From an uncultured Acidobacteriota bacterium (GTDB lineage Bacteria; Acidobacteriota; Polarisedimenticolia; J045): a DNA stretch of 64,000 nt. Location: contig CAVPDB010000001.1 of NCBI GenBank assembly GCA_963702545.1, positions 972 through 64,971 on the forward strand, in the 5' to 3' direction. The notes below the pieces were generated by a model. It was not told the DNA's origin and made no database searches. It saw nothing but the letters and a program-made list of their open reading frames with translations. Positions 1 through 64,000 of the stretch are shown in pieces. Position 1 is the first letter of the stretch, and each line of letters opens with the position of its first letter. Both the position numbers and the translations under genes were made by a program.

Positions 1-350
1 TAGAGCTTCCCGGTTGCGGAGCGGCAGGCGTGGAACGACTCCGGGAGCCGGCGGGCCGAGAGGGCGCGCACGCTGTCGGGCAGCAGGCCGGCCAGCCCGT
101 GCAGCAGCAGGGGCAGCTCGCGGCGGTTGGGGGCGCGGTAGGTGGCGACCTGCCCCAGGGCGTGGACGCCGGAGTCGGTGCGCCCGGCGCCCACCAGCGC
201 GACCGCCTCGCGCGGCGCGTCGTGGATCGCCGACAGCGCGGCCTCGAGCGTCCCCTGCACGGTGGGCCGGCCGGGCTGGAGCTGCCAGCCCGCGAACGGG
301 CCGCCGTCGTAGGCGACGACCAGCGCGGTCACCGGCGCGTCGGTCGGCAC
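1..350 (-). CDS. truA: tRNA pseudouridine synthase A, N-terminal ~116 aa only (left-arm copy, cut by window edge)
   Basis: Mirror of 21331-21679. The GTG start (cac at 348-350) matches the right-arm start. The translation matches VPTDAPVTALVVAYDGGPFAGWQLQ...GRTDSGVHA. Confidence 0.7.
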   Translation of the reverse strand, partial: MPTDAPVTALVVAYDGGPFAGWQLQPGRPTVQGTLEAALSAIHDAPREAVALVGAGRTDSGVHALGQVATYRAPNRRELPLLLHGLAGLLPDSVRALSARRLPESFHACRSATGKL

Positions 351-354
351 GGAA

Positions 355-1266
355 TCAGCGCGGCGGGCGCAGGGCCAGCGTTTCCGCGCGCGGATCGAGC
401 GTGGCGCGGTAGCCGATCGGGACCGCGCGCGCGCGCAGGCCGTGGCCGATCGGCAGGCCGGCGAGCACCGGGACGCCGAGCGCCTCGGCGTGCTCGCGGA
501 GCACGGCGGCGAGCGTTCGCGAGGGCCGGCCCGGAGGCGGGTCGCAAGCGGTGAACTGCCCCAGCGCAAGCCCGGCGATCCCGTCGAGGATCCCCGCGGC
601 GCGCACCTGCCACAGCAGCCGGTCGACGCGGTAGGGCGCCTCGCCGACATCCTCGAGGAAGACGACGGCGCCGCGCAGGTCGGGCTGCCACGGCGTTCCC
701 GCCACCGCCGCAAGGAGCGACAGGCAGCCGCCGGCCAGCGGGCCCAGGGCGCGCCGGCCGGGCCCGGCGAAGCGCCGGCCCCGCAGCGTGCGCGGCGCCT
801 CGGGGGTGGCGAGCATCGCCCGCAGGTCGGCCGCGCGGTAGCGCCGCCGGTCGGCCAGGTCGGCGACCGAGGGCGCGTACCACGAGGCGACGCCGCGGGC
901 GTGGAGCGCGAGCTGCAGCGCGGTCAGGTCGGAAAAGCCGATCAGCCAGCGCGGACGCCGGGCCACCGCGCGCAGGTCCAGCCCGCGCAGCAGGCGCGCC
1001 GTCCCCCAGCCGCCGCGCGCGGCCCAGACGGCGTCGATCGCGGGGTCGGTCAGCGCCCGGCACAGGTCGTCGAGGCGCGCTGCGTCGTGGCCCGCCAGGT
1101 CGCCGGCGCGTGCGAACAGCGAGCGGCCCGGCACCGGTTCGTAGCCCCAGGCCGCGATCCGCTCCATCCCGGCGCGCACGGCGTCCGGGTCGCGCAGTGT
1201 CGAGCCGGGCGCGATGACCGCGATCCGCCCCCCGTGCGGAATCGCCGGCGGCACGCGAGGCGTCAC
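355..1266 (-). CDS. ldcA: LD-carboxypeptidase (peptidase S66, LdcA-like), left-arm copy
   Basis: ORF 355-1311. Motifs are RIAVIAPGS, WAARGGWG, LIGFSDLTAL and LPIGHG. The likely GTG start at 1266 overlaps the upstream stop (GTGA). Confidence 0.8.
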   Translation of the reverse strand: MTPRVPPAIPHGGRIAVIAPGSTLRDPDAVRAGMERIAAWGYEPVPGRSLFARAGDLAGHDAARLDDLCRALTDPAIDAVWAARGGWGTARLLRGLDLRAVARRPRWLIGFSDLTALQLALHARGVASWYAPSVADLADRRRYRAADLRAMLATPEAPRTLRGRRFAGPGRRALGPLAGGCLSLLAAVAGTPWQPDLRGAVVFLEDVGEAPYRVDRLLWQVRAAGILDGIAGLALGQFTACDPPPGRPSRTLAAVLREHAEALGVPVLAGLPIGHGLRARAVPIGYRATLDPRAETLALRPPR

Positions 1267-2490
1267 GGGCCGCCCTGCTCCGTGATGACCGGAGCGTCGA
1301 TCCGGCGCCACGATCCGGCCGCGCTGGCGTGCGCGTCCCGCGCCTGGTCCAACAGCTGCGGCTCGGACAGGATCGCGAGACCCGTCCGCGCCAGCGCGAT
1401 CGCGGCCCGCTCCGCGGCCTCGATCGCCCCGGCGCGGCGGCCGCGCGGGTGAACTCCAGCGTGTGGGTCGGCGTCGGCCGCTCGGTGATCCGGAAGGTCG
1501 GGTGGAGCGACGGGACGAGGTGGGAGAGGGTCCCCATGTCGAGCGAGCCGATCGTGCCGCCGGGGCCGGGCTGCGGATCGAGCCCGGAGCGGCGGGCCTC
1601 GTGCTCCCAGGCCGCGGCCAGCACCGGATTGCTCACCATCTCGTCGTACAGGTTGTCGATCTCCTGGATCCGCGCCGTCGTGCCGGTGGCGCGCGCGACC
1701 CCGTCGACGACGCCGCGGAAGCGCGCCATCACGGTCTCGGCCAGGTAGTGCGAATCGGCGGCGCGCAGGCTGAAGCGGGCGCGGGCGCGGTCGGGCACCA
1801 CGTTGGCGCGCACGCCCCCCTCCAGGATCACCCCCGGCATCCGGACCTCCGGCCGGAGCCCCTTGAGCAGCGCGTCGCGCGCGATGAACAGCTGGATCAT
1901 CGCGTCGAGCGCGTTGATCCCCTGCTCGGGCGCCGCGACCGCGTGCGAGGAACGGCCGTGGAAGGTGACCTCGACCGACCAGGAGGCGAGGCTGGTGACG
2001 ACCGCGCGGTCCTCGCTCCCCGGGTGGGCCAGCAGCGCCACGTCGATCCCGTCGAAGGCGCCGCGCGTCGCGAGCACGACCTTTCCGCCGATCGTCTCCT
2101 CGGCCGGCGCGCCAAAGACGAGCACCCGCCCCGGACGGCGCCCAGGACGCGCGCCAGGCCGATCGCGGCCCCGCAGGCCGCGGCCCCGATCAGGTTGTGG
2201 CCGCAGGCGTGGCCGAGGCCGGGCAGCGCGTCGTACTCGGCCAGGAACGCGACCGAGGGCCCGTCGCCGGAGCGGCGCTCGGCCCGGAAGGCGGTCGGCA
2301 GCCCGGCGATTCCGGTCTTGACATGGAACCCTTCCTCTTCCAACGTCCCCGAGAGCAGCGTCACGGCGTGGAACTCGCCGCAGCCGAGTTCCGGAGACAG
2401 GTGGAGGTCGCGGGCCAGCGCGGCCAGGCGCGGGGCCTGGCGCAGCACCTCGGCGGCGACCTCGTCGTGCAGGGTGGCCAGGTCGATCAT
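1263..2490 (-). CDS. M20 family amidohydrolase/metallopeptidase, left-arm copy disrupted by at least 2 frameshifts
   Basis: The N-terminal 130 aa of ORF 1897-2490 equal the intact right-arm protein (19189-20418). The rest continues in the frame of ORF 329-2653 and shifts again near 1440. Confidence 0.75.
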
Positions 2491-2532
2491 CGTGCGGCGT
2501 CAGCCTCCTTGTGACCTCGGCCGGCGGAAGGT

Positions 2533-2908
<376 letters not shown>

Positions 2909-2962
2909 GGGGGTATTCTATGCCGTCCGCCGATCTTCTCCCGGCGGCGTCACGGTTTGATC

Positions 2963-4357
2963 ATGAGCGCACCGCCTCAGACACCCCCCGGCGGCCCGGC
3001 CGCCGGGCGCGGGGATCTTCGCCTTCCGTGGGACGAGCAGGCCGAAAGGGCCGTGCTGGGGGCCGTGTTGCTCGAGCCGTCCGCGCTCGACCCGGCGCTC
3101 GAGATCCTCAACCCGGAGGACTTCCACCGCGAGGCCCACCGCCGCGTCTTCGAGGCCATGGTGGCCCTCTCCCGGCGGGCCGAAGCGATCGACGCCGTCA
3201 CGGTCTGCGCCGAGATGGACCGCCAGGCGACGCTCGAAAGGGCCGGCGGGGCGGCCTACGTCGCTTCGCTGATCGACGGCCTGCCGCGGGCGACCAACGC
3301 CTCGGTCTACGCCCGGATCGTCCACGACCGCTCGCTCCTGCGCCAGACCCTCTACCTGGCGGACGCGCTGCGGGCCGAGTCGTCGGCCGCCGGCCGCCCC
3401 GCCGTCGAGATCCTCGACGAGGCGATGCAGCGCTTCTTCCGGCTGCAGGAGACCGGCCGCCGCGGCGGGCTCGTCCCGGTCCAGAGCATCGCGCACGACG
3501 CGCTGCGCTCGATCGAGGAGATGGCGGAAAAGCGCGAGGCGATCACCGGCCTCGCCACCGGCTACACCAAGTTCGACCAGTACACCGCCGGGCTGCAGGG
3601 AGGCGACCTGATCATCCTCGCCGCCCGCCCCTCGATGGGCAAGACGACGCTGGCGCTCAACATCGCCCAGCACGCGGCGATCCACGAGCGCGCCTCGGTC
3701 GCGATCTTCTCGCTCGAGATGGCAGCCAAGCAGCTCTTCTACCGCCTGCTGTGCGGCGAGGGGCGGATCGACCTCTACAAGCTCCGGACCGGCCGGCTCA
3801 ACAAGGAAGAGTGGGACCGGCTGGTCGCCGCCTTCGAGACCTACGACCGGACGCGGCTCTACATCGACGACTCCTCGGCGGTGACGCCGATGGAGATCCG
3901 GGCCAAGGCGCGGCGGCTCAAGGCCGAGCACGGGCTCGACCTGGTCGTCGTCGACTACCTGCAGCTGATGCGCTCCGAGCGCCGGGTGGAGAGCCGCCAG
4001 CAGGAGATCTCCGACATCAGCGGTGCGATGAAGGGGCTGGCCAAGGAGCTGAACGTCCCGGTGATCGCGCTCTCCCAGCTCTCGCGCGCGCCGGACCAGC
4101 GGCAGGGGGACCACAAGCCGCAGCTCTCCGACCTGCGCGAGTCGGGCGCAATCGAGCAGGACGCCGACGTCGTGCTGTTCATCTACCGGCCCGAGGTCTA
4201 CGAGAAGGACGAGGCCAAGGTCCTGGAGAAGGGGCTCGAGGGGATGGCCGAGATCATCATCGCCAAACAGCGCAACGGTCCGACCGGCTACGTGCCGCTC
4301 TACTTCGTCAAGCAGTTCACGCGCTTCGAGAACCGGCTCGACGACATCGAGACCTGA
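2963..4357 (+). CDS. dnaB: Replicative DNA helicase DnaB (intact copy, 464 aa)
   Basis: ATG at 2963 within ORF 1463-4357. Walker A is ARPSMGKTT. Other matches are VVVDYLQLM, SQLSRAPDQR, LRESGAIEQDADVV and IIAKQRNGPTG. Confidence 0.95.
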   Translation: MSAPPQTPPGGPAAGRGDLRLPWDEQAERAVLGAVLLEPSALDPALEILNPEDFHREAHRRVFEAMVALSRRAEAIDAVTVCAEMDRQATLERAGGAAYVASLIDGLPRATNASVYARIVHDRSLLRQTLYLADALRAESSAAGRPAVEILDEAMQRFFRLQETGRRGGLVPVQSIAHDALRSIEEMAEKREAITGLATGYTKFDQYTAGLQGGDLIILAARPSMGKTTLALNIAQHAAIHERASVAIFSLEMAAKQLFYRLLCGEGRIDLYKLRTGRLNKEEWDRLVAAFETYDRTRLYIDDSSAVTPMEIRAKARRLKAEHGLDLVVVDYLQLMRSERRVESRQQEISDISGAMKGLAKELNVPVIALSQLSRAPDQRQGDHKPQLSDLRESGAIEQDADVVLFIYRPEVYEKDEAKVLEKGLEGMAEIIIAKQRNGPTGYVPLYFVKQFTRFENRLDDIET

Positions 4358-4363
4358 CGCAGC

Positions 4364-6917
4364 TCACAGTTCCGAGCGCAGGACCTCGACCGGCGCCCGG
4401 GCCAGCGCTCCGCGGCTCGCTGCGAGGCCGGCCAGGACCGAGAGCAGCGCCGCGAGCGCCGCGCCCGCGACGAGCGTCCCCCAGGGCCAGCGCCACGGGA
4501 TCTCCATCCCGCGGGTGAGCACGGCCCAGGCCAGCACCGCCGCGCCGACCGCGCCGACCGTGCCCGCGACCAGCCCGACCAGCGCGTACTCGAGCGAGAA
4601 GACGGCGGCGACGCCGGCGCGGGTCATCCCGAGAGTCTTGAGGACCGCGACCTCGCGCCCGCGGCGCGCCGCGCCGGCGCCGATCGCACCGGCCAGGATC
4701 AGCACGCCGGCGACGACGGTGAACAGACCGAGGAAGCGCACCGCCTGGCCGATCCGCGCGATCACCGCGGAGACGCGGTCGAGGACCTGCCGGAGGTTGA
4801 TCAGCGTCACGTTGGGAAACGCGGCGGTCAGCCGGTCCTGGACCGCCAGCTCGCGCGCCGCCGGCAGCCGCAGCGTCGCCACCCGGAACTGCGGCGCGTC
4901 GTCGAGCGATCCGGGCTCGGCCAGCAGGAAGAAGTTGATGCCGAAGGTCCTCCACTCGACCCGCCGGAGGCTGGTGACGCGGAACTCGAGCGGGACCCCC
5001 TGGATGTCGAGGGTCAGCGAGGAGCCGACCTTCACGCCGAGCTGGCGCGCGAAGTCCTCCTCGACCGACAGCTCGGCGTGGGCGGGGTCCGACCAGAGCG
5101 TCCCCTCCACCAGCTCGTTCCCTTCCGGCAGCTCCGCCCGGTAGGTGATCCGCTGCTCGCGCGTCAGCGCCCAGCGCCGCCGGCCGTCCTCCCAGTCCGC
5201 GGGCCGGGTCTTCGGGTCGGCGGCCTCGGCCGTCGGCCGGCCGTCGATCGCGGCCAGCCGTCCGACCACGACCGGCGCGCTCTCGATCCCCTCCGCGCCC
5301 TCCGCTTCGAGCTGCGCGCGGAGCGCGTCCCACTGGTCGGGCTGGATGTCGATGACGAAAGCTGACGGCGCCAGGGTCGGGACGTCCGCGCCGAGCTGCC
5401 CGGCCAGCCGCGCCTGCACGATCTGCGTCGCCAGCACCACCGTGACTCCCAGGCCGAGCGCCACGATCGCACCGATCGTCGCCGCGCCGGGACGGGCCAG
5501 CGCCGCCAGCCCGTGCCGCACCCAGACCGGGGCGGCGCCGCGCGGCCCGCGTCCGACGGTGCGCGCCACGACCCAGGCCCCGGCCGCGAGCGCCGCCACG
5601 GCCGCGGCGATCCCGGCGGTGAAGCCGGCTGCGGCGGGCAACTCGCCGGCCTGCACCCAGGCCGCAGCGAAGACCCCCGCCAGCACGACCGCCCCCAGCC
5701 CCAGCCGCACCGGCCAGGGCGCGGCGAGCGGCTCGGCGTCGCGGCGCAGCACGCGGACCGGCGGCACGCGCCACGCGGCGGCGAGCGACGGGATGCTGAA
5801 GGCCGCCGCGACCACCGTTCCCAGCGCGATGCCGCGCAGCGCGGCGGCCGGGCTGAAGAAGCGCAGCGGCACCGCGGGCAGCAGGTCCTTCAGCAGCAAC
5901 GGGGCCAGCGCCGAGAGCCCGATCCCGAGCGCCGCACCGACCACGCTGCCGACGAGGCCGAGCAGCGCCGCCTGCGCCACGTAGAGCGCAAAGACCTCGT
6001 GCGGCCGCACGCCCAGCGCGCGCAGCACCGCGATCGCGTCGAGCCGCCCCGCGATCCAGGCCCGCGAGGCCTGGGCCACGCCGATCCCGCCGATCAGCAG
6101 CGAGAGCAGCGCGATCAGCCCGAGGAAGCGCTCGGCCCGCTTGAGCCCCTCGCGCAGCGCGGGCTGACCTTCGCGCCAGGTGTCGACGTCGTACCAGGTC
6201 GCGTCCGGCAGCTCGGCGCGGATCCGCGCGGCCAGCGCTTCGCTCGCGTCGGCGCCATCGCCCGGCAACGCGAAGAGCGCCTTGTGCTCGATCCGGCTGC
6301 CGCGCGCGTCGAGCCCGGCGCGCGCCAGGCCGGCGCCGTCGAGCAGGACACGCGGGCCGATCGCGAAGCCGGCCGCTGCCCGGTCGGGCTCCGCGCGGAC
6401 GATCCCGGCGACGCGGAAGGGCTGGCCGCCGATCAGGACGGTGTCGCCGGCCGACAGCTCCAGGCGCTCCGCCAGCTCGGGGCCGATCACGGCGGCGTCG
6501 GCAGCGAGCAGTTCGGCCAGCGGCCGCGGCGGGTCGAGCTCGAGCCGGCCGTAGAACGGGTAGGCGCCGTCGACGACCTTGAGCTGCACCAGCAGGCTGC
6601 GCCCGGCGGCGCCCCCCTTCCCCTCGCGCCGCGGCCATCGTCGCCATCTCGCGCAGGTCGGCGCGGCGCAGCCCGGGAACGCCGGCGACGAGCGCGTCGA
6701 GCGCGGGCGGGATCGGGCGGCTGCCGGAGACGACCAGGTCCGCGGCCAGGAGCGAGCGGGCCTCGCCCTGGATCCCGTCGCGCAGGCCCTGCGACAACCC
6801 GGCGACCGCAACGATCGCGGCCACCCCGACCGACAGGCAGGCCGCGAAGAAGACCATCCGCCCCAGCGCCCCGCGCGCCTCGCGCCGGGCGTAGGCGGCG
6901 AAGGCGCCGAGCCTCAC
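4364..6917 (-). CDS. YbbP-like ABC transporter permease (double FtsX/MacB-type, ~850 aa), left-arm copy with apparent frameshift near 6599-6638
   Basis: ORF 4364-6811 carries the body. The N-terminal TM segment ([36 protein letters not shown]) lies in the frame of ORF 4317-8084. The GTG start overlaps the stop of the upstream ATPase. Confidence 0.8.
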
Positions 6918-7612
6918 GCCGGGCTCCCGGCCGTGATCCGGTCGATCCGCCCGTCCTTGAGGTGGACCTGGCGCCCGGTCCGCGCGGCGATCGCCGGATC
7001 GTGCGTGACCATCACCAGCGTCGTGCCGTGCCGCTCCCGCAGCGCCATCAGCGTGTCGAGCACCCGCCCGCCGGTCGCGCTGTCGAGGTTGCCGGTCGGC
7101 TCGTCCGCCAGCAGCAGGGGCGGCCCGATCGCGAAGGCGCGGGCCAGCGCGACGCGCTGCTGTTCCCCGCCCGAAAGCTGCGCCGGATAGTGGTGGCCGC
7201 GCTCGGAGAGGCCGACCTCGGCCAGCAGCGAGGCGGCGCGGCCGCGCGGGTCGCCGGACCCGGACAACTCGACCGGCAGCATCACGTTCTCGAGGGCGGT
7301 CAGGTTCCCCAGCAGCTGATACGACTGGAAGACGAAGCCGATCGTCCGCCGCCGCAGCAGCGCCAGGGCATCCTCGGAGAGGTCCTGGATCGGCGCGCCG
7401 TCGATCAGCACCTGGCCCGAGGTGGGACGGTCGAGCCCGGCCATCAGCGCCAGCATCGTCGACTTGCCGCTGCCGGAGGGGCCGAGGATCGCGACGCACT
7501 CGCCGGGGTCGATCGCGAGGTCCACGCTGTCTAGAATCGTCAGCTCGCGGCCGCCCGACGGCAGCCGGCGGGTCAGGCGGCGGAGTTCCAGGCGCGGCAC
7601 GGGTTTCGTCAT
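6914..7612 (-). CDS. ABC transporter ATP-binding protein (YbbA/LolD-like), left-arm copy
   Basis: 232 aa. Walker A is GPSGSGKST, the signature is LSGGEQQR and Walker B is [12 protein letters not shown]. Confidence 0.9.
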   Translation of the reverse strand: MTKPVPRLELRRLTRRLPSGGRELTILDSVDLAIDPGECVAILGPSGSGKSTMLALMAGLDRPTSGQVLIDGAPIQDLSEDALALLRRRTIGFVFQSYQLLGNLTALENVMLPVELSGSGDPRGRAASLLAEVGLSERGHHYPAQLSGGEQQRVALARAFAIGPPLLLADEPTGNLDSATGGRVLDTLMALRERHGTTLVMVTHDPAIAARTGRQVHLKDGRIDRITAGSPA

Positions 7613-7632
7613 CGGGGTCCCGGGAGAGCTGG

Positions 7633-8328
7633 ATGTTGTATCGCCCCTTCGCAGTCGTCGCCAGCCTGGCCGCCCTGGCGGCAGGCCTGGCCGCGGCGCA
7701 GGCGCCCGCGGCCCCGGAGGCGCCGGCCGCGGCCGGCGCGGGGCCGCCCGTCGTCGTCTTCCTCGGCGACAGCCTGACGGCCGGCTTCGGACTCGCGGCC
7801 GACGAGGCCTTCCCGGCGCTGGTCGCAGCCTCGCTCGCGGCGCGCGGCACGCCGATCCGCGCGATCAACTCCGGCGTCTCGGGCGACACGACCGCGGGCG
7901 GGCTGCGCCGGCTCGACTGGGCGCTCCGCAGCCGGCCGCAGGTCGTGGTCGTCGCGCTCGGCGCCAACGACGGGCTGCGCGGCCAACCGCTCGATGCGAT
8001 CGAGGGGAACCTGCGCGCGATCGTCGAGCGCTGTCGCGCGGCGGGGGCGAAGGTGCTGCTGGCCGGGATGCTGATGCCCCCCAACTACGGCGGTGCGTAC
8101 GCCAGCGGCTTCGCGGCGATCTACCCGCGGCTGGCGAAGGAGCTCGCCCTCCCGCTGGTCCCCTTCCTGCTGGAAGGGGTGGCCGGACGGCCCGAGCTGA
8201 ACCAGGCCGACGGGATCCACCCCACCGCCGAGGGGCAGAGGATCGTCGCGCGGCATCTCGAGCCGTACCTGGCCGAGCTGCTCGGGGCGAGCGCCGGCCG
8301 CGGCGGCGCGGCGAAGACGGGCCGCTGA
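7633..8328 (+). CDS. tesA: Secreted SGNH/GDSL hydrolase (TesA-like arylesterase/thioesterase I), intact copy
   Basis: Signal peptide, then [17 protein letters not shown] and DGIHPT blocks. It is divergent from the ATPase-permease pair, as in the E. coli tesA-ybbA-ybbP arrangement. Confidence 0.8.
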   Translation: MLYRPFAVVASLAALAAGLAAAQAPAAPEAPAAAGAGPPVVVFLGDSLTAGFGLAADEAFPALVAASLAARGTPIRAINSGVSGDTTAGGLRRLDWALRSRPQVVVVALGANDGLRGQPLDAIEGNLRAIVERCRAAGAKVLLAGMLMPPNYGGAYASGFAAIYPRLAKELALPLVPFLLEGVAGRPELNQADGIHPTAEGQRIVARHLEPYLAELLGASAGRGGAAKTGR

Positions 8329-8329
8329 G

Positions 8330-9028
8330 GTGCGGCTCCCCGGCGGGCGCTTCGCGATCCAGGTCGCCGGGATCTCCGGTCCCGCCGACCTCGCCGCGGC
8401 GGTCGGCGGCGGCGCGACGCACGTCGGCTTCCCACTGCGGCTCCCGGTCCACTCGGAGGACTGCGATCCCCGCGAGGCGGCGGCGCTGATCGCCACGCTG
8501 CCGGCCGGCGTCGAGCCGGTCCTGATCACCTACCTCGAGACCGCGCACGAGATCGCGGAGCTGGCGCGCGAGGTCGGCGCCCGCACCGTGCAGTTGCACG
8601 GCAACCCGGCGCCGGACGAGGTCGCCAGGCTGCGGCAGATCGCGCCGGGACTCGCGGCCTGGGCGGCGCTGGTGGTCGGCGCGGTGCCGGAGCCGCTCCT
8701 GCTGATGCGCCTCGAGCGTCTCGCGCCGCTGGTGGACGCCTTCGTCACCGACACCTTCGATCCCCGCACCGGGGCGCGCGGGGCAACCGGCCGGACGCAC
8801 GACTGGAGCGTCAGCGCGCGGCTCGCGGCCTGCTCGCCGCGGCCGCTGATCCTGGCCGGGGGGCTGACACCGGAGAACGTCGCCGAAGCGGTCGCGACGG
8901 TCCGGCCGGCCGGGGTCGACGCGCACACCGGTGTCGAGGATGCTGCCGGCCGGAAGGACCCGGCGCGCGTCCGCGCCTTCGTCGAGGCCGCGCTCACGGC
9001 CGCGCGCCGCGAGGGGCTGACCGCGTGA
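8330..9028 (+). CDS. trpF: Phosphoribosylanthranilate isomerase-like protein (TrpF family), intact copy
   Basis: 232 aa, GTG start. The C-terminal region reads LILAGGLTPENVAEAV...GVDAHTGVEDAAGRKD, typical of PRAI. Confidence 0.65.
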   Translation: MRLPGGRFAIQVAGISGPADLAAAVGGGATHVGFPLRLPVHSEDCDPREAAALIATLPAGVEPVLITYLETAHEIAELAREVGARTVQLHGNPAPDEVARLRQIAPGLAAWAALVVGAVPEPLLLMRLERLAPLVDAFVTDTFDPRTGARGATGRTHDWSVSARLAACSPRPLILAGGLTPENVAEAVATVRPAGVDAHTGVEDAAGRKDPARVRAFVEAALTAARREGLTA

Positions 9029-9954
9029 ACCGGATCGGGATCGACCTCGGCGGCACCAAGATCGAAGCGGTCGCGCTGGCCCCCGACGGGACCGAGCTGG
9101 CGCGCCGGCGCGTGCCGACGCCGCGCGGCGACTACGACGCCACGCTGGCGGCGCTGGCGGAGCTGGTCCACGGCTTCGAGCACCAGGTGATGGCGCGCTG
9201 CCGGGTCGGGATCGGGATGCCGGGGGCGATCTCCCCGGCGACCGGCCTGGTCAAGAACGCGAATTCCACCTGGCTCAACGGCCGGCCGTTCCGGCGCGAC
9301 GTGGAGCGCGCGCTCGGCCGCCCGGTCGCGCTGGCGAACGACGCCGACTGCTTCGCGCTCTCGGAGGCGACCGACGGCGCGGGGGCGGGGGCGCGCGTCG
9401 TCTTCGGCGTGATCCTCGGGACGGGCGTCGGCGGCGGGATCGTCGTCGACGGCCGGCTGCTTGACGGCCCGAACGCGATCGCGGGCGAGTGGGGGCACAA
9501 TCCCCTGCCCTGGCCCGAGGACGACGAGCGGCCCGGGCCGCTCTGCTATTGCGGACGGTCCGGCTGCATCGAGACCTTCCTCTCCGGGCCGGGGCTGGCC
9601 CGCGACCACGCGCGGGCTGAAGTGCTGCCGGAAAGGGAGGCGCTCACGGCGACCGAGATCGCGGCGCGGGCCGCGGCCGGCGACGCCGGCTGCCGGCGCG
9701 CGCTCTTGCGCTACGAGCAGCGGCTCGCCCGCGCGCTGGCCCACGTGATCAACCTGCTCGACCCGCACGCGATCGTGCTCGGCGGCGGGCTCTCGGCCCT
9801 GCCGTCGCTCTACGAGCGGGTCCCCGCGCTCTGGTCGCGCTGGATCTTCTCCGATCGCGTCGAGACCCGGCTCCTCCCGCCGCGGCACGGCGACGCCAGC
9901 GGCGTGCGCGGCGCGGCCTGGCTCGCAGCGACGGCCCGGCGCACGCGGGGCTGA
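9025..9954 (+). CDS. ROK family sugar kinase (NagK/Mak-like), intact copy
   Basis: IGIDLGGTK, ANDADCFALSE, GTGVGGGIV and the Zn motif GHNPL...CYCGRSGCIET. The start overlaps the trpF stop (GTGA). Confidence 0.85.
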   Translation: MNRIGIDLGGTKIEAVALAPDGTELARRRVPTPRGDYDATLAALAELVHGFEHQVMARCRVGIGMPGAISPATGLVKNANSTWLNGRPFRRDVERALGRPVALANDADCFALSEATDGAGAGARVVFGVILGTGVGGGIVVDGRLLDGPNAIAGEWGHNPLPWPEDDERPGPLCYCGRSGCIETFLSGPGLARDHARAEVLPEREALTATEIAARAAAGDAGCRRALLRYEQRLARALAHVINLLDPHAIVLGGGLSALPSLYERVPALWSRWIFSDRVETRLLPPRHGDASGVRGAAWLAATARRTRG

Positions 9955-10232
9955 AAAGGAGTGGGCCCCGGCCGGGGGGATCGGCCAGGGCCCGAGGGTG
10001 CGGAGGTCCCGAAGAGGAGAGGGGTCTGCGTCGCGTGCGTCCTTTCCGAGCCGCGGATCCGGAGGGTCGGGCCACTCCGGGGTGCTGAGGGCGGCTCTCG
10101 GTCTCGCACTTCCCTAATTCAACCCCCGTGCCACGACGCGCGGCGGCGGCAAGTCGTTTCCGGGCAGCGGGTTCGGGCGCGCGGGCGGAAGGGCGGCGGG
10201 GGCCGGCGCGGCGCCGTTTGTCCGAGGATCGG

Positions 10233-10865
10233 TCAGGGCGTCCGGACGCTGGCCGGACCCGGCCCGGCGCGACCCGGGGGAACCGCCTGCGGAGCAGGCT
10301 CCGGGTCGGTCCAGCGGCCCTTCGCGCGGATCAGGTCGACCAGCTTCTGCGGCGCCTCGGCCGACGGGACGTCGCGTTCCACGAGGTCCCGGCCGACGAA
10401 GAGGGCGACCTTCCCCGCCCCCCAGCCGACGTAGCCGAAGTCGGCGTCGGCCATCTCGCCGGGGCCGTTCACGACGCACCCCATCACCGCGATCTTCAGC
10501 TTCAGGTGGGCGGTGAGCTGGCGCACCCTCTCGGTCGTCTCCTCGAGTTCGAAAAGGGTCCGGCCGCACGACGGGCAAGCGATGTAGTCGGCCCGCTCCA
10601 GCCGGCGGCGCGCGGCCTGCAGCACATCGTGAAGCAGCTTCGCCGTCGCGGCCGGGTCGGACCCCGCCGGCATCCGCACCGCGTCCCCGATCCCGTCGAG
10701 GAGCAACGAACCGAGCCGCCCGGCGACGCCGACGCGCAAATCCTCGTCCGCGGCCGGGGGCCGGTCGGACAGCACGATCGGGGCGCGCGAGCCGGCGCGG
10801 TCGAGGCAGGCCGCGAGCAGCCGGTACGACTCGATCGGGGTGGCCGCGGGCTGGCCGCCGGCCAT
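10233..10865 (-). pseudogene. ispG: ispG (HMBPP synthase) C-terminal ~210 aa only, truncated at the palindrome pivot
   Basis: The translation has ACPSCGRTLFELE, KIAVMGCVVNGPGEMADADFGYVG and KVALFVGR. No N-terminal TIM-barrel half follows, because the sequence folds back at 10866. Confidence 0.8.
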
Positions 10866-10866
10866 G

Positions 10867-11499
10867 ATGGCCGGCTGGAATCGGGCCCGCGGCCACCCCG
10901 ATCGAGTCGTTGCGGCTGCTCGCGGCCTGCCTCGACCGCGCCGCTCCGCGCCCCGATGGTGCTTGTCCGACCGGCCCCCGGCCGCGGACGAGGATTTGCG
11001 CGTCGGCGTCGCCGGGCGGCTCGGTTCGTTGCTCCTCGACGGGATCGGGGACGCGGTGCGGATGCCGGCGTGGTCCGACCCGGCCGCGACGGCGGAGCTG
11101 CTCCACGATGTGCTGCAGGCCGCGCGCCGCCCGGCTGGAGCGGCCGATTACATGGCTTGCCCGTCGTGCGGCCGGACCCTTTTCGAACTCGAGGCGCGAC
11201 CGAGAGGGTCGCGCCAGCTCACCGCCCACCTGAAGTTGAAATCGCGGTGATCGGGTGCGTCGTCGAACGGCCCCAGCGAGATGGCCGACGCCGACTTCGC
11301 TACGTCGGCTGGGGAGCGCGGAAGGACGCCCTCTTCGTCGGCCGGGACCTCGTGGAACGCGGCGTCCCGTCGGCCGAGGCGCGCAGAAAGCTGGTCGACC
11401 TGATCCGCGCGAAGGCCGCTGGACCAACCCGGAGCCTGCTCCGCGGGCGGTCCCCCGGGTCGCGCCGGGCCGGGTCCGGCCAGCGTCCGGACGCCGTGA
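10867..11499 (+). pseudogene. ispG: ispG C-terminal fragment, right-arm mirror copy with multiple frameshifts
   Basis: ORF 10840-11250 reads ...ACPSCGRTLFELE..., then continues as IAVIGCVVE...FVGRDLVERGVPSAEARRKLVDLIRAK in the frame of ORF 10128-12908. Confidence 0.7.
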
Positions 11500-11759
11500 C
11501 CGATCCTCGGACAACGGGGCCGCACAGCCCCCACCCCCTCCGCGCGCCCGAACCCGCTGCCCGGAAACGACTTCGCGCCGCCGCGCGTCGTCGCACGGGG
11601 GTTGAATTAGGAAGTCCGAGCCGAGAGCCGCCTCGGCACCCCAGAGTGGCCCGACCCTCCGGATCCGCTCGGAAAGGCGCACGCCGCGCGGAGCCCTCTC
11701 CCTCTTCGGGACCTCCGCCGCCTCGGGCCCTGGCCGATCCCCCGGCCGGGCCCGCTCTT

Positions 11760-12674
11760 TCAGCCCGCGTGCGCCGGGCCCGCTGCGGCCAGGCCGCGCC
11801 GCGCACCCGCTGCGAATCCCGTACCGCGCGGGAGGAGCCGGGTGCTCGACGCGATCGGAGAAGATCCAGCGCGCCACGCGCGGGACGCGCTCGTAGAGCG
11901 CGCGGCAGGGCCGAGAGCCCGCCGCCGAGCACGATCCGTGGGGGTCGAGCAGGTCGATCACGGGCCAGCGCACGCGCGAGCCGCTCGCTCGTAGCGCGAG
12001 CGCGCGCCGGCGAGCCGGCATCGCCCGCCGCGGCCCGCGCCACGATCTCGGTCGCCGTGGCGCCTCCCTTCGGCAGCACTTCGCCCGCGCGTAGTCGCGC
12101 GCCAGCCCCCGGCCCCGAGAGAACGTCTCGATGCATCCGGACCGTCCGCAATAGCACGGCGGCCCGGGCCGCTCGTCGTCCGCGGGCCAGAACAGGGGAT
12201 TGTGCCCCCACTCGCCGGCGATCGCGTTCGGGCCCGCGAGCAGCCGGCCATCGACGACGATGCCGCCGCCGACGCCGGTGCCGAGGATCACGCCGAAGAC
12301 GACGCCGCGCCCGCCGCCGCGCCGTCGGTCGCCTCCGAGAGCGCGAAACAGTCGGCGTCGTTGCCAGCGCGCACCGGGCGGCCCAGCCGCGCTGCCAGGT
12401 CGCTCGCGAGCCGCCCGCCGTTGAGCCAGGTGGAATTCGCGTTTTGACGCAGCCCCGTCACCGGCGACGTCGCGCCCGGCGTGCCCATGCCGACCGGGCA
12501 GCCGCCATCGCCAGGTCGCTCGAGGCGTCGCACCAGCTGCGGCCAGCGCCGCGAGCGTGGCGTCGTAGTCGCCGCGCGGCGTCGGCACGCGCGCGCGCCA
12601 CAGCCGGTCCCGTCGGCGGCCAGCGCGACCCCTTCGATCTTGGTGCCGCCGAGGTCGATCCCGATGCGGTTCAC
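11760..12674 (-). pseudogene. ROK kinase, right-arm mirror copy, many indels
   Basis: Fragments of the 9025-9954 protein are scattered over three frames (ORFs 11300-12211, 11958-12251, 12288-13088). Confidence 0.7.
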
Positions 12675-13357
12675 GCGGTCAGCCCCTCGCGGCGCGCCAC
12701 CATGACGCAGCCTCGCGAAGGCGCGGCGCGCGCGGGCCGTCCGGCCAGCAGCATCCTCGACACCGGGTACACGTCGACCCCGGCCGGCCGGACCGTCGCG
12801 ACCGCTTCGCGACGTTCTCCGTGTCAGCCCCCCGGCCAGGATCAGCGGCCGCGGCGAGCAGGCCGCGAGCCGCGCGCAGACGCTGCAGTGGTGCCTCGGG
12901 CCGGGTGACCCGCGCGCCCCAGTCCGGGATCGAAGGTGTCGGTGACGAAGGCGTCCACAGCGGCGCGAGACGCTCGAGGCGGGGGCAGAACGGCTCGGCA
13001 CCGCGCCGACCACCAGCGCCGCCCAGGCCGCGAGTCCCGGCGCGATCTGCCGCAGCCTGGCGACCCTCGTCCCGGCGCCGGTTGCCATTGCGGGGGCGCG
13101 GGCGGGCGCCGACCTCGCGCGCCAGCTCCACGATCTCGTGCGCGGTCTCGAGGTAGGTGATCAGGACCGGCTCGACGCCGGCCGGCAGCGTGGCGATCAG
13201 CGCCGCCGCCTCGCGGGGATCGCAGTCCTCCGAGTGGACCGGGAGCCGCAGTGGGAAGCCGACGTGCGTCGCGCCGCCGCCGACCGCCGCAGCGAGGTCG
13301 GCGGGACCGGAGATCCCGGCGACCTGGGTCGCGAAACGCCCGCCGGGGAGCCGCGCC
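12671..13357 (-). pseudogene. trpF: TrpF-like gene, right-arm mirror copy, frameshifted, start codon altered
   Basis: ORF 12679-13617 contains RLPGGRFATQVAGISGPADLAAAVGGGATHVGFPLRLPVHSEDCDPREAAALIATLPAGVEPVLITYLETAHEI, then loses frame. The start GTG is replaced (cac to cgc on the plus strand). Confidence 0.7.
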
Positions 13358-14050
13358 TCGAGCGGCCCGTCTTCGCCGCGCCGCCGCGGCCGGCGCTCGG
13401 CCCGACCAGTTCGGCCAGGTACGGCTCGAGATGCCGCGCGAGGATCCTCTGCCCTTCGGCGGTCGGGTGGATGCCGTCGGCCTGGTTCAGCTCGTGCCTG
13501 CCGGCCACCCCTTCCAGCAGGAACGGGACCAGCGGGAGGCCGAGCTCCTTCGCCAGCCGCGGGTAGATCGCCGCGAAACCGCTGCGTACGCGCGCCGTAG
13601 TTGGGCGGAATCAGCATCCCGGCCAGCAGGACCTTCGCCCCGGCCGCGCGCCAGCGCTCGACGATGCGCGCAGGTTCTCCTCGATCTCCTCGAGCGGCTG
13701 GCCGCGCAGCCCGTCGTTGGCGCCGAGCGCGAGGACCACGACCTGCGGGCGCTGCGGAGCGCCCAGTCGAGCCGGCGCAGCCCGCCCGCGGTCGTGTCGC
13801 CCGAGACGCCGGAGTTGATCGCGCGGATCGGCGTGCCCCGCGCCGCGAGCGAGGCGGCGACCAGCGCCGGGAAGGCCTGGTCGGCCGCGAGTCCGAAACC
13901 CGCCGTCAGGCTGTCGCCGAGGAAGACGACGACGGGCGGCCCCGCGCCGGCCGCGGCCGGCGCCTCCGGGGCCGCGGGCGCCTGCGCCGCGGCCAGGCCT
14001 GCCGCCAGGGCGGCCAGGCTGGCGACGACTGCGAAGGGGCGATGCAACAT
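13358..14050 (-). pseudogene. tesA: TesA-like SGNH hydrolase, right-arm mirror copy, frameshifted
   Basis: ORF 13487-14218 matches the 7633-8328 protein up to ...RRLDWALRS and then diverges. The C-terminal part is in another frame (ORF 13197-13508). Confidence 0.7.
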
Positions 14051-14069
14051 CCAGCTCTCCCGGGACCCG

Positions 14070-14768
14070 ATGACGAAACCCGTGCCGCGCCTGGAACTCC
14101 GCCGCCTGACCCGCCGGCTGCCGTCCGGCGGCCGCGAGCTGACGATTCTGGACGACGTCGACCTCTCGATCGACCCCGGCGAGTGCGTCGCGATCCTCGG
14201 CCCCTCCGGCAGCGGCAAGTCGACGATGCTGGCGCTGATGGCCGGGCTCGACCGTCCGACCTCGGGCGAGGTGCTGATCGACGGCGCGCCGATCCAGGAC
14301 CTCTCCGAGGACGCCCTGGCGCTGCTGCGGCGGCGGACGATCGGCTTCGTCTTCCAGTCGTACCAGCTGCTGGGGAACCTGACCGCCCTCGAGAACGTGA
14401 TGCTGCCGGTCGAGCTGTCCGGGACCGGCGACCCGCGCGGCCGCGCCGCCTCGCTGCTGGCCGAGGTCGGCCTCTCCGAGCGCGGCCACCACTATCCGGC
14501 GCAGCTTTCGGGCGGGGAGCAGCAGCGCGTCGCGCTGGCCCGCGCCTTCGCGATCGGGCCGCCCCTGCTGCTGGCGGACGAGCCGACCGGCAACCTCGAC
14601 AGCGCGACCGGCGGGCGGGTGCTCGACACGCTGATGGCGCTGCGGGAGCGGCACGGCACGACGCTGGTGATGGTCACGCACAATCCGGCGATCGCCGCGC
14701 GGACCGGGCGCCAGGTCCACCTCAAGGACGGGCGGATCGACCGGATCACGGCCGGGAGCCCGGCGTGA
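14070..14768 (+). CDS. ABC transporter ATP-binding protein (YbbA/LolD-like), right-arm copy, intact
   Basis: Same 232-aa protein as 6914-7612, with at least 5 in-frame amino-acid substitutions (S28D, A32S, Q66E, S126T, D209N by my reading). Confidence 0.9.
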
Positions 14769-17316
14769 GGCTCGGCGCCTTCGCCGCCTACGCCCGGCGC
14801 GAGGCGCGCGGGGCGCTGGGGCGGATGGTCTTCTTCGCGGCCTGCCTGTCGGTCGGGGTGGCCGCGATCGTTGCGGTCGCCGGGTTGTCGCAGGGCCTGC
14901 GCGACGGGATCCAGGGCGAGGCCCGCTCGCTCCTGGCCGCGGACCTGGTCGTCTCCGGCAGCCGCCCGATCCCGCCCGCGCTCGACGCGCTCGTCGCCGG
15001 CGTTCCCGGGCTGCGACGCGCCGACCTGCGCGAGATGGCGACGATGGCGGCGGCGGAGGGGAGGGGGGCGCCGCCGGGCGCAGCCTGCTGGTGCAGCTCA
15101 AGGTCGTCGACGGCGCCTACCCGTTCTACGGCCGGCTCGAGCTCGACCCGCCGCGGCCGCTGGCCGAACTGCTCGCTGCCGACGCCGCCGTGATCGGCCC
15201 CGAGCTGGCGGAGCGCCTGGAGCTGTCGGCCGGCGACACCGTCCTGATCGGCGGCCAGCCCTTCCGCGTCGCCGGGATCGTCCGCGCGGAGCCCGACCGG
15301 GCGGCGGCCGGCTTCGCGATCGGCCCGCGTGTCTTGCTCGACGGCGCCGGCCTGGCGCGCGCCGGGCTCGACGCGCGCGGCAGCCGGATCGAGCACAAGG
15401 CGCTCTTCGCGTTGCCGGGCGATGGCGCCGACGCGAGCGAAGCGCTGGCCGCGCGGATCCGCGCCGAGCTGCCGGACGCGACCTGGTACGACGTCGACAC
15501 CTGGCGCGAAGGGCAGCCCGCGCTGCGCGAGGGGCTCAAGCGGGCCGAGCGCTTCCTCGGGCTGATCGCGCTGCTCTCGCTGCTGGTCGGCGGGATCGGC
15601 GTGGCCCAGGCCTCGCGGGCCTGGATCGCGGGGCGGCTCGACGCGATCGCGGTGCTGCGCGCGCTGGGCGTGCGGCCGCACGAGGTCTTTGCGCTCTACG
15701 TGGCGCAGGCGGCGCTGCTCGGCCTCGTCGGCAGCGTGGTCGGTGCGGCGCTCGGGATCGGGCTCTCGGCGCTGGCCCCGTTGCTGCTGAAGGACCTGCT
15801 GCCCGCGGTGCCGCTGCGCTTCTTCAGCCCGGCCGCCGCGCTGCGCGGCATCGCGCTGGGAACGGTGGTCGCGGCGGCCTTCAGCATCCCGTCGCTCGCC
15901 GCCGCGTGGCGCGTGCCGCCGGTCCGCGTGCTGCGCCGCGACGCCGAGCCGCTCGCCGCGCCCTGGCCGGTGCGGCTGGGGCTGGGGGCGGTCGTGCTGG
16001 CGGGGGTCTTCGCTGCGGCCTGGGTGCAGGCCGGCGAGTTGCCCGCCGCAGCCGGCTTCACCGCCGGGATCGCCGCGGCCGTGGCGGCGCTCGCGGCCGG
16101 GGCCTGGGTCGTGGCGCGCACCGTCGGACGCGGGCCGCGCGGCGCCGCCCCGGTCTGGGTGCGGCACGGGCTGGCGGCGCTGGCCCGTCCCGGCGCGGCG
16201 ACGATCGGTGCGATCGTGGCGCTCGGCCTGGGAGTCACGGTGGTGCTGGCGACGCAGATCGTGCAGGCGCGGCTGGCCGGGCAGCTCGGCGCCGACGTCC
16301 CGACCCTGGCGCCGTCAGCTTTCGTCATCGACATCCAGCCCGACCAGTGGGACGCGCTCCGCGCGCAGCTCGAAGCGGAGGGCGCGGAGGGGATCGACAG
16401 CGCGCCGGTCGTGGTCGGACGGCTGGCCGCGATCGACGGCCGGCCGACGGCCGAGGCCGCCGACCCGAAGACCCGGCCCGCGGACTGGGAGGACGGCCGG
16501 CGGCGCTGGGCGCTGACGCGCGAGCAGCGGATCACCTACCGGGCGGAGCTGCCGGAAGGGAACGAGCTGGTGGAGGGGACGCTCTGGTCGGACCCCGCCC
16601 ACGCCGAGCTGTCGGTCGAGGAGGACTTCGCGCGCCAGCTCGGCGTGAAGGTCGGCTCCTCGCTGACCCTCGACATCCAGGGGGTCCCGCTCGAGTTCCG
16701 CGTCACCAGCCTCCGGCGGGTCGAGTGGAGGACCTTCGGCATCAACTTCTTCCTGCTGGCCGAGCCCGGATCGCTCGACGACGCGCCGCAGTTCCGGGTG
16801 GCGACGCTGCGGCTGCCGGCGGCGCGCGAGCTGGCGGTCCAGGACCGGCTGGCCGCCGCGTTTCCCAACGTGACGCTGATCAACCTCCGGCAGGTCCTCG
16901 ACCGCGTCTCCGCGGTGATCGCGCGGATCGGCCAGGCGGTGCGCTTCCTCGGTCTGTTCACCGTCGTCGCCGGCGTGCTGATCCTGGCCGGTGCGATCGG
17001 CGCCGGCGCGGCGCGCCGCGGGCGCGAGGTCGCGGTCCTCAAGACTCTCGGGATGACCCGCGCCGGCGTCGCCGCCGTCTTCTCGCTCGAGTACGCGCTG
17101 GTCGGGCTGGTCGCGGGCACGGTCGGCGCGGTCGGCGCGGCGGTGCTGGCCTGGGCCGTGCTCACCCGCGGGATGGAGATCCCGTGGCGCTGGCCCTGGG
17201 GGACGCTCGTCGCGGGCGCGGCGCTCGCGGCGCTGCTCTCGGTCCTGGCCGGCCTCGCAGCGAGCCGCGGAGCGCTGGCCCGGGCGCCGGTCGAGGTCCT
17301 GCGCTCGGAACTGTGA
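14764..17316 (+). CDS. YbbP-like ABC permease, right-arm copy, apparent frameshift near 15044-15081
   Basis: The N-terminus lies in the frame of ORF 13601-15193 and the body in ORF 15091-17316. It is almost identical to the left copy. Confidence 0.8.
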   Translation, partial: REARRLRRLRPARGARGAGADGLLRGLPVGRGGRDRCGRRVVAGPARRDPGRGPLAPGRGPGRLRQPPDPARARRARRRRSRAATRRPARDGDDGGGGGEGGAAGRSLLVQLKVVDGAYPFYGRLELDPPRPLAELLAADAAVIGPELAERLELSAGDTVLIGGQPFRVAGIVRAEPDRAAAGFAIGPRVLLDGAGLARAGLDARGSRIEHKALFALPGDGADASEALAARIRAELPDATWYDVDTWREGQPALREGLKRAERFLGLIALLSLLVGGIGVAQASRAWIAGRLDAIAVLRALGVRPHEVFALYVAQAALLGLVGSVVGAALGIGLSALAPLLLKDLLPAVPLRFFSPAAALRGIALGTVVAAAFSIPSLAAAWRVPPVRVLRRDAEPLAAPWPVRLGLGAVVLAGVFAAAWVQAGELPAAAGFTAGIAAAVAALAAGAWVVARTVGRGPRGAAPVWVRHGLAALARPGAATIGAIVALGLGVTVVLATQIVQARLAGQLGADVPTLAPSAFVIDIQPDQWDALRAQLEAEGAEGIDSAPVVVGRLAAIDGRPTAEAADPKTRPADWEDGRRRWALTREQRITYRAELPEGNELVEGTLWSDPAHAELSVEEDFARQLGVKVGSSLTLDIQGVPLEFRVTSLRRVEWRTFGINFFLLAEPGSLDDAPQFRVATLRLPAARELAVQDRLAAAFPNVTLINLRQVLDRVSAVIARIGQAVRFLGLFTVVAGVLILAGAIGAGAARRGREVAVLKTLGMTRAGVAAVFSLEYALVGLVAGTVGAVGAAVLAWAVLTRGMEIPWRWPWGTLVAGAALAALLSVLAGLAASRGALARAPVEVLRSEL

Positions 17317-17322
17317 GCTGCG

Positions 17323-18716
17323 TCAGGTCTCGATGTCGTCGAGCCGGTTCTCGAAGCGCGTGAACTGCTTGACGAAGTAGAGCGGCACGTAGCCGGTCGG
17401 GCCGTTGCGCTGTTTGGCGATGATGATCTCGGCCATCCCCTCGAGCCCCTTCTCCAGGACCTGGCCTCGTCCTTCTCGTAGACCTCGGGCCGGTAGATGA
17501 ACAGCACGACGTCGGCGTCCTGCTCGATTGCGCCCGACTCGCGCAGGTCGGAGAGCTGCGGCTTGTGGTCCCCCTGCCGCTGGTCCGGCGCGCGCGAGAG
17601 CTGGGAGAGCGCGATCACCGGGACGTTCAGCTCCTTGGCCAGCCCCTTCATCGCACCGCTGATGTCGGAGATCTCCTGCTGGCGGCTCTCCACCCGGCGC
17701 TCGGAGCGCATCAGCTGCAGGTAGTCGACGACGACCAGGTCGAGCCCGTGCTCGGCCTTGAGCCGCCGCGCCTTGGCCCGGATCTCCATCGGCGTCACCG
17801 CCGAGGAGTCGTCGATGTAGAGCCGCGTCCGGTCGTAGGTCTCGAAGGCGGCGACCAGCCGGTCCCACTCTTCCTTGTTGAGCCGGCCGGTCCGGAGCTT
17901 GTAGAGGTCGATCCGCCCCTCGCCGCACAGCAGGCGGTAGAAGAGCTGCTTGGCTGCCATCTCGAGCGAGAAGATCGCGACCGAGGCGCGCTCGTGGATC
18001 GCCGCGTGCTGGGCGATGTTGAGCGCCAGCGTCGTCTTGCCCATCGAGGGGCGGGCGGCGAGGATGATCAGGTCGCCTCCCTGCAGCCCGGCGGTGTACT
18101 GGTCGAACTTGGTGTAGCCGGTGGCGAGGCCGGTGATCGCCTCGCGCTTTTCCGCCATCTCCTCGATCGAGCGCAGCGCGTCGTGCGCGATGCTCTGGAC
18201 CGGGACGAGCCCGCCGCGGCGGCCGGTCTCCTGCAGCCGGAAGAAGCGCTGCATCGCCTCGTCGAGGATCTCGACGGCGGGGCGGCCGGCGGCCGACGAC
18301 TCGGCCCGCAGCGCGTCCGCCAGGTAGAGGGTCTGGCGCAGGAGCGAGCGGTCGTGGACGATCCGGGCGTAGACCGAGGCGTTGGTCGCCCGCGGCAGGC
18401 CGTCGATCAGCGAAGCGACGTAGGCCGCCCCGCCGGCCCTTTCGAGCGTCGCCTGGCGGTCCATCTCGGCGCAGACCGTGACGGCGTCGATCGCTTCGGC
18501 CCGCCGGGAGAGGGCCACCATGGCCTCGAAGACGCGGCGGTGGGCCTCGCGGTGGAAGTCCTCCGGGTTGAGGATCTCGAGCGCCGGGTCGAGCGCGGAC
18601 GGCTCGAGCAACACGGCCCCCAGCACGGCCCTTTCGGCCTGCTCGTCCCACGGAAGGCGAAGATCCCCGCGCCCGGCGGCCGGGCCGCCGGGGGGTGTCT
18701 GAGGCGGTGCGCTCAT
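17323..18716 (-). CDS. dnaB: DnaB helicase, right-arm copy with a 1-nt deletion near 17462 that shifts the last ~45 codons
   Basis: ORF 16536-19877 carries DnaB to ...EVYEKDEA and then reads out of frame. The correct tail (VLEKGLEGMAEIIIAKQRNGPTG...) is in ORF 17323-19014. The sequence reads acctggcc here and accttggcc in the left copy. Confidence 0.85.
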
Positions 18717-18770
18717 GATCAAACCGTGACGCCGCCGGGAGAAGATCGGCGGACGGCATAGAATACCCCC

Positions 18771-19146
<376 letters not shown>

Positions 19147-19188
19147 ACCTTCCGCCGGCCGAGGTCACAAGGAGGCTGACGCCGCACG

Positions 19189-20418
19189 ATGATCGACCTG
19201 GCCACCCTGCACGACGAGGTCGCCGCCGAGGTGCTGCGCCAGGCCCCGCGCCTGGCCGCGCTGGCCCGCGACCTCCACCTGTCTCCGGAACTCGGCTGCG
19301 GCGAGTTCCACGCCGTGACGCTGCTCTCGGGGACGTTGGAAGAGGAAGGGTTCCACGTCAAGACCGGGATCGCCGGGCTGCCGACCGCCTTCCGGGCCGA
19401 GCGCCGCTCCGGCGACGGGCCCTCGGTCGCGTTCCTGGCCGAGTACGACGCGCTGCCCGGCCTCGGCCACGCCTGCGGCCACAACCTGATCGGGGCCGCG
19501 GCCTGCGGGGCCGCGATCGGCCTGGCGCGCGTCCTGGGCGCCGTCCCGGGGCGGGTGCTCGTCTTTGGCGCGCCGGCCGAGGAGACGATCGGCGGAAAGG
19601 TCGTGCTCGCGACGCGCGGCGCCTTCGACGGGATCGACGTGGCGCTGCTGGCCCACCCGGGGAGCGAGGACCGCGCGGTCGTCACCAGCCTCGCCTCCTG
19701 GTCGGTCGAGGTCACCTTCCACGGCCGTTCCTCGCACGCGGTCGCGGCGCCCGAGCAGGGGATCAACGCGCTCGACGCGATGATCCAGCTGTTCATCGCG
19801 CGCGACGCGCTGCTCAAGGGGCTCCGGCCGGAGGTCCGGATGCCGGGGGTGATCCTGGAGGGGGGCGTGCGCGCCAACGTGGTGCCCGACCGCGCCCGCG
19901 CCCGCTTCAGCCTGCGCGCCGCCGATTCGCACTACCTGGCCGAGACCGTGATGGCGCGCTTCCGCGGCGTCGTCGACGGGGTCGCGCGCGCCACCGGCAC
20001 GACGGCGCGGATCCAGGAGATCGACAACCTGTACGACGAGATGGTGAGCAATCCGGTGCTGGCCGCGGCCTGGGAGCACGAGGCCCGCCGCTCCGGGCTC
20101 GATCCGCAGCCCGGCCCCGGCGGCACGATCGGCTCGCTCGACATGGGGACCCTCTCCCACCTCGTCCCGTCGCTCCACCCGACCTTCCGGATCACCGAGC
20201 GGCCGACGCCGACCCACACGCTGGAGTTCACCCGCGCGGCCGCCGCGCCGGGGGCGATCGAGGCCGCGGAGCGGGCCGCGATCGCGCTGGCGCGGACGGG
20301 TCTCGCGATCCTGTCCGAGCCGCAGCTGTTGGACCAGGCGCGGGACGCGCACGCCAGCGCGGCCGGATCGTGGCGCCGGATCGACGCTCCGGTCATCACG
20401 GAGCAGGGCGGCCCGTGA
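19189..20418 (+). CDS. M20 family amidohydrolase/metallopeptidase (intact copy, 409 aa)
   Basis: HACGHNLIGAA metal-binding block, GAPAEETIGGK, and a dimerisation-domain-like middle. The stop overlaps the ldcA GTG. Confidence 0.8.
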   Translation: MIDLATLHDEVAAEVLRQAPRLAALARDLHLSPELGCGEFHAVTLLSGTLEEEGFHVKTGIAGLPTAFRAERRSGDGPSVAFLAEYDALPGLGHACGHNLIGAAACGAAIGLARVLGAVPGRVLVFGAPAEETIGGKVVLATRGAFDGIDVALLAHPGSEDRAVVTSLASWSVEVTFHGRSSHAVAAPEQGINALDAMIQLFIARDALLKGLRPEVRMPGVILEGGVRANVVPDRARARFSLRAADSHYLAETVMARFRGVVDGVARATGTTARIQEIDNLYDEMVSNPVLAAAWEHEARRSGLDPQPGPGGTIGSLDMGTLSHLVPSLHPTFRITERPTPTHTLEFTRAAAAPGAIEAAERAAIALARTGLAILSEPQLLDQARDAHASAAGSWRRIDAPVITEQGGP

Positions 20419-21326
20419 CGCCTCGCGTGCCGCCGGCGATTCCGCACGGGGGGCGGATCGCGGTCATCGCGCCCGGCTCGACACTGCGCGACCCGGACGC
20501 CGTGCGCGCCGGGATGGAGCGGATCGCGGCCTGGGGCTACGAACCGGTGCCGGGCCGCTCGCTGTTCGCACGCGCCGGCGACCTGGCGGGCCACGACGCA
20601 GCGCGCCTCGACGACCTGTGCCGGGCGCTGACCGACCCCGCGATCGACGCCGTCTGGGCCGCGCGCGGCGGCTGGGGGACGGCGCGCCTGCTGCGCGGGC
20701 TGGACCTGCGCGCGGTGGCCCGGCGTCCGCGCTGGCTGATCGGCTTTTCCGACCTGACCGCGCTGCAGCTCGCGCTCCACGCCCGCGGCGTCGCCTCGTG
20801 GTACGCGCCCTCGGTCGCCGACCTGGCCGACCGGCGGCGCTACCGCGCGGCCGACCTGCGGGCGATGCTCGCCGCCCCCGAGGCGCCGCGCACGCTGCGG
20901 GGCCGGCGCTTCGCCGGGCCCGGCCGGCGCGCCCTGGGCCCGCTGGCCGGCGGCTGCCTGTCGCTCCTTGCGGCGGTGGCGGGAACGCCGTGGCAGCCCG
21001 ACCTGCGCGGCGCCGTCGTCTTCCTCGAGGATGTCGGCGAGGCGCCCTACCGCGTCGACCGGCTGCTGTGGCAGGTGCGCGCCGCGGGGATCCTCGACGG
21101 GATCGCCGGGCTTGCGCTGGGGCAGTTCACCGCTTGCGACCCGCCTCCGGGCCGGCCCTCGCGAACGCTCGCCGCCGTGCTCCGCGAGCACGCCGAGGCG
21201 CTCGGCGTCCCGGTGCTCGCCGGCCTGCCGATCGGCCACGGCCTGCGCGCGCGCGCGGTCCCGATCGGCTACCGCGCCACGCTCGATCCGCGCGCGGAAA
21301 CGCTGGCCCTGCGCCCGCCGCGCTGA
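20415..21326 (+). CDS. ldcA: LD-carboxypeptidase (S66), right-arm copy
   Basis: Mirror of 355-1266 with the same translation apart from 1 residue. Confidence 0.8.
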   Translation: MTPRVPPAIPHGGRIAVIAPGSTLRDPDAVRAGMERIAAWGYEPVPGRSLFARAGDLAGHDAARLDDLCRALTDPAIDAVWAARGGWGTARLLRGLDLRAVARRPRWLIGFSDLTALQLALHARGVASWYAPSVADLADRRRYRAADLRAMLAAPEAPRTLRGRRFAGPGRRALGPLAGGCLSLLAAVAGTPWQPDLRGAVVFLEDVGEAPYRVDRLLWQVRAAGILDGIAGLALGQFTACDPPPGRPSRTLAAVLREHAEALGVPVLAGLPIGHGLRARAVPIGYRATLDPRAETLALRPPR

Positions 21327-21330
21327 TTCC

Positions 21331-22131
21331 GTGCCGACCGACGCGCCGGTGACCGCGCTGGTCGTCGCCTACGACGGCGGCCCGTTCGCGGGCTGGCAGC
21401 TCCAGCCCGGCCGGCCCACCGTGCAGGGGACGCTCGAGGCCGCGCTGTCGGCGATCCACGACGCGCCGCGCGAGGCGGTCGCGCTGGTGGGCGCCGGGCG
21501 CACCGACTCCGGCGTCCACGCCCTGGGGCAGGTCGCCACCTACCGCGCCCCCAACCGCCGCGAGCTGCCCCTGCTGCTGCACGGGCTGGCCGGCCTGCTG
21601 CCCGACAGCGTGCGCGCCCTCTCGGCCCGCCGGCTCCCGGAGTCGTTCCACGCCTGCCGCTCCGCGACCGGGAAGCTCTACCGCTACCGGATCGTCAACC
21701 GCCGGGTCGCGTTGCCGTTCGAGAGCCCGTGGGCCTGGCTCGTGCGCACGCCGCTCGACCTGGGCGCGATGCGCGAGGCGGCCGGCCGGCTGGTCGGCCG
21801 GCACGACTTCTCCGCCTTCGCCTCGGCCGGCGGCCAGCAGGAGACGGCGGTCCGCACGCTGCGGCGGCTGGAGCTGGCCGAGCGGCCGGGCGGCGTGCTG
21901 GAGCTGGACGCCGAGGCCGACGGCTTCCTCTACCGGATGGTCCGCAACCTCGCCGGGTTCCTCGTCGACGTCGGGCTGGGCCGCCGGGGCGCGGACGAGG
22001 CGCCGGAGGTCCTGGCCTCGCGCGACCGTCGGCGCGCCGGGGGAACGGCTCCGCCCCGGGGACTCTGCCTCGTGCGCGTCGACTACGGGCCGGAGTGGGA
22101 CGAAGCCGAGGGCGCAACCCTCCTGTTTTGA
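21331..22131 (+). CDS. truA: tRNA pseudouridine(38-40) synthase TruA (complete)
   Basis: GTG at 21331 within ORF 20968-22131. Matches are GAGRTDSGVHALGQV, YRYRI and FLYRMVRN. Confidence 0.9.
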   Translation: MPTDAPVTALVVAYDGGPFAGWQLQPGRPTVQGTLEAALSAIHDAPREAVALVGAGRTDSGVHALGQVATYRAPNRRELPLLLHGLAGLLPDSVRALSARRLPESFHACRSATGKLYRYRIVNRRVALPFESPWAWLVRTPLDLGAMREAAGRLVGRHDFSAFASAGGQQETAVRTLRRLELAERPGGVLELDAEADGFLYRMVRNLAGFLVDVGLGRRGADEAPEVLASRDRRRAGGTAPPRGLCLVRVDYGPEWDEAEGATLLF

Positions 22132-22177
22132 GCGGCTTCCCCAGGATGCTACAGTCCCCGCGCCGCCGGGGCGACGG

Positions 22178-23035
22178 ATGGAGGGCCGGGTGCGCGGAAC
22201 GGGTGCGCGGAGCGGGAGAAGCGGAGTCGCGGCGGTCGAGGCCGTGGCCGGCGATCCGCTCGACTCGATCGACTTCACCCGCCTGCCGCGGCACGTGGCG
22301 GTGATCATGGACGGTAACGGGCGCTGGGCCGGCGCGCGCCACCTGCCGCGGATCGCCGGACACCGCGCCGGGATCGCGGCCGTGCGCGAGGTGGTCGAGG
22401 GGGCGGCCCGGCTCGGGATCGAGGTCCTGACGCTCTACGCCTTCAGCCGCGAGAACTGGAGCCGTCCCGCCCCCGAGGTCAACGCGCTGATGCGCCTGCT
22501 GCGCGACTACCTCGAGGCCGAGCTGGCGACGCTGCTCGAGCGCAACATCCGGTTCCGTGCGATCGGCCGGATCGACGAACTGCCGGCGCCGGTGCGGAGC
22601 GCGCTCGCCGACGCCGAGGAGCGGACCCTTGCCAATACCGGGATGCTGTTCCTGATCGCGCTCTCGTATTCCGGGCGGGCCGAGCTGGCCGATGCGGCGC
22701 GGGCGATCGCGGTGGACGCGGTGGCGGGCCGGCTGGACCCGGCGGCGATCGACGAGGCCGTCCTCGCGGCGCGCCTGCACACCGCCGACGTACCCGATCC
22801 CGACCTGCTGATCCGCAGCTCGGGCGAACTGCGCCTGTCGAACTTCCTGCTCTGGCAGCTGGCCTACTCCGAGATCTGGGTCACGCCCGTGCTCTGGCCC
22901 GACTTCCGGCGCCGCCACCTGCACGAGGCGGTCGTGGAGTTCCAGCGCCGCGAACGGCGCTTCGGCGGCGTGGCGGCCGGCGCGGCGACCGGCTCAGCAG
23001 CCGCTCGCCCGGCGCGTGCGCGGGTGCGCCCGTGA
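22178..23035 (+). CDS. uppS: Undecaprenyl diphosphate synthase
   Basis: HVAVIMDGNGRWA, TLYAFSRENWSRP and RSSGELRLSNFLLWQLAYSE. Confidence 0.92.
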   Translation: MEGRVRGTGARSGRSGVAAVEAVAGDPLDSIDFTRLPRHVAVIMDGNGRWAGARHLPRIAGHRAGIAAVREVVEGAARLGIEVLTLYAFSRENWSRPAPEVNALMRLLRDYLEAELATLLERNIRFRAIGRIDELPAPVRSALADAEERTLANTGMLFLIALSYSGRAELADAARAIAVDAVAGRLDPAAIDEAVLAARLHTADVPDPDLLIRSSGELRLSNFLLWQLAYSEIWVTPVLWPDFRRRHLHEAVVEFQRRERRFGGVAAGAATGSAAARPARARVRP

Positions 23036-23841
23036 CGCGCGTCCTGACCGCGCTGGTCCTGGCGGCGATCGTCATCCCGGCCGTGAAGTGGGCGCCGCCC
23101 TGGGCCTGGTGGGCGCTGGTGCTGGTCGCAGGCGGGGGCGCGGTGCTGGAACTGCAGGGGATGCTGGGCCGCCTCGGGCGTGCGCCCTGGCTGGCGCTGA
23201 GCCTGGCCGGGACGATCGCCGTCGCGCTCTCGATCGGCTTCGCGCCCTCCGCGACGCCACCGCTTCTCACCGCGGTGGTGCTGGCGGCGCTGCTGGCCGC
23301 GCTGGCGACCACCGGGCCGCTGGCGCCGCGCGTCGACCGGGTCCTGGGAACGCTGTTCGTCGTCGCCTACCTGGGCCTGACCGGCGGCTACCTCGGCGTG
23401 CTGGGAACGGTCCAGCTGCCCGGCGCGACCGACCGCGGCGACATGCTGATCCTGGCGATGGTCGCGGTCTACGTCGGCGACATCTTCGCGCTGTACGGCG
23501 GGCGCGCGTTCGGGCGGCGCCGGCTCGCGCCGGTCATCTCCCCGAAGAAGACCTGGGAGGGGGCGATCGCCGGCCTCGCGGGCTCGGTCGCGGGAGCGCT
23601 GCTGGCGCCGCTCTGGTTCGCGCGCGCGCTGCCCGTCCGCCACGCCGTGGCGCTCGGGCTCCTGCTCGGGATCGTCGGGATCGCGGGGGACCTCGCGGAG
23701 TCGCTGCTCAAGCGCGCGGCCGAGGTCAAGGACTCGGGGACCCTCCTGCCGGGCCACGGCGGGATCCTGGACCGGATCGACAGCCTGCTGTTCGCGGCCC
23801 CGGTGCTCTACTCCTACTACGCCCTGTTCCTGGCTGGGTGA
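23032..23841 (+). CDS. cdsA: Phosphatidate cytidylyltransferase
   Basis: Multi-TM protein with SPKKTWEGAIAG and GHGGILDRIDS signatures. The start overlaps the uppS stop. Confidence 0.9.
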   Translation: MTRVLTALVLAAIVIPAVKWAPPWAWWALVLVAGGGAVLELQGMLGRLGRAPWLALSLAGTIAVALSIGFAPSATPPLLTAVVLAALLAALATTGPLAPRVDRVLGTLFVVAYLGLTGGYLGVLGTVQLPGATDRGDMLILAMVAVYVGDIFALYGGRAFGRRRLAPVISPKKTWEGAIAGLAGSVAGALLAPLWFARALPVRHAVALGLLLGIVGIAGDLAESLLKRAAEVKDSGTLLPGHGGILDRIDSLLFAAPVLYSYYALFLAG

Positions 23842-23902
23842 TTCGCGGGAACCCCCCTACAATGAACGGCTTGGGGCCGAAGGCGCCCCTCGAAAGGAGC
23901 CC

Positions 23903-25071
23903 GTGCCCCGTCGCGTCGCCATTCTCGGCTCGACCGGATCGATCGGCCGGAACACGCTCGACGTGGTCCGCCGCCACCCCGGCCGATTCGAAGTGGTCGG
24001 GCTCGTGGCCGGCCGGCAGGTCCAGCGCCTCGCCGAGCAGGTGCGGGAGTTCCGGCCCCGCGCGGTGGCGGTCGCGGACGACGCGGCGCGGCGCGAACTG
24101 ATCGGGCTGCTCGCCGGGCGCGCACCCGAGGTCCGGGTTGGGGAGCAGGGGGCCGCCGAGGTGACCGTCGGGACCGGCGCCGAAGTCGTCGTCGCCGCGA
24201 TCGTCGGGGCGGCGGGCCTGGTCCCGGTGCTGGCCGCCTGCTCGGCGGGCGCGGTCGTGGCGCTGGCGAACAAGGAGGCACTGGTCGTCGCCGGCGAGCT
24301 GATGGTCCGCGCGGCGCGGGAGAACGGGGCGGTCCTGGTCCCGGTCGACAGCGAGCACAGCGCGATCCACCAATGCCTGCGCTCGGGCGGCCACGGCGAG
24401 GCGCGGCGGATCGTGCTGACCGCGTCGGGCGGCCCGTTCCGCGGCCGGCGGCGCGCCGAGCTGGAGCGGGTCACGAGCGCCGAGGCGCTCCGGCACCCGA
24501 CCTGGCAGATGGGCCCGAAGATCACGATCGACTCGGCCACGCTGATGAACAAGGGGCTCGAGGTGATCGAGGCCCACTGGCTGTTCGGGATGGTGCCGGC
24601 GCAGATCGACGTCCTGGTCCACCCGCAGAGCATCGTTCACAGCATGGTCGAGTTCCGCGACGGGTCGGTGGTGGCGCAGCTCGGCCTGGCCGACATGCGG
24701 CTGCCGATCCAGTACGCGCTGGACTACCCGGCACGGCACGACGGGATCACCGAGCCGCTCGACCTGGCCGCGATCGGCATGCTCACCTTCGAGCGGCCCG
24801 ACCGCGAGTCGTTCCGCTGCCTCGACCTCGCCTACCGGGCGATCGAGGAGGGGGGGACGCGCCGGCGCGGCTCAACGCCGCGAACGAGGTCGCGGTCGAC
24901 GCCTTTCTCCACGGCCGCCTCGGATTCCTCGAGATTCCGCGCGTGATCGAGCACGAGCTCGACCGGGCCGCAGCCGGCCCGGTCTTCGAGTTGGCCGAGC
25001 TGGTCGAAAGTGACCGCGCCGCCCGCGGCGCGGCGCACACATTCATCGAACGGGAGCGGACCGCGCCGTGA
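23903..25071 (+). CDS. dxr: 1-deoxy-D-xylulose-5-phosphate reductoisomerase, apparent 1-nt frameshift in a G6 run (24851-24856)
   Basis: ORF 23903-24946 has [24 protein letters not shown] and NKGLEVIEA. The C-terminus ([13 protein letters not shown]...) is in the frame of ORF 24373-25071. Confidence 0.9.
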
Positions 25072-26441
25072 TCGATCTCCTGCTGCAGGGCCTGAGCCTG
25101 ATCGTCGTGATCGGGATCCTCGTCTTCATCCACGAGTCGGGGCACTTCCTGGCGGCCAAGTACTTCGGCGTCAAGGTCGAGGTCTTCTCGCTCGGGTTCG
25201 GCCGGCGGCTGTTCGGCTTCCGGCGCGGCGAGACCGACTACCGGGTCGCGGCGATTCCGCTCGGCGGCTACGTCAAGATGCTGGGGCAGGCCGACACCCC
25301 CGACCAGGAGGCGGCCGCCTCGGAGACCGCGCTCGATCCGCGCTCGTACCTGGCCAAGCCGCGCTGGCAGCGGCTGATCATCCTGTTCGCAGGCCCGGCG
25401 ATGAACATCGCGCTGGCGCTCGTGCTGTGGTGGGGCCTGTTCATGGTGGGGACCGAGACGCTGGACGTCCCCGAGGGCCCGCCGCAGGTGGAGGCGTTCG
25501 AGGCCGGCTCGCCGGCGGAGACGGGCGGACTGGCGCCGGGCGACCGGATCGTGGCGATCGCGGGCGAGCCGATCAAGTCGGTCGAGGACTACGAGAAGAT
25601 CGTGCTCTTCCGGCCGGGTCAGACGCTCTCCTACCGGATCGAGCGCGGCCCCGAGACGCTGACCCGCGATGTGACGCTCGCGACCCACCCGGTGTACGGG
25701 GTCGGAGTCGACGGCGTGCGGGTGCGGATCCCGATCCTGGTGCAGAGCGTGCTTCCCGGGGGGCCAGCCGACACCGCGGGCTTCCGGGCCGGCGACCGGA
25801 TTCTCGAGGTCAACGGCCGGATCCCGGGCGGGCAGAGCGCCGTCGCCTCGCTGGTCGAGGAGTTCCAGGGAAAGCCGGTGCAGGTCTCGGTCCTGCGCGA
25901 CGGCGGCAAGGTGGTCCTCGAGGTCGTCCCGCAGGTCGCGGACGGCGGGCGGGCACGGATCGGGGTGATGCTCACGTATCCCCGCAAGACCGTCCGGTTC
26001 GGTCCGCTGCGCGCAGCCGAAGAGGCGCTGAAGCAGGCCCGCGACAACGCCGGGGTCCTGTTCCAGACGCTGTCCAAGCTGGTGACGGGGGCGATCGGGC
26101 CGCAGGTCATGTCGGGACCGCTGGAGATCGCGCGGATCGCGAAGGAGCAGGCCGAGCAGGGACTCAAGCCGTTCCTCGGACTGCTGGCCTTCATCAGCAT
26201 CCAGCTCGGGATCTTCAACCTGCTGCCGATCCCCGTGCTCGACGGCGGCCACATCCTGACGCTGCTGGTCGAGTCGGTGATGCGCCGGGACCTGTCGGTG
26301 CGGCTGAAGGAACGGGTGCTGCAGGTCGGATTCGTCTTCCTGATCGTCTTCGCGATGGGGGTGATCGGGTTGGATCTTCTGAAGGCCTATCGCCGGCTGC
26401 CGGATTCGCCTCCCACGGTCGAGGCCCCCGCCAAGCCGTAG
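25068..26441 (+). CDS. rseP: RIP zinc metalloprotease RseP (site-2 protease with PDZ domains)
   Basis: [10 protein letters not shown] (HExxH), PDZ-like middle region and C-terminal [12 protein letters not shown]. Confidence 0.92.
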
Positions 26442-26572
26442 GGGCCGGCCTCTGTGCCGGCCCGCAGGGCAAGCGCGGTTCGCAACTGCGGCGTGGCGGG
26501 CCGCCACAGAGGGCGGCGGGCGGGCCGCCACAGAGGGCGGCGTGGCGGGCCGCCACAGAGGGCGGCCCCTAC
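26438..26572. repeat. REP-like palindromic element cluster 1 (GTAGGGGCCGGC-CTCTGT-GCCGGCCC plus 3 tandem GGGCCGCC-ACAGAG-GGCGGC hairpins, ending CCCCTAC)
   Basis: Read directly. It lies between convergent genes, and the terminal GTAG and CTAC contain the TAG stop codons of both flanking genes. Confidence 0.85.
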
Positions 26573-26904
26573 TTTCTGTTTTTGAAGTCGCCCAGGACGA
26601 TCTTCTCGTTGCGCTCGGCCGTCCGCATCAGGTGCGCGGCCCAGCCGCGCCCCTCGGCGATGCGCTGCGCGAGCGCGGCGGAGTAGTCCTCCTCGAGGTC
26701 GCGCCGCACGTAGGGGAACTCGAAGTCGGCCGGCAGCGCTTCCGCGAGGAACCAGAGCAGGAACTCGAGCGTCAGCCGCTTCTCGAACCCCTCTTCGGCG
26801 CGTTCCTCGCAGCGGTACTCCGGGCGTGACACCACGTCGCGCTCGAGCAGGTCGCGCAGCACGAACAGGATCTTGTCGCGGGTGTACTGGAATTCGCGAT
26901 CCAT
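26569..26904 (-). CDS. Hypothetical acidic cytoplasmic protein (111 aa)
   Basis: The ATG at 26904 is the start of non-Arg/Pro-rich composition within ORF 26569-28104. Codon composition is normal and GC is lower than in neighbours. I recognise no family. Confidence 0.55.
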   Translation of the reverse strand: MDREFQYTRDKILFVLRDLLERDVVSRPEYRCEERAEEGFEKRLTLEFLLWFLAEALPADFEFPYVRRDLEEDYSAALAQRIAEGRGWAAHLMRTAERNEKIVLGDFKNRK

Positions 26905-27082
26905 GGCCTCGTCCCGCCCGAGAATAGCGCGTCCGGGCGTCCGGCGGCGGACGCGGTGTCCGGCCGGATCGTCCGCGGGCGGACGCCTTGCGGATCCCGC
27001 ACCGCAATGCCGCGGGTCCTGTGCGGCACGGGGCTTGCGTGGAAGGGGGCGGGTGCGCGCTCGTGCACCCGGGAGGACTCCG

Positions 27083-27433
27083 ATGACGCGACCGCTCTGC
27101 TCGCTGCCCATCCTGCTCACCTTCCTGGCGCTGCTGCTCTCCGGCCCCGCGGCGGCGCTCGCCGCGCCGGCCGACGCGGCGCCCGCCCCGCCCCCGGCCC
27201 GCAAGGCCGCGCCGGCGGGAGCCCCCGTGAACGTCAACACCGCCGGCGTCCAGGAGCTGACCTCGCTCCCCGGCGTGGGCCCGGCACTCGCGGGCCGGAT
27301 CGTCGAGCACCGCAAGCAGAGCGGCCCGTTCCGCCGCGCCGAGGACCTGCTGGCGGTGAAGGGGATCGGGCCCAAGCTGCTCGCGAAGATCAAGGACCAG
27401 CTCACCTTCGACGCGCCGGCCGCGCCGCGATGA
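27083..27433 (+). CDS. comEA: ComEA-like helix-hairpin-helix DNA-binding protein (secreted)
   Basis: Shine-Dalgarno-like (SD) gggagga upstream, signal peptide, then VNVNTAGVQELTSLPGVGPALAGRIVEHRKQSGPFRRAEDLLAVKGIGPKLLAKI. Confidence 0.8.
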   Translation: MTRPLCSLPILLTFLALLLSGPAAALAAPADAAPAPPPARKAAPAGAPVNVNTAGVQELTSLPGVGPALAGRIVEHRKQSGPFRRAEDLLAVKGIGPKLLAKIKDQLTFDAPAAPR

Positions 27434-28032
27434 GCGTCCCCCGCGGCGCGGGCGGCCACTCGCTCCTGGGCGCGCTCGTCTCGATCGCGGTCCTGGGCCT
27501 GCTGGCCGGATCGGCGGCGGAGCGGCTGCGGCCAACCGGCAGGCACCGCGCGGTCGAAGCGGCGGCTCAGTCGGTCGCAGCCCGGATGAGGACGCTCGCG
27601 CGCGCGGCGGCGCGCGACGGACGGACGCGCGCGCTCGTCTTCGCGCCGGCCGGGGCAGGGGAGCCGCTCCGCGAAGCGCGCGACGCCGGGGGCGACGGCC
27701 TCCGGCGTCGCGGCGTCGCCGACGGGAGCGACCCGGCCGGGCCGCCCTATCGGCTGGCCAGGGACCACCCCGGGGTCGAGCTGGGGCGACCCTCGTGGCG
27801 CCGGATCCGGGAGATCCCGCCGGCCCGCGGGACGATCGGCGCGGCCGAACCCGCTGTGCGATTCGGGACGGCGCGCATGGCCGTCTTCGATCCCCAGGGG
27901 CACGCGACGGCCGGCTCGCTGTTCATCACCGACGGGCGAGACGCGCTCTGCGCGGTCGTCGTCTACGGTGTCACCGCGCGGGTCCAGGTCTGGTGCTACG
28001 ACCGTGCGCAGGGCGACTGGGCGCGGCGTTGA
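27430..28032 (+). CDS. GspH/FimT-like minor pseudopilin with atypical prepilin leader
   Basis: N-terminal GGHSLLGALVSIAVLGLLAG hydrophobic segment. The C-terminal beta-rich region is typical of GspH-domain proteins. The start overlaps the comEA stop (ATGA). Confidence 0.5.
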   Translation: MSVPRGAGGHSLLGALVSIAVLGLLAGSAAERLRPTGRHRAVEAAAQSVAARMRTLARAAARDGRTRALVFAPAGAGEPLREARDAGGDGLRRRGVADGSDPAGPPYRLARDHPGVELGRPSWRRIREIPPARGTIGAAEPAVRFGTARMAVFDPQGHATAGSLFITDGRDALCAVVVYGVTARVQVWCYDRAQGDWARR

Positions 28033-28058
28033 TCGTGCCGCTGCCGGGGTGCTAGCAT
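28029..28058 (+). promoter_or_regulatory. Candidate sigma70-type promoter for gcvTH (TTGATC-N18-TAGCAT)
   Basis: ttgatc at 28029-28034 and tagcat at 28053-28058, preceded by TGC (extended -10-like). Confidence 0.3.
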
Positions 28059-28169
28059 CCCCAAACCCCACCCGGGGACGAGTGTGCCGCCCCTCCGCCC
28101 GCACGCCGTGCGCCGGCCGGAGCCCTCCGGATCGTCATCGGCGGGGTGGCACGAGACGCGAGGTGCACG

Positions 28170-29306
28170 GTGGCAGGCGACGCGGTCGGCAGCGTTCCGA
28201 TCAAGCGAACACCCCTCTACGAGAAGCACCGTGCGCTCGGGGCAAAAATCGTTCCGTTCGCCGGCTACGAGATGCCGGTCCGCTACGCCGGCGACATCGA
28301 AGAGCACCTCGCCGTGCGCCAGCGGGCGGGGTTGTTCGACGTCAGCCACATGGGCGAGTTCGAAATCCGCGGGCCGGGCGCCGATGCCTTCGTCGACTTC
28401 GTCTCCCCCTCGCGGCTGTCCGCGCTGCCGTACGGGAAGATCGCGTACTCCGGCCTGACCACGGAGCAGGGGACCTTCGTCGACGACATCCTGGCGTACC
28501 ACCTGGGCGAGCGGCATTACATGTTCGTGGTCAATGCCTCGAACAAGGACAAGGATCTCGCCTGGCTCCGGTCCCACGCGGCCGGGTTCGACGTGCGGCT
28601 GGACGACCTGTCGGACGAGACGGCGCTGATCGCGTTCCAGGGCCCGCTGGCCCGCGGCCTGGTCGCCCCGCTGGCCGAGGGGTTCGACGCGCTGGCCGTG
28701 CCCTACTACCACCTCGCGGAAGGCCGGCTGGCCGGCCGGCCGGCGCGCTTCAGCCGCACCGGCTACACCGGCGAGCAGGGCTTCGAGATCTTCCTGTCCA
28801 ACGCCGATGCGCCCCACGCCTGGGACGCGCTGCTCGAGGCCGGCGCGGCCCACGGGGTCGTTCCCGCCGGGCTCGGGGCGCGCGACACGCTGCGGCTCGA
28901 GGCCGCGCTCCCGCTCTACGGCAACGACATCGACGATACGATCACGGTCCTCGAAGCGGGCCTCGACTTCATCGTCGACTGGGACAAGGAGCGGTTCCTG
29001 GGGCGCGAGGCGCTCCTGGCGCAGCGGTCGGTCGGGCCGGCGCGCCGCCGCGTCGGATTCGAGGTCAGGGGCCCCGGGATCGCACGCCACGGCCAGGCGG
29101 TCCTGGTCGACGGCCAGCCGGCCGGGTTCGTGGCCTCGGGCAGCATCGCGCCGGCGCTGGGGAAGGCGATCGGGATGGCCTACGTTCCGGCGGCGGCGGC
29201 CGGGCTGGGGCGCGAGTTCGAGATCGACGTACGCGGCCGGCGCGTGCCGGCGGTCGTGGTGGAAATGCCGTTCTATCGTCGACCCAAGGCGAAGAAGAGC
29301 GCCTGA
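28170..29306 (+). CDS. gcvT: Glycine cleavage system aminomethyltransferase (T protein)
   Basis: KRTPLYEKHRALGAKIVPFAGYEMPVRY and GLFDVSHMGEFEIRG. The start is uncertain (GTG 28170 after gaggtg, or the ORF start at 28146). Confidence 0.9.
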   Translation: MAGDAVGSVPIKRTPLYEKHRALGAKIVPFAGYEMPVRYAGDIEEHLAVRQRAGLFDVSHMGEFEIRGPGADAFVDFVSPSRLSALPYGKIAYSGLTTEQGTFVDDILAYHLGERHYMFVVNASNKDKDLAWLRSHAAGFDVRLDDLSDETALIAFQGPLARGLVAPLAEGFDALAVPYYHLAEGRLAGRPARFSRTGYTGEQGFEIFLSNADAPHAWDALLEAGAAHGVVPAGLGARDTLRLEAALPLYGNDIDDTITVLEAGLDFIVDWDKERFLGREALLAQRSVGPARRRVGFEVRGPGIARHGQAVLVDGQPAGFVASGSIAPALGKAIGMAYVPAAAAGLGREFEIDVRGRRVPAVVVEMPFYRRPKAKKSA

Positions 29307-29334
29307 GGGCGCGCGAGCGAGAGGAGAGCAGAGC

Positions 29335-29724
29335 ATGCCGAGGCCGGAAGACTGCCTTTTCACGAAGACGCACGAATGGGTGCACCGCGAGGGGGACGAG
29401 GCGCTGGTCGGGATCTCCGACTTCGCGCAGCAGGAATTGGGCGACATCGTCTACGTCAACCTGGGCGAGGCCGGGCGGAGCCTGAAGACCGGCGAGCAGC
29501 TCGGCGAGATCGAATCGGTCAAGGCGGTGGCCGAGGTTTACGCCCCGGTCTCCGGCAGCGTCGCCGCGGTCAACGGAGCGCTGGCGGACAGCCCGGAGAA
29601 GGTCAACAAGGACCCCTACGGCGACGGCTGGCTGGCGCGGATCAAGCTCTCGTCGCTCGGCGAGCTGGACGGGATGATGAATTTCGCGGCCTACTCCAAG
29701 CACATGGCGGACGAAGGCCACTGA
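29335..29724 (+). CDS. gcvH: Glycine cleavage system H protein
   Basis: FTKTHEWV, lipoyl-lysine motif EIESVKAV and DPYGDGWL. Confidence 0.92.
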   Translation: MPRPEDCLFTKTHEWVHREGDEALVGISDFAQQELGDIVYVNLGEAGRSLKTGEQLGEIESVKAVAEVYAPVSGSVAAVNGALADSPEKVNKDPYGDGWLARIKLSSLGELDGMMNFAAYSKHMADEGH

Positions 29725-29733
29725 GAACGGTTT

Positions 29734-29762
29734 GGGCGGGGCGCCCCTGCGGCGCTCCGCCC
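29734..29762. terminator. 12-bp GC hairpin between convergent gcvH and maf (no clear U-tract)
   Basis: gggcggggcgcc-cctgc-ggcgctccgccc. Confidence 0.4.
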
Positions 29763-29763
29763 G

Positions 29764-30378
29764 TCACACCGGATCGCGCAGCGAGGGCAGGGGCAGGCCG
29801 GCCTGCCGGAACAGTCGCCGGACCTGCTCGAGCGGCAAGCCCACCACGTTGGTGACCGATCCGCGCACCTCCTCCACGAACCAGGCGGCGGTCCCCTGCA
29901 GCGCGTAGCCGCCGGCCTTGTCGTACGGCTCCGCCCCCGCGGCGTAGCGCTCGATCTCTTCGTCGTCGAGCGTGGCGAAGCGTACCGCCGTGCGGGCCAG
30001 AGCCTCGAACACGCGGCCGTCGGGAAGCGCAAGCGCGACCCCCGTCAGCACCTCGTGCCAGCGGCCGGACAACTGGCGGAGCATCGCGCGCGCCTCGCCG
30101 GGATCGCGCGGCTTGCCCAGCTGGGCGCCGTCGATCGAGACGATCGTGTCGGCGGCGAGGACAGCGCGACCGGCCGCCGCACCGCGGGCCGCGAGGGCCT
30201 TCGCGTGCGCCAGGCGGAGCGCGGTGCCGGCCGCCTCCTCGCCCGGGAGCGGCCGCTCGTCGGCGTCGACCGCGAACGCTTCGACCGCCAGCCCGAGGCT
30301 TGCCAGCAGCGCTCTCCGGCGGGGCGAGGCCGAGGCCAGGAGAAGGCCGGGAACCGGTCCGGGGACGGCGTTCGCCAA
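29764..30378 (-). CDS. maf: Maf-like nucleoside triphosphate pyrophosphatase
   Basis: LLLASASPRRRALL, ADTIV and KAGGYALQG. Putative TTG start at 30378 after gggagag. Confidence 0.8.
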   Translation of the reverse strand: MANAVPGPVPGLLLASASPRRRALLASLGLAVEAFAVDADERPLPGEEAAGTALRLAHAKALAARGAAAGRAVLAADTIVSIDGAQLGKPRDPGEARAMLRQLSGRWHEVLTGVALALPDGRVFEALARTAVRFATLDDEEIERYAAGAEPYDKAGGYALQGTAAWFVEEVRGSVTNVVGLPLEQVRRLFRQAGLPLPSLRDPV

Positions 30379-30449
30379 CGGTCTCTCCCGCCCGCTTTGC
30401 GAACCACGGGCCTGCTTCCTATTCTCTTCGCGTGACCGGTCGGTGGGCA

Positions 30450-31808
30450 ATGCAGGGGGCGGTGCTGGCGGCGCTCGCGGGGCTGGGCGGGACCCTCCCG
30501 CCCGTCTCCTCGGCACCGGCGCCGCGCCAGGTCCAGCCGGCCGCACCGGCCGTGATCCTCACCTTCACCGGGGCGGTGCACGGCTTCCTCGACGTCTGCG
30601 GCTGCCCCACGTTCCCGCTCGGCGGGCTCGCGCGGCGCGCCGGACAGATGAGCACGTTCCAGAGACGGTGGCCCGGGGCCGCGGCCCTTTCCGTCGACGC
30701 CGGGGACTTCTCCGACTTTCCCGGCCCGGCCGGCGAGGTCAAGACCCGCGCGCTGGTCGAGGCGATGAACGGGCTCGGCTACCGCGCGGCGGGGATCGGC
30801 CCGCGCGACCTGGCGCTGGGTCCCGGGGTGCTGGCCGAACTCGGCGCGAAGGCCCGCTTCCCGTTCCTCTCGTCCAACCTCGTCCGTGCCGCGACGGGAA
30901 CGGCGTGGCTTCCGGCCAGCCACATCGTCGAGACCGGCGGCCTGCGCGTCGGGATCGTCGCCGCGCTACGCCACGATCCTCTGGCGAACTGGCCGCTGCC
31001 CGATGGGACGAGCCTGGTGACGGTCGATCCGATCCCGGCGGTGGCGCGCGCGGTCGCGGGGTTTGCGGGCCGGACGGACTTCGTCGTGCTGCTGGCCTCG
31101 ATGCCGCTCGAGGACGCCCGCCTCGTCGCCCGGCGCGTCCCCGGCATCGACATCGTGGTCGGCAGCCACGGCGGGACCGAGATGCTGGCCCCGGTGGCCG
31201 AGGGCACGGCGCGGATCCTCTACCTCGAGGACGAGGGGAAGTACCTCGGGCTCGCCTCGATCTTCCGCCCGACCGAGCCCGGGGCGCGGCCGACCCTCGA
31301 GATCGCCCGCTACGCGCTGGGCGATGAGGTGACCGCCGACGCCCGCTGGGAGGCCTACACCGTCGAGGCGATGGCGCGCTCCCAGCAGGCGGACGACGCG
31401 TCGCGCCTGCCGCCTCCTCCCCCCGCGGAATCGCGGTTCGCAGGGGTCGGGGCGTGCGCCGGATGCCACCTGTCGATCGTCGAGCAGTGGGCGAAGACGC
31501 CGCACGCCGCGGCCTGGAAGACGCTGGTGCGCGGCGACAAACGGGCTCAGGCGAGCTGCATCCCCTGCCACGTCACCGGGCACGGCGAGCCGGGCGGCTT
31601 CCTCGACGAGCGCGCCACGCCGCACCTGACCGGGGTGGGCTGCGAGGCCTGCCATGGCCCGGCGGCCGGCCACCTCGCCGATCCCGCGCGCCCCTACGGG
31701 AAGACCGGGCTGGCCTCGTGCACCTCGTGCCACACCGCCGAGATGGACCCGACGTTCAATTACTACCAGGACCGCCAGAGGGTGATGCACGGCGACGCGG
31801 CGCCCTGA
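30450..31808 (+). CDS. Secreted fusion: degenerate 5'-nucleotidase/metallophosphoesterase-like domain plus C-terminal tetrahaem c-type cytochrome
   Basis: Signal peptide. Four CxxCH motifs (CAGCH, CIPCH, CEACH, CTSCH) lie in the last ~120 aa. The N-terminal ~300 aa are collinear with the UshA-type fold, but the metal-ligand blocks are altered. Confidence 0.7.
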   Translation: MQGAVLAALAGLGGTLPPVSSAPAPRQVQPAAPAVILTFTGAVHGFLDVCGCPTFPLGGLARRAGQMSTFQRRWPGAAALSVDAGDFSDFPGPAGEVKTRALVEAMNGLGYRAAGIGPRDLALGPGVLAELGAKARFPFLSSNLVRAATGTAWLPASHIVETGGLRVGIVAALRHDPLANWPLPDGTSLVTVDPIPAVARAVAGFAGRTDFVVLLASMPLEDARLVARRVPGIDIVVGSHGGTEMLAPVAEGTARILYLEDEGKYLGLASIFRPTEPGARPTLEIARYALGDEVTADARWEAYTVEAMARSQQADDASRLPPPPPAESRFAGVGACAGCHLSIVEQWAKTPHAAAWKTLVRGDKRAQASCIPCHVTGHGEPGGFLDERATPHLTGVGCEACHGPAAGHLADPARPYGKTGLASCTSCHTAEMDPTFNYYQDRQRVMHGDAAP

Positions 31809-31809
31809 C

Positions 31810-31837
31810 AAAAAAAACCCGCCGGCGAACCGGCGGG
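31810..31837 (-). terminator. Rho-independent terminator for leftward transcription (hairpin CCCGCCGG-ttcg-CCGGCGGG followed by U8 on the minus strand)
   Basis: The plus strand reads aaaaaaaa-cccgccgg-cgaa-ccggcggg. It lies ~90 nt downstream of the stop of 31929-32288. Confidence 0.65.
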
Positions 31838-31928
31838 CTGGGTGCCATGGGAGGAGGTCGGTCAGTGGGGGGAGGGGGAGTGACTCCTCCCTGGGAGCCG
31901 GCGAACCGGCTCCCAGCACCGCACTTCG

Positions 31929-32288
31929 TCAGGTCAGGGAGAACTGGAACTGCGAGCGCAGGGAGCCGAGGCGCTCACGGAGCTTCATCTTGGCTTCCTT
32001 CTCGAGCTGGCGGACGCGCTCGCGCGAGAGGCCGAGGATCTTGCCGATCTCCTCGAGGGTCATCTCGTCGTTGCCCATCACGCCGAAGCGCTTCAGGAGG
32101 ATCAGCCGCTCCCGCTCCGGCAGCTCTTCGAGCGCCCGACGGGTCAGCTGGACCAGTTCCTTCTTGTAGACGTCCTCTTCAGGACGCACTGACCCGGGAT
32201 CTTCCATGAGCTGGGAGAGCCGGGTCTCACCCTCGTGATCCACGAAGTCATCGAGGGACTTTTCCTTCATCAGCCAGGGGATCCACAT
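31929..32288 (-). CDS. Stand-alone sigma-70 region 3.2/4 mini-protein (119 aa), no region 2
   Basis: SD gaggaag, ATG at 32288. ELPERERLILLKRFG...MTLEEIGKILGLSRERVRQLEKEAKMKLR is a canonical region-4 HTH. The next gene upstream is divergent mutL, which leaves no room for region 2. Confidence 0.75.
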   Translation of the reverse strand: MWIPWLMKEKSLDDFVDHEGETRLSQLMEDPGSVRPEEDVYKKELVQLTRRALEELPERERLILLKRFGVMGNDEMTLEEIGKILGLSRERVRQLEKEAKMKLRERLGSLRSQFQFSLT

Positions 32289-32472
32289 GATTGCTTCCTC
32301 GCTTGGACTCAAGGGAGAGCAAGGCGCGTGCCACGCGTAAATGCCTGAAAAGGGCCAGTTTTCCGTCTCCGGGCCGCGCCATATTGGCGTGTACCGCCTG
32401 ACTGGCGCAGGAGATGGGTCAATCGGGCCCCGTTTCCGGGCCCGCCGGCGGAACGGTGTACCCTTTGCCGCC

Positions 32473-34215
32473 ATGGGCCTGGTGCGAGTCCTCCCCCCCG
32501 ACGTTGCCGACCGGATCGCCGCGGGCGAGGTCGTCGAGCGCCCGGCCTCGGCCGTGCGCGAGCTGCTCGACAACGCGCTCGACGCCGGGTCGACGCGGGT
32601 CGAGATCGAGCTGGCCGGCGGGGGGCGCGACCTGGTCTCCGTCGCCGACGACGGGTGCGGGCTCGACCCCGACGACGCGCTGCTCGCCTTCGAGCGCCAC
32701 GCGACGAGCAAGATTCGCTCCGGGGAAGACCTCGAGTCGGTCCGCACCCTGGGCTTCCGGGGCGAAGCGCTGGCGGCGATCGCCGCGGTTTCCCGGGTCG
32801 AGTTGCTGACCTGCCCCGGCGCGGGAAGCGAGGGGACCCGGGTCCGGATCGACCGGGGCCGGGTGCTGGGGGTCGAGCGGGCCAGCCGGGCCCCCGGCAC
32901 GACGGTCCAGGTCTGGGACCTCTTTCTCGGCATCCCGGCGCGGAGGAAGTTCCTCAAGTCGCCGGAGACGGAACTCGACCACTGCCTGCGGGTCGTCACC
33001 CGAGCCGCGCTGGCGAGGCCCGAGGTCGGGTTCTGGGTGCGGCACGGGGGCAGGACCCTGGTCAGCGCGCCGTCGGCGGGGGAGCCGGCGGGCCGGGTCG
33101 CCGACCTGCTCGGGTCGCGGCTGGCGACGGGCCTGCTGCCGGTCGAGGGGGACGGGGGCCGGCTCGCTGTGAGCGGCTGGGCCGGCCGGTCGGACCTGCA
33201 CCGCCCGACCCGCGATGACATCCACCTTTTCGTGAACCGGCGGCCGGTCCGCGACCCGCTGCTGGTGCGAGCCGTACTCGACGCCTACCGGCCGGGCCTT
33301 CCCGGCGGCCGGTTCCCGGTCTCGGTGCTTTTCATCGAGCTTCCGCCCGAGGACGTCGACGTCAACGTCCATCCGGCGAAATCGGAGGTTCGGTTCTCGC
33401 GGCCGCAGGAGGTGCGCGCGCTGCTGTTCGGCGCGATCGGCCGGGCGCTGCGCGGACGCGCCGCCGTCCCGGTGCTCGCGCCGCCACCGGGCGGGCCGCC
33501 CGGCGGGGACCCGGCAGCGGGGCCCGGGGCCTTTCCCGGTGCGCCCCCACCGCCCCCTGCGGTGCGCGACGGGGCGCCGCCGCGCGGGCTCGACGGGGCC
33601 GCCGCGCCGCCGGGACGGCTTGCCTGGGGCGACGCCGACGGCCCCCCCGCGCGGCCGCTGGCCCAGTACGCCAACTGCTACATCGTGGCCTCCGACGAAC
33701 GCGGCCTGCTGGTGGTCGACCAGCACGTGGCCCACGAGCGGATGATCTACGAACGGCTGATCGCCGAGGCCGAAAGCGGCCCGATGGCGCGCCAGCTGCT
33801 GCTCTTCCCGCAGACGGTGGAACTCCCCCCGGGAGGGATCGAGACCCTCGAGCGCGAGCGCGGCTCCTTCGAGCGGATCGGGTTCCGCTTCGAGCCGTTC
33901 GGCGGGCGCACGGTGATGGTCCGCGAGGTGCCGGCCGTGCTCGGCCGCGAGGCCCGCCCGGCGGCGCTCGAGGACCTCGTGGCCCGCGCGACGGAAGGGG
34001 ACCGGTCGGGGGCGGAGGCGCTTTTCCCGCGGCTGCTGGCCACGGTCGCCTGCCACAGCGCCGTCCGGAAGGGGATGCCGCTCTCGCTCGAGCAGATGGG
34101 CTACATCCTGCGCGGCCTCGCGGCCTGCGAGGTGCCGGGGCACTGCCCGCACGGCCGGGTGATTTCCCTGCGGGTGGACCTCGGCGCGCTGGACCGCGGC
34201 TTCGACCGGGCCTGA
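32473..34215 (+). CDS. mutL: DNA mismatch repair protein MutL
   Basis: IAAGEVVERPASAVRELLDNALDAG, DDGCGL and FRGEALAAI. The C-terminal dimerisation domain includes ACHSAVRKG. Confidence 0.92.
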   Translation: MGLVRVLPPDVADRIAAGEVVERPASAVRELLDNALDAGSTRVEIELAGGGRDLVSVADDGCGLDPDDALLAFERHATSKIRSGEDLESVRTLGFRGEALAAIAAVSRVELLTCPGAGSEGTRVRIDRGRVLGVERASRAPGTTVQVWDLFLGIPARRKFLKSPETELDHCLRVVTRAALARPEVGFWVRHGGRTLVSAPSAGEPAGRVADLLGSRLATGLLPVEGDGGRLAVSGWAGRSDLHRPTRDDIHLFVNRRPVRDPLLVRAVLDAYRPGLPGGRFPVSVLFIELPPEDVDVNVHPAKSEVRFSRPQEVRALLFGAIGRALRGRAAVPVLAPPPGGPPGGDPAAGPGAFPGAPPPPPAVRDGAPPRGLDGAAAPPGRLAWGDADGPPARPLAQYANCYIVASDERGLLVVDQHVAHERMIYERLIAEAESGPMARQLLLFPQTVELPPGGIETLERERGSFERIGFRFEPFGGRTVMVREVPAVLGREARPAALEDLVARATEGDRSGAEALFPRLLATVACHSAVRKGMPLSLEQMGYILRGLAACEVPGHCPHGRVISLRVDLGALDRGFDRA

Positions 34216-34287
34216 CGCGACCGGGTCCGGCTGGTACCTTCTCCCCGGGGACCGCCGCCGGGGCGGACCCGCCGAGCGACCACGACC

Positions 34288-34971
34288 GTGCGCCCAGCCG
34301 CCCTCGCCACGAGCTTCGCGTTCGCCCTCGCCCTCGCGGCGGGAGGCGCCGGGCCCGCGCGCGCCGAGCGCCTGGTGTTCGACGACCTGAGGACGCTGGA
34401 GATCGAGGAGTTCGAGCTCGACGGCGACGAGCTGGTCGCGGTCCTGCCCGGCGGGACCCATCTGCGGATCGCGCTCGATGCCGTTCGCGAGATCCGGCCG
34501 TCGCTTCCGCCCCTTCCGACCGACACAGGTCCCCGGCGCACCAGCGGCGGGACCTGGCGCAAGGAGGCGGGGGATTACGCCCGGCACGTGCGGCGCTCGG
34601 CGCGCCGCTGGCGGCTCGACCCCGAGCTGATCGTCGCCGTCGCCTTCACCGAATCGCGCCTCAACCCCACCGCGGTCAGCCCCAAAGGGGCGCTCGGCGT
34701 GATGCAGCTGATGCCGTCGACCGCGCGGCTCATGGCGGTGAAGGACCCGTTCGACCCGCGGCAGAACATCGATGGCGGGGCCCGCTGGCTCCGGATGATG
34801 CTCGACCGCTTCAAGGGGGACGTCGACCTGGCGCTGGCGGCCTACAACGCCGGGCCCGAGACGGTGAAGCGCTACGGCGGCATCCCGCCCTACGCCGAGA
34901 CCCGGCGATACGTGAAGCTGGTCCGGGAGAAGATGGGCCGGATGAAGCCGGTCCCTCCCAGCGGGGCCTGA
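34288..34971 (+). CDS. Secreted lytic transglycosylase (SLT domain)
   Basis: Signal peptide, catalytic block AFTESRLNP, GALGVMQLMP and AAYNAGPETV. Confidence 0.85.
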   Translation: MRPAALATSFAFALALAAGGAGPARAERLVFDDLRTLEIEEFELDGDELVAVLPGGTHLRIALDAVREIRPSLPPLPTDTGPRRTSGGTWRKEAGDYARHVRRSARRWRLDPELIVAVAFTESRLNPTAVSPKGALGVMQLMPSTARLMAVKDPFDPRQNIDGGARWLRMMLDRFKGDVDLALAAYNAGPETVKRYGGIPPYAETRRYVKLVREKMGRMKPVPPSGA

Positions 34972-34984
34972 GCCCGGCCGCGGC

Positions 34985-35013
34985 TGGACACCCCCCTGGC
35001 CCCTTGCTATCAT
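34985..35013 (+). promoter_or_regulatory. Candidate promoter for the yceD-rpmF-plsX-fab operon (TGGACA-N17-TATCAT)
   Basis: tggaca at 34985-34990 and tatcat at 35008-35013, 24 nt upstream of the yceD ATG. Confidence 0.35.
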
Positions 35014-35036
35014 CCGCGCCGCCTCGAGGGGGCACG

Positions 35037-35609
35037 ATGCTCTTCGACATCAGCGATTTGGCCCCCGGCGGGGTCGCTATCGACGCGACCGTCCCGATCC
35101 CCCCGTTCCCCTGGGAAGGGGGGCAGGTGGTCGCGTGCGAACCGGCGCGCCTGTCGGGCCAACTGCGCCCGACGAGCCGCGGCGTGGAACTGCGCGGCCG
35201 GTACGGCACGAAGGCTCACCTCGTGTGCGACCGGTGCCTGACCGGGTTCGACCTGCCGCTCGAGGGCGAGTTCCGCCTCTTCCTCGTGGCCCAGGTCGGT
35301 GCGGAGGGAATGGACGAGTTCGAGCGCCGCGCGGAGGACGATCCCGACGCGGTCGACCTGTACCCCCTCGAAGGGGACGTGGTCGACCTGGCCGAGGTGC
35401 TGCGCGAACAGGTGGATCTTGCGCTGCCCTACCGCGCGATCTGCCGCGAGGAGTGCCCCGGGTTTTGCCCCGGGTGCGGAGCGGACCTGACGAAGAAGGA
35501 ACCATGCCGCTGCACGGGGCGGCCGACCGACGACCGGTGGACCGAGTTGGCCCGGCTCAAGGCCGTGCTGGAGCAGCGGAAGGGCGGAACGCCCACCGAA
35601 GGGAGATGA
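35037..35609 (+). CDS. yceD: YceD/DUF177 family protein
   Basis: Conserved position upstream of rpmF. Cys motifs are CDRCL and [13 protein letters not shown]. Confidence 0.8.
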
Positions 35610-35613
35610 ACGC

Positions 35614-35799
35614 ATGCCGAATCCAAAGCGGCGCCACTCGAAGGCTCGCCGCGACAAGCGGCGCGCCCACGACGCCCTGGCCATCCCCGGGATGTCGCGC
35701 TGCCCGAACTGCCAGGAGCTGAAGCTGCCGCACCGCGTCTGTCCGTCGTGCGGCCACTACAAGGGCCGCGAGATCCTCGAGACCAACCAGGAGGTCTGA
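35614..35799 (+). CDS. rpmF: 50S ribosomal protein L32
   Basis: [19 protein letters not shown]...CPNC...CPSCGHYKG. Confidence 0.95.
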
Positions 35800-35877
35800 C
35801 CCCTTCCGCTGGACGCGTGACCCTCCGGCGAGGGTCCTCCGCGGCGCGGCCCCTCGGGGCGCGAACGCGGCACGGGG

Positions 35878-36915
35878 GTGCCCGACTTGACCGAGCTGAA
35901 AGCACTCGCTCTGGACGCGATGGGCGGCGACAGGGGCCCCACGGAAATCGTGAAGGGCGGGGTGGACTACGCCCGCGCCACGGGCGAAACGGTCTACCTG
36001 GTCGGCCCGCGCGAGCCCGTCGAGGCGGCGCTGCGCGCCTGCGGCGGGCAGGACGCGCCGGTCGAGGTCGTCCCGGCGGCGGACGTCATCGAGTTCACCG
36101 ACAAGATCAACGCGATCCGGGCCAAGCGCGACTCGTCGATCCACGTCGGAACCCGTCTGGTGCGCGACGGGCGGGCCCAGGGGTTCGTCTCCGCCGGCCA
36201 CACCGGGGCGGTGATGTTCGTCTCCAAGGTCATGTACGGCGTGCTCGAGGGGGTGGACCGGCCGGCCCTCCCGGCCCCGCTGCCGCGGATCGGCCCGGGC
36301 TACACGGTGCTGGTCGATGCCGGCGCCAACGTCGACTGCGAGACCGAGCACCTGCGGCAGTTCGCCGTGATGGGGATGCACTACTCGCGCCGCATCTTCG
36401 GCGTCGAGAACCCGCGGGTCGCGCTGCTCTCGATCGGCCAAGAGGACAGCAAGGGAAACGAGATGCTGCGCGCGGTGGCGCCGATCCTGCGGGCCGCCAA
36501 CGTGAATTTCGTCGGCAACGTCGAAGGAAACGACCTCCTGACCGACAAGGCCGACGTCGTGGTCTGCGACGGCTTCGTCGGGAACGTGGCGCTCAAGGTG
36601 GGCGAGGGGATCGCCGAGTCGATCATGCACATCATCCGCGAGGAGTCGGCCAAACACCTGACGCGCCGGATCGGCGCGGCGCTGATGCTCCCCGCCTTCC
36701 GCTCGCTCAAGAAGAAGATCGACTACGCCGAGACCGGCGGCGTTCCGCTGCTCGGGCTGAAGAACATCTCGGTCGTCTCGCACGGGCGCTCGAGCTCCAA
36801 GGCGATCACCAACGCGCTGCGCGTCGCCCGCGAGGCGCAGGTCGGGAACATGGTCGGCCACATGGAGATGGAGTTGCGGCTGCTGCACCAGGCCGAGCGC
36901 AGGCTGGCGCTCTGA
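35878..36915 (+). CDS. plsX: Phosphate acyltransferase PlsX
   Basis: ALDAMGGDRGP, GHTGAVM and VCDGFVGNVALK. Confidence 0.92.
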   Translation: MPDLTELKALALDAMGGDRGPTEIVKGGVDYARATGETVYLVGPREPVEAALRACGGQDAPVEVVPAADVIEFTDKINAIRAKRDSSIHVGTRLVRDGRAQGFVSAGHTGAVMFVSKVMYGVLEGVDRPALPAPLPRIGPGYTVLVDAGANVDCETEHLRQFAVMGMHYSRRIFGVENPRVALLSIGQEDSKGNEMLRAVAPILRAANVNFVGNVEGNDLLTDKADVVVCDGFVGNVALKVGEGIAESIMHIIREESAKHLTRRIGAALMLPAFRSLKKKIDYAETGGVPLLGLKNISVVSHGRSSSKAITNALRVAREAQVGNMVGHMEMELRLLHQAERRLAL

Positions 36916-36937
36916 TGGAGAGAGGGGAGGAAGGACG

Positions 36938-37906
36938 ATGAGCCGCGACGACGCGCGATGGGTCGCGCTGTTCCCCGGGCAGGGGAGCCAGGCCGTCGGG
37001 ATGGGGCGCGAGCTGGCGCAGACCTACCCGGAGGCCGCCGAGGCCTTTGCGATGGCCGACGACGTGCTGGGCGAGAACCTCAGCCGGCTCTGTTTCGAGG
37101 GCCCCGAGGACGCGCTGACCCTGACCCGGAACACCCAGCCCGCCCTGCTCACCGTCGCGGTCGCGGCGTGGCGCGTGCTCAAGGAGCGCGTGCCGCCGCC
37201 GGTCGCGGCCGCGGGCCACAGCCTGGGCGAGTACTCGGCGCTGGTGGCGGCGGGAGTGATCGCCTTCCCCGACGCGCTGCGCGCCGTGCGGCTGCGCGGC
37301 GACGCGATGCAGGAGGCGGTGCCGGTCGGCGAGGGGGCGATGGCGGCGATCATCGGCCTCGAGCCGGCGGCGGTGGAGAAGCTCTGCGGCGAGTCGCGCA
37401 CCTCGGGCGAGGTCCTGGTCCCGGCCAACTTCAACGCCCCCGACCAGACGGTCGTCTCGGGCCACAAGATCGCGGTCGACCGGCTGGTCGCGCTGGCCCC
37501 CAAGGCGGGGGCGCGCAAGGCGATGCTGCTGCCGGTCAGCGCCCCCTTCCACTCGCCGATGATGGAACCGGCGGCCGAGCGGATGGAGGAGTTCCTGGAA
37601 GGGGTGCGGTTCCGGGAGCCGGCCTTTCCCGTGATCGCCAACGCGATCGCGGGCCCGGTCCGGGACGGCGAGTCGGCGCGCCGCACGCTGATCGCACAGA
37701 TCGCCTCGCCGGTCCGCTGGGTCGAGACGATGAAGCTGATCGAGGACGAGTACGGCGCGACCTCCGGGGTGGAGTTCGGCACCGGGCGGGTGCTGGCGGG
37801 GCTGTCGCGGCGGATCAACGACAAGCTCCGGATCGTTCCGTTCGGCACGCCCGACGAGCTGGAGGCCGCCGTGGCGGCGGTTGCCGGCGCCGCGACGCAG
37901 CGGTGA
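36938..37906 (+). CDS. fabD: Malonyl-CoA:ACP transacylase
   Basis: FPGQGSQAVGMG, GHSLGEYSALVAAG and SAPFHSPMM. Confidence 0.92.
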   Translation: MSRDDARWVALFPGQGSQAVGMGRELAQTYPEAAEAFAMADDVLGENLSRLCFEGPEDALTLTRNTQPALLTVAVAAWRVLKERVPPPVAAAGHSLGEYSALVAAGVIAFPDALRAVRLRGDAMQEAVPVGEGAMAAIIGLEPAAVEKLCGESRTSGEVLVPANFNAPDQTVVSGHKIAVDRLVALAPKAGARKAMLLPVSAPFHSPMMEPAAERMEEFLEGVRFREPAFPVIANAIAGPVRDGESARRTLIAQIASPVRWVETMKLIEDEYGATSGVEFGTGRVLAGLSRRINDKLRIVPFGTPDELEAAVAAVAGAATQR

Positions 37907-37910
37907 CGCG

Positions 37911-38678
37911 ATGAGTGCGCTGCGGTGGCCGGGGCTCGACGGGCGGCGGATCCTGGTGACGGGAGGCTCGCGGGGGATCGGCCGGGCGATCGTGGACGAG
38001 CTGGCCGGGGCGGGCGCGGAGGTTTTTCTGACCGCCCGCACCCTCGAGTCAGCGGAGAAGGCGGCCGCCGAGGTCGCCGCCGCCGGCGGCCGGGCCCGCG
38101 GCGTGGCGCTCGACCTGTCGGACGCTGCGGCGGCCCAGGCCGCGCTGGACGCCCTGGTCAAGGAGACCCGGGAGGCCGGCGGGATGCACGGCGTGGTGCT
38201 CAACGCCGGGATGACCCGGGACACCCTCCTCATGCGGATGCCCCTGGCCGACTGGGAGGCCGTGATCCAGGCCAATCTGACCGGGGCGTTCCTGGTGACA
38301 AAGGCCTGGGTCCCCGGTATGATCCGCAACCGTTTCGGCCGCATCGTCGCTGTCAGCAGCGTGGTGGGCCGGATGGGCAATGCGGGACAGGTCAACTACG
38401 CGGCCTCCAAGGCCGGGTTGATCGGTTTCGTGCGCGCGCTGGCCCGCGAGCTGGCCTCGCGCAGCGTGACGGTGAACGCCGTCGCGCCGGGCTTCATCGA
38501 TACGGACATGACGCGTTCGCTCCCGGAGGAGGCGCGGAAGAAGCTGCTGGAGGCCGTTCCCCTCGGCCGGCTCGGGATGCCAGCCGACGTGGCGACCGGG
38601 GTCGCGTTCCTGCTCTCGGACGCGGCCTCGTACATCACCGGTGCCGTGCTCGACATCAACGGCGGCATGGACATGTGA
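37911..38678 (+). CDS. fabG: 3-oxoacyl-ACP reductase
   Basis: [26 protein letters not shown] and the SDR fold. ATG at 37911 within ORF 37881-38678. Confidence 0.9.
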
Positions 38679-38724
38679 CGCGGGACCCAGGATCGACGAC
38701 GAAGAAAAAGGGAGGATCTGCGCA

Positions 38725-38976
38725 ATGGCTTCGAAGGACGAAATCCGCGCGAAGGTGGTGGATCTGATCGCGAAGAGCTTCAAGCTCGACCCCGAGACGA
38801 TCTCCGACGACAAGTCGTTCACAGACGACCTCGGCGCCGACTCGCTCGAGACGGTCGAACTGGTCATGGCGCTCGAGGAGGAGTTCGGGATCGAGATCTC
38901 GGACGAGGACGCCGAGAAGATCCGCACGGTGGGCAACGCCGTGGAGTTCATCGCCCAGCACGCCGGACAGGCCTGA
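38725..38976 (+). CDS. acpP: Acyl carrier protein
   Basis: [21 protein letters not shown] (phosphopantetheine Ser). SD gggagga upstream. Confidence 0.95.
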
Positions 38977-38988
38977 GCGGAGCCGTTC

Positions 38989-40263
38989 GTGAGCGATCGG
39001 CCGCGACGGGTCCTCGTCACGGGCGTGGGGGCGTTGAGCCCGCTCGGCCTCGACGCGGAGTCGACCTGGCGCGGCCTGATCGAGGGCCGCTCCGGGATCG
39101 GACCGATCACGCATTTCGACCCCGCGGGGTTTCCCTCGCGCATCGCCGGCGAGGTCAAGGGCTTCGATCCGGAGCGTTGGCTCGACCCGCGTGACGTCAA
39201 GAAGTTCGACCGCTTCGTCCACTTCGCCGTCGCGGCGACGCGGATGGCGATCGACGACGCGGGCCTCGACCTCGAGGCCGTCGATCGCGACCGCGTGGCC
39301 GTCGTGATCGGCTCGGGCATCGGCGGGATGGGGCTGTTCGAGCGCGAGAACCGCGCCTACGTCGAGCGCCGCCTGGCCGAGCCCGACCGGCCCGACAAGG
39401 CGGTCCGCCGGATCACGCCGTACTTCATCCCCGGCGTGATCATCAACATGGCAAGCGGCGTGGTCTCGATCCAGTTCGGGCTGCGCGGCCCGAACGTGGC
39501 CACGGTGACGGCCTGCGCCACGGGCAACCACGCGATCGGCGACGCCTTCCGGATGCTGAGGCACGGCGACGCCGACGTCGCGATCTGCGGCGGCACCGAG
39601 GGCGTGATCACCGAGATGTCGGTCGGCGGGTTCTCGGCGATGAAGGCGCTCTCGACCCGCAACGACGAGCCGGAGCGGGCCTCGCGCCCGTTCGACCGGG
39701 ATCGCGACGGGTTCGTGATCGCCGAGGGCTGCGGGCTGCTCGTGCTGGAGACCGAGGAGCACGCCCGGGCCCGCGGCGCGCGCGCGCTGGCCGAGATCGC
39801 CGGCTTCGGGATGAGCGGCGACGCCCACCACATCTCGGCGCCGCCGGAGGACGGCAGCGGCATGGTCCGCGTGATGAACGCCTGCCTGCGCGACGCCGAC
39901 CTGACCCCGGCCGACGTCGGGTACGTGAACGCCCACGGGACCTCGACCCCCACCGGCGACGTGATCGAGGCCGGGGCGGTCCGCACGGTCTTCGGGCCGC
40001 ACGCCGACTCGGTGCTGGTCTCCTCGACCAAGTCGGCGACCGGCCACCTGCTGGGGGCGGCCGGAGGGCTCGAGGCGGTCGCGGCGATCTACGCGCTGGC
40101 GCGCGGCGTGATCCCGCCGACGATCAACCTCGAGAACCAGGACCCCGCCGTGCATTTGGACTGCGTGCCGCTCAAGGCGCGCGAGCAGCGCGTCGACGCG
40201 GTGCTCTCGAACTCCTTCGGCTTCGGCGGGACCAACGCCACCCTGGCCTTCAAAAAACCGTAG
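38989..40263 (+). CDS. fabF: 3-oxoacyl-ACP synthase II
   Basis: TACATGNHAIG, NAHGTSTP and NSFGFGGTNATL. The TAG stop lies inside the REP element. Confidence 0.93.
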   Translation: MSDRPRRVLVTGVGALSPLGLDAESTWRGLIEGRSGIGPITHFDPAGFPSRIAGEVKGFDPERWLDPRDVKKFDRFVHFAVAATRMAIDDAGLDLEAVDRDRVAVVIGSGIGGMGLFERENRAYVERRLAEPDRPDKAVRRITPYFIPGVIINMASGVVSIQFGLRGPNVATVTACATGNHAIGDAFRMLRHGDADVAICGGTEGVITEMSVGGFSAMKALSTRNDEPERASRPFDRDRDGFVIAEGCGLLVLETEEHARARGARALAEIAGFGMSGDAHHISAPPEDGSGMVRVMNACLRDADLTPADVGYVNAHGTSTPTGDVIEAGAVRTVFGPHADSVLVSSTKSATGHLLGAAGGLEAVAAIYALARGVIPPTINLENQDPAVHLDCVPLKAREQRVDAVLSNSFGFGGTNATLAFKKP

Positions 40264-40389
40264 GGGCCGGCCTCTGTGCCGGCCCGCGCCCTCTGTGCCG
40301 GCCCGCGGCCTCTGTGCCGGCCCGCGGCCTCTGTGCCGGCCCGCGGCACGGGTCCTGATCGTCGGGCCGCCACGGAGGGCGGCCCCTAC
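40260..40389. repeat. REP-like palindromic element cluster 2 (GTAGGGGCCGG..., four tandem 19-nt GGCCTCTGTGCCGGCCCGC units, terminal GGGCCGCC-ACGGAG-GGCGGCCCCTAC)
   Basis: Read directly. It is flanked by convergent fabF and the GAPDH-like gene, and both TAG stops lie in the terminal GTAG/CTAC. Confidence 0.85.
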
Positions 40390-41462
40390 ACCTCGTTGAA
40401 GAAGAACGGCTTGAGCACCTGGATCCGGGCCTCGTACGTCGCCGGGTCGAGGAACCAGCAGGTCGCAGCCACCGACGAGAGCAGCGGGTTGCCGTCCTGC
40501 GGGGTGAAGCAGAACCCCTTGACCTCGTAGCCGCGCGGCGTCTCGCGCACCGCGAGCGTTTTCTTCGCGATCACGGTCTGGTTCAGGATCCGGCCGAAGT
40601 GCCCCTGGTCGCGCCCGAACGAAAAGACCGTGTTCGCGCTCTTCTTGTGGGTCAGGGCGATCCGGTCGTCCGCCTCCATGCGCTCGACCACCGAGTCGAT
40701 GGTGGTCCGGTTGCGGACCACGATCGAGAACCAGATGGTGTGCATGTACTGCGTGTTGACGATCATCGCCGAGCTGTAGAGCGAAAGATCATAGCCGAGC
40801 GTCTTGAACAGGTGGTATGCGTCCCGGGCGTGGTGGGTCCCGAAGCGCTCGTCCTTGTGGCTGCCGACTTCCGGCGAGGGGACGAACTTGCCGTCCTGGC
40901 TGATGTCGTTGGCCCGGCGCACGCAGACGAACTGGCCGTCGATCAGGTTGCCCGGGCCGCCGTCCTCCAGTGCGATCGTCTTGACCAGGACCGAGATGTT
41001 GTGGGTGTTGCAGGAAACGATCTGGACGTAGCGGTCGTCGCCCGGGCGCAGCGCGGCGTCGTTGATTCCCCGGGCGTAGGGCTTGCCGAACCCGAACTCG
41101 CTGCCCTGCGCCAGGAACCCGCGCACGGTCTTCTCGTGCCGCGTGTAGAGCTGCTGCTTGTTGTCGTTGCCGACCGGCGTGCAGTCGATCACGATGGTGG
41201 CGCGTTCGAGCGCAGCCTGTTCGTCGTAGTCCGGGTTGAGCCCGATCTCGCGGAAACCGCCGGTCGCGCCGGCGTCGGCGACGAAGCGGGCCCCGCGCCG
41301 GACCAGGCTCAGCACCTTCGAGCGGTCGGTCAGCAGCGGCGTGCGCTTGTGGAAGGTGACCTCGTCGATGCCGAGCGCCTCGCGCAGGTCGCAGAGGAGC
41401 CCGATCAGCGGCTCTCCGATGGTTCCTGTTCCGACGACGTGGACGACCACCTTGTTCGCCAT
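40386..41462 (-). CDS. Class II (archaeal-type) glyceraldehyde-3-phosphate dehydrogenase-like NAD(P) dehydrogenase
   Basis: 358 aa beginning MANKVVVHVVGTGTIGEPL (Rossmann fold). The catalytic-Cys block is IVSCNTHNI. Only the C-terminal part of ORF 40386-42740 looks like coding sequence. Confidence 0.55.
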   Translation of the reverse strand: MANKVVVHVVGTGTIGEPLIGLLCDLREALGIDEVTFHKRTPLLTDRSKVLSLVRRGARFVADAGATGGFREIGLNPDYDEQAALERATIVIDCTPVGNDNKQQLYTRHEKTVRGFLAQGSEFGFGKPYARGINDAALRPGDDRYVQIVSCNTHNISVLVKTIALEDGGPGNLIDGQFVCVRRANDISQDGKFVPSPEVGSHKDERFGTHHARDAYHLFKTLGYDLSLYSSAMIVNTQYMHTIWFSIVVRNRTTIDSVVERMEADDRIALTHKKSANTVFSFGRDQGHFGRILNQTVIAKKTLAVRETPRGYEVKGFCFTPQDGNPLLSSVAATCWFLDPATYEARIQVLKPFFFNEV

Positions 41463-41510
41463 GGCCTCGAACTCCCGTTCGTTCCCGGGGGACGCCGCCC
41501 GCGCGGCGTT

Positions 41511-41539
41511 CTTGACGACCGGAAACAGGCTCCTTAGCA
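41511..41539 (+). promoter_or_regulatory. Candidate promoter for the hprK operon (TTGACG-N17-TAGCAT)
   Basis: ttgacg at 41511-41516 and tagcat at 41534-41539, in a locally AT-richer divergent intergenic region. Confidence 0.3.
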
Positions 41540-41582
41540 TACAGCTCGCCGTTACTCTTTGTAAGACCAGAGTGGAGGGGTA

Positions 41583-42548
41583 TTGATCGAGCCGCCCCGG
41601 AGCGCACCGGAACTGAACGTCGGCGAGCTGCTGCTCGCCGTCGGGGAGCGGCTCAACGCCGCCGTCCGCGGCGGGCAAGAGCACCTCCAGCGCCCGATCG
41701 CCAGCCAGGCGATCCAGAAGCCCGGGCTCGTGATGGCCGGGCTCTGGGAGTACTACCACCCGGAGCGGCTCCAGGTCTTCGGCAAGAGCGAGGACCAGTA
41801 CCTGCGGCAGCTCGCGCCCGGCGCGGCGGCCGAGGTCGTGGGCCGGCTCTGCGACGGCCCCGTGCCGGCGCTCGTCATGGCCTTCGGGCTGGAGCCGCAC
41901 CCCGTGCTCCAGGCCGAGTGCGACCGGCGCGGGATCCCGATCCTCGTCACCCCGCAGCCGACCGACCGCGTGGTCGAGATCCTGGTCCGCTACCTCGCGA
42001 TGCGCCTCGCCCCCTCGGTCCGCGTCCACGGCGTGCTGATCGACATCTACGGGCTGGGGGTCCTGATCCTGGGCGAGTCGGGGATCGGTAAGAGCGAGTC
42101 CGCTCTGGAACTCGTGACGCGCGGCCACAGGCTGGTGGCCGACGACTCGGTCGAGATCCGGGAGGTCGACGACCAGCCGGTCGGGAACTCCCCGGGGCTC
42201 ACCCGGCACCTGATGGAGGTGCGGGGGCTGGGGATCGTCAACGTGGTCGAGCTGTTCGGCGTCACCTCGGTGCTCGAGAGCAAGCCGGTCGAGCAGGTGG
42301 TGCGGCTGTTCCGGTACGAGCCCGGGATGAGCGTCGACCGGCTCGGCGGCCGCCACGAGACCGAGATCCTGGGCCACCGCCTGCCGCTGATCGAGATCCC
42401 GGTCGCCCCCGGCCGCAACCTCGCGGTGCTGCTCGAGATGTCCGCACGGCTCCAGTTGCTCAAGGGGCACGGCCGCGACGCCTCGCGCGACCTGCAGGCG
42501 GAGATCAACCGGATGATCGGGGCCCAGGCCGGCGAGACCCCGCCATGA
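41583..42548 (+). CDS. hprK: HPr kinase/phosphorylase
   Basis: GVLIDIYGLGVLILGESGIGKSE (P-loop) and LVADDSVEI. TTG/alternative start as in the ORF track. Confidence 0.9.
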   Translation: MIEPPRSAPELNVGELLLAVGERLNAAVRGGQEHLQRPIASQAIQKPGLVMAGLWEYYHPERLQVFGKSEDQYLRQLAPGAAAEVVGRLCDGPVPALVMAFGLEPHPVLQAECDRRGIPILVTPQPTDRVVEILVRYLAMRLAPSVRVHGVLIDIYGLGVLILGESGIGKSESALELVTRGHRLVADDSVEIREVDDQPVGNSPGLTRHLMEVRGLGIVNVVELFGVTSVLESKPVEQVVRLFRYEPGMSVDRLGGRHETEILGHRLPLIEIPVAPGRNLAVLLEMSARLQLLKGHGRDASRDLQAEINRMIGAQAGETPP

Positions 42549-43429
42549 CCCAGCTGGTCGTCGTGACCGGCCTCTCCGGTTCGGGCAAAACGCAGGCGCT
42601 GCGCTGCCTCGAGGACATGGGCTACTTCGCGGTCGACAACCTGCCGATCCCGCTGATCCCGTCGTTCGTCGAGCTGCTGGGGCGAAGCCAGGGGGCCGAG
42701 GCCCGCGGCGCCTTCGTCGCCGACGTCCGCGACAGCGCAAACCTGGCGGGGTTGCCGGCCGTGCTCGAGGACCTGCGGCAGCGCGAAGGGCTGGAGGTCC
42801 GCCTGCTGTTCCTCGAGGCGCAGGAGGAGACGCTGGTGCGGCGCTTTTCCGAGACCCGGCGGCCGCACCCGCTCGACAAGGGGAGCGCCACCGGGGTCGC
42901 CGAGGCGATCCGCCACGAGGCCGCGCTGCTGGCCGACCTCCGGGCCGCGGCCGACGCCGTGATCGGCACCGACGCGATGTCGCCGCACGAGCTGCGGCGG
43001 GTGGTGCAGAACAGCCTCGACCCGGGACGCGAGTCCTCGCCGCTCCACGTCCGGGTCGTCTCGTTCGGGTTCAAGTTCGGCCTGCCGCGCGAGGCCGACA
43101 TGGTCTTCGACGCGCGCTTTCTCCCCAACCCCTACTTCAAGCCCGAGCTGCGCGGCAAGGACGGCCGTGACGCGGAGGTCTCGGGTTACCTCGAGCAGCA
43201 GGCCGGCTACCGCGAGTTCGCGGAACGGGTCGAGGACCTGCTGGAGTTCGTGATGCCGCGCTTCGTCGGGGAAGGGAAGAGCTACTTCACGCTGGGGATC
43301 GGCTGCACCGGGGGCCGCCACCGCTCGGTCGCGCTGTCCGAGCGCCTCGCGGCCTGGCTGCGCACCGCCGGCTACCAGACGACCGTCTCGCACCGTGACC
43401 TCGTCCGCGACTCGGAAAGGCCGCGATGA
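42545..43429 (+). CDS. rapZ: RNase adapter protein RapZ (YvcJ/YhbJ family)
   Basis: VVVTGLSGSGKTQALRCLEDMGYFAVDNLP and IGCTGGRHRSV. Confidence 0.9.
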   Translation: MTQLVVVTGLSGSGKTQALRCLEDMGYFAVDNLPIPLIPSFVELLGRSQGAEARGAFVADVRDSANLAGLPAVLEDLRQREGLEVRLLFLEAQEETLVRRFSETRRPHPLDKGSATGVAEAIRHEAALLADLRAAADAVIGTDAMSPHELRRVVQNSLDPGRESSPLHVRVVSFGFKFGLPREADMVFDARFLPNPYFKPELRGKDGRDAEVSGYLEQQAGYREFAERVEDLLEFVMPRFVGEGKSYFTLGIGCTGGRHRSVALSERLAAWLRTAGYQTTVSHRDLVRDSERPR

Positions 43430-43836
43430 TCGGGATCCTGGTCGTGACCCACGGGAACGTCGCCGCCGAGTTGGCCGACGCGGGGCGGAAGATCGTCGCG
43501 AAGGAGTCCCCGCTGGTGGCGCTGGCGCTGGACTGGGACGACGACGTGACCGACGCCCGGCGCCAGATCGCCGAGGCGATCGCGGCCGTCGATCGGGGGG
43601 CCGGCGTGTTGATCCTGACCGACATGTTCGGCGGCACGCCGACCAACCTCGCGATGACCTTCTACGCCCCCGGCAAGGTGGAGGTCGTGACCGGCGTGAA
43701 CCTGCCGATGCTGGTGAAGGCGCTCACCCTGCGGGAGGACGCGGCGCTCGCCGAGGCGGCCCAGCTGCTGGCCGAGAAGGGGCGGAGCGCGATCAGCGTC
43801 GCGGGCTCGCTTCTCGGGACCCACGGCGAGGCCTGA
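43426..43836 (+). CDS. PTS EIIA component, mannose/fructose family
   Basis: IGILVVTHGNVA (phospho-His region) and LILTDMFGGTP. Confidence 0.85.
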   Translation: MIGILVVTHGNVAAELADAGRKIVAKESPLVALALDWDDDVTDARRQIAEAIAAVDRGAGVLILTDMFGGTPTNLAMTFYAPGKVEVVTGVNLPMLVKALTLREDAALAEAAQLLAEKGRSAISVAGSLLGTHGEA

Positions 43837-43840
43837 CGCC

Positions 43841-44113
43841 GTGCCCGAGCGCACGGTGCGGCTGGTCAATCGGCTTGGCCTGCACGCCCGCGCCGCGGCG
43901 CGTTTCGTCGACCTCGCCGGGCGCTTCCGGTCCTCGATCGTGGTCGCGATGGGAGGGATCGGCGTGGACGGGAAGTCGATCCTCGGGATCCTGACCCTGG
44001 CCGCGCCGTGCGGCACGGAACTGCGGCTGGTGGCGGACGGGGACGATGCCGAGGCCGCGCTCGCGGCGCTGGCCGGCCTGGTCGCGGAAGGCTTCGGGGA
44101 GGAGCCGGCGTGA
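43841..44113 (+). CDS. ptsH: Phosphocarrier protein HPr
   Basis: NRLGLHARAAA (His15 region) and GKSILGIL (Ser46 region). Confidence 0.9.
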   Translation: MPERTVRLVNRLGLHARAAARFVDLAGRFRSSIVVAMGGIGVDGKSILGILTLAAPCGTELRLVADGDDAEAALAALAGLVAEGFGEEPA

Positions 44114-45921
44114 TCACGCTGCAGGGGATCGGCTCGAGCTCCGGCATCGCCGTCGGGCAGGCCCTGTCGGTCGGGCGGCACGAGCTGCACGTCCCGCGTT
44201 ACCGGATCCGGGCCGAGGAGATCCCGCGCGAGCTGCGCCGCTTCTGGGCCGCGCGGCGCCAGGCCCGCGAGGAGATCCAGACGCTGCGCGACAACGCGGC
44301 CCGCAAGCTGGGGTCCAAGTACGCCGGGATCTTCGACGCGCACCTGCTGATCCTCGAGGACCGCAAGCTGGGGCGCGAGACGGTCCAGCGGGTCCGCCAC
44401 CGCCGCCACAACGTCGAATGGAGCCTGGCGGCGACCGTCAACAACCTGCTGACGACGCTCGACGCGGTGGAAGACCCCTACCTGCGCGAGCGGGGGGGCG
44501 ACATCGTCGACGTCCACGAGCGGCTGCAGCGGATCCTCGCCGGCGCGACGAACCGGCACGCCGGACGGCTCGATCTGACCGAGGACACGGTGATCCTCGC
44601 GCACTCCCTGTCGCCTTCCGACGCGATCTGGCTCAACCAGCCGCGGATCGTCGGAATCGCGACCGAGAAGGGAGGACCGACCTCGCACACGGCGATCCTG
44701 GCGGCGGCGCTGGGGATCCCGGCCGTGCTGGGAGTCGACCGGCTGCTCGAGACGGCGGTCGAGGGCGAGGCGGTCGTGGTCGACAGCCAGGGCGGAGCCG
44801 TGCTGCTCCAGGCGGGCGAGACGGCGCAGGAGGAGTTCCGGGCCCGCGGGGCCGACCTGCGGCGGCGGGCCATGCGCACCGTGCTGCGCGGACCGCTCCA
44901 CACGACCGACGGCGTCGAGGTGCAGGTCGCCGCCAATCTCGAATTCCCGGAGGAGATGGCCGCGCTCGAGCGGGTCGGGGCGCAGGGGGTCGGCCTGTTC
45001 CGGACCGAATTCCTGTGGCTCGCCCGCGGCGGGAGCGCACCGAGCGAGGACGAGCACCTCGAGGCCTACCGCCGGTTGCTCTCGATCGACCTCCAGGCGC
45101 CGGTCGTGATCCGGACGCTCGACCTGGGCGGGGAGAAGCTCCCCGCGGGGGACGCGCGTCGCGAGGAGGAGCCGAACCCGGTGATGGGCCTGCGCGCGGT
45201 GCGCTACTGCCTGGCGCACCCCGGGATCTTCCGCGCGCAACTGCGGGCGGTCTTCCGCGCCGCGGCCGAGACGAACCGGGTCTGGATCATGGTCCCGATG
45301 ATCTCCGGGCTGGAGGAGTGGCGCGCCGTCCGCCGCTTCGTCGAGCAGGTCAGGGACGAGGTGACGCGCGAGGGGGTGATCGTCCCGCACGTGCCGCTCG
45401 GCTGCATGATCGAGGTGCCGTCCGCGGCCCTCGTGGCCGACCGGCTGGCGCGGGAGGCCGACTTCCTCTCGATCGGCAGCAACGACCTGATCCAGTACGC
45501 GCTTGCGGTCGACCGCGGCAACAGCCGGGTGGCCTACCTGCACGACCCCTGGCACCCGGCGGTCCTGCGGCTGATCCGGATGGCGGTCGAAGCCGGCCGG
45601 GCGGCCGGGATCCCGGTCACCTTCTGCGGCGAGATGTCGTCCGACCCGCTCGGCGCGCTGACCTTGCTGGGGCTGGGGGTGACGCGCTTTTCCTGCACCC
45701 CGTCCCAGATCTCGACGGTCCGGGAGACCGTCGCTGCCGCCTCCGCGCGGCGCTGGGCCGAACTGGTGGAGGAGGCCTCGAGCCTGCCGACAGGGCGGGA
45801 GATCCACGACCGCCTGGACGCCGAGGCGTCGCGCCTGCTCCCCTGGCGGCCGGGCGGGGCCCGGGCCGCGGTCGGCCCGCCGGAGACGCCGGGGCCGGGG
45901 CCGGTCCCGACGCCATCCTGA
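44110..45921 (+). CDS. ptsI: PTS enzyme I (phosphoenolpyruvate-protein phosphotransferase)
   Basis: GTG at 44110 overlaps the ptsH stop. Matches are GGPTSHTAILA, GLFRTEFL and SIGSNDLIQY. Confidence 0.92.
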   Translation: MITLQGIGSSSGIAVGQALSVGRHELHVPRYRIRAEEIPRELRRFWAARRQAREEIQTLRDNAARKLGSKYAGIFDAHLLILEDRKLGRETVQRVRHRRHNVEWSLAATVNNLLTTLDAVEDPYLRERGGDIVDVHERLQRILAGATNRHAGRLDLTEDTVILAHSLSPSDAIWLNQPRIVGIATEKGGPTSHTAILAAALGIPAVLGVDRLLETAVEGEAVVVDSQGGAVLLQAGETAQEEFRARGADLRRRAMRTVLRGPLHTTDGVEVQVAANLEFPEEMAALERVGAQGVGLFRTEFLWLARGGSAPSEDEHLEAYRRLLSIDLQAPVVIRTLDLGGEKLPAGDARREEEPNPVMGLRAVRYCLAHPGIFRAQLRAVFRAAAETNRVWIMVPMISGLEEWRAVRRFVEQVRDEVTREGVIVPHVPLGCMIEVPSAALVADRLAREADFLSIGSNDLIQYALAVDRGNSRVAYLHDPWHPAVLRLIRMAVEAGRAAGIPVTFCGEMSSDPLGALTLLGLGVTRFSCTPSQISTVRETVAAASARRWAELVEEASSLPTGREIHDRLDAEASRLLPWRPGGARAAVGPPETPGPGPVPTPS

Positions 45922-45977
45922 GGGGAGGGCCTTTCCGGGCCCTCTGGTACAATTTCGCGCCCCCAGGAGATCCAATC

Positions 45978-47081
45978 GTGTCGATCCAGCGCGCCGGAAG
46001 CGAGAGCGAGCTGATCCGACCGGCCGACGTCTGCGCGCGCCTCGACGTCCAGCCGTACATCCTCAAGTTCTGGGAGAGCGAATTCCCGCTGCTCGGGCGG
46101 CGGGTCGGCGCGAAGCGGCTCTACGACGAGGCCGCCTTCGAGATGGTCCGCGAGATCCGGCGCCTGGTGCTGGACGAGCGGCGGTCGCTGGCCGAAGCGC
46201 GGACGGTGCTGGACGCCCGTTTCGGGGGCGAGGCGCCGCCGCCGGCCACGGCGGAGGCCGCGCTGCCGGCGCCGTCCGGCGCGGCGGAGGGCGCGGGGGC
46301 GGAGGCGCTGGCCGAGAAGCTGCGCGAGGCCCGCGAGCGCGTGGGTCTGCTCGAGCGTGAGGTGGAGGCCGCCCAGGACCTGCTTCGGCGGGTCCAGGCC
46401 CTGCAGGGCCGCGTGGCGGAGCTCGAGGACGCTCTGGCCCGCGCCGACGCCGACCGCCGCGGCGCCCTGGCCGCCCAGGCCGCGGAGCTGAACGCCGATC
46501 TCGCCAAGTCCCGCGAGGCGGTCCGCGGCCGTGAGGACGAGCTGCGCCGGGCGCGCGAGGAGGCGATGGAGATCCGCCGCCACCTCGAGGAGGAGAAGCA
46601 GGTCCGGCTCAAGGCGGCGACCCAGGCCGCCCGGGTGCCCGACCTCGCCGACCAGCTGGCGCGCCTCGAGCGGGAGCTGGTCGCCGAACGCCAGCGGCAC
46701 GGCGAGACCTCCGCCCTGCTGGAAGGGTTGGGCGCGCGGCAGGCGGAGTGGGGCCAGCGCGACCTCGAATGGCGCACCGGCGTCTCGAACACGATCTCCG
46801 CCGCGCTGCGCGAGGTGCGCGAGATCGCGTTCCACGCCGAGGGGCTGGAGAAGGCGCTGGAGCCGGTCGAGAGCCGGCCGCGTCGCGTCCCCCCGCCCGC
46901 CCCGCCGGCGCCGGTCCCGGACCCGCCGGCCGACATCGAGGACCTCGCCGCGGAGGCGCTCCAGGAGAGCCTCGCCGGCGCAGAGAAGCCGGACGACGAA
47001 CTGGCCGCACCCGCGGAACCGCCCGGCCCCGCGGCCGGAAACGGGAACGGCAACGGCCACGGCGGCCCCGCCGCCGGGTGA
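45978..47081 (+). CDS. MerR-type HTH protein with a long coiled-coil and Pro-rich tail (RacA-like architecture)
   Basis: SD aggaga, GTG at 45978. The N-terminus reads LIRPADVCARLDVQPYILKFWESEFPLL. About 200 aa of heptad-like E/R/A/L-rich sequence follow. Confidence 0.7.
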   Translation: MSIQRAGSESELIRPADVCARLDVQPYILKFWESEFPLLGRRVGAKRLYDEAAFEMVREIRRLVLDERRSLAEARTVLDARFGGEAPPPATAEAALPAPSGAAEGAGAEALAEKLREARERVGLLEREVEAAQDLLRRVQALQGRVAELEDALARADADRRGALAAQAAELNADLAKSREAVRGREDELRRAREEAMEIRRHLEEEKQVRLKAATQAARVPDLADQLARLERELVAERQRHGETSALLEGLGARQAEWGQRDLEWRTGVSNTISAALREVREIAFHAEGLEKALEPVESRPRRVPPPAPPAPVPDPPADIEDLAAEALQESLAGAEKPDDELAAPAEPPGPAAGNGNGNGHGGPAAG

Positions 47082-47161
47082 TTCCGGCGGCGGCAGCCCC
47101 GCTCCGGTGCTAGAATCCTTCTTCGACCGCCCGCTGGGCGGTCGTTGCTTGTCCAGCCGGT

Positions 47162-47238
47162 CGGGGCGTGGCGCAGCCTGGTAGCGCACTTGCTTGGGGT
47201 GCAAGTGGTCGCCGGTTCAAATCCGGCCGCCCCGACCA
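47162..47238 (+). tRNA. tRNA-Pro (anticodon GGG), CCA encoded
   Basis: CGGGGCG acceptor stem, GCGC/GCGC D stem, anticodon stem CTTGC/GCAAG with loop TTGGGGT, T arm GCCGG-TTCAAAT-CCGGC, then CGCCCCG-A-CCA. Confidence 0.92.
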
Positions 47239-47278
47239 ATCCACTCGGCGATTCTCGGATCCGCGACGCCCGCCCGCG

Positions 47279-47824
47279 CTACGGCGCCGGAGGGGTCAGC
47301 GTGAGGCGCGGGATCCTGTACATGCCGCCTGGCATCGGACCGTATGGCATGCCGGGTGGGAAGTCGGGCGGCCCGCCGCCGAAGATGTAGCTCGCATCTC
47401 TCGACGGGGCGTACAGCGCAATGTACCAGTCGTCGGTCACGATCTCGTCCGGTCCCGCGAACTCCCACGTGAGGGAGGTCACCATCGTCCAGACTGGGAA
47501 CCCGTCCTCGTCGAGGAGGTAGGCGATTCCAGTGTAGGCCCAGGCCTTGGGTCCGACTTTCCAGAGTGGCCCGACCATCAGTGACCGTCTCGCCTCGCCA
47601 GGCCACAGCGGGGGGCCGGCGTAGTCGACCACCATCTGGTACTCGTTGCCGCCGGTCCGGGTGACGGTCATCGTGATGCCCCAGTCCCCGGTCGCGACTG
47701 TCCGGTTGATCCAGGTCCCCTCGATCTCCCAGGGTCCGGCGCCATCCCCCGCCCACGCTGCTGCAGGAACGAGAAGGAGCGCCGCCGCGACCACGCCGAT
47801 CGCGAGCACGCGTTTCGTCTTCAT
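47279..47824 (-). CDS. Secreted hypothetical protein (181 aa)
   Basis: Signal peptide [25 protein letters not shown]. The body is Trp/Tyr/Gly-rich and beta-like, with a Pro/Gly tail. GC is lower than in neighbours. Confidence 0.6.
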
Positions 47825-48040
47825 CGAGACCTCCTGGCCCGGGGGGAGGGACCGGGCCGTCACCGGTCGGGCCGGAGCGAGCGCAAGGGCCGATCCCTGC
47901 GGGCTCGCATCGGTCGCACCGCCACTGCTTTCATACGCACGGGGCGGGGCGAACGAACGAGCGATCGACACGGGAGGTCTGGTCCCCGATGGGAGGGGAC
48001 GGTCGGCACGCGGGAAGCGAGCGTTTCGCAGTCCGCGGCG

Positions 48041-48671
48041 CTAGAAGCTCCGCGCATAGTTGTACAGAAATGCGACCTTCTTGCAGTTCCTCACGGGGGC
48101 GACGAACCGGATCCGCTTCACCTCCGCGGCGGCCTGCTCGGCCAGCGTCGCGTCGCCGGTCGAGTTCTCGATCACCTTCGTCGAGACGACCGATCCGTCG
48201 GCGGCGACGTGCGCCTGGACCACCACGCGGCCACGCCCGGCGCCCGTCGTATCGAGGGAGAACGGCGGCGCGTCGAGAACCTGCGGGGCGGCGTCGGGGA
48301 GGCAGGGCTCCTCCTTGCGCGCGTAGCGGGAGGCAACCCAGCCCTCCGACCCGGACGGAAGCTGGACCCGGTACCAGTCGGGGCGCTCCTCCAGCAGCGT
48401 GAGCCGCTCCCCCTTCCGGACCTTGCCGACCACGGCGGCGCCGGCCGAGGGGCCGCCGCGCACGTTCAGCGTCGATCCGGTGACCCGCACGGTGACGGGG
48501 GGCGGCGGCGGGGGCGGTTCGGGTAGGCCGGACCGGCTCGACCACCTCGGGGGGCGCGGCCGGCGCGGGCGGTTGGGCTGGGGCGGCCGACCGACACCCC
48601 GCCGCGGCCAGGAGCACCGCCGCGGATCCCAGTCCCAGCACGATTCGGAGGGTGGCGTGGATGCTCGGCAC
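48041..48671 (-). CDS. Lipoprotein with SH3b domain and TonB-C-like C-terminal domain, apparent frameshift near 48515-48535
   Basis: Lipobox LLAAAGC in the frame of ORF 47931-48977. SH3b (TLNVRGGPSAGAAVVGKVRKGERLTLLEERPDWYRVQLPSGSEGWVASRY) and the C-terminal domain are in ORF 48041-48838. Confidence 0.65.
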
Positions 48672-48924
48672 GGCGACCTCCCGCCGGCAGGGTCCCGCCG
48701 GCGACGCGCGGATCGTAGCACCGCGGTCCCGGCACTCGGCGGCCGTGCGCGGCAGCGACTCCCGTCCGGCCCCGGCGTTCGCAGCGCGCACCCGACCGCT
48801 CGCCCCCCGCCGGCGACCGCCGGTCGGCGCATTGCCACCCTCGGGTCCCCTCTTTCGTATTACGGGCAACGGCCGGCGGCGGAACCGTCCGGCCAGGGCA
48901 GGCGCGCAACCCGCGGGAGGATCC

Positions 48925-50043
48925 ATGGGCAAGCTGATCAGGCTCCTCGTCATCCTGGTCGTGATCGGGGCCGGCATCGTCGGCGTCTACGCCTGGCTGC
49001 GCGGCAAGGACGGCGGCGGCGACGGGCTCAAGACGGTCGACATCGCGACCGGCGCGATCACCGAGAAGGCGATCGCGGTCGGCCAGATCAAACCGCGGCT
49101 CGAGTTCAAGGTGAAGTCGAAGATCTCCGGGCTGGTGAAGCGCTGCTTCGCCGAGGTCGGACAGGTCGTCCAGACGGGCGACCCGTTGTTCGAGATCGCG
49201 CCCGATCCGACCCCGACCGAACTGGTCCAGGTCGAGCGTGAAGTCGAGTCCCGCGGCACCGCGTACGATCGCGCGCAGGCCGACTACCGGCGGATCGAGG
49301 AGCTGCAGCGCCAGGGGATCGTGGCCCGCGGGGACCTCGACGCGGCGCGCGAGGATTTCGAAAGGACGCGGATCGAGCTGGCCCGCGCGCAGGACGCCCT
49401 GGCGCTGACGCGCAAGGGGCGGATCGAGGGGCGCGGCAGCGAGATGGAGTCGATCGTCCGCGCGCCGGCCGGCGGGGTCGTGCTGGCCCGCCAGGTCAAC
49501 CCGGGCGACCCGGTCGTGCCGCTGACCTCGTACCAGCCGGGGACCGAGCTGGCGACCGTCGCCGACATGCGGGACCTGATCTTCCAGGGGACGGTCGACG
49601 AGATCGACGTCGGCAAGCTGGGGGTCGGCGTGCTGGCGCGGATCAAGATCGGCGCGCTGCCGGACCAGGCGGTCACCGGACGGATCAGCCGGATCGCGCC
49701 GCAGGCCCGGGAAAAGGATGGCGCGCGGCTGTTCGACATCGAGCTGGAGCTGGATCCTTCGCCCGGGATCACGCTGCGCGCCGGCTACTCGGCCAACGCC
49801 GACCTGATCATCCGGGAGAAGACCGACGTGCTCCTGGTCCCCGAGCGGGTCGTGACTTTCGAGGACGGCGGGAAGAAGGCCTTCGTCGAGGTCCCCGGCG
49901 ACGCTCCGGGCGCCGAGCCGAAGAAGATCGAGATCGCGATCGGCCTCTCCGACGGGCTGAATGTCGAGGTCGTCTCCGGGCTCTCCAAGGGGGACAAGGT
50001 GGTCCAGCGTCCGCCCAAGGAGATCAGCGGACTCCCGGGCTAG
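48925..50043 (+). CDS. Efflux periplasmic adaptor (HlyD/MacA family)
   Basis: N-terminal TM, lipoyl-like GLVKRCFAEVGQVVQTGDPLFEI, coiled-coil hairpin and beta-barrel. Confidence 0.85.
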   Translation: MGKLIRLLVILVVIGAGIVGVYAWLRGKDGGGDGLKTVDIATGAITEKAIAVGQIKPRLEFKVKSKISGLVKRCFAEVGQVVQTGDPLFEIAPDPTPTELVQVEREVESRGTAYDRAQADYRRIEELQRQGIVARGDLDAAREDFERTRIELARAQDALALTRKGRIEGRGSEMESIVRAPAGGVVLARQVNPGDPVVPLTSYQPGTELATVADMRDLIFQGTVDEIDVGKLGVGVLARIKIGALPDQAVTGRISRIAPQAREKDGARLFDIELELDPSPGITLRAGYSANADLIIREKTDVLLVPERVVTFEDGGKKAFVEVPGDAPGAEPKKIEIAIGLSDGLNVEVVSGLSKGDKVVQRPPKEISGLPG

Positions 50044-50078
50044 CGGCGGCGGACGGCGCGCCGGGACGGGAGGGGCAA

Positions 50079-51305
50079 ATGGGCCTTTTGATCGGGATGC
50101 GGCAACTGGGGCGCGACCTGGCGAGCCAGAAGCTGCGGACCTTCCTGACCGCCTTCGGCATCGTCTGGGGCACCGCTGCGATCAGCCTGCTGCTGGCCTT
50201 CGGCGAGGGGTTCCACAAGCAGATCCTGGTCAACTCGGCGGGGCTGGGCGAGAACATCGTGATCGCCTTCCCGTCCTTGACCTCGATCCCGTTCGAGGGT
50301 CTGGGGAAGGGGCGGCGGATCCTGGTGGACGAGGAGGACATCGACCTGGTCGAGAAGCAGGCGGCGGGCCTGGCCGGGATCTCGGGCGAGTACGCCGACA
50401 CCTTCAAGCTGCTCTACAACGCGCGCACGCTGCCGGTCGACGTCTCCGGGGTCCGGCCGGTCTTCGGCGAGCTGCGCAACCTGATCCCGCAGGAGGGGGG
50501 CCGCTTCGTCAACGCCCTCGACGAGCTGGACAAGCGCCGCGTGATCTTCCTCGGCAACGAGCTGGCGAAGGAGATCTTCGGCTCGACCGAGCCGGTCGGG
50601 AAGACGGTGATGCTGCTCGGCTCGCCGTTCACCGTCGTCGGCGTGCTGCAGGAGAAGACGCAGGACTCGAGCTACAGCGGGCGGGACAAGGACAAGGCCT
50701 TCGTCCCCGGGGCGACCTTCCGCACCCTGACCGGCGCCAAGTACGTCGACAACCTGATTTTCAAGGCGACCGGCACCGCCGCCACCGAGGGGCTCAAGGC
50801 GGACGTGATCCGGGTCCTGGCCGGCCGCCACCGCTTCGACCCCAAGGACAAGGAAGCGCTCCAGATGTGGGACACGACGGAGGGCTTCAAGTTCATCGAC
50901 ACCTTCATGCTCGCCTTCCGCGCCTTCCTCGGGATCGTCGGCTCGCTCACGCTGATCGTCGGCGGGATCGGCGTATCGAACATCATGAACGTCGTGGTCG
51001 AGGAGCGGACCCGCGAGATCGGCATCAAGATGGCGCTGGGCGCCCGCGCCGGCTCGATCCTGCGCCAGTTCATGGCCGAGACGATGCTCATCACGATCTT
51101 CTCCGGGGCGGTCGGGCTGCTGCTGGCGGCGGGGATCTGCGCGGTCTTCCCGGAGGGGTTCCGCGAGTACGTCGGCAGGCCGGTGATCTCCTCCTCGGTC
51201 GGGCTGCTGACCGCGGGGCTGCTTGGCCTGATCGGCTTTCTCGCCGGCTATTTCCCGGCCCGCGACGCCTCGCGCCTCGACCCCGTCGTGGCGATGAAGC
51301 TCTAG
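50079..51305 (+). CDS. ABC transporter permease, MacB/FtsX type (permease 1)
   Basis: N-terminal TM, ~230-aa periplasmic domain, then 3 C-terminal TMs with EERTREIGIKMALGA. Confidence 0.85.
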   Translation: MGLLIGMRQLGRDLASQKLRTFLTAFGIVWGTAAISLLLAFGEGFHKQILVNSAGLGENIVIAFPSLTSIPFEGLGKGRRILVDEEDIDLVEKQAAGLAGISGEYADTFKLLYNARTLPVDVSGVRPVFGELRNLIPQEGGRFVNALDELDKRRVIFLGNELAKEIFGSTEPVGKTVMLLGSPFTVVGVLQEKTQDSSYSGRDKDKAFVPGATFRTLTGAKYVDNLIFKATGTAATEGLKADVIRVLAGRHRFDPKDKEALQMWDTTEGFKFIDTFMLAFRAFLGIVGSLTLIVGGIGVSNIMNVVVEERTREIGIKMALGARAGSILRQFMAETMLITIFSGAVGLLLAAGICAVFPEGFREYVGRPVISSSVGLLTAGLLGLIGFLAGYFPARDASRLDPVVAMKL

Positions 51306-51313
51306 GAGGGACG

Positions 51314-52564
51314 ATGCGCGCCGGGCTCGTCTTCCAGCTCTTCCTCGCCTCCTCGCGCGTGCAGAAGAAGCGCGCGGTCCTGACGATCGCCTCGATCGCC
51401 TGGGGCTCGGTCGCGCTGCTCCTGCTGCTGGCCTTCGGCGAGGGGCTCAAGCAGCAGCTCTCGCGCGGCAGCGCCGGGATGGGGACGAACCTCGCGGTGC
51501 TCTGGATGGGCGAGACCAGCCGGCCCTGGCAGGGGCTGCCGGCGGGCCGGGCGATCCGGCCGCGGGTCGACGACGTCAACCTGCTGCGCGAGCGGATCCC
51601 GGGGCTGGTCGGGATCGTGGCCGAGATGCGGAACTGGCGCAGCGCCTTCACCTACGGGACGAAGACCGTCAACGGGCGCGTGACCGGCTCTTCGCCGGAG
51701 TACGGCGAGCTGCGCAACTTCTACGCCCAGCCGGGCGGCCGCTTCATCGACGAGCTGGACGAGGCGTGCAAGCGCCGCGTCGTCTTCCTCGGCAACGAGC
51801 GGGCGCAGGAGATCTTCGGCGACGAGGACCCGGTCGGGAAGACGCTGCTGATCAACCAGACGCCGTTCACGGTGGTCGGGGTGATGAAGCGCAAGATCCA
51901 GATGGGGACCTACGGCGGGCCGGACGCCGAGAACGCCGTGATCCCGCTCTCGACCTACGTCGCGATGTTCGGCTCGGACCGGGTCGGGAACATCGTGCTC
52001 AAGCCCGAGCGCCCGGCGGAGATGCCGCGGGTGCTGGCCGACGTGCGCCGGATCCTGGGCGCCAAGTACGGCTTCGACCCGGCGGACGAGAAGGTCTTCC
52101 CGACCTGGGACACGGTCGAGAGCGGCTCGATCATGCGGAACATCCTGCTCGGGATCCAGATCTTCCTCGGCGTGATCGGCGGGCTGACGCTGATGATCGG
52201 CGGCGTCGGGGTGGCCAACATCATGTACGCCACGGTCAAGGAGCGGACCCGCGAGATCGGCGTGAAGATGGCGCTGGGCGCCCGGCCGTCGTGGATCGTC
52301 GCGCCGCTGGTGCTCGAGGGGCTGCTCTACACCGTGGTCGGGGGCGCGATCGGCCTCGTCCTGGGGATGGTCCTGATCGTGCTGATCGGGCTGATCCCGA
52401 CGGCCGGCAACGACGCGCTCGAGTTCCTGGGAAAGCCCACCCTGTCGCCGCTGATCGGCGTCGCGACCGCCGCGATCCTGGGGCTGGTCGGGCTGCTCGC
52501 GGCCTACTTCCCGGCGCGGCGCGCCGCGTCGGTCGATCCGGCGCAGACGCTGCGCTACGAGTGA
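51314..52564 (+). CDS. ABC transporter permease, MacB/FtsX type (permease 2)
   Basis: Same architecture as permease 1, with KERTREIGVKMALGA. ATG at 51314 after SD aggagg. Confidence 0.85.
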   Translation: MRAGLVFQLFLASSRVQKKRAVLTIASIAWGSVALLLLLAFGEGLKQQLSRGSAGMGTNLAVLWMGETSRPWQGLPAGRAIRPRVDDVNLLRERIPGLVGIVAEMRNWRSAFTYGTKTVNGRVTGSSPEYGELRNFYAQPGGRFIDELDEACKRRVVFLGNERAQEIFGDEDPVGKTLLINQTPFTVVGVMKRKIQMGTYGGPDAENAVIPLSTYVAMFGSDRVGNIVLKPERPAEMPRVLADVRRILGAKYGFDPADEKVFPTWDTVESGSIMRNILLGIQIFLGVIGGLTLMIGGVGVANIMYATVKERTREIGVKMALGARPSWIVAPLVLEGLLYTVVGGAIGLVLGMVLIVLIGLIPTAGNDALEFLGKPTLSPLIGVATAAILGLVGLLAAYFPARRAASVDPAQTLRYE

Positions 52565-52571
52565 GGCGACG

Positions 52572-53342
52572 ATGAGCGTCCTTCCGCGGCGCAGGAACGG
52601 CGAGATCCCGGCGGCCGACGGCGTCGTGATCCGCATGGCGGGGATCCGCAAGGTGTACGACACCGGCAAGGTCAAGGTGGAGGCGCTGCGCGGGATCGAC
52701 CTGGTGGTGCATCGCGGCGAGTTCGTCGCGGTGGTCGGGCCGTCGGGGTCGGGCAAGTCGACGCTGATGAACCTGGTCGGCTGCCTCGACACCCCGACCG
52801 CGGGGGAGTACGAGCTGTGCGGGCAGCCGATCTGGGCGCTCTCGCGCGACGGGCTGGCCGACGCCCGCAACCGGCGGGTGGGGTTCGTCTTCCAGAGCTT
52901 CAACCTGCTGCCCCAGATCACGGCCTTCGAGAACGTCGAGATGCCGCTGCTCTTCGGCGGGGTCGGGAAGAAGGAGCGCCGGGAGCGGGTGACCGACCTG
53001 TTGGCGCGGGTCGGCCTGGGCGACCGGATGGACCACCGGCCGACCGAGCTCTCGGGGGGGGAGATGCAGCGGGTGGCGATCGCCCGGGCGCTGTCGATGA
53101 ACCCCGACGTCGTGCTCGCCGACGAGCCGACCGGGAACCTCGATACCTCGTCGGGCGGTGACATCATGGGGCTGTTCGAGGAACTGTGGCGGCAGGGCCG
53201 GACCCTGGTCGTGATCACCCACGACAGGGCGCTGGCCCGCCGCGCCGGGCGGATCGTCGAGGTCCGGGACGGGCTGATCCTCCGGGACGAACCGACCGGA
53301 TCGGTTGCAACCCTTCAGGAGGCCCGGGCGTCTCACGGATGA
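52572..53342 (+). CDS. ABC transporter ATP-binding protein (MacB/LolD-like)
   Basis: [17 protein letters not shown] and [11 protein letters not shown]. Confidence 0.9.
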   Translation: MSVLPRRRNGEIPAADGVVIRMAGIRKVYDTGKVKVEALRGIDLVVHRGEFVAVVGPSGSGKSTLMNLVGCLDTPTAGEYELCGQPIWALSRDGLADARNRRVGFVFQSFNLLPQITAFENVEMPLLFGGVGKKERRERVTDLLARVGLGDRMDHRPTELSGGEMQRVAIARALSMNPDVVLADEPTGNLDTSSGGDIMGLFEELWRQGRTLVVITHDRALARRAGRIVEVRDGLILRDEPTGSVATLQEARASHG

Positions 53343-53364
53343 GAACCGAGGGAGGAGAACCACG

Positions 53365-54285
53365 ATGCGCGTTCACCGTTCGATCCTGGTGCTGGCCGGC
53401 GTCCTCGCCGGGCTGATGGCGGCGTCCGCGCTGGACGCCGGGGCCGAGACGAAGATCGAGAAGGAGTTCCCGCTGGCGGCCGGCGGGGCCTTCGTGCTGC
53501 AGACCGACGGCGGGCCGGTGGCCGTCAAGGGGACCGACCGGGCGACCGTCCGGATCGTGATCACCTCGCGGGCCGACGACGCGGAGAGCCTGTACGAGTT
53601 CAAGTACGAGACCACCCCTCAACTGGTGAAGCTGGTCGTCAAGCGCAAGGGGAGCGGGATCGGGTCCTGGTTCTCCGGGGGCCGCAACGACGGACTGGCG
53701 TTCGAAGTGGAACTGCCGCGGGGGGCGCGGTGCAACCTCGGGACGGCGGGGGGGCCGATCGCGGTCTCCGACATGCAGGCCGGGGTCGAGGCCGACACCT
53801 CCGGCGGGCCGATCGACCTGCGCCGCATCAAGGGGTCGGTCAGCGCCGACACTTCGGGCGGCCCGATCTCGATCGAGGACATCGACGGCAGCGTCGACGC
53901 CGACACCTCGGGCGGCCCGATCCGGATCAGCAAGGTGAGCGGCGACATCGCGGCCGACACTTCGGGCGGCGGGATCGACATCTCCGAGGCCGGCGGCAAG
54001 GTCACGGCCGATACGTCCGGCGGGCCGATCGCGGTGCGATTCGCGTCCGGCAACGGCAAGGGGGGCTCGCTCGAGTCCTCGGGCGGCGGGATCACGATCG
54101 CGGTCGACCCGGCCGCGAAGCTGACGCTCGACGCGGAGTCCAGCGGCGGCAGCGTGAGTTGCGACCTGCCGGTGACGGTGGTCGGCGACCGCGACCGGAG
54201 CGAGCTGCGCGGCGACCTGAACGGCGGCGGCGCGCTGCTGCGGGCCCGAACCTCGGGGGGTGGGATCCGGATCTCGGCGCGATAG
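53365..54285 (+). CDS. Secreted DUF4097-type beta-strand repeat protein
   Basis: Signal peptide, then six or more ~20-aa repeats of the form (A)DTSGGPI.....G.V. Confidence 0.7.
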   Translation: MRVHRSILVLAGVLAGLMAASALDAGAETKIEKEFPLAAGGAFVLQTDGGPVAVKGTDRATVRIVITSRADDAESLYEFKYETTPQLVKLVVKRKGSGIGSWFSGGRNDGLAFEVELPRGARCNLGTAGGPIAVSDMQAGVEADTSGGPIDLRRIKGSVSADTSGGPISIEDIDGSVDADTSGGPIRISKVSGDIAADTSGGGIDISEAGGKVTADTSGGPIAVRFASGNGKGGSLESSGGGITIAVDPAAKLTLDAESSGGSVSCDLPVTVVGDRDRSELRGDLNGGGALLRARTSGGGIRISAR

Positions 54286-54294
54286 GACACGGAA

Positions 54295-54380
54295 CGGGCC
54301 GGCACGGAGGCCGGCCCCTACGGACCGCGCACCCGTACCGGCCCGCATCCGGTCCCGTAGGGGCCGGCCTCGTGCCGGCC
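54295..54380. repeat. REP-like element cluster 3 (GGGCCGGC-ACGGAG-GCCGGCCCCTAC ... GTAGGGGCCGGC-CTCGT-GCCGGCCC)
   Basis: Same core as clusters 1 and 2, but the two units face each other tail-to-tail. It lies between DUF4097 and sufT. Confidence 0.8.
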
Positions 54381-54399
54381 CGCCCAGGCCGACCGGCCG

Positions 54400-54717
54400 T
54401 CACCAGATCCCGAGGATGTCCTTGACCTCGTCCGAGGCCATCACGGCCGGGTTCCAGGGCGGCTCCCAGACCAGTTCGACCTGCACGTTCTCGACCCCGG
54501 GGATCAGCGCCGTGACCTCGTGGATGGTGGACAGGATCATCGGGCCGAACGGGCAGCCGGGGGAAGTCAGGGTCATCTTGATCGTGACGTCCTTGCCGCC
54601 GTTGGCGATCTCGGCGTCGTAGACCAGTCCCAGGTCGACGACGCCCAGGCGCAGCTCCGGATCCTGGACCGGCTTGAGCGCCTCGAAAACCTGCTCGCGG
54701 GTGACGGTCTCGGTCAT
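54400..54717 (-). CDS. sufT: DUF59 Fe-S assembly protein (SufT-like)
   Basis: DPELRLGVVDLGLVY and LTSPGCP. Confidence 0.8.
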   Translation of the reverse strand: MTETVTREQVFEALKPVQDPELRLGVVDLGLVYDAEIANGGKDVTIKMTLTSPGCPFGPMILSTIHEVTALIPGVENVQVELVWEPPWNPAVMASDEVKDILGIW

Positions 54718-55151
54718 GTCGGCTCCACGCGGGACAGCGCCTGCTCGAGCGTCGTCCACGGCAGCAGCGCGCACTTGATGCGCACCGGGAAGTTCTTGAC
54801 CCCCTCCAGCACCTCGAGATCGCCCATCTCGACACCGTCGGCGGGGGCCTGGCCGGCCAGCATCGCCTTGAAACCGGCCGAGAGGCGGCGGGCCTCGGCG
54901 ACCGGCTTGCCGCGCAGCGCCTCGGCCAGCAGCGAGCCGGAAGCGACGCTGATCGAGCAGCCGCGGCTGCGGACCGAGAGGTCCCTGATCACGCCGCCCT
55001 CCACCGCCAGTTCGAGCGTCAGTTCGTCGCCGCAGAGCGGGTTGTACCCCTCCTCGCGGACGTCGGGGTGGGGCAGGGGGGCGGCCCCGCGCGGCGTCCG
55101 GTAGTGGTCGAGGATCACTTCGCGATACAGATCGTCTAGCTCAAGCGACAT
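54714..55151 (-). CDS. sufU: SUF system Fe-S scaffold SufU (NifU-like N-terminal domain)
   Basis: NPLCGD, GCSISVASGS and the third Cys in KCALLPW. Confidence 0.85.
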   Translation of the reverse strand: MSLELDDLYREVILDHYRTPRGAAPLPHPDVREEGYNPLCGDELTLELAVEGGVIRDLSVRSRGCSISVASGSLLAEALRGKPVAEARRLSAGFKAMLAGQAPADGVEMGDLEVLEGVKNFPVRIKCALLPWTTLEQALSRVEPT

Positions 55152-56433
55152 GTCCCAGGTACTCCCGAGCGTGCCGGATCGCCTGGACCAGGAGGTCGAC
55201 CTCGTCGCGCGTATTGTAGATCCCGAAGCTGGCTCGTGCGGTGGCCGGAACGCCCAGGCGGCGCGCCAGCGGCATCGCGCAGTGGTGGCCGGCCCGGACC
55301 GCGACGCCCTGGCGGTCGAGGATCGTCGCCATGTCGTGGGGGTGGACGTCGCGGTCGTAGAACGACGCCAGCGCGACCCGGTCCGCGGCGTCGCGCGGGC
55401 CGTAGACCCTCAGCGAGGGGACCTGCGACAGCTGCTCCAGCGCGTACTCCGCGAGGCACTCGGAGTGGATGCGGACCGACTCCATCCCGATCAGGTCGAG
55501 GTACTCGACCGTCGCGCCGAGGGCCACCGCGTCCGCGATGTTCGGCGTGCCGGCCTCGAAGCGGTGGGGCGGGCGGGCGAAGGTCGAGCCCTCCTGCGTC
55601 ACCCGGTCGATCATCTCGCCGCCGCCCAGGAAGGGGGGCATCGCCTCGGCCAGCGCTTCGGTCAGCACGAGGCAGCCGATCCCGGTCGGCCCGTACATCT
55701 TGTGGCCCGAGAAGACCATCGCGTCGCAGCCCAGCTCGCGGAAGCGGACCGGCATCTGCGGGACGGTCTGGGTCGCGTCGAGCGCGGTCAGCACGCCCGG
55801 GCTCGCGCTGCGGGCCTCGGCGAACAGCTCGGCCACCGGGTTGATCGTGCCCAGCACGTTCGAGGCGTGGATCAGCGAGACGACCTTCGTCCGCGGCGAG
55901 AGCAGGCGCCGGAAGGCCTCGCGGTCCAGCCGCCCCTCGTCGTCGATCGGCGCCCAGCGCACGACGATCCCGCGCTCCGTGGCCAGCATCTGCCAGGGCA
56001 CGATGTTGCTGTGGTGCTCCATCTCGCTGATCAGCACCTCGTCGCCGGGCGCGAGGTGCGCGCGGCCCCAGGCGTAGGCCAGGAGGTTCAGCCCCTCGGT
56101 CGCGTTGCGGGTGAAGACCAGCTCCTCCGGCCGGTGCGCGCCGACGAAGGCCGCCACGCAGCGCCGGGCCTGCTCGTAGAGGTCGGTCGCTTCCTCCGCC
56201 AGGGTGTGGATGCCGCGGTGCACGTTGGCGTTGTGGCGCTCGTAGTACTCGACCAGCGCGGCGATCGTGTGGCGCGGTTTCTGCGTCGTGGCGGCGTTGT
56301 CGAGGTAGACGATCGGCCGGCCGTGGACCTGGCGCGCCAGCACCGGAAAGTCGGCGCGGATCCGGGCCGCGTCGAAGTCCTTTCCGCAGTCCACCCGGCA
56401 GTTGAACGACGGGAGCGGGAAGCTGACGGACAT
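55141..56433 (-). CDS. sufS: Cysteine desulfurase SufS
   Basis: YLDNAATTQKP, SGHKMYGPTGIG (PLP Lys) and RAGHHCA (active-site Cys). ATG at 56433. Confidence 0.92.
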   Translation of the reverse strand: MSVSFPLPSFNCRVDCGKDFDAARIRADFPVLARQVHGRPIVYLDNAATTQKPRHTIAALVEYYERHNANVHRGIHTLAEEATDLYEQARRCVAAFVGAHRPEELVFTRNATEGLNLLAYAWGRAHLAPGDEVLISEMEHHSNIVPWQMLATERGIVVRWAPIDDEGRLDREAFRRLLSPRTKVVSLIHASNVLGTINPVAELFAEARSASPGVLTALDATQTVPQMPVRFRELGCDAMVFSGHKMYGPTGIGCLVLTEALAEAMPPFLGGGEMIDRVTQEGSTFARPPHRFEAGTPNIADAVALGATVEYLDLIGMESVRIHSECLAEYALEQLSQVPSLRVYGPRDAADRVALASFYDRDVHPHDMATILDRQGVAVRAGHHCAMPLARRLGVPATARASFGIYNTRDEVDLLVQAIRHAREYLGHVA

Positions 56434-56468
56434 CGACGGCTCCTTTCCGGGCGGCAGTGCCGCGCCGC

Positions 56469-57695
56469 CTACCGCGCCAGCCGGGCTTCGACCCGGCCGC
56501 GCACTTCCTCGCGCGCCCCATCGTCCGGGATCCGGGCCAGGAGCGGCTCGAAGAACCCGCCGACCACCATCCGCTCGGCTTCCGGCCGCGGCAGGCCGCG
56601 GGTCTCGAGGTAGAAGAGCTGATCCTCGTCGATCGGTCCGACGGTCGCGCCGTGGCTGGCCTTCACCTCGTCGGTCAGGATCTCCAGTTCGGGGATCGAG
56701 ACCGCGTGGGCCGTCTCGTGCAGCAGCAGGTTGCGGTTCTCCTGGAAGGCCTCGGAGTGGACCGCGTCGTGCGCGATCCGCAGCATGCCGGTGAAGGCCG
56801 AGCGCGCGCGGTCGCGCAGCGCGACCCGCAGGTCGAGCCGGCTGGCCGTCCGCGGCGCGAGGTGCTCGAGCACGGCGTGGTGGTCGAACTGCTGGCGGCC
56901 GGTCCCGAAGACGACCCCGCGAACCTCCGCGCACGCGCCCTCGCCGGCCAGTTCCACGGCCAGGTCGGACTTGGTCGCCGCGCCGCCGAACGCCGTGAAG
57001 ACGGCGTCCAGCGCGGCGCCACGGCCCAGCCGCACGCGCGTGGTCGTGGTCCCCGAGGCGCCGGAGGGGAGGTCCTGCAGCGTGACCAGGGTGAGCCGGG
57101 CGCCGTCTCCGACGACCCACTCCAGCGTGCGATGGACCAGCGGCGCGTCGGCCCCGGCCCCGTCGGCCGGCAGCTGCTCGTCGATGAAGACCGCTTCGGA
57201 GTCCGCGCCCAGGAGGCAGAGCGTGCGCGGCAGGACCACGCCGCTGCCGCCGTAGCGGCGCAGCCGGACGATCGGGCGGGTCAGGCGGACACCGGGCGGG
57301 ATCTCGACGAACAGGCCGCCGGTCCAAAGCGCGGCGTTGAGCGCGGCAAAGGGGCTCTCGTCGGCCGCGACCAGCCGGCCCAGGGCCGCCCGGACCGTCT
57401 CTGGCCGCTCCGCAGCGGCGCGCGAAAGGTCGATCGCGACCACCCCCGCCCGCTCGGCCTCGGGATCCAGCACGATCGCGCCGGGGTCGAAGGCCGCGGG
57501 CGCGAGCGGCCGGTCGCCCGGCATCAGCCGCGCGGCCTCGGCGTAGCGCCAGCGATGCAGCGCCCGGTCGGGCGGGGCTGCGCCGTCGAAGGCGCGGAAG
57601 GCCGCGGCGCGCGCCGCTCGCAGCCAGGCGGGCTCGCCGGCGGTCCACTCGTCGATCGTGAGCAGGCCCGGGTGGGCCAGAGCGTCGTTCGTCAC
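56469..57695 (-). CDS. sufD: Fe-S cluster assembly protein SufD
   Basis: 408 aa positioned between sufB and sufS. The C-terminal beta-helix region has the conserved EAERMVVGGF-like tail. Confidence 0.85.
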   Translation of the reverse strand: MTNDALAHPGLLTIDEWTAGEPAWLRAARAAAFRAFDGAAPPDRALHRWRYAEAARLMPGDRPLAPAAFDPGAIVLDPEAERAGVVAIDLSRAAAERPETVRAALGRLVAADESPFAALNAALWTGGLFVEIPPGVRLTRPIVRLRRYGGSGVVLPRTLCLLGADSEAVFIDEQLPADGAGADAPLVHRTLEWVVGDGARLTLVTLQDLPSGASGTTTTRVRLGRGAALDAVFTAFGGAATKSDLAVELAGEGACAEVRGVVFGTGRQQFDHHAVLEHLAPRTASRLDLRVALRDRARSAFTGMLRIAHDAVHSEAFQENRNLLLHETAHAVSIPELEILTDEVKASHGATVGPIDEDQLFYLETRGLPRPEAERMVVGGFFEPLLARIPDDGAREEVRGRVEARLAR

Positions 57696-57708
57696 GGGTC
57701 CCTCCGGC

Positions 57709-59130
57709 CTAACCGACCGAGCCTTCCATTTCGAGCTGGATCAGGCGGTTCAGCTCCACCGCGTACTCCATCGGCAGCTCCTTGGTGAAGGGCTCGATGA
57801 AGCCGTTGACGATCATCAGCGTCGCCTCCTCGGCGGAGATGCCGCGGCTCATCAGGTAGAAGAGCTGCTCCTCGCCCACCTTGCTGACCGTCGCCTCGTG
57901 CTCGACCCGCACCTCCTGTTCGCCGATCTCCATCGTCGGATAGGTGTCCGAGCGCGAGTCGGGGTCGAGGATCAGCGCGTCGCAGCGGACGTTGACCTTG
58001 CTGCCGTGCGCGCCGGGGTGGACCTTGACCATCCCGCGGTACGAGCCGCGGCCGCCGTCCTTGGAGATCGACTTGCTGGTGATGGTCGAGGTCGTGTTGG
58101 GCGCGGCGTGGATCACCTTGGCGCCGGCGTCCTGGTGCTGCCCCTTGCCCGAGAACGCGACCGACAGGACCTCGCCGTGGGCCCGCTCGCCGATCAGGTA
58201 GATCGCGGGGTACTTCATCGTCAGCTTCGAGCCGAGGTTCCCGTCGACCCACAGCACCCGCGCGTCGGCGTGCGCCATCGCCCGCTTCGTGACCAGGTTG
58301 TAGACGTTCTTCGACCAGTTCTGGATCGTCGTGTAGCGGATCTCGGCGCCCCTCATCGCGATCAGCTCGACGACCGCCGAGTGCAGCGAGTCGCGGCTGT
58401 AGACCGGCGCGGTGCAGCCCTCGATGTAGTGCACCGAGGAGCCTTCCTCGGCGATGATCAGCGTCCTTTCGAACTGCCCCATCGCCTCCTTGTTGATCCG
58501 GAAGTAGGCCTGCAGCGGGATTGCGACCTTCACCCCCTTCGGGATGTAGACGAACGATCCGCCCGACCAGACCGCGGAGTTGAGCGCCGCGAACTTGTTG
58601 TCGTCCGGCGGGATCACCGTGGCGAAGTACTTCCGGACGATCTCCGGGTGCTGGCGCAGGCCGTCGTCCATCGACATGAAGAGCACGCCCAGGCGCTCCA
58701 GCTCCTTGTTCATCGAGTGGTAGATGACCTCGGATTCGTACTGGGCCGTGACGCCGGCCAGGAACTTGCGCTCGGCCTCGGGCACGCCCAGCCGCTCGAA
58801 GGTCTCCTTGATCTCGCTCGGGACCTCGTTCCAGTCGGTCGACTGGCGGTCCTCGGGCCGCAGGTAGTAGGTGATGTCGTCGAAGAGGATGTCACGCAGC
58901 AGCCCGGTGTTGCCCCAGGAGGGCATCGGCTTGGCGAGGAAGACCTGGTAGGCCCTGAGCCGCAACTCGGCCATCCAGTCCGGCTCGCCCTTGATCGCGG
59001 AGATCTGGCGGACCACGTCCTCGGTGAGGCCGCGGCCGGTGTCGTAGACCTTCCGCTCGGGCATCGAGAAGCCGTACTTCTCCTCGTATCCCTTGTTGAG
59101 GTCGAGGTCCTGGCGCGGGGTCGTGCTCAT
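57709..59130 (-). CDS. sufB: Fe-S cluster assembly protein SufB
   Basis: 473 aa with highly conserved blocks such as [24 protein letters not shown] and FYLMSRGI. Confidence 0.95.
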
Positions 59131-59912
59131 CGGGCCGCCTCTCCGACGCCGGCGCCGGCGTCCGCGTCGAGCCAGTCGTAGCCGCGCTCTTCCAGCTCGA
59201 AGGCCAGCTCGGGCCCGCCGGAGCGCACGATCCGTCCGTCGATCATGACGTGGACGCGATCCGGCTGGACGTAGCGCAGGATCCGCTGGTAGTGCGTGAC
59301 GACCAGGAAGCCGCGCTCGGGCGAGCGCAGCCGGTTGATCCCCTCGGAGACGATCCGCAGCGCGTCGATGTCCAGGCCCGAGTCGGTCTCATCGAGCACC
59401 GCCAGCGTCGGCTGCAGCAGGCTCATCTGGAGCATCTCGAGCCGCTTCTTCTCGCCGCCCGAGAAGCCGTCGTTGGCGTAGCGGGTGGCGAAGGCGTGGT
59501 CGACCCCCAGCTCGTCCATCGCGGCGGTCACGGTCCGGCGGAAGTCCTTGACCGGGGCGTCAACGCCGCGCGTCGCGCGCAGCGCGGCGCGCAGGAAGTT
59601 GGCGACGGTCACGCCGGGGATCGCCATCGGGTACTGGAAGGCGAGGAAGATCCCCAGCCGGGCGCGGGCGTCCGTCGGCAGCTCGGCAAGATCCTGCCCC
59701 TGGAAGAGGATCCGGCCGCCCGTCACCTCGTAGCGCGGGTGACCCATGATCGCGTAGGAGAGGGTGCTCTTGCCGCTGCCGTTGCGGCCCATCAGGGCGT
59801 GGACCTCGCCGCGGTTCACGGCCAGGTCGACGCCGCGCAGGATCTCCTTGCCCTCGATGCGGACGTGGAGGCCTTCGATCTGGAGCAGCGGGGAGACGGG
59901 GGAGTGGCTCAT
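59127..59912 (-). CDS. sufC: Fe-S cluster assembly ATPase SufC
   Basis: [18 protein letters not shown] and [11 protein letters not shown]. Confidence 0.95.
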
Positions 59913-59925
59913 CGGGGGTTCCTTC

Positions 59926-60453
59926 TCAGCGGGATTCGGCGGCGGGGACGGAAAGGGCCGCAGCGGGCAGGCGGTGGCCCGGAGTCAGCGAAGGCGCGGT
60001 GGCGAGGTCGCCGGCGATCCGGCGCACCCGGTCGTCGACGAGAGCCTCCGAGCGCGCCACCACGTCGGCCAGGGTGACCGAGGAGAGGAAGTTGTGGATC
60101 AGGCTGCCGAGGTGCGCCCAGACCGGGCGGAGCCCGCAGCCGGCGTCGTGCACGCAGCCGGCGCCGTCGGTGCCGCTCTTGCAGCGCTCGAACTCGAAGA
60201 CGGCACCGTTCATCCCCTCGATGATCTCGGAGACCGCGATCTCCCCCGGGGGGCGCGCCAGCAGGTAGCCGCCCTCCTTGCCGCGGAGGCTGGTGACCAG
60301 GCCGATCGCGCGCAGGCGGGCCAGGATCTTCGCGGCGTTCTCGAGCGAGAGCCCTTCGGCCGCGGCGATCTCTCCGATCGTCAGCTTGCGCTGGGAGCGG
60401 GCGAGCTGGGACAGGCAGCGGATCCCGTACTCTTCGAGGCTGCTGATCTTCAT
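59926..60453 (-). CDS. Rrf2 family transcriptional regulator (IscR/SufR-role candidate) with Cys cluster
   Basis: The wHTH region is [44 protein letters not shown]. The Cys pattern is C-x8-C-x5-C ([18 protein letters not shown]). It is the first gene of the suf operon. Confidence 0.85.
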
Positions 60454-60486
60454 CGCGGGCGCTCCCGTCGGGGTCTGGACGGGAGC

Positions 60487-60515
60487 AGTATACGCAATCT
60501 GGAAACATCTATCAA
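60487..60515 (-). promoter_or_regulatory. Strong sigma70-like promoter of the Rrf2-suf operon (TTGATA-N17-TATACT on the minus strand)
   Basis: The plus strand reads agtata at 60487-60492 and tatcaa at 60510-60515. It sits in the only markedly AT-rich patch of the window. A hairpin CTCCCGTC...GACGGGAG (60456-60484) lies in the leader. Confidence 0.55.
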
Positions 60516-60565
60516 GTTTAACTTAACGCGTTGACTCTAAGCCTCTTACGGCTCAGGGGCCGAAC

Positions 60566-63500
60566 CTAGGGGCAGGTCGTGGCCGGGGTGCGGGCGGCGC
60601 CGTTCGAGGAGCGTCCCAGGGAGCCGGTCCCGCCCGGGAAATCGCCCGAGGCGAGGTACCCGAAGGCCTGGCCGGGCGCCGGGTTCTCGGCCGCCGGCGT
60701 GTACAGGGTGCGGACCGCGTTGTGGTAGCAGTCCCCGGCATTCGGTGGCGGCCCGGGGCCCGCCAGCACGCTCCGGTACACCTGGTACGAAAGGGCGCTC
60801 TTCTCGGGCTCCCAGGCGACCCAGTCCCAGGGCGCCCCCTGGGCGCCCCGCGGCCGCATGACGAGCCGCTCGTTCAGGCGGTCGTCGCCGTCGCAGGCGT
60901 TCCCGGTGGCGTCACCGTCCTCGTCGGCCTGGCTGCGGTTGGGCGCCAACGTGCAGTTGTCGTCGCAGTTGAGCGTCTGGCCCGGCAGGCACGGCTTGTC
61001 GCCGACGCGGCCGCTGTTGTCGCCGTCGTTCCGGATCCCGTCGTTGTCGGCGTCGGGGTCCTGGTTGTTGTTCGTCCCGTCGCCGTCTTCGTCGTTGTCA
61101 CACCGCCCCTGGCGGCCGTCGCCGTCGATGTCCGGCTCGCCGAGATTCTGGCTGGTGGCGCAGGTGTCGCAGACGTCGCCGATCCCATCCCCGTCGGTGT
61201 CGCGGTTGGTCGGGTCGGCGACGAAGGGGCAGCGGTCGAGCTGGCCGCACAGGCCGTCGCCGTCCTTGTCGTTGAAGGCGTCCTGCGAGCAACTGTCGCA
61301 GGCGTCACCCTTGAGGTCGAAGTCGGCGTCGGCCTGCGACGGGTTGGCCGTGCTGGGGCAGTTGTCGGCGCAGTTGCGCAGGCCGTCCGCGTCCGAGTCC
61401 TGCTCGGTCGACGGGACCGCCGGCCACGCCGGGTCGCTGCAGTCGTTGTTCTTGCCGTCGCAGAGCTGCGGGGCGCCGGGGTAGACCGACGGGTCGGCGT
61501 CGTTGCAGTCCCCGCCGGGCTGGCAGGCGGCGCTCTTGATCCCGTCGTTGTCGGCGTCGGGACAGCTCGTCGGGCAGTCCGGGTCGGCGGCATCGGTGAA
61601 GGTGTCGCAGTCGTCGTCGAGTCCGTTGCTGCAGAGCTCGGGCTTGCCCGGCCGGACATTCGAGTTGGCGTCGTTGCAGTCGCCCTGGCACTCCGACAGT
61701 CCGTCCACGTCGTTGTCGACTTCGCCCGGTGGCACGGTCGGCCACGACGGGTCGCTGCAGTTGTTGTTCTTGCCGTCGCAGAGCTGCGGGGCGCCGGGGT
61801 AGACCGAGTTGTCGGCGTCCTGGCAGTCGCCGCGGCACTCGGAGGTCCCGTCGCCGTCGTTGTCGACTTCGCCCGGTGGCACGGTCGGCCACGACGGGTC
61901 GCTGCAGTTGTTGTTCTTGCCGTCGCAGAGCTGCGGGGCGCCGGGGTAGACCGAGTTGTCGGCGTCCTGGCAGTCGCCGCGGCACTCGGAGGTCCCGTCG
62001 CCGTCGTTGTCGACTTCGCCCGGTGGCACGGTCGGCCACGACGGGTCGCTGCAGTTGTTGTTCTTGCCGTCGCAGAGCTGCGGGGCGCCGGGGTAGACCG
62101 AGTTGTCGGCGTCGTTGCAGTCCCCGCCGGGCTGGCACGCCACGCTCTTCACCCCGTCGCCGTCGGCGTCGGGGCAAACGGGGATGCACTCCGGGTCGGC
62201 TGCGTCGGTGAAGGTGTCGCAGTCATCGTCGATCCCGTTGTTGCAGACCTCCGGCACGCCGGGCCGGACGTTCGGGTTGGCGTCGTCGCAGTCCCCCTGG
62301 CACTCGGCGGTCCCGTCGCCGTCGTTGTCCACCTCCCCGGGCGGTACTGCAGGCCAGGTGGCGTTGCTGCAGTCGTTGTTCTTCCCGTCGCACAGTTGCG
62401 GCGCGCCGGGGAAGACCGAGCCGTCGGCGTCGTTGCAGTCGCCCCGGCATTCGGAGGTCCCGTCGCCATCGTTGTCGACTTCGCCCGGCGGAACGGTCGG
62501 CCACGACGGGTCGCTGCAGTTGTTGTTCTGGCCGTCGCAGAGCTGGGGGGCGCCCGGATAGACGGTGCCGTCGGAATCCCGGCAGTCGCCCCGGCACTCG
62601 GAGGTTCCGTCGCCGTCGTCGTCGCGCTCGGTCCCGGGGACGGCCGGCCAGGCGGGATCGCTGCAGTCGTTGTTCTTCCCGTCGCAGAGCTGCGGCGCGC
62701 CGGGGAAGGTGCTGGCGTCGGCGTCGTCGCAGTCGGCGCAGCCGGGGTAGGTGTCGCCGTCTCCGTCGGCCTGGGCGCCCGGGGCGTAGCGGCTGCCGCT
62801 GCCCAGCGTGCTGCCGCCGAGCCCGCCCCAGGCGAGCATCTCGCTGCCGGTCCAGCGGGCGGCGTGCAGGTGGCGCGCCGACGGCGCCTCGACCAGCGTG
62901 GTCGGCGACCAGGTGCCGCTGGCCAGCGCGAAGCGCCCGCCGCTCTGCAGGCTGCCGTTCCCGAGGCCGCCCCAGACGATCATCTCGGTCCCGGTCAGGA
63001 CCGCGGTGTGGTAGTAGCGCGGCACGGGGGCGCCGAGCGACGGCAAGGCCGTCCAGCTGTCGTCGGCGGGTCGGTAGCGGGAGCCGTCACCGAGTTGGCC
63101 CGCGCCGTAACCGCCCCAGACGATCATCTCGGTCCCGGTCCAGACCGCGGTGTGGTGGTAGCGCGGGGACGGCGCGCCGCCGGTCCGCATCGAGGACCAG
63201 CGGTCGGTCACCGGGTTGTAGCGCCGCCCGTCGCCCTGGATCTCGGCCGCCTCACCGCCCCAGACGATCATCTCGCTGCCGGTCCAGACGGCCGTGTGCC
63301 AGCGCCGGAACGAGGGAGCGGTGGTGGTGTCGGTCGGGAGCCAACCGTCGCCCACCGGGTCGTAGCGCCCGCCGGTGTCGGTCGGGATCCCGGTTTCCTT
63401 CCCGCCCCAGACGATCATCCGGCTCCCGGTCCAGACCGCGCTGTGGCCCCAGCGCGGCGTCGGGACGCCGGCCGCCGAGGTCGGGAACCAGAGATCACCC

Positions 63501-64000
63501 GCGGGGTCGTACCGGCCGCCCGAGTTGAGCCGGGTGTCCTCGGCCTGGCGGCCGCCCCACACGATCAGCCGGGTGCCGGTCCAGACCGCCGTGTGGTCCT
63601 TGCGCGGCACCGGGGAGCCCATCGCGGTCACCGCGCGCCAGGCGTCGGTCGCGGGCTCGTAGCGCGCGCCGTCGCCCAGGTCGACCTCGTCGGCCCCGCC
63701 CCAGACGATGAACTCGGCGCCGGTCCAGGTCCCGCTGTGGCGCGCCCGCCGGGCCGGCCCCGCGCCGCGCGAGATCGCCTGCCAGGCCGGCGCCTGGGGC
63801 GTCCAGCGCCCGCCGGTGTCCTCGCTGCGCGTCGCGCTCCGTCCGCCCCAGATCAGCATCTCGGTGCCGGTGAAGACCGCGGCGTGGAACCGCCGCGCGC
63901 TCGGGGCGCCGGCCACAGGGATCTCGGTCCAGGTGTCGGCGGACGGGTTGTACGCGCCGCCGGTCGCGAGCAGTTCGCCGGCGCCGGACGACTCGCCACC
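60566..64000 (-). CDS. Giant secreted repeat protein whose N-terminal end lies beyond the window edge: Kelch-like beta-propeller repeats, ~10 Cys-rich MopE-like 'putative metal-binding' repeats, thrombospondin type-3 Ca-binding repeats, Cys-bracketed C-terminal domain
   Basis: ORF 60566-63916 continues in frame to the window end. It has 11 or more W.G.EMIVWGG...RY.P..D.W units, repeated D(C/A)DD.D..V(Y/F)PGAPQLCDGKNNDC units, and D.D.DG..D..DNCP runs. Confidence 0.8.
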   Translation of the reverse strand, partial: GGESSGAGELLATGGAYNPSADTWTEIPVAGAPSARRFHAAVFTGTEMLIWGGRSATRSEDTGGRWTPQAPAWQAISRGAGPARRARHSGTWTGAEFIVWGGADEVDLGDGARYEPATDAWRAVTAMGSPVPRKDHTAVWTGTRLIVWGGRQAEDTRLNSGGRYDPAGDLWFPTSAAGVPTPRWGHSAVWTGSRMIVWGGKETGIPTDTGGRYDPVGDGWLPTDTTTAPSFRRWHTAVWTGSEMIVWGGEAAEIQGDGRRYNPVTDRWSSMRTGGAPSPRYHHTAVWTGTEMIVWGGYGAGQLGDGSRYRPADDSWTALPSLGAPVPRYYHTAVLTGTEMIVWGGLGNGSLQSGGRFALASGTWSPTTLVEAPSARHLHAARWTGSEMLAWGGLGGSTLGSGSRYAPGAQADGDGDTYPGCADCDDADASTFPGAPQLCDGKNNDCSDPAWPAVPGTERDDDGDGTSECRGDCRDSDGTVYPGAPQLCDGQNNNCSDPSWPTVPPGEVDNDGDGTSECRGDCNDADGSVFPGAPQLCDGKNNDCSNATWPAVPPGEVDNDGDGTAECQGDCDDANPNVRPGVPEVCNNGIDDDCDTFTDAADPECIPVCPDADGDGVKSVACQPGGDCNDADNSVYPGAPQLCDGKNNNCSDPSWPTVPPGEVDNDGDGTSECRGDCQDADNSVYPGAPQLCDGKNNNCSDPSWPTVPPGEVDNDGDGTSECRGDCQDADNSVYPGAPQLCDGKNNNCSDPSWPTVPPGEVDNDVDGLSECQGDCNDANSNVRPGKPELCSNGLDDDCDTFTDAADPDCPTSCPDADNDGIKSAACQPGGDCNDADPSVYPGAPQLCDGKNNDCSDPAWPAVPSTEQDSDADGLRNCADNCPSTANPSQADADFDLKGDACDSCSQDAFNDKDGDGLCGQLDRCPFVADPTNRDTDGDGIGDVCDTCATSQNLGEPDIDGDGRQGRCDNDEDGDGTNNNQDPDADNDGIRNDGDNSGRVGDKPCLPGQTLNCDDNCTLAPNRSQADEDGDATGNACDGDDRLNERLVMRPRGAQGAPWDWVAWEPEKSALSYQVYRSVLAGPGPPPNAGDCYHNAVRTLYTPAAENPAPGQAFGYLASGDFPGGTGSLGRSSNGAARTPATTCP
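61705..62112. repeat. Near-perfect 147-bp tandem repeat (about 2.8 units) inside the giant protein gene
   Basis: The landmark gccacgacgg recurs at 61741, 61888 and 62035. Units 61799-61945 and 61946-62092 look identical base for base. Each encodes a 49-aa unit GDCQDADNSVYPGAPQLCDGKNNNCSDPSWPTVPPGEVDNDGDGTSECR. Confidence 0.85.

Follow-up and report, generated by a model that had tools for sequence, protein, structure and literature searches.

A 21.7-kb spacer-less palindrome in an uncultured Acidobacteriota contig is best explained as a fold-back assembly artefact

The window analysed here, a stretch of 64 kb, originates from a public 131,582-bp MAG contig in a long-read metagenome assembly (uncultured Acidobacteriota bacterium, 73% G+C). 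Its first 21.7 kb reads as an inverted duplication with dnaB and the RNase P RNA gene in both arms, which raises the question of whether the duplication belongs to the chromosome or to the assembly. Judged from the sequence, the palindrome is very probably a fold-back chimera that was built into the metagenome assembly and not a chromosome structure.

The comparison of the window with its own reverse complement was performed with blastn and resulted in a single anti-parallel HSP, where positions 1-21680 were matched to 21680-1 with 97.2% identity. The palindrome described in the first-pass annotation (1-21679) was thereby confirmed. A repeat search of the window covered the same 21.7-kb mirror with 14 collinear inverted blocks. 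A chance origin of the mirror was dismissed, the inverted match being 21.7 kb. The pivot was located at position 10866 in the context ...GCCGGCCAT-G-ATGGCCGGC..., within ispG where the native gene encodes V-M-A-G, and with at most one unpaired base it was as spacer-less as previously proposed (about 10866). The bases nearest to the pivot were error-prone in both arms, and an assembly from short reads would be expected to break at such a palindrome.

The left arm (1-10865) is well polished and is cut at base 1 by the window edge. The inner right arm (10867-13500) consists of raw-read-grade sequence which is mostly short of bases relative to the left arm. The outer right arm (13501-21680) is clean apart from a few residual substitutions up to about 15.2 kb, and collinear with both the unique region and the relatives. 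The end of the mirror at about 21680 is set solely by the window edge, since the left arm begins at base 1, and therefore the window cannot verify that unique sequence follows the right arm only. The truncated truA product expected at a contig edge was absent from the protein collection when four possible start codons were tried; this hints weakly that the contig may continue to the left of window base 1, possibly as a longer palindrome.

Both arms carry dnaB and rnpB, as claimed earlier, and the count of nine other duplicated genes also held: truA (its 5' part on the left), an S66 peptidase, an M20 amidohydrolase, an FtsX/MacB-type permease, an ABC-transporter ATPase, a GDSL-type lipase, trpF, a ROK-family sugar kinase and a 3' fragment of ispG. 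The 5' part of truA (1-350, minus strand) runs off the window edge and the right copy (21331-22131, plus strand) is complete; the lone mismatch between the two within truA is synonymous. The S66 (LD-carboxypeptidase-like) peptidase gene at 355-1254 (minus) is mirrored at 20427-21326 (plus). The left M20 gene (1266-2490, minus) has two homopolymer frameshifts, C4 versus C5 at 1430 and G2 versus G3 at 2134, and the right copy (19189-20418, plus) is intact. The class A rnpB copies at 2536-2901 (minus) and 18778-19143 (plus) each scored 286.7 bits. The left dnaB (2963-4357, plus) is intact, with 99% amino acid identity to the ortholog of the closest relative (L084, see below), and the right dnaB (17323-18716, minus) is frameshifted by the loss of 1 nt from a homopolymer at 17462 (A versus AA). 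Both permease copies (4364-6917, minus; 14765-17316, plus) have lost the frame in the same C-rich tract, which lies at 6615-6625 and 15058-15079, respectively. The frameshifts of the outer arms are homopolymer length errors scattered across both arms (M20 left, dnaB right, FtsX both).

Closer to the pivot, both copies of the ABC-transporter ATPase gene (6914-7612, minus; 14070-14768, plus) are intact. The GDSL lipase gene (7633-8328, plus), trpF (PRAI; 8330-9028, plus, intact) and the ROK kinase gene (9025-9954, plus) are found on the left, the last being intact with 96% amino acid identity to the L084 ortholog. Their right copies at 13362-13924, 12674-13353 and 11789-12674 (all minus) are frameshifted, and the ROK copy is spread over three frames with 41 indel events over 930 bp and 61 substitutions compared to the left copy. 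The ispG (GcpE) 3' fragments are positioned at 10233-10865 (minus) and 10867-11443 (plus), the latter split across three frames. Many frameshifts were detected in all four inner right-arm copies (ispG, ROK, trpF and GDSL).

The pivot interrupts ispG and leaves both copies without the 5' part. On either side of the pivot the GcpE Pfam match was limited to profile positions 212-342 of 343, and the 5' part of the gene was not found anywhere in the 64-kb window. Homology to native ispG (...GAC GTG ATG GCC GGC...) reaches the pivot, which falls between GTG and ATG, and from there the reverse complement begins. As dxr of the same MEP pathway is encoded in the window, ispG is expected to be needed.

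The locus was compared with a 336,676-bp JGI contig (L084) and a 445,013-bp ENA contig (L085/L081), which share about 95% and 84% DNA identity with the window, respectively. In both, the block ROK-trpF-GDSL-ABC-FtsX-dnaB-M20-S66-truA-uppS-cdsA-dxr-rseP is present once, in an order collinear with the right arm and the unique region, and in L084 it lies internally. In the 445,013-bp contig the point homologous to the pivot is also internal, within a full-length ispG that continues past it, and carA and thrS come next. The ispG genes of L081, L082 and L083 all run on 5' of the homologous breakpoint, and L083 has the same ispG-ROK-trpF neighbourhood. The junction-free continuation of the locus was observed in close relatives only. 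A contig search with the ROK protein gave best matches of at most 72% identity, none with shared synteny.

The identity between the arms was determined to be 99.77% for positions 1-6500, 97.05% for 6500-8500 and 90.43% for 8500-10866. The mirror described earlier is therefore near-identical in its outer part only. The left arm aligned to L084 with 95.5% identity and 6 gap openings in 9.9 kb, which corresponds to the baseline divergence. In the right arm between 12.0 and 13.5 kb, the substitutions against L084 reached 9-11%, compared to a baseline of about 4.4%, with 6-24 indel columns per 500 bp. Among the sites of the inner 7-10 kb at which the arms differ, the left arm agreed with L084 at 108, the right arm at 19 and neither at 8. 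Out of 100 indel events between the arms, 91 were 1 nt long and 72 were bases absent from the right arm. The inner substitutions were strand-asymmetric, with 45 C<->T against 4 A<->G exchanges, whereas the natural divergence from L084 gave 128 and 127, respectively. The trpF differences were distributed over codon positions as 7/13/12, compared to 9/6/39 for natural divergence. Arms evolving as DNA would show a synonymous bias, a natural spectrum and few indels, and the codon positions in trpF, the asymmetric spectrum and the 41 indels of the right ROK copy do not follow this pattern. The differences are error-like, and nearly all of the errors fall on the right arm directly past the pivot. 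Some of them may be strain polymorphism, because about one fifth of the inner sites match L084 on the right and the ROK differences show a slight excess at third codon positions (32/61).

In ONT sequencing of genomic DNA, fold-backs account for about 0.55-0.6% of the reads, and a non-mapping stretch longer than 11 bp separates the segments in less than half of the reads flagged as artefacts (Heinz, Meyerson and Li 2026, PMC12870357). Palindromic chimeras also arise after whole-genome amplification (Pacasus preprint, 10.1101/173872). The present palindrome resembles both (PMC12870357; 10.1101/173872) in joining opposite-strand segments of one locus with little or no sequence between them. As with fold-back artefact reads, its junction is arbitrary, here in the middle of a gene, and absent from related genomes, where the locus runs on natively beyond this point. 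The error profile past the junction is that of a single noisy read: 1-nt indels, missed bases and strand-specific miscalls. In contrast to such reads, the sequence here is an assembled and partly polished contig, in which one arm was cleaned and 2.7-4 kb of raw-read error was left. Nanopore base calls are known to be inaccurate, with missed bases, past the junction of an inverted duplication (Spealman, Burrell and Gresham 2020, PMC7229812). The errors right of the pivot, which are one-sided and biased towards deletions, match this base-calling failure, with inaccuracy directly after the junction and normal sequence before it. Those authors studied real inverted duplications of yeast and human, whereas here polishing, and not read length, sets the extent of the low-quality sequence.

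The following course of events is proposed. The native locus would be single copy and run from carA and a forward ispG through ROK, trpF and GDSL in reverse orientation, ABC and FtsX forward, dnaB in reverse and rnpB to forward M20, S66, truA, uppS, cdsA and dxr, and on to rseP. A fold-back chimeric read, with one strand directly joined to its complement, would have ended inside ispG; it could be an un-split template/complement nanopore read or an inverted chimera from amplification or ligation. The assembler would have taken this read as a junction, so that the contig reaches the middle of ispG and returns on the opposite strand. In the polishing step, ordinary reads of the real locus would have gone to the better arm or to the anchorable part of the other arm. 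The 2.7-4 kb right of the pivot would then have drawn essentially no reads and retained the error level of a single read. Given the residual error of about 10% on one side of the pivot, the junction probably rests on one or very few reads; this read support, like the sequencing platform and the course of polishing, is inferred. A point against an artefact is that the errors near the pivot fall on the arm whose gene order matches the unique region. "Winner takes all" polishing would therefore have to be assumed, which is plausible. The fold-back artefact was already the preferred reading of the first-pass annotation, and it is supported by what was observed directly, i.e. the geometry, the truncation of ispG, the single-copy synteny in relatives and the one-sided, strand-asymmetric differences past the pivot.

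The alternative of that annotation, a genuine palindromic duplication, is unlikely. That a physically real inverted duplication, fixed or subclonal, exists in the Acidobacteriota population, e.g. after breakage of a fork inside ispG, is considered very improbable. If it did, dnaB and rnpB would be doubled in a spacer-less palindrome with arms of at least 10.9 kb, and the errors after the pivot would reflect the known nanopore failure at such junctions and not low support. A rare but physically real molecule, e.g. from an in-vivo fold-back inversion at a broken replication fork or from a hairpin-capped double-strand break in a single cell, could also have yielded the one read that became consensus. 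The spacer-less junction and the single-molecule-grade sequence after the pivot would fit this origin equally well, and by sequence it is indistinguishable from a technical fold-back. As technical fold-backs occur commonly (about 0.5% of ONT gDNA reads, PMC12870357), the prior lies strongly with a technical origin, and the rare molecule is regarded as highly improbable. It likewise leaves the palindrome outside the genome structure of the organism.

A fixed segmental duplication of at least 10.9 kb, one arm of which would be decaying near the pivot, is a still less probable explanation. The palindrome does exist in the deposited sequence, and each complete gene is intact in at least one arm (dnaB, ROK, trpF and GDSL in the left, M20 in the right). 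However, ispG is truncated at the junction in both copies, and the block occurs once in relatives sharing about 95% DNA identity. An identity of 90% with 1-nt indels every 20-30 bp beside an identity of 99.8% does not resemble pseudogene evolution, nor does the strand-asymmetric substitution spectrum resemble natural divergence. Many spanning reads and equal polishing of both inner arms would also be expected from a fixed structure. Moreover, long spacer-less palindromes are poorly tolerated in bacteria, where they are cleaved by SbcCD.

A mis-join in the assembly graph without any chimeric read, where two strain haplotypes of this locus would have been joined head to head at a point of broken coverage within ispG, is extremely improbable. 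The metagenome appears to hold several close strains, as the clusters of window proteins at 90% identity or above contain many members, and the 19 inner sites where the right arm equals L084 and the third-position enrichment in ROK would fit this explanation. Nevertheless, the dense 1-nt indels and strand-asymmetric substitutions correspond to read errors and not to strain variation, and a base-precise spacer-less junction requires a sequence that truly contained it.

Large bacterial inverted repeats are known as the terminal inverted repeats of Streptomyces linear chromosomes, and hairpin telomeres occur in Borrelia, Agrobacterium and phage N15. The palindrome shares with them the kilobase-scale inverted repetition, and read-through of a covalently closed hairpin end of a linear replicon would give the same loop-less perfect fold-back. 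The probability of a hairpin telomere is nevertheless negligible, and it was rejected on synteny: the pivot lies within the housekeeping gene ispG, has no telomere-like repeat in the sequence around 10866, and is not a replicon end in the relatives, given the internal position in the 445-kb contig with ispG continuing into carA and thrS, the ispG of L082 and L083 extending past the same point and the single-copy block of the 336-kb contig. The known terminal structures are found at replicon ends, leave housekeeping genes untouched and are conserved among relatives; in contrast, the present pivot interrupts ispG, and its counterpart lies well within the contigs of the relatives. No telomere resolvase of the ResT/TelK/TelN type was detected with Pfam among the selected ORFs of the window.

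Understood as a fold-back artefact, the palindrome is without biological significance and its value lies in quality control. In the public contig, a spurious inverted duplication takes up at least 10.9 kb. It raises the apparent copy number of marker genes (dnaB, rnpB, truA), disrupts ispG and introduces frameshifted pseudo-copies. Errors of this kind can skew estimates of completeness and contamination, pangenome counts and catalogues of structural variants. The signature by which such an artefact can be recognised without reads is a spacer-less intragenic pivot with one arm clean and the other raw-read-like just past the pivot. As a minor observation, a Flye-like contig name encountered in the comparison belongs to a related MAG and not to the source contig.

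Aligned with its reverse complement, the window gave a single HSP of 97.2% identity, 1-21680 against 21680-1. A repeat search of the window agreed with it, giving 14 collinear inverted blocks whose offsets were shifted by small indels. The 21.7-kb palindrome reported in the first-pass annotation is thus present. Stepping along the arm alignment placed the pivot at base 10866, where it had been expected, and the pivot sequence, ...GCCGGCCAT-G-ATGGCCGGC..., indicates that there is no spacer between the left (1-10865) and right (10867-21680) arms. Full-length class-A RNase P RNA was detected with Rfam at 2536-2901 (-) and 18778-19143 (+), both with 286.7 bits. The mirrored protein genes, determined with Pfam and with tblastn using the orthologs of a relative, were the 5' part of truA, S66 peptidase, M20 amidohydrolase, dnaB, FtsX/MacB permease, ABC ATPase, GDSL lipase, trpF, ROK kinase and a 3' fragment of ispG; the gene count is the same as that claimed earlier (dnaB, rnpB and nine others). 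The mirror relation was followed to 21680 as described, but this right-hand limit is imposed by the window, since the left arm starts at base 1, and the palindrome may be longer than 21680 bp. If the contig ended at base 1, a truncated truA product would be expected; this product was absent from the protein collection, which hints weakly that the contig continues to the left. The sole arm difference inside truA was synonymous.

Eight proteins of the window were traced by exact matching to a single contig of 131,582 bp in NCBI and ENA, and the other members of their clusters carry names of Acidobacteria/Acidobacteriota MAG proteins. Related loci were reached via the closest homologs of ispG and truA of the window, the G+C content of which is 73%. 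The four loci obtained were a 336,676-bp JGI contig (L084, ~95% DNA identity to the window), a 445,013-bp ENA contig with two stretches (L081 and L085) of ~84% identity, and two short contigs (L082 and L083). In both long contigs ROK, trpF, GDSL, ABC, FtsX, dnaB, M20, S66, truA, uppS, cdsA, dxr and rseP were present once each, in the order and orientation of the right arm plus the unique region beyond 21680, indicating that the single-copy linear arrangement is ancestral. On the far side, L081 carries a full-length ispG followed by carA, thrS, rpmI, rplT and other genes, and the ispG/ROK/trpF neighbourhood was also found in L083. By this synteny, the position homologous to the pivot lies within the chromosome; a hairpin telomere was ruled against on the same grounds. 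A hypothetical gene of 175/176 aa lies between ROK and ispG in L081, L083, L084 and L085 and is absent from both arms (9954-10233, mirror 11448-11790), apparently a genuine difference in gene content between strains.

The junction was located inside ispG. The GcpE matches of Pfam on either side of the pivot covered only profile positions 212-342 of 343, and the N-terminal product of L081 ispG had no tblastn match anywhere in the 64-kb window. When L081, L082 and L083 were aligned to the sense strand, the native ispG homology reached within one codon of the pivot. The flanking codons of the natives are ...GTG ATG GCx GGx... (V-M-A/V-G) and those of the window ...CAT-C-ATG GCC GGC...; beyond the pivot, the sequence is turned back on itself. 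Under the palindrome arrangement there is no intact ispG at its native locus. Dxr, another MEP-pathway gene, is also encoded in the window, so ispG should be needed.

The arms were near-identical in the outer part (99.77% over 1-6500) but not further in, where the identity decreased to 97.05% over 6500-8500 and 90.43% over 8500-10866. The arms differed by 191 substitutions and 100 indel events; 91 of the latter were single-base, and the base was missing from the right arm in 72. Compared with L084, the left arm showed baseline divergence (about 4.4%) with 6 gap openings in 9.9 kb, and the right arm was as clean from 13.5 to 21.7 kb. In the right arm at 12.0-13.5 kb, the substitution level rose to 9-11%, with 6-24 indel columns in each 500 bp. 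At the arm-discordant sites of the inner 7-10 kb, L084 was matched by the left arm at 108, by the right at 19 and by neither at 8, whereas the few such sites of the outer 7 kb pointed in the opposite direction (10 right, 2 left). The inner substitutions were strand-asymmetric (C<->T 45, A<->G 4); the divergence from L084 was symmetric (128 and 127, respectively). The trpF arm differences were distributed over codon positions as 7/13/12, compared with 9/6/39 in natural divergence, and the right ROK copy contained 41 indel events in 930 bp. In the outer part, isolated frameshifts break M20 in the left arm, dnaB in the right arm and FtsX in both, caused by the homopolymer length differences C4/C5, G2/G3, A2/A1 and C6T2/C6T; these outer differences stem from errors in reads and consensus, not from evolution. 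In both arms the FtsX/MacB-type permease loses the frame of its L084 ortholog at one C-rich homopolymer tract (6615-6625, 15058-15079), which reads C6T2 in one arm and C6T in the other. The site is a difficult one, and the shift resembles a recurrent consensus error more than a true frameshift.

The cut ispG, the single-copy relatives and the error-like one-sided differences support the artefactual fold-back preferred in the first-pass annotation, and hence that the palindrome is not a real genomic feature. A real junction would have had read coverage as elsewhere, and both inner arms would have been polished alike. The error of roughly 10% left on one side of the pivot indicates that the junction was contained in very few reads, probably one; other reads of the locus would have been placed on the left arm, which is cleaner, or on as much of the right arm as could be reached from unique sequence. 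The sequencing platform, read count and polishing dynamics are what we infer in this account. A fold-back read consists of one strand joined without a gap to its own complement. The findings agree with published accounts: such reads constitute about 0.55-0.6% of those from ONT genomic DNA, a non-mapping stretch of >11 bp separates the segments in less than half of the reads flagged as artefacts, and many fold-backs escape adapter-trimming tools (PMC12870357). Nanopore calls past an inverted-duplication junction are inaccurate with bases skipped (PMC7229812), and the post-pivot, deletion-biased errors observed here follow the same pattern. A palindromic chimera derived from amplification is an alternative technical source; such products are reportedly the subject of the Pacasus preprint (10.1101/173872).

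A rare but real fold-back molecule would give the same sequence as a technical one, and it would likewise not represent the genome. The indel-dense stretch is left unaccounted for by a haplotype mis-join. The truncation of ispG, the single-copy state of relatives at about 95% identity and the error-like character of the arm differences all contradict a fixed, real palindromic duplication. As an artefactual fold-back, the palindrome is of low interest except as a quality-control example.

The unique region was collinear with L084 to about 32 kb without excess indels, indicating a sound assembly outside the fold-back. Short and well-conserved tandem repeats with 96% matches were found directly downstream of rseP (26488-26566, 25 nt x 3.2) and downstream of a ketoacyl-ACP synthase gene (40268-40347, 19 nt x 4.2). 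A housekeeping cluster at 35878-45921 comprises plsX-fabD-fabG, an ACP-sized ORF, fabF, HPr kinase, PTS IIA and PTS enzyme I, and tRNA-Pro(GGG) is located at 47162-47238. A second efflux set, HlyD/MacB-FtsX/ABC-ATPase at 48652-53342 (+), is paralogous to the ABC-FtsX pair of the palindrome; its ATPase (52662-53285) shares 50% identity with the L084 protein orthologous to the ABC ATPase of the palindrome. The ORF at 60566-64000 (-), of >1144 aa, leaves the window and contains Kelch beta-propeller repeats, nine MopE-type putative metal-binding motifs and a thrombospondin type-3 repeat, with tandem repeats of 144-147 nt in the DNA at 61667-63608.
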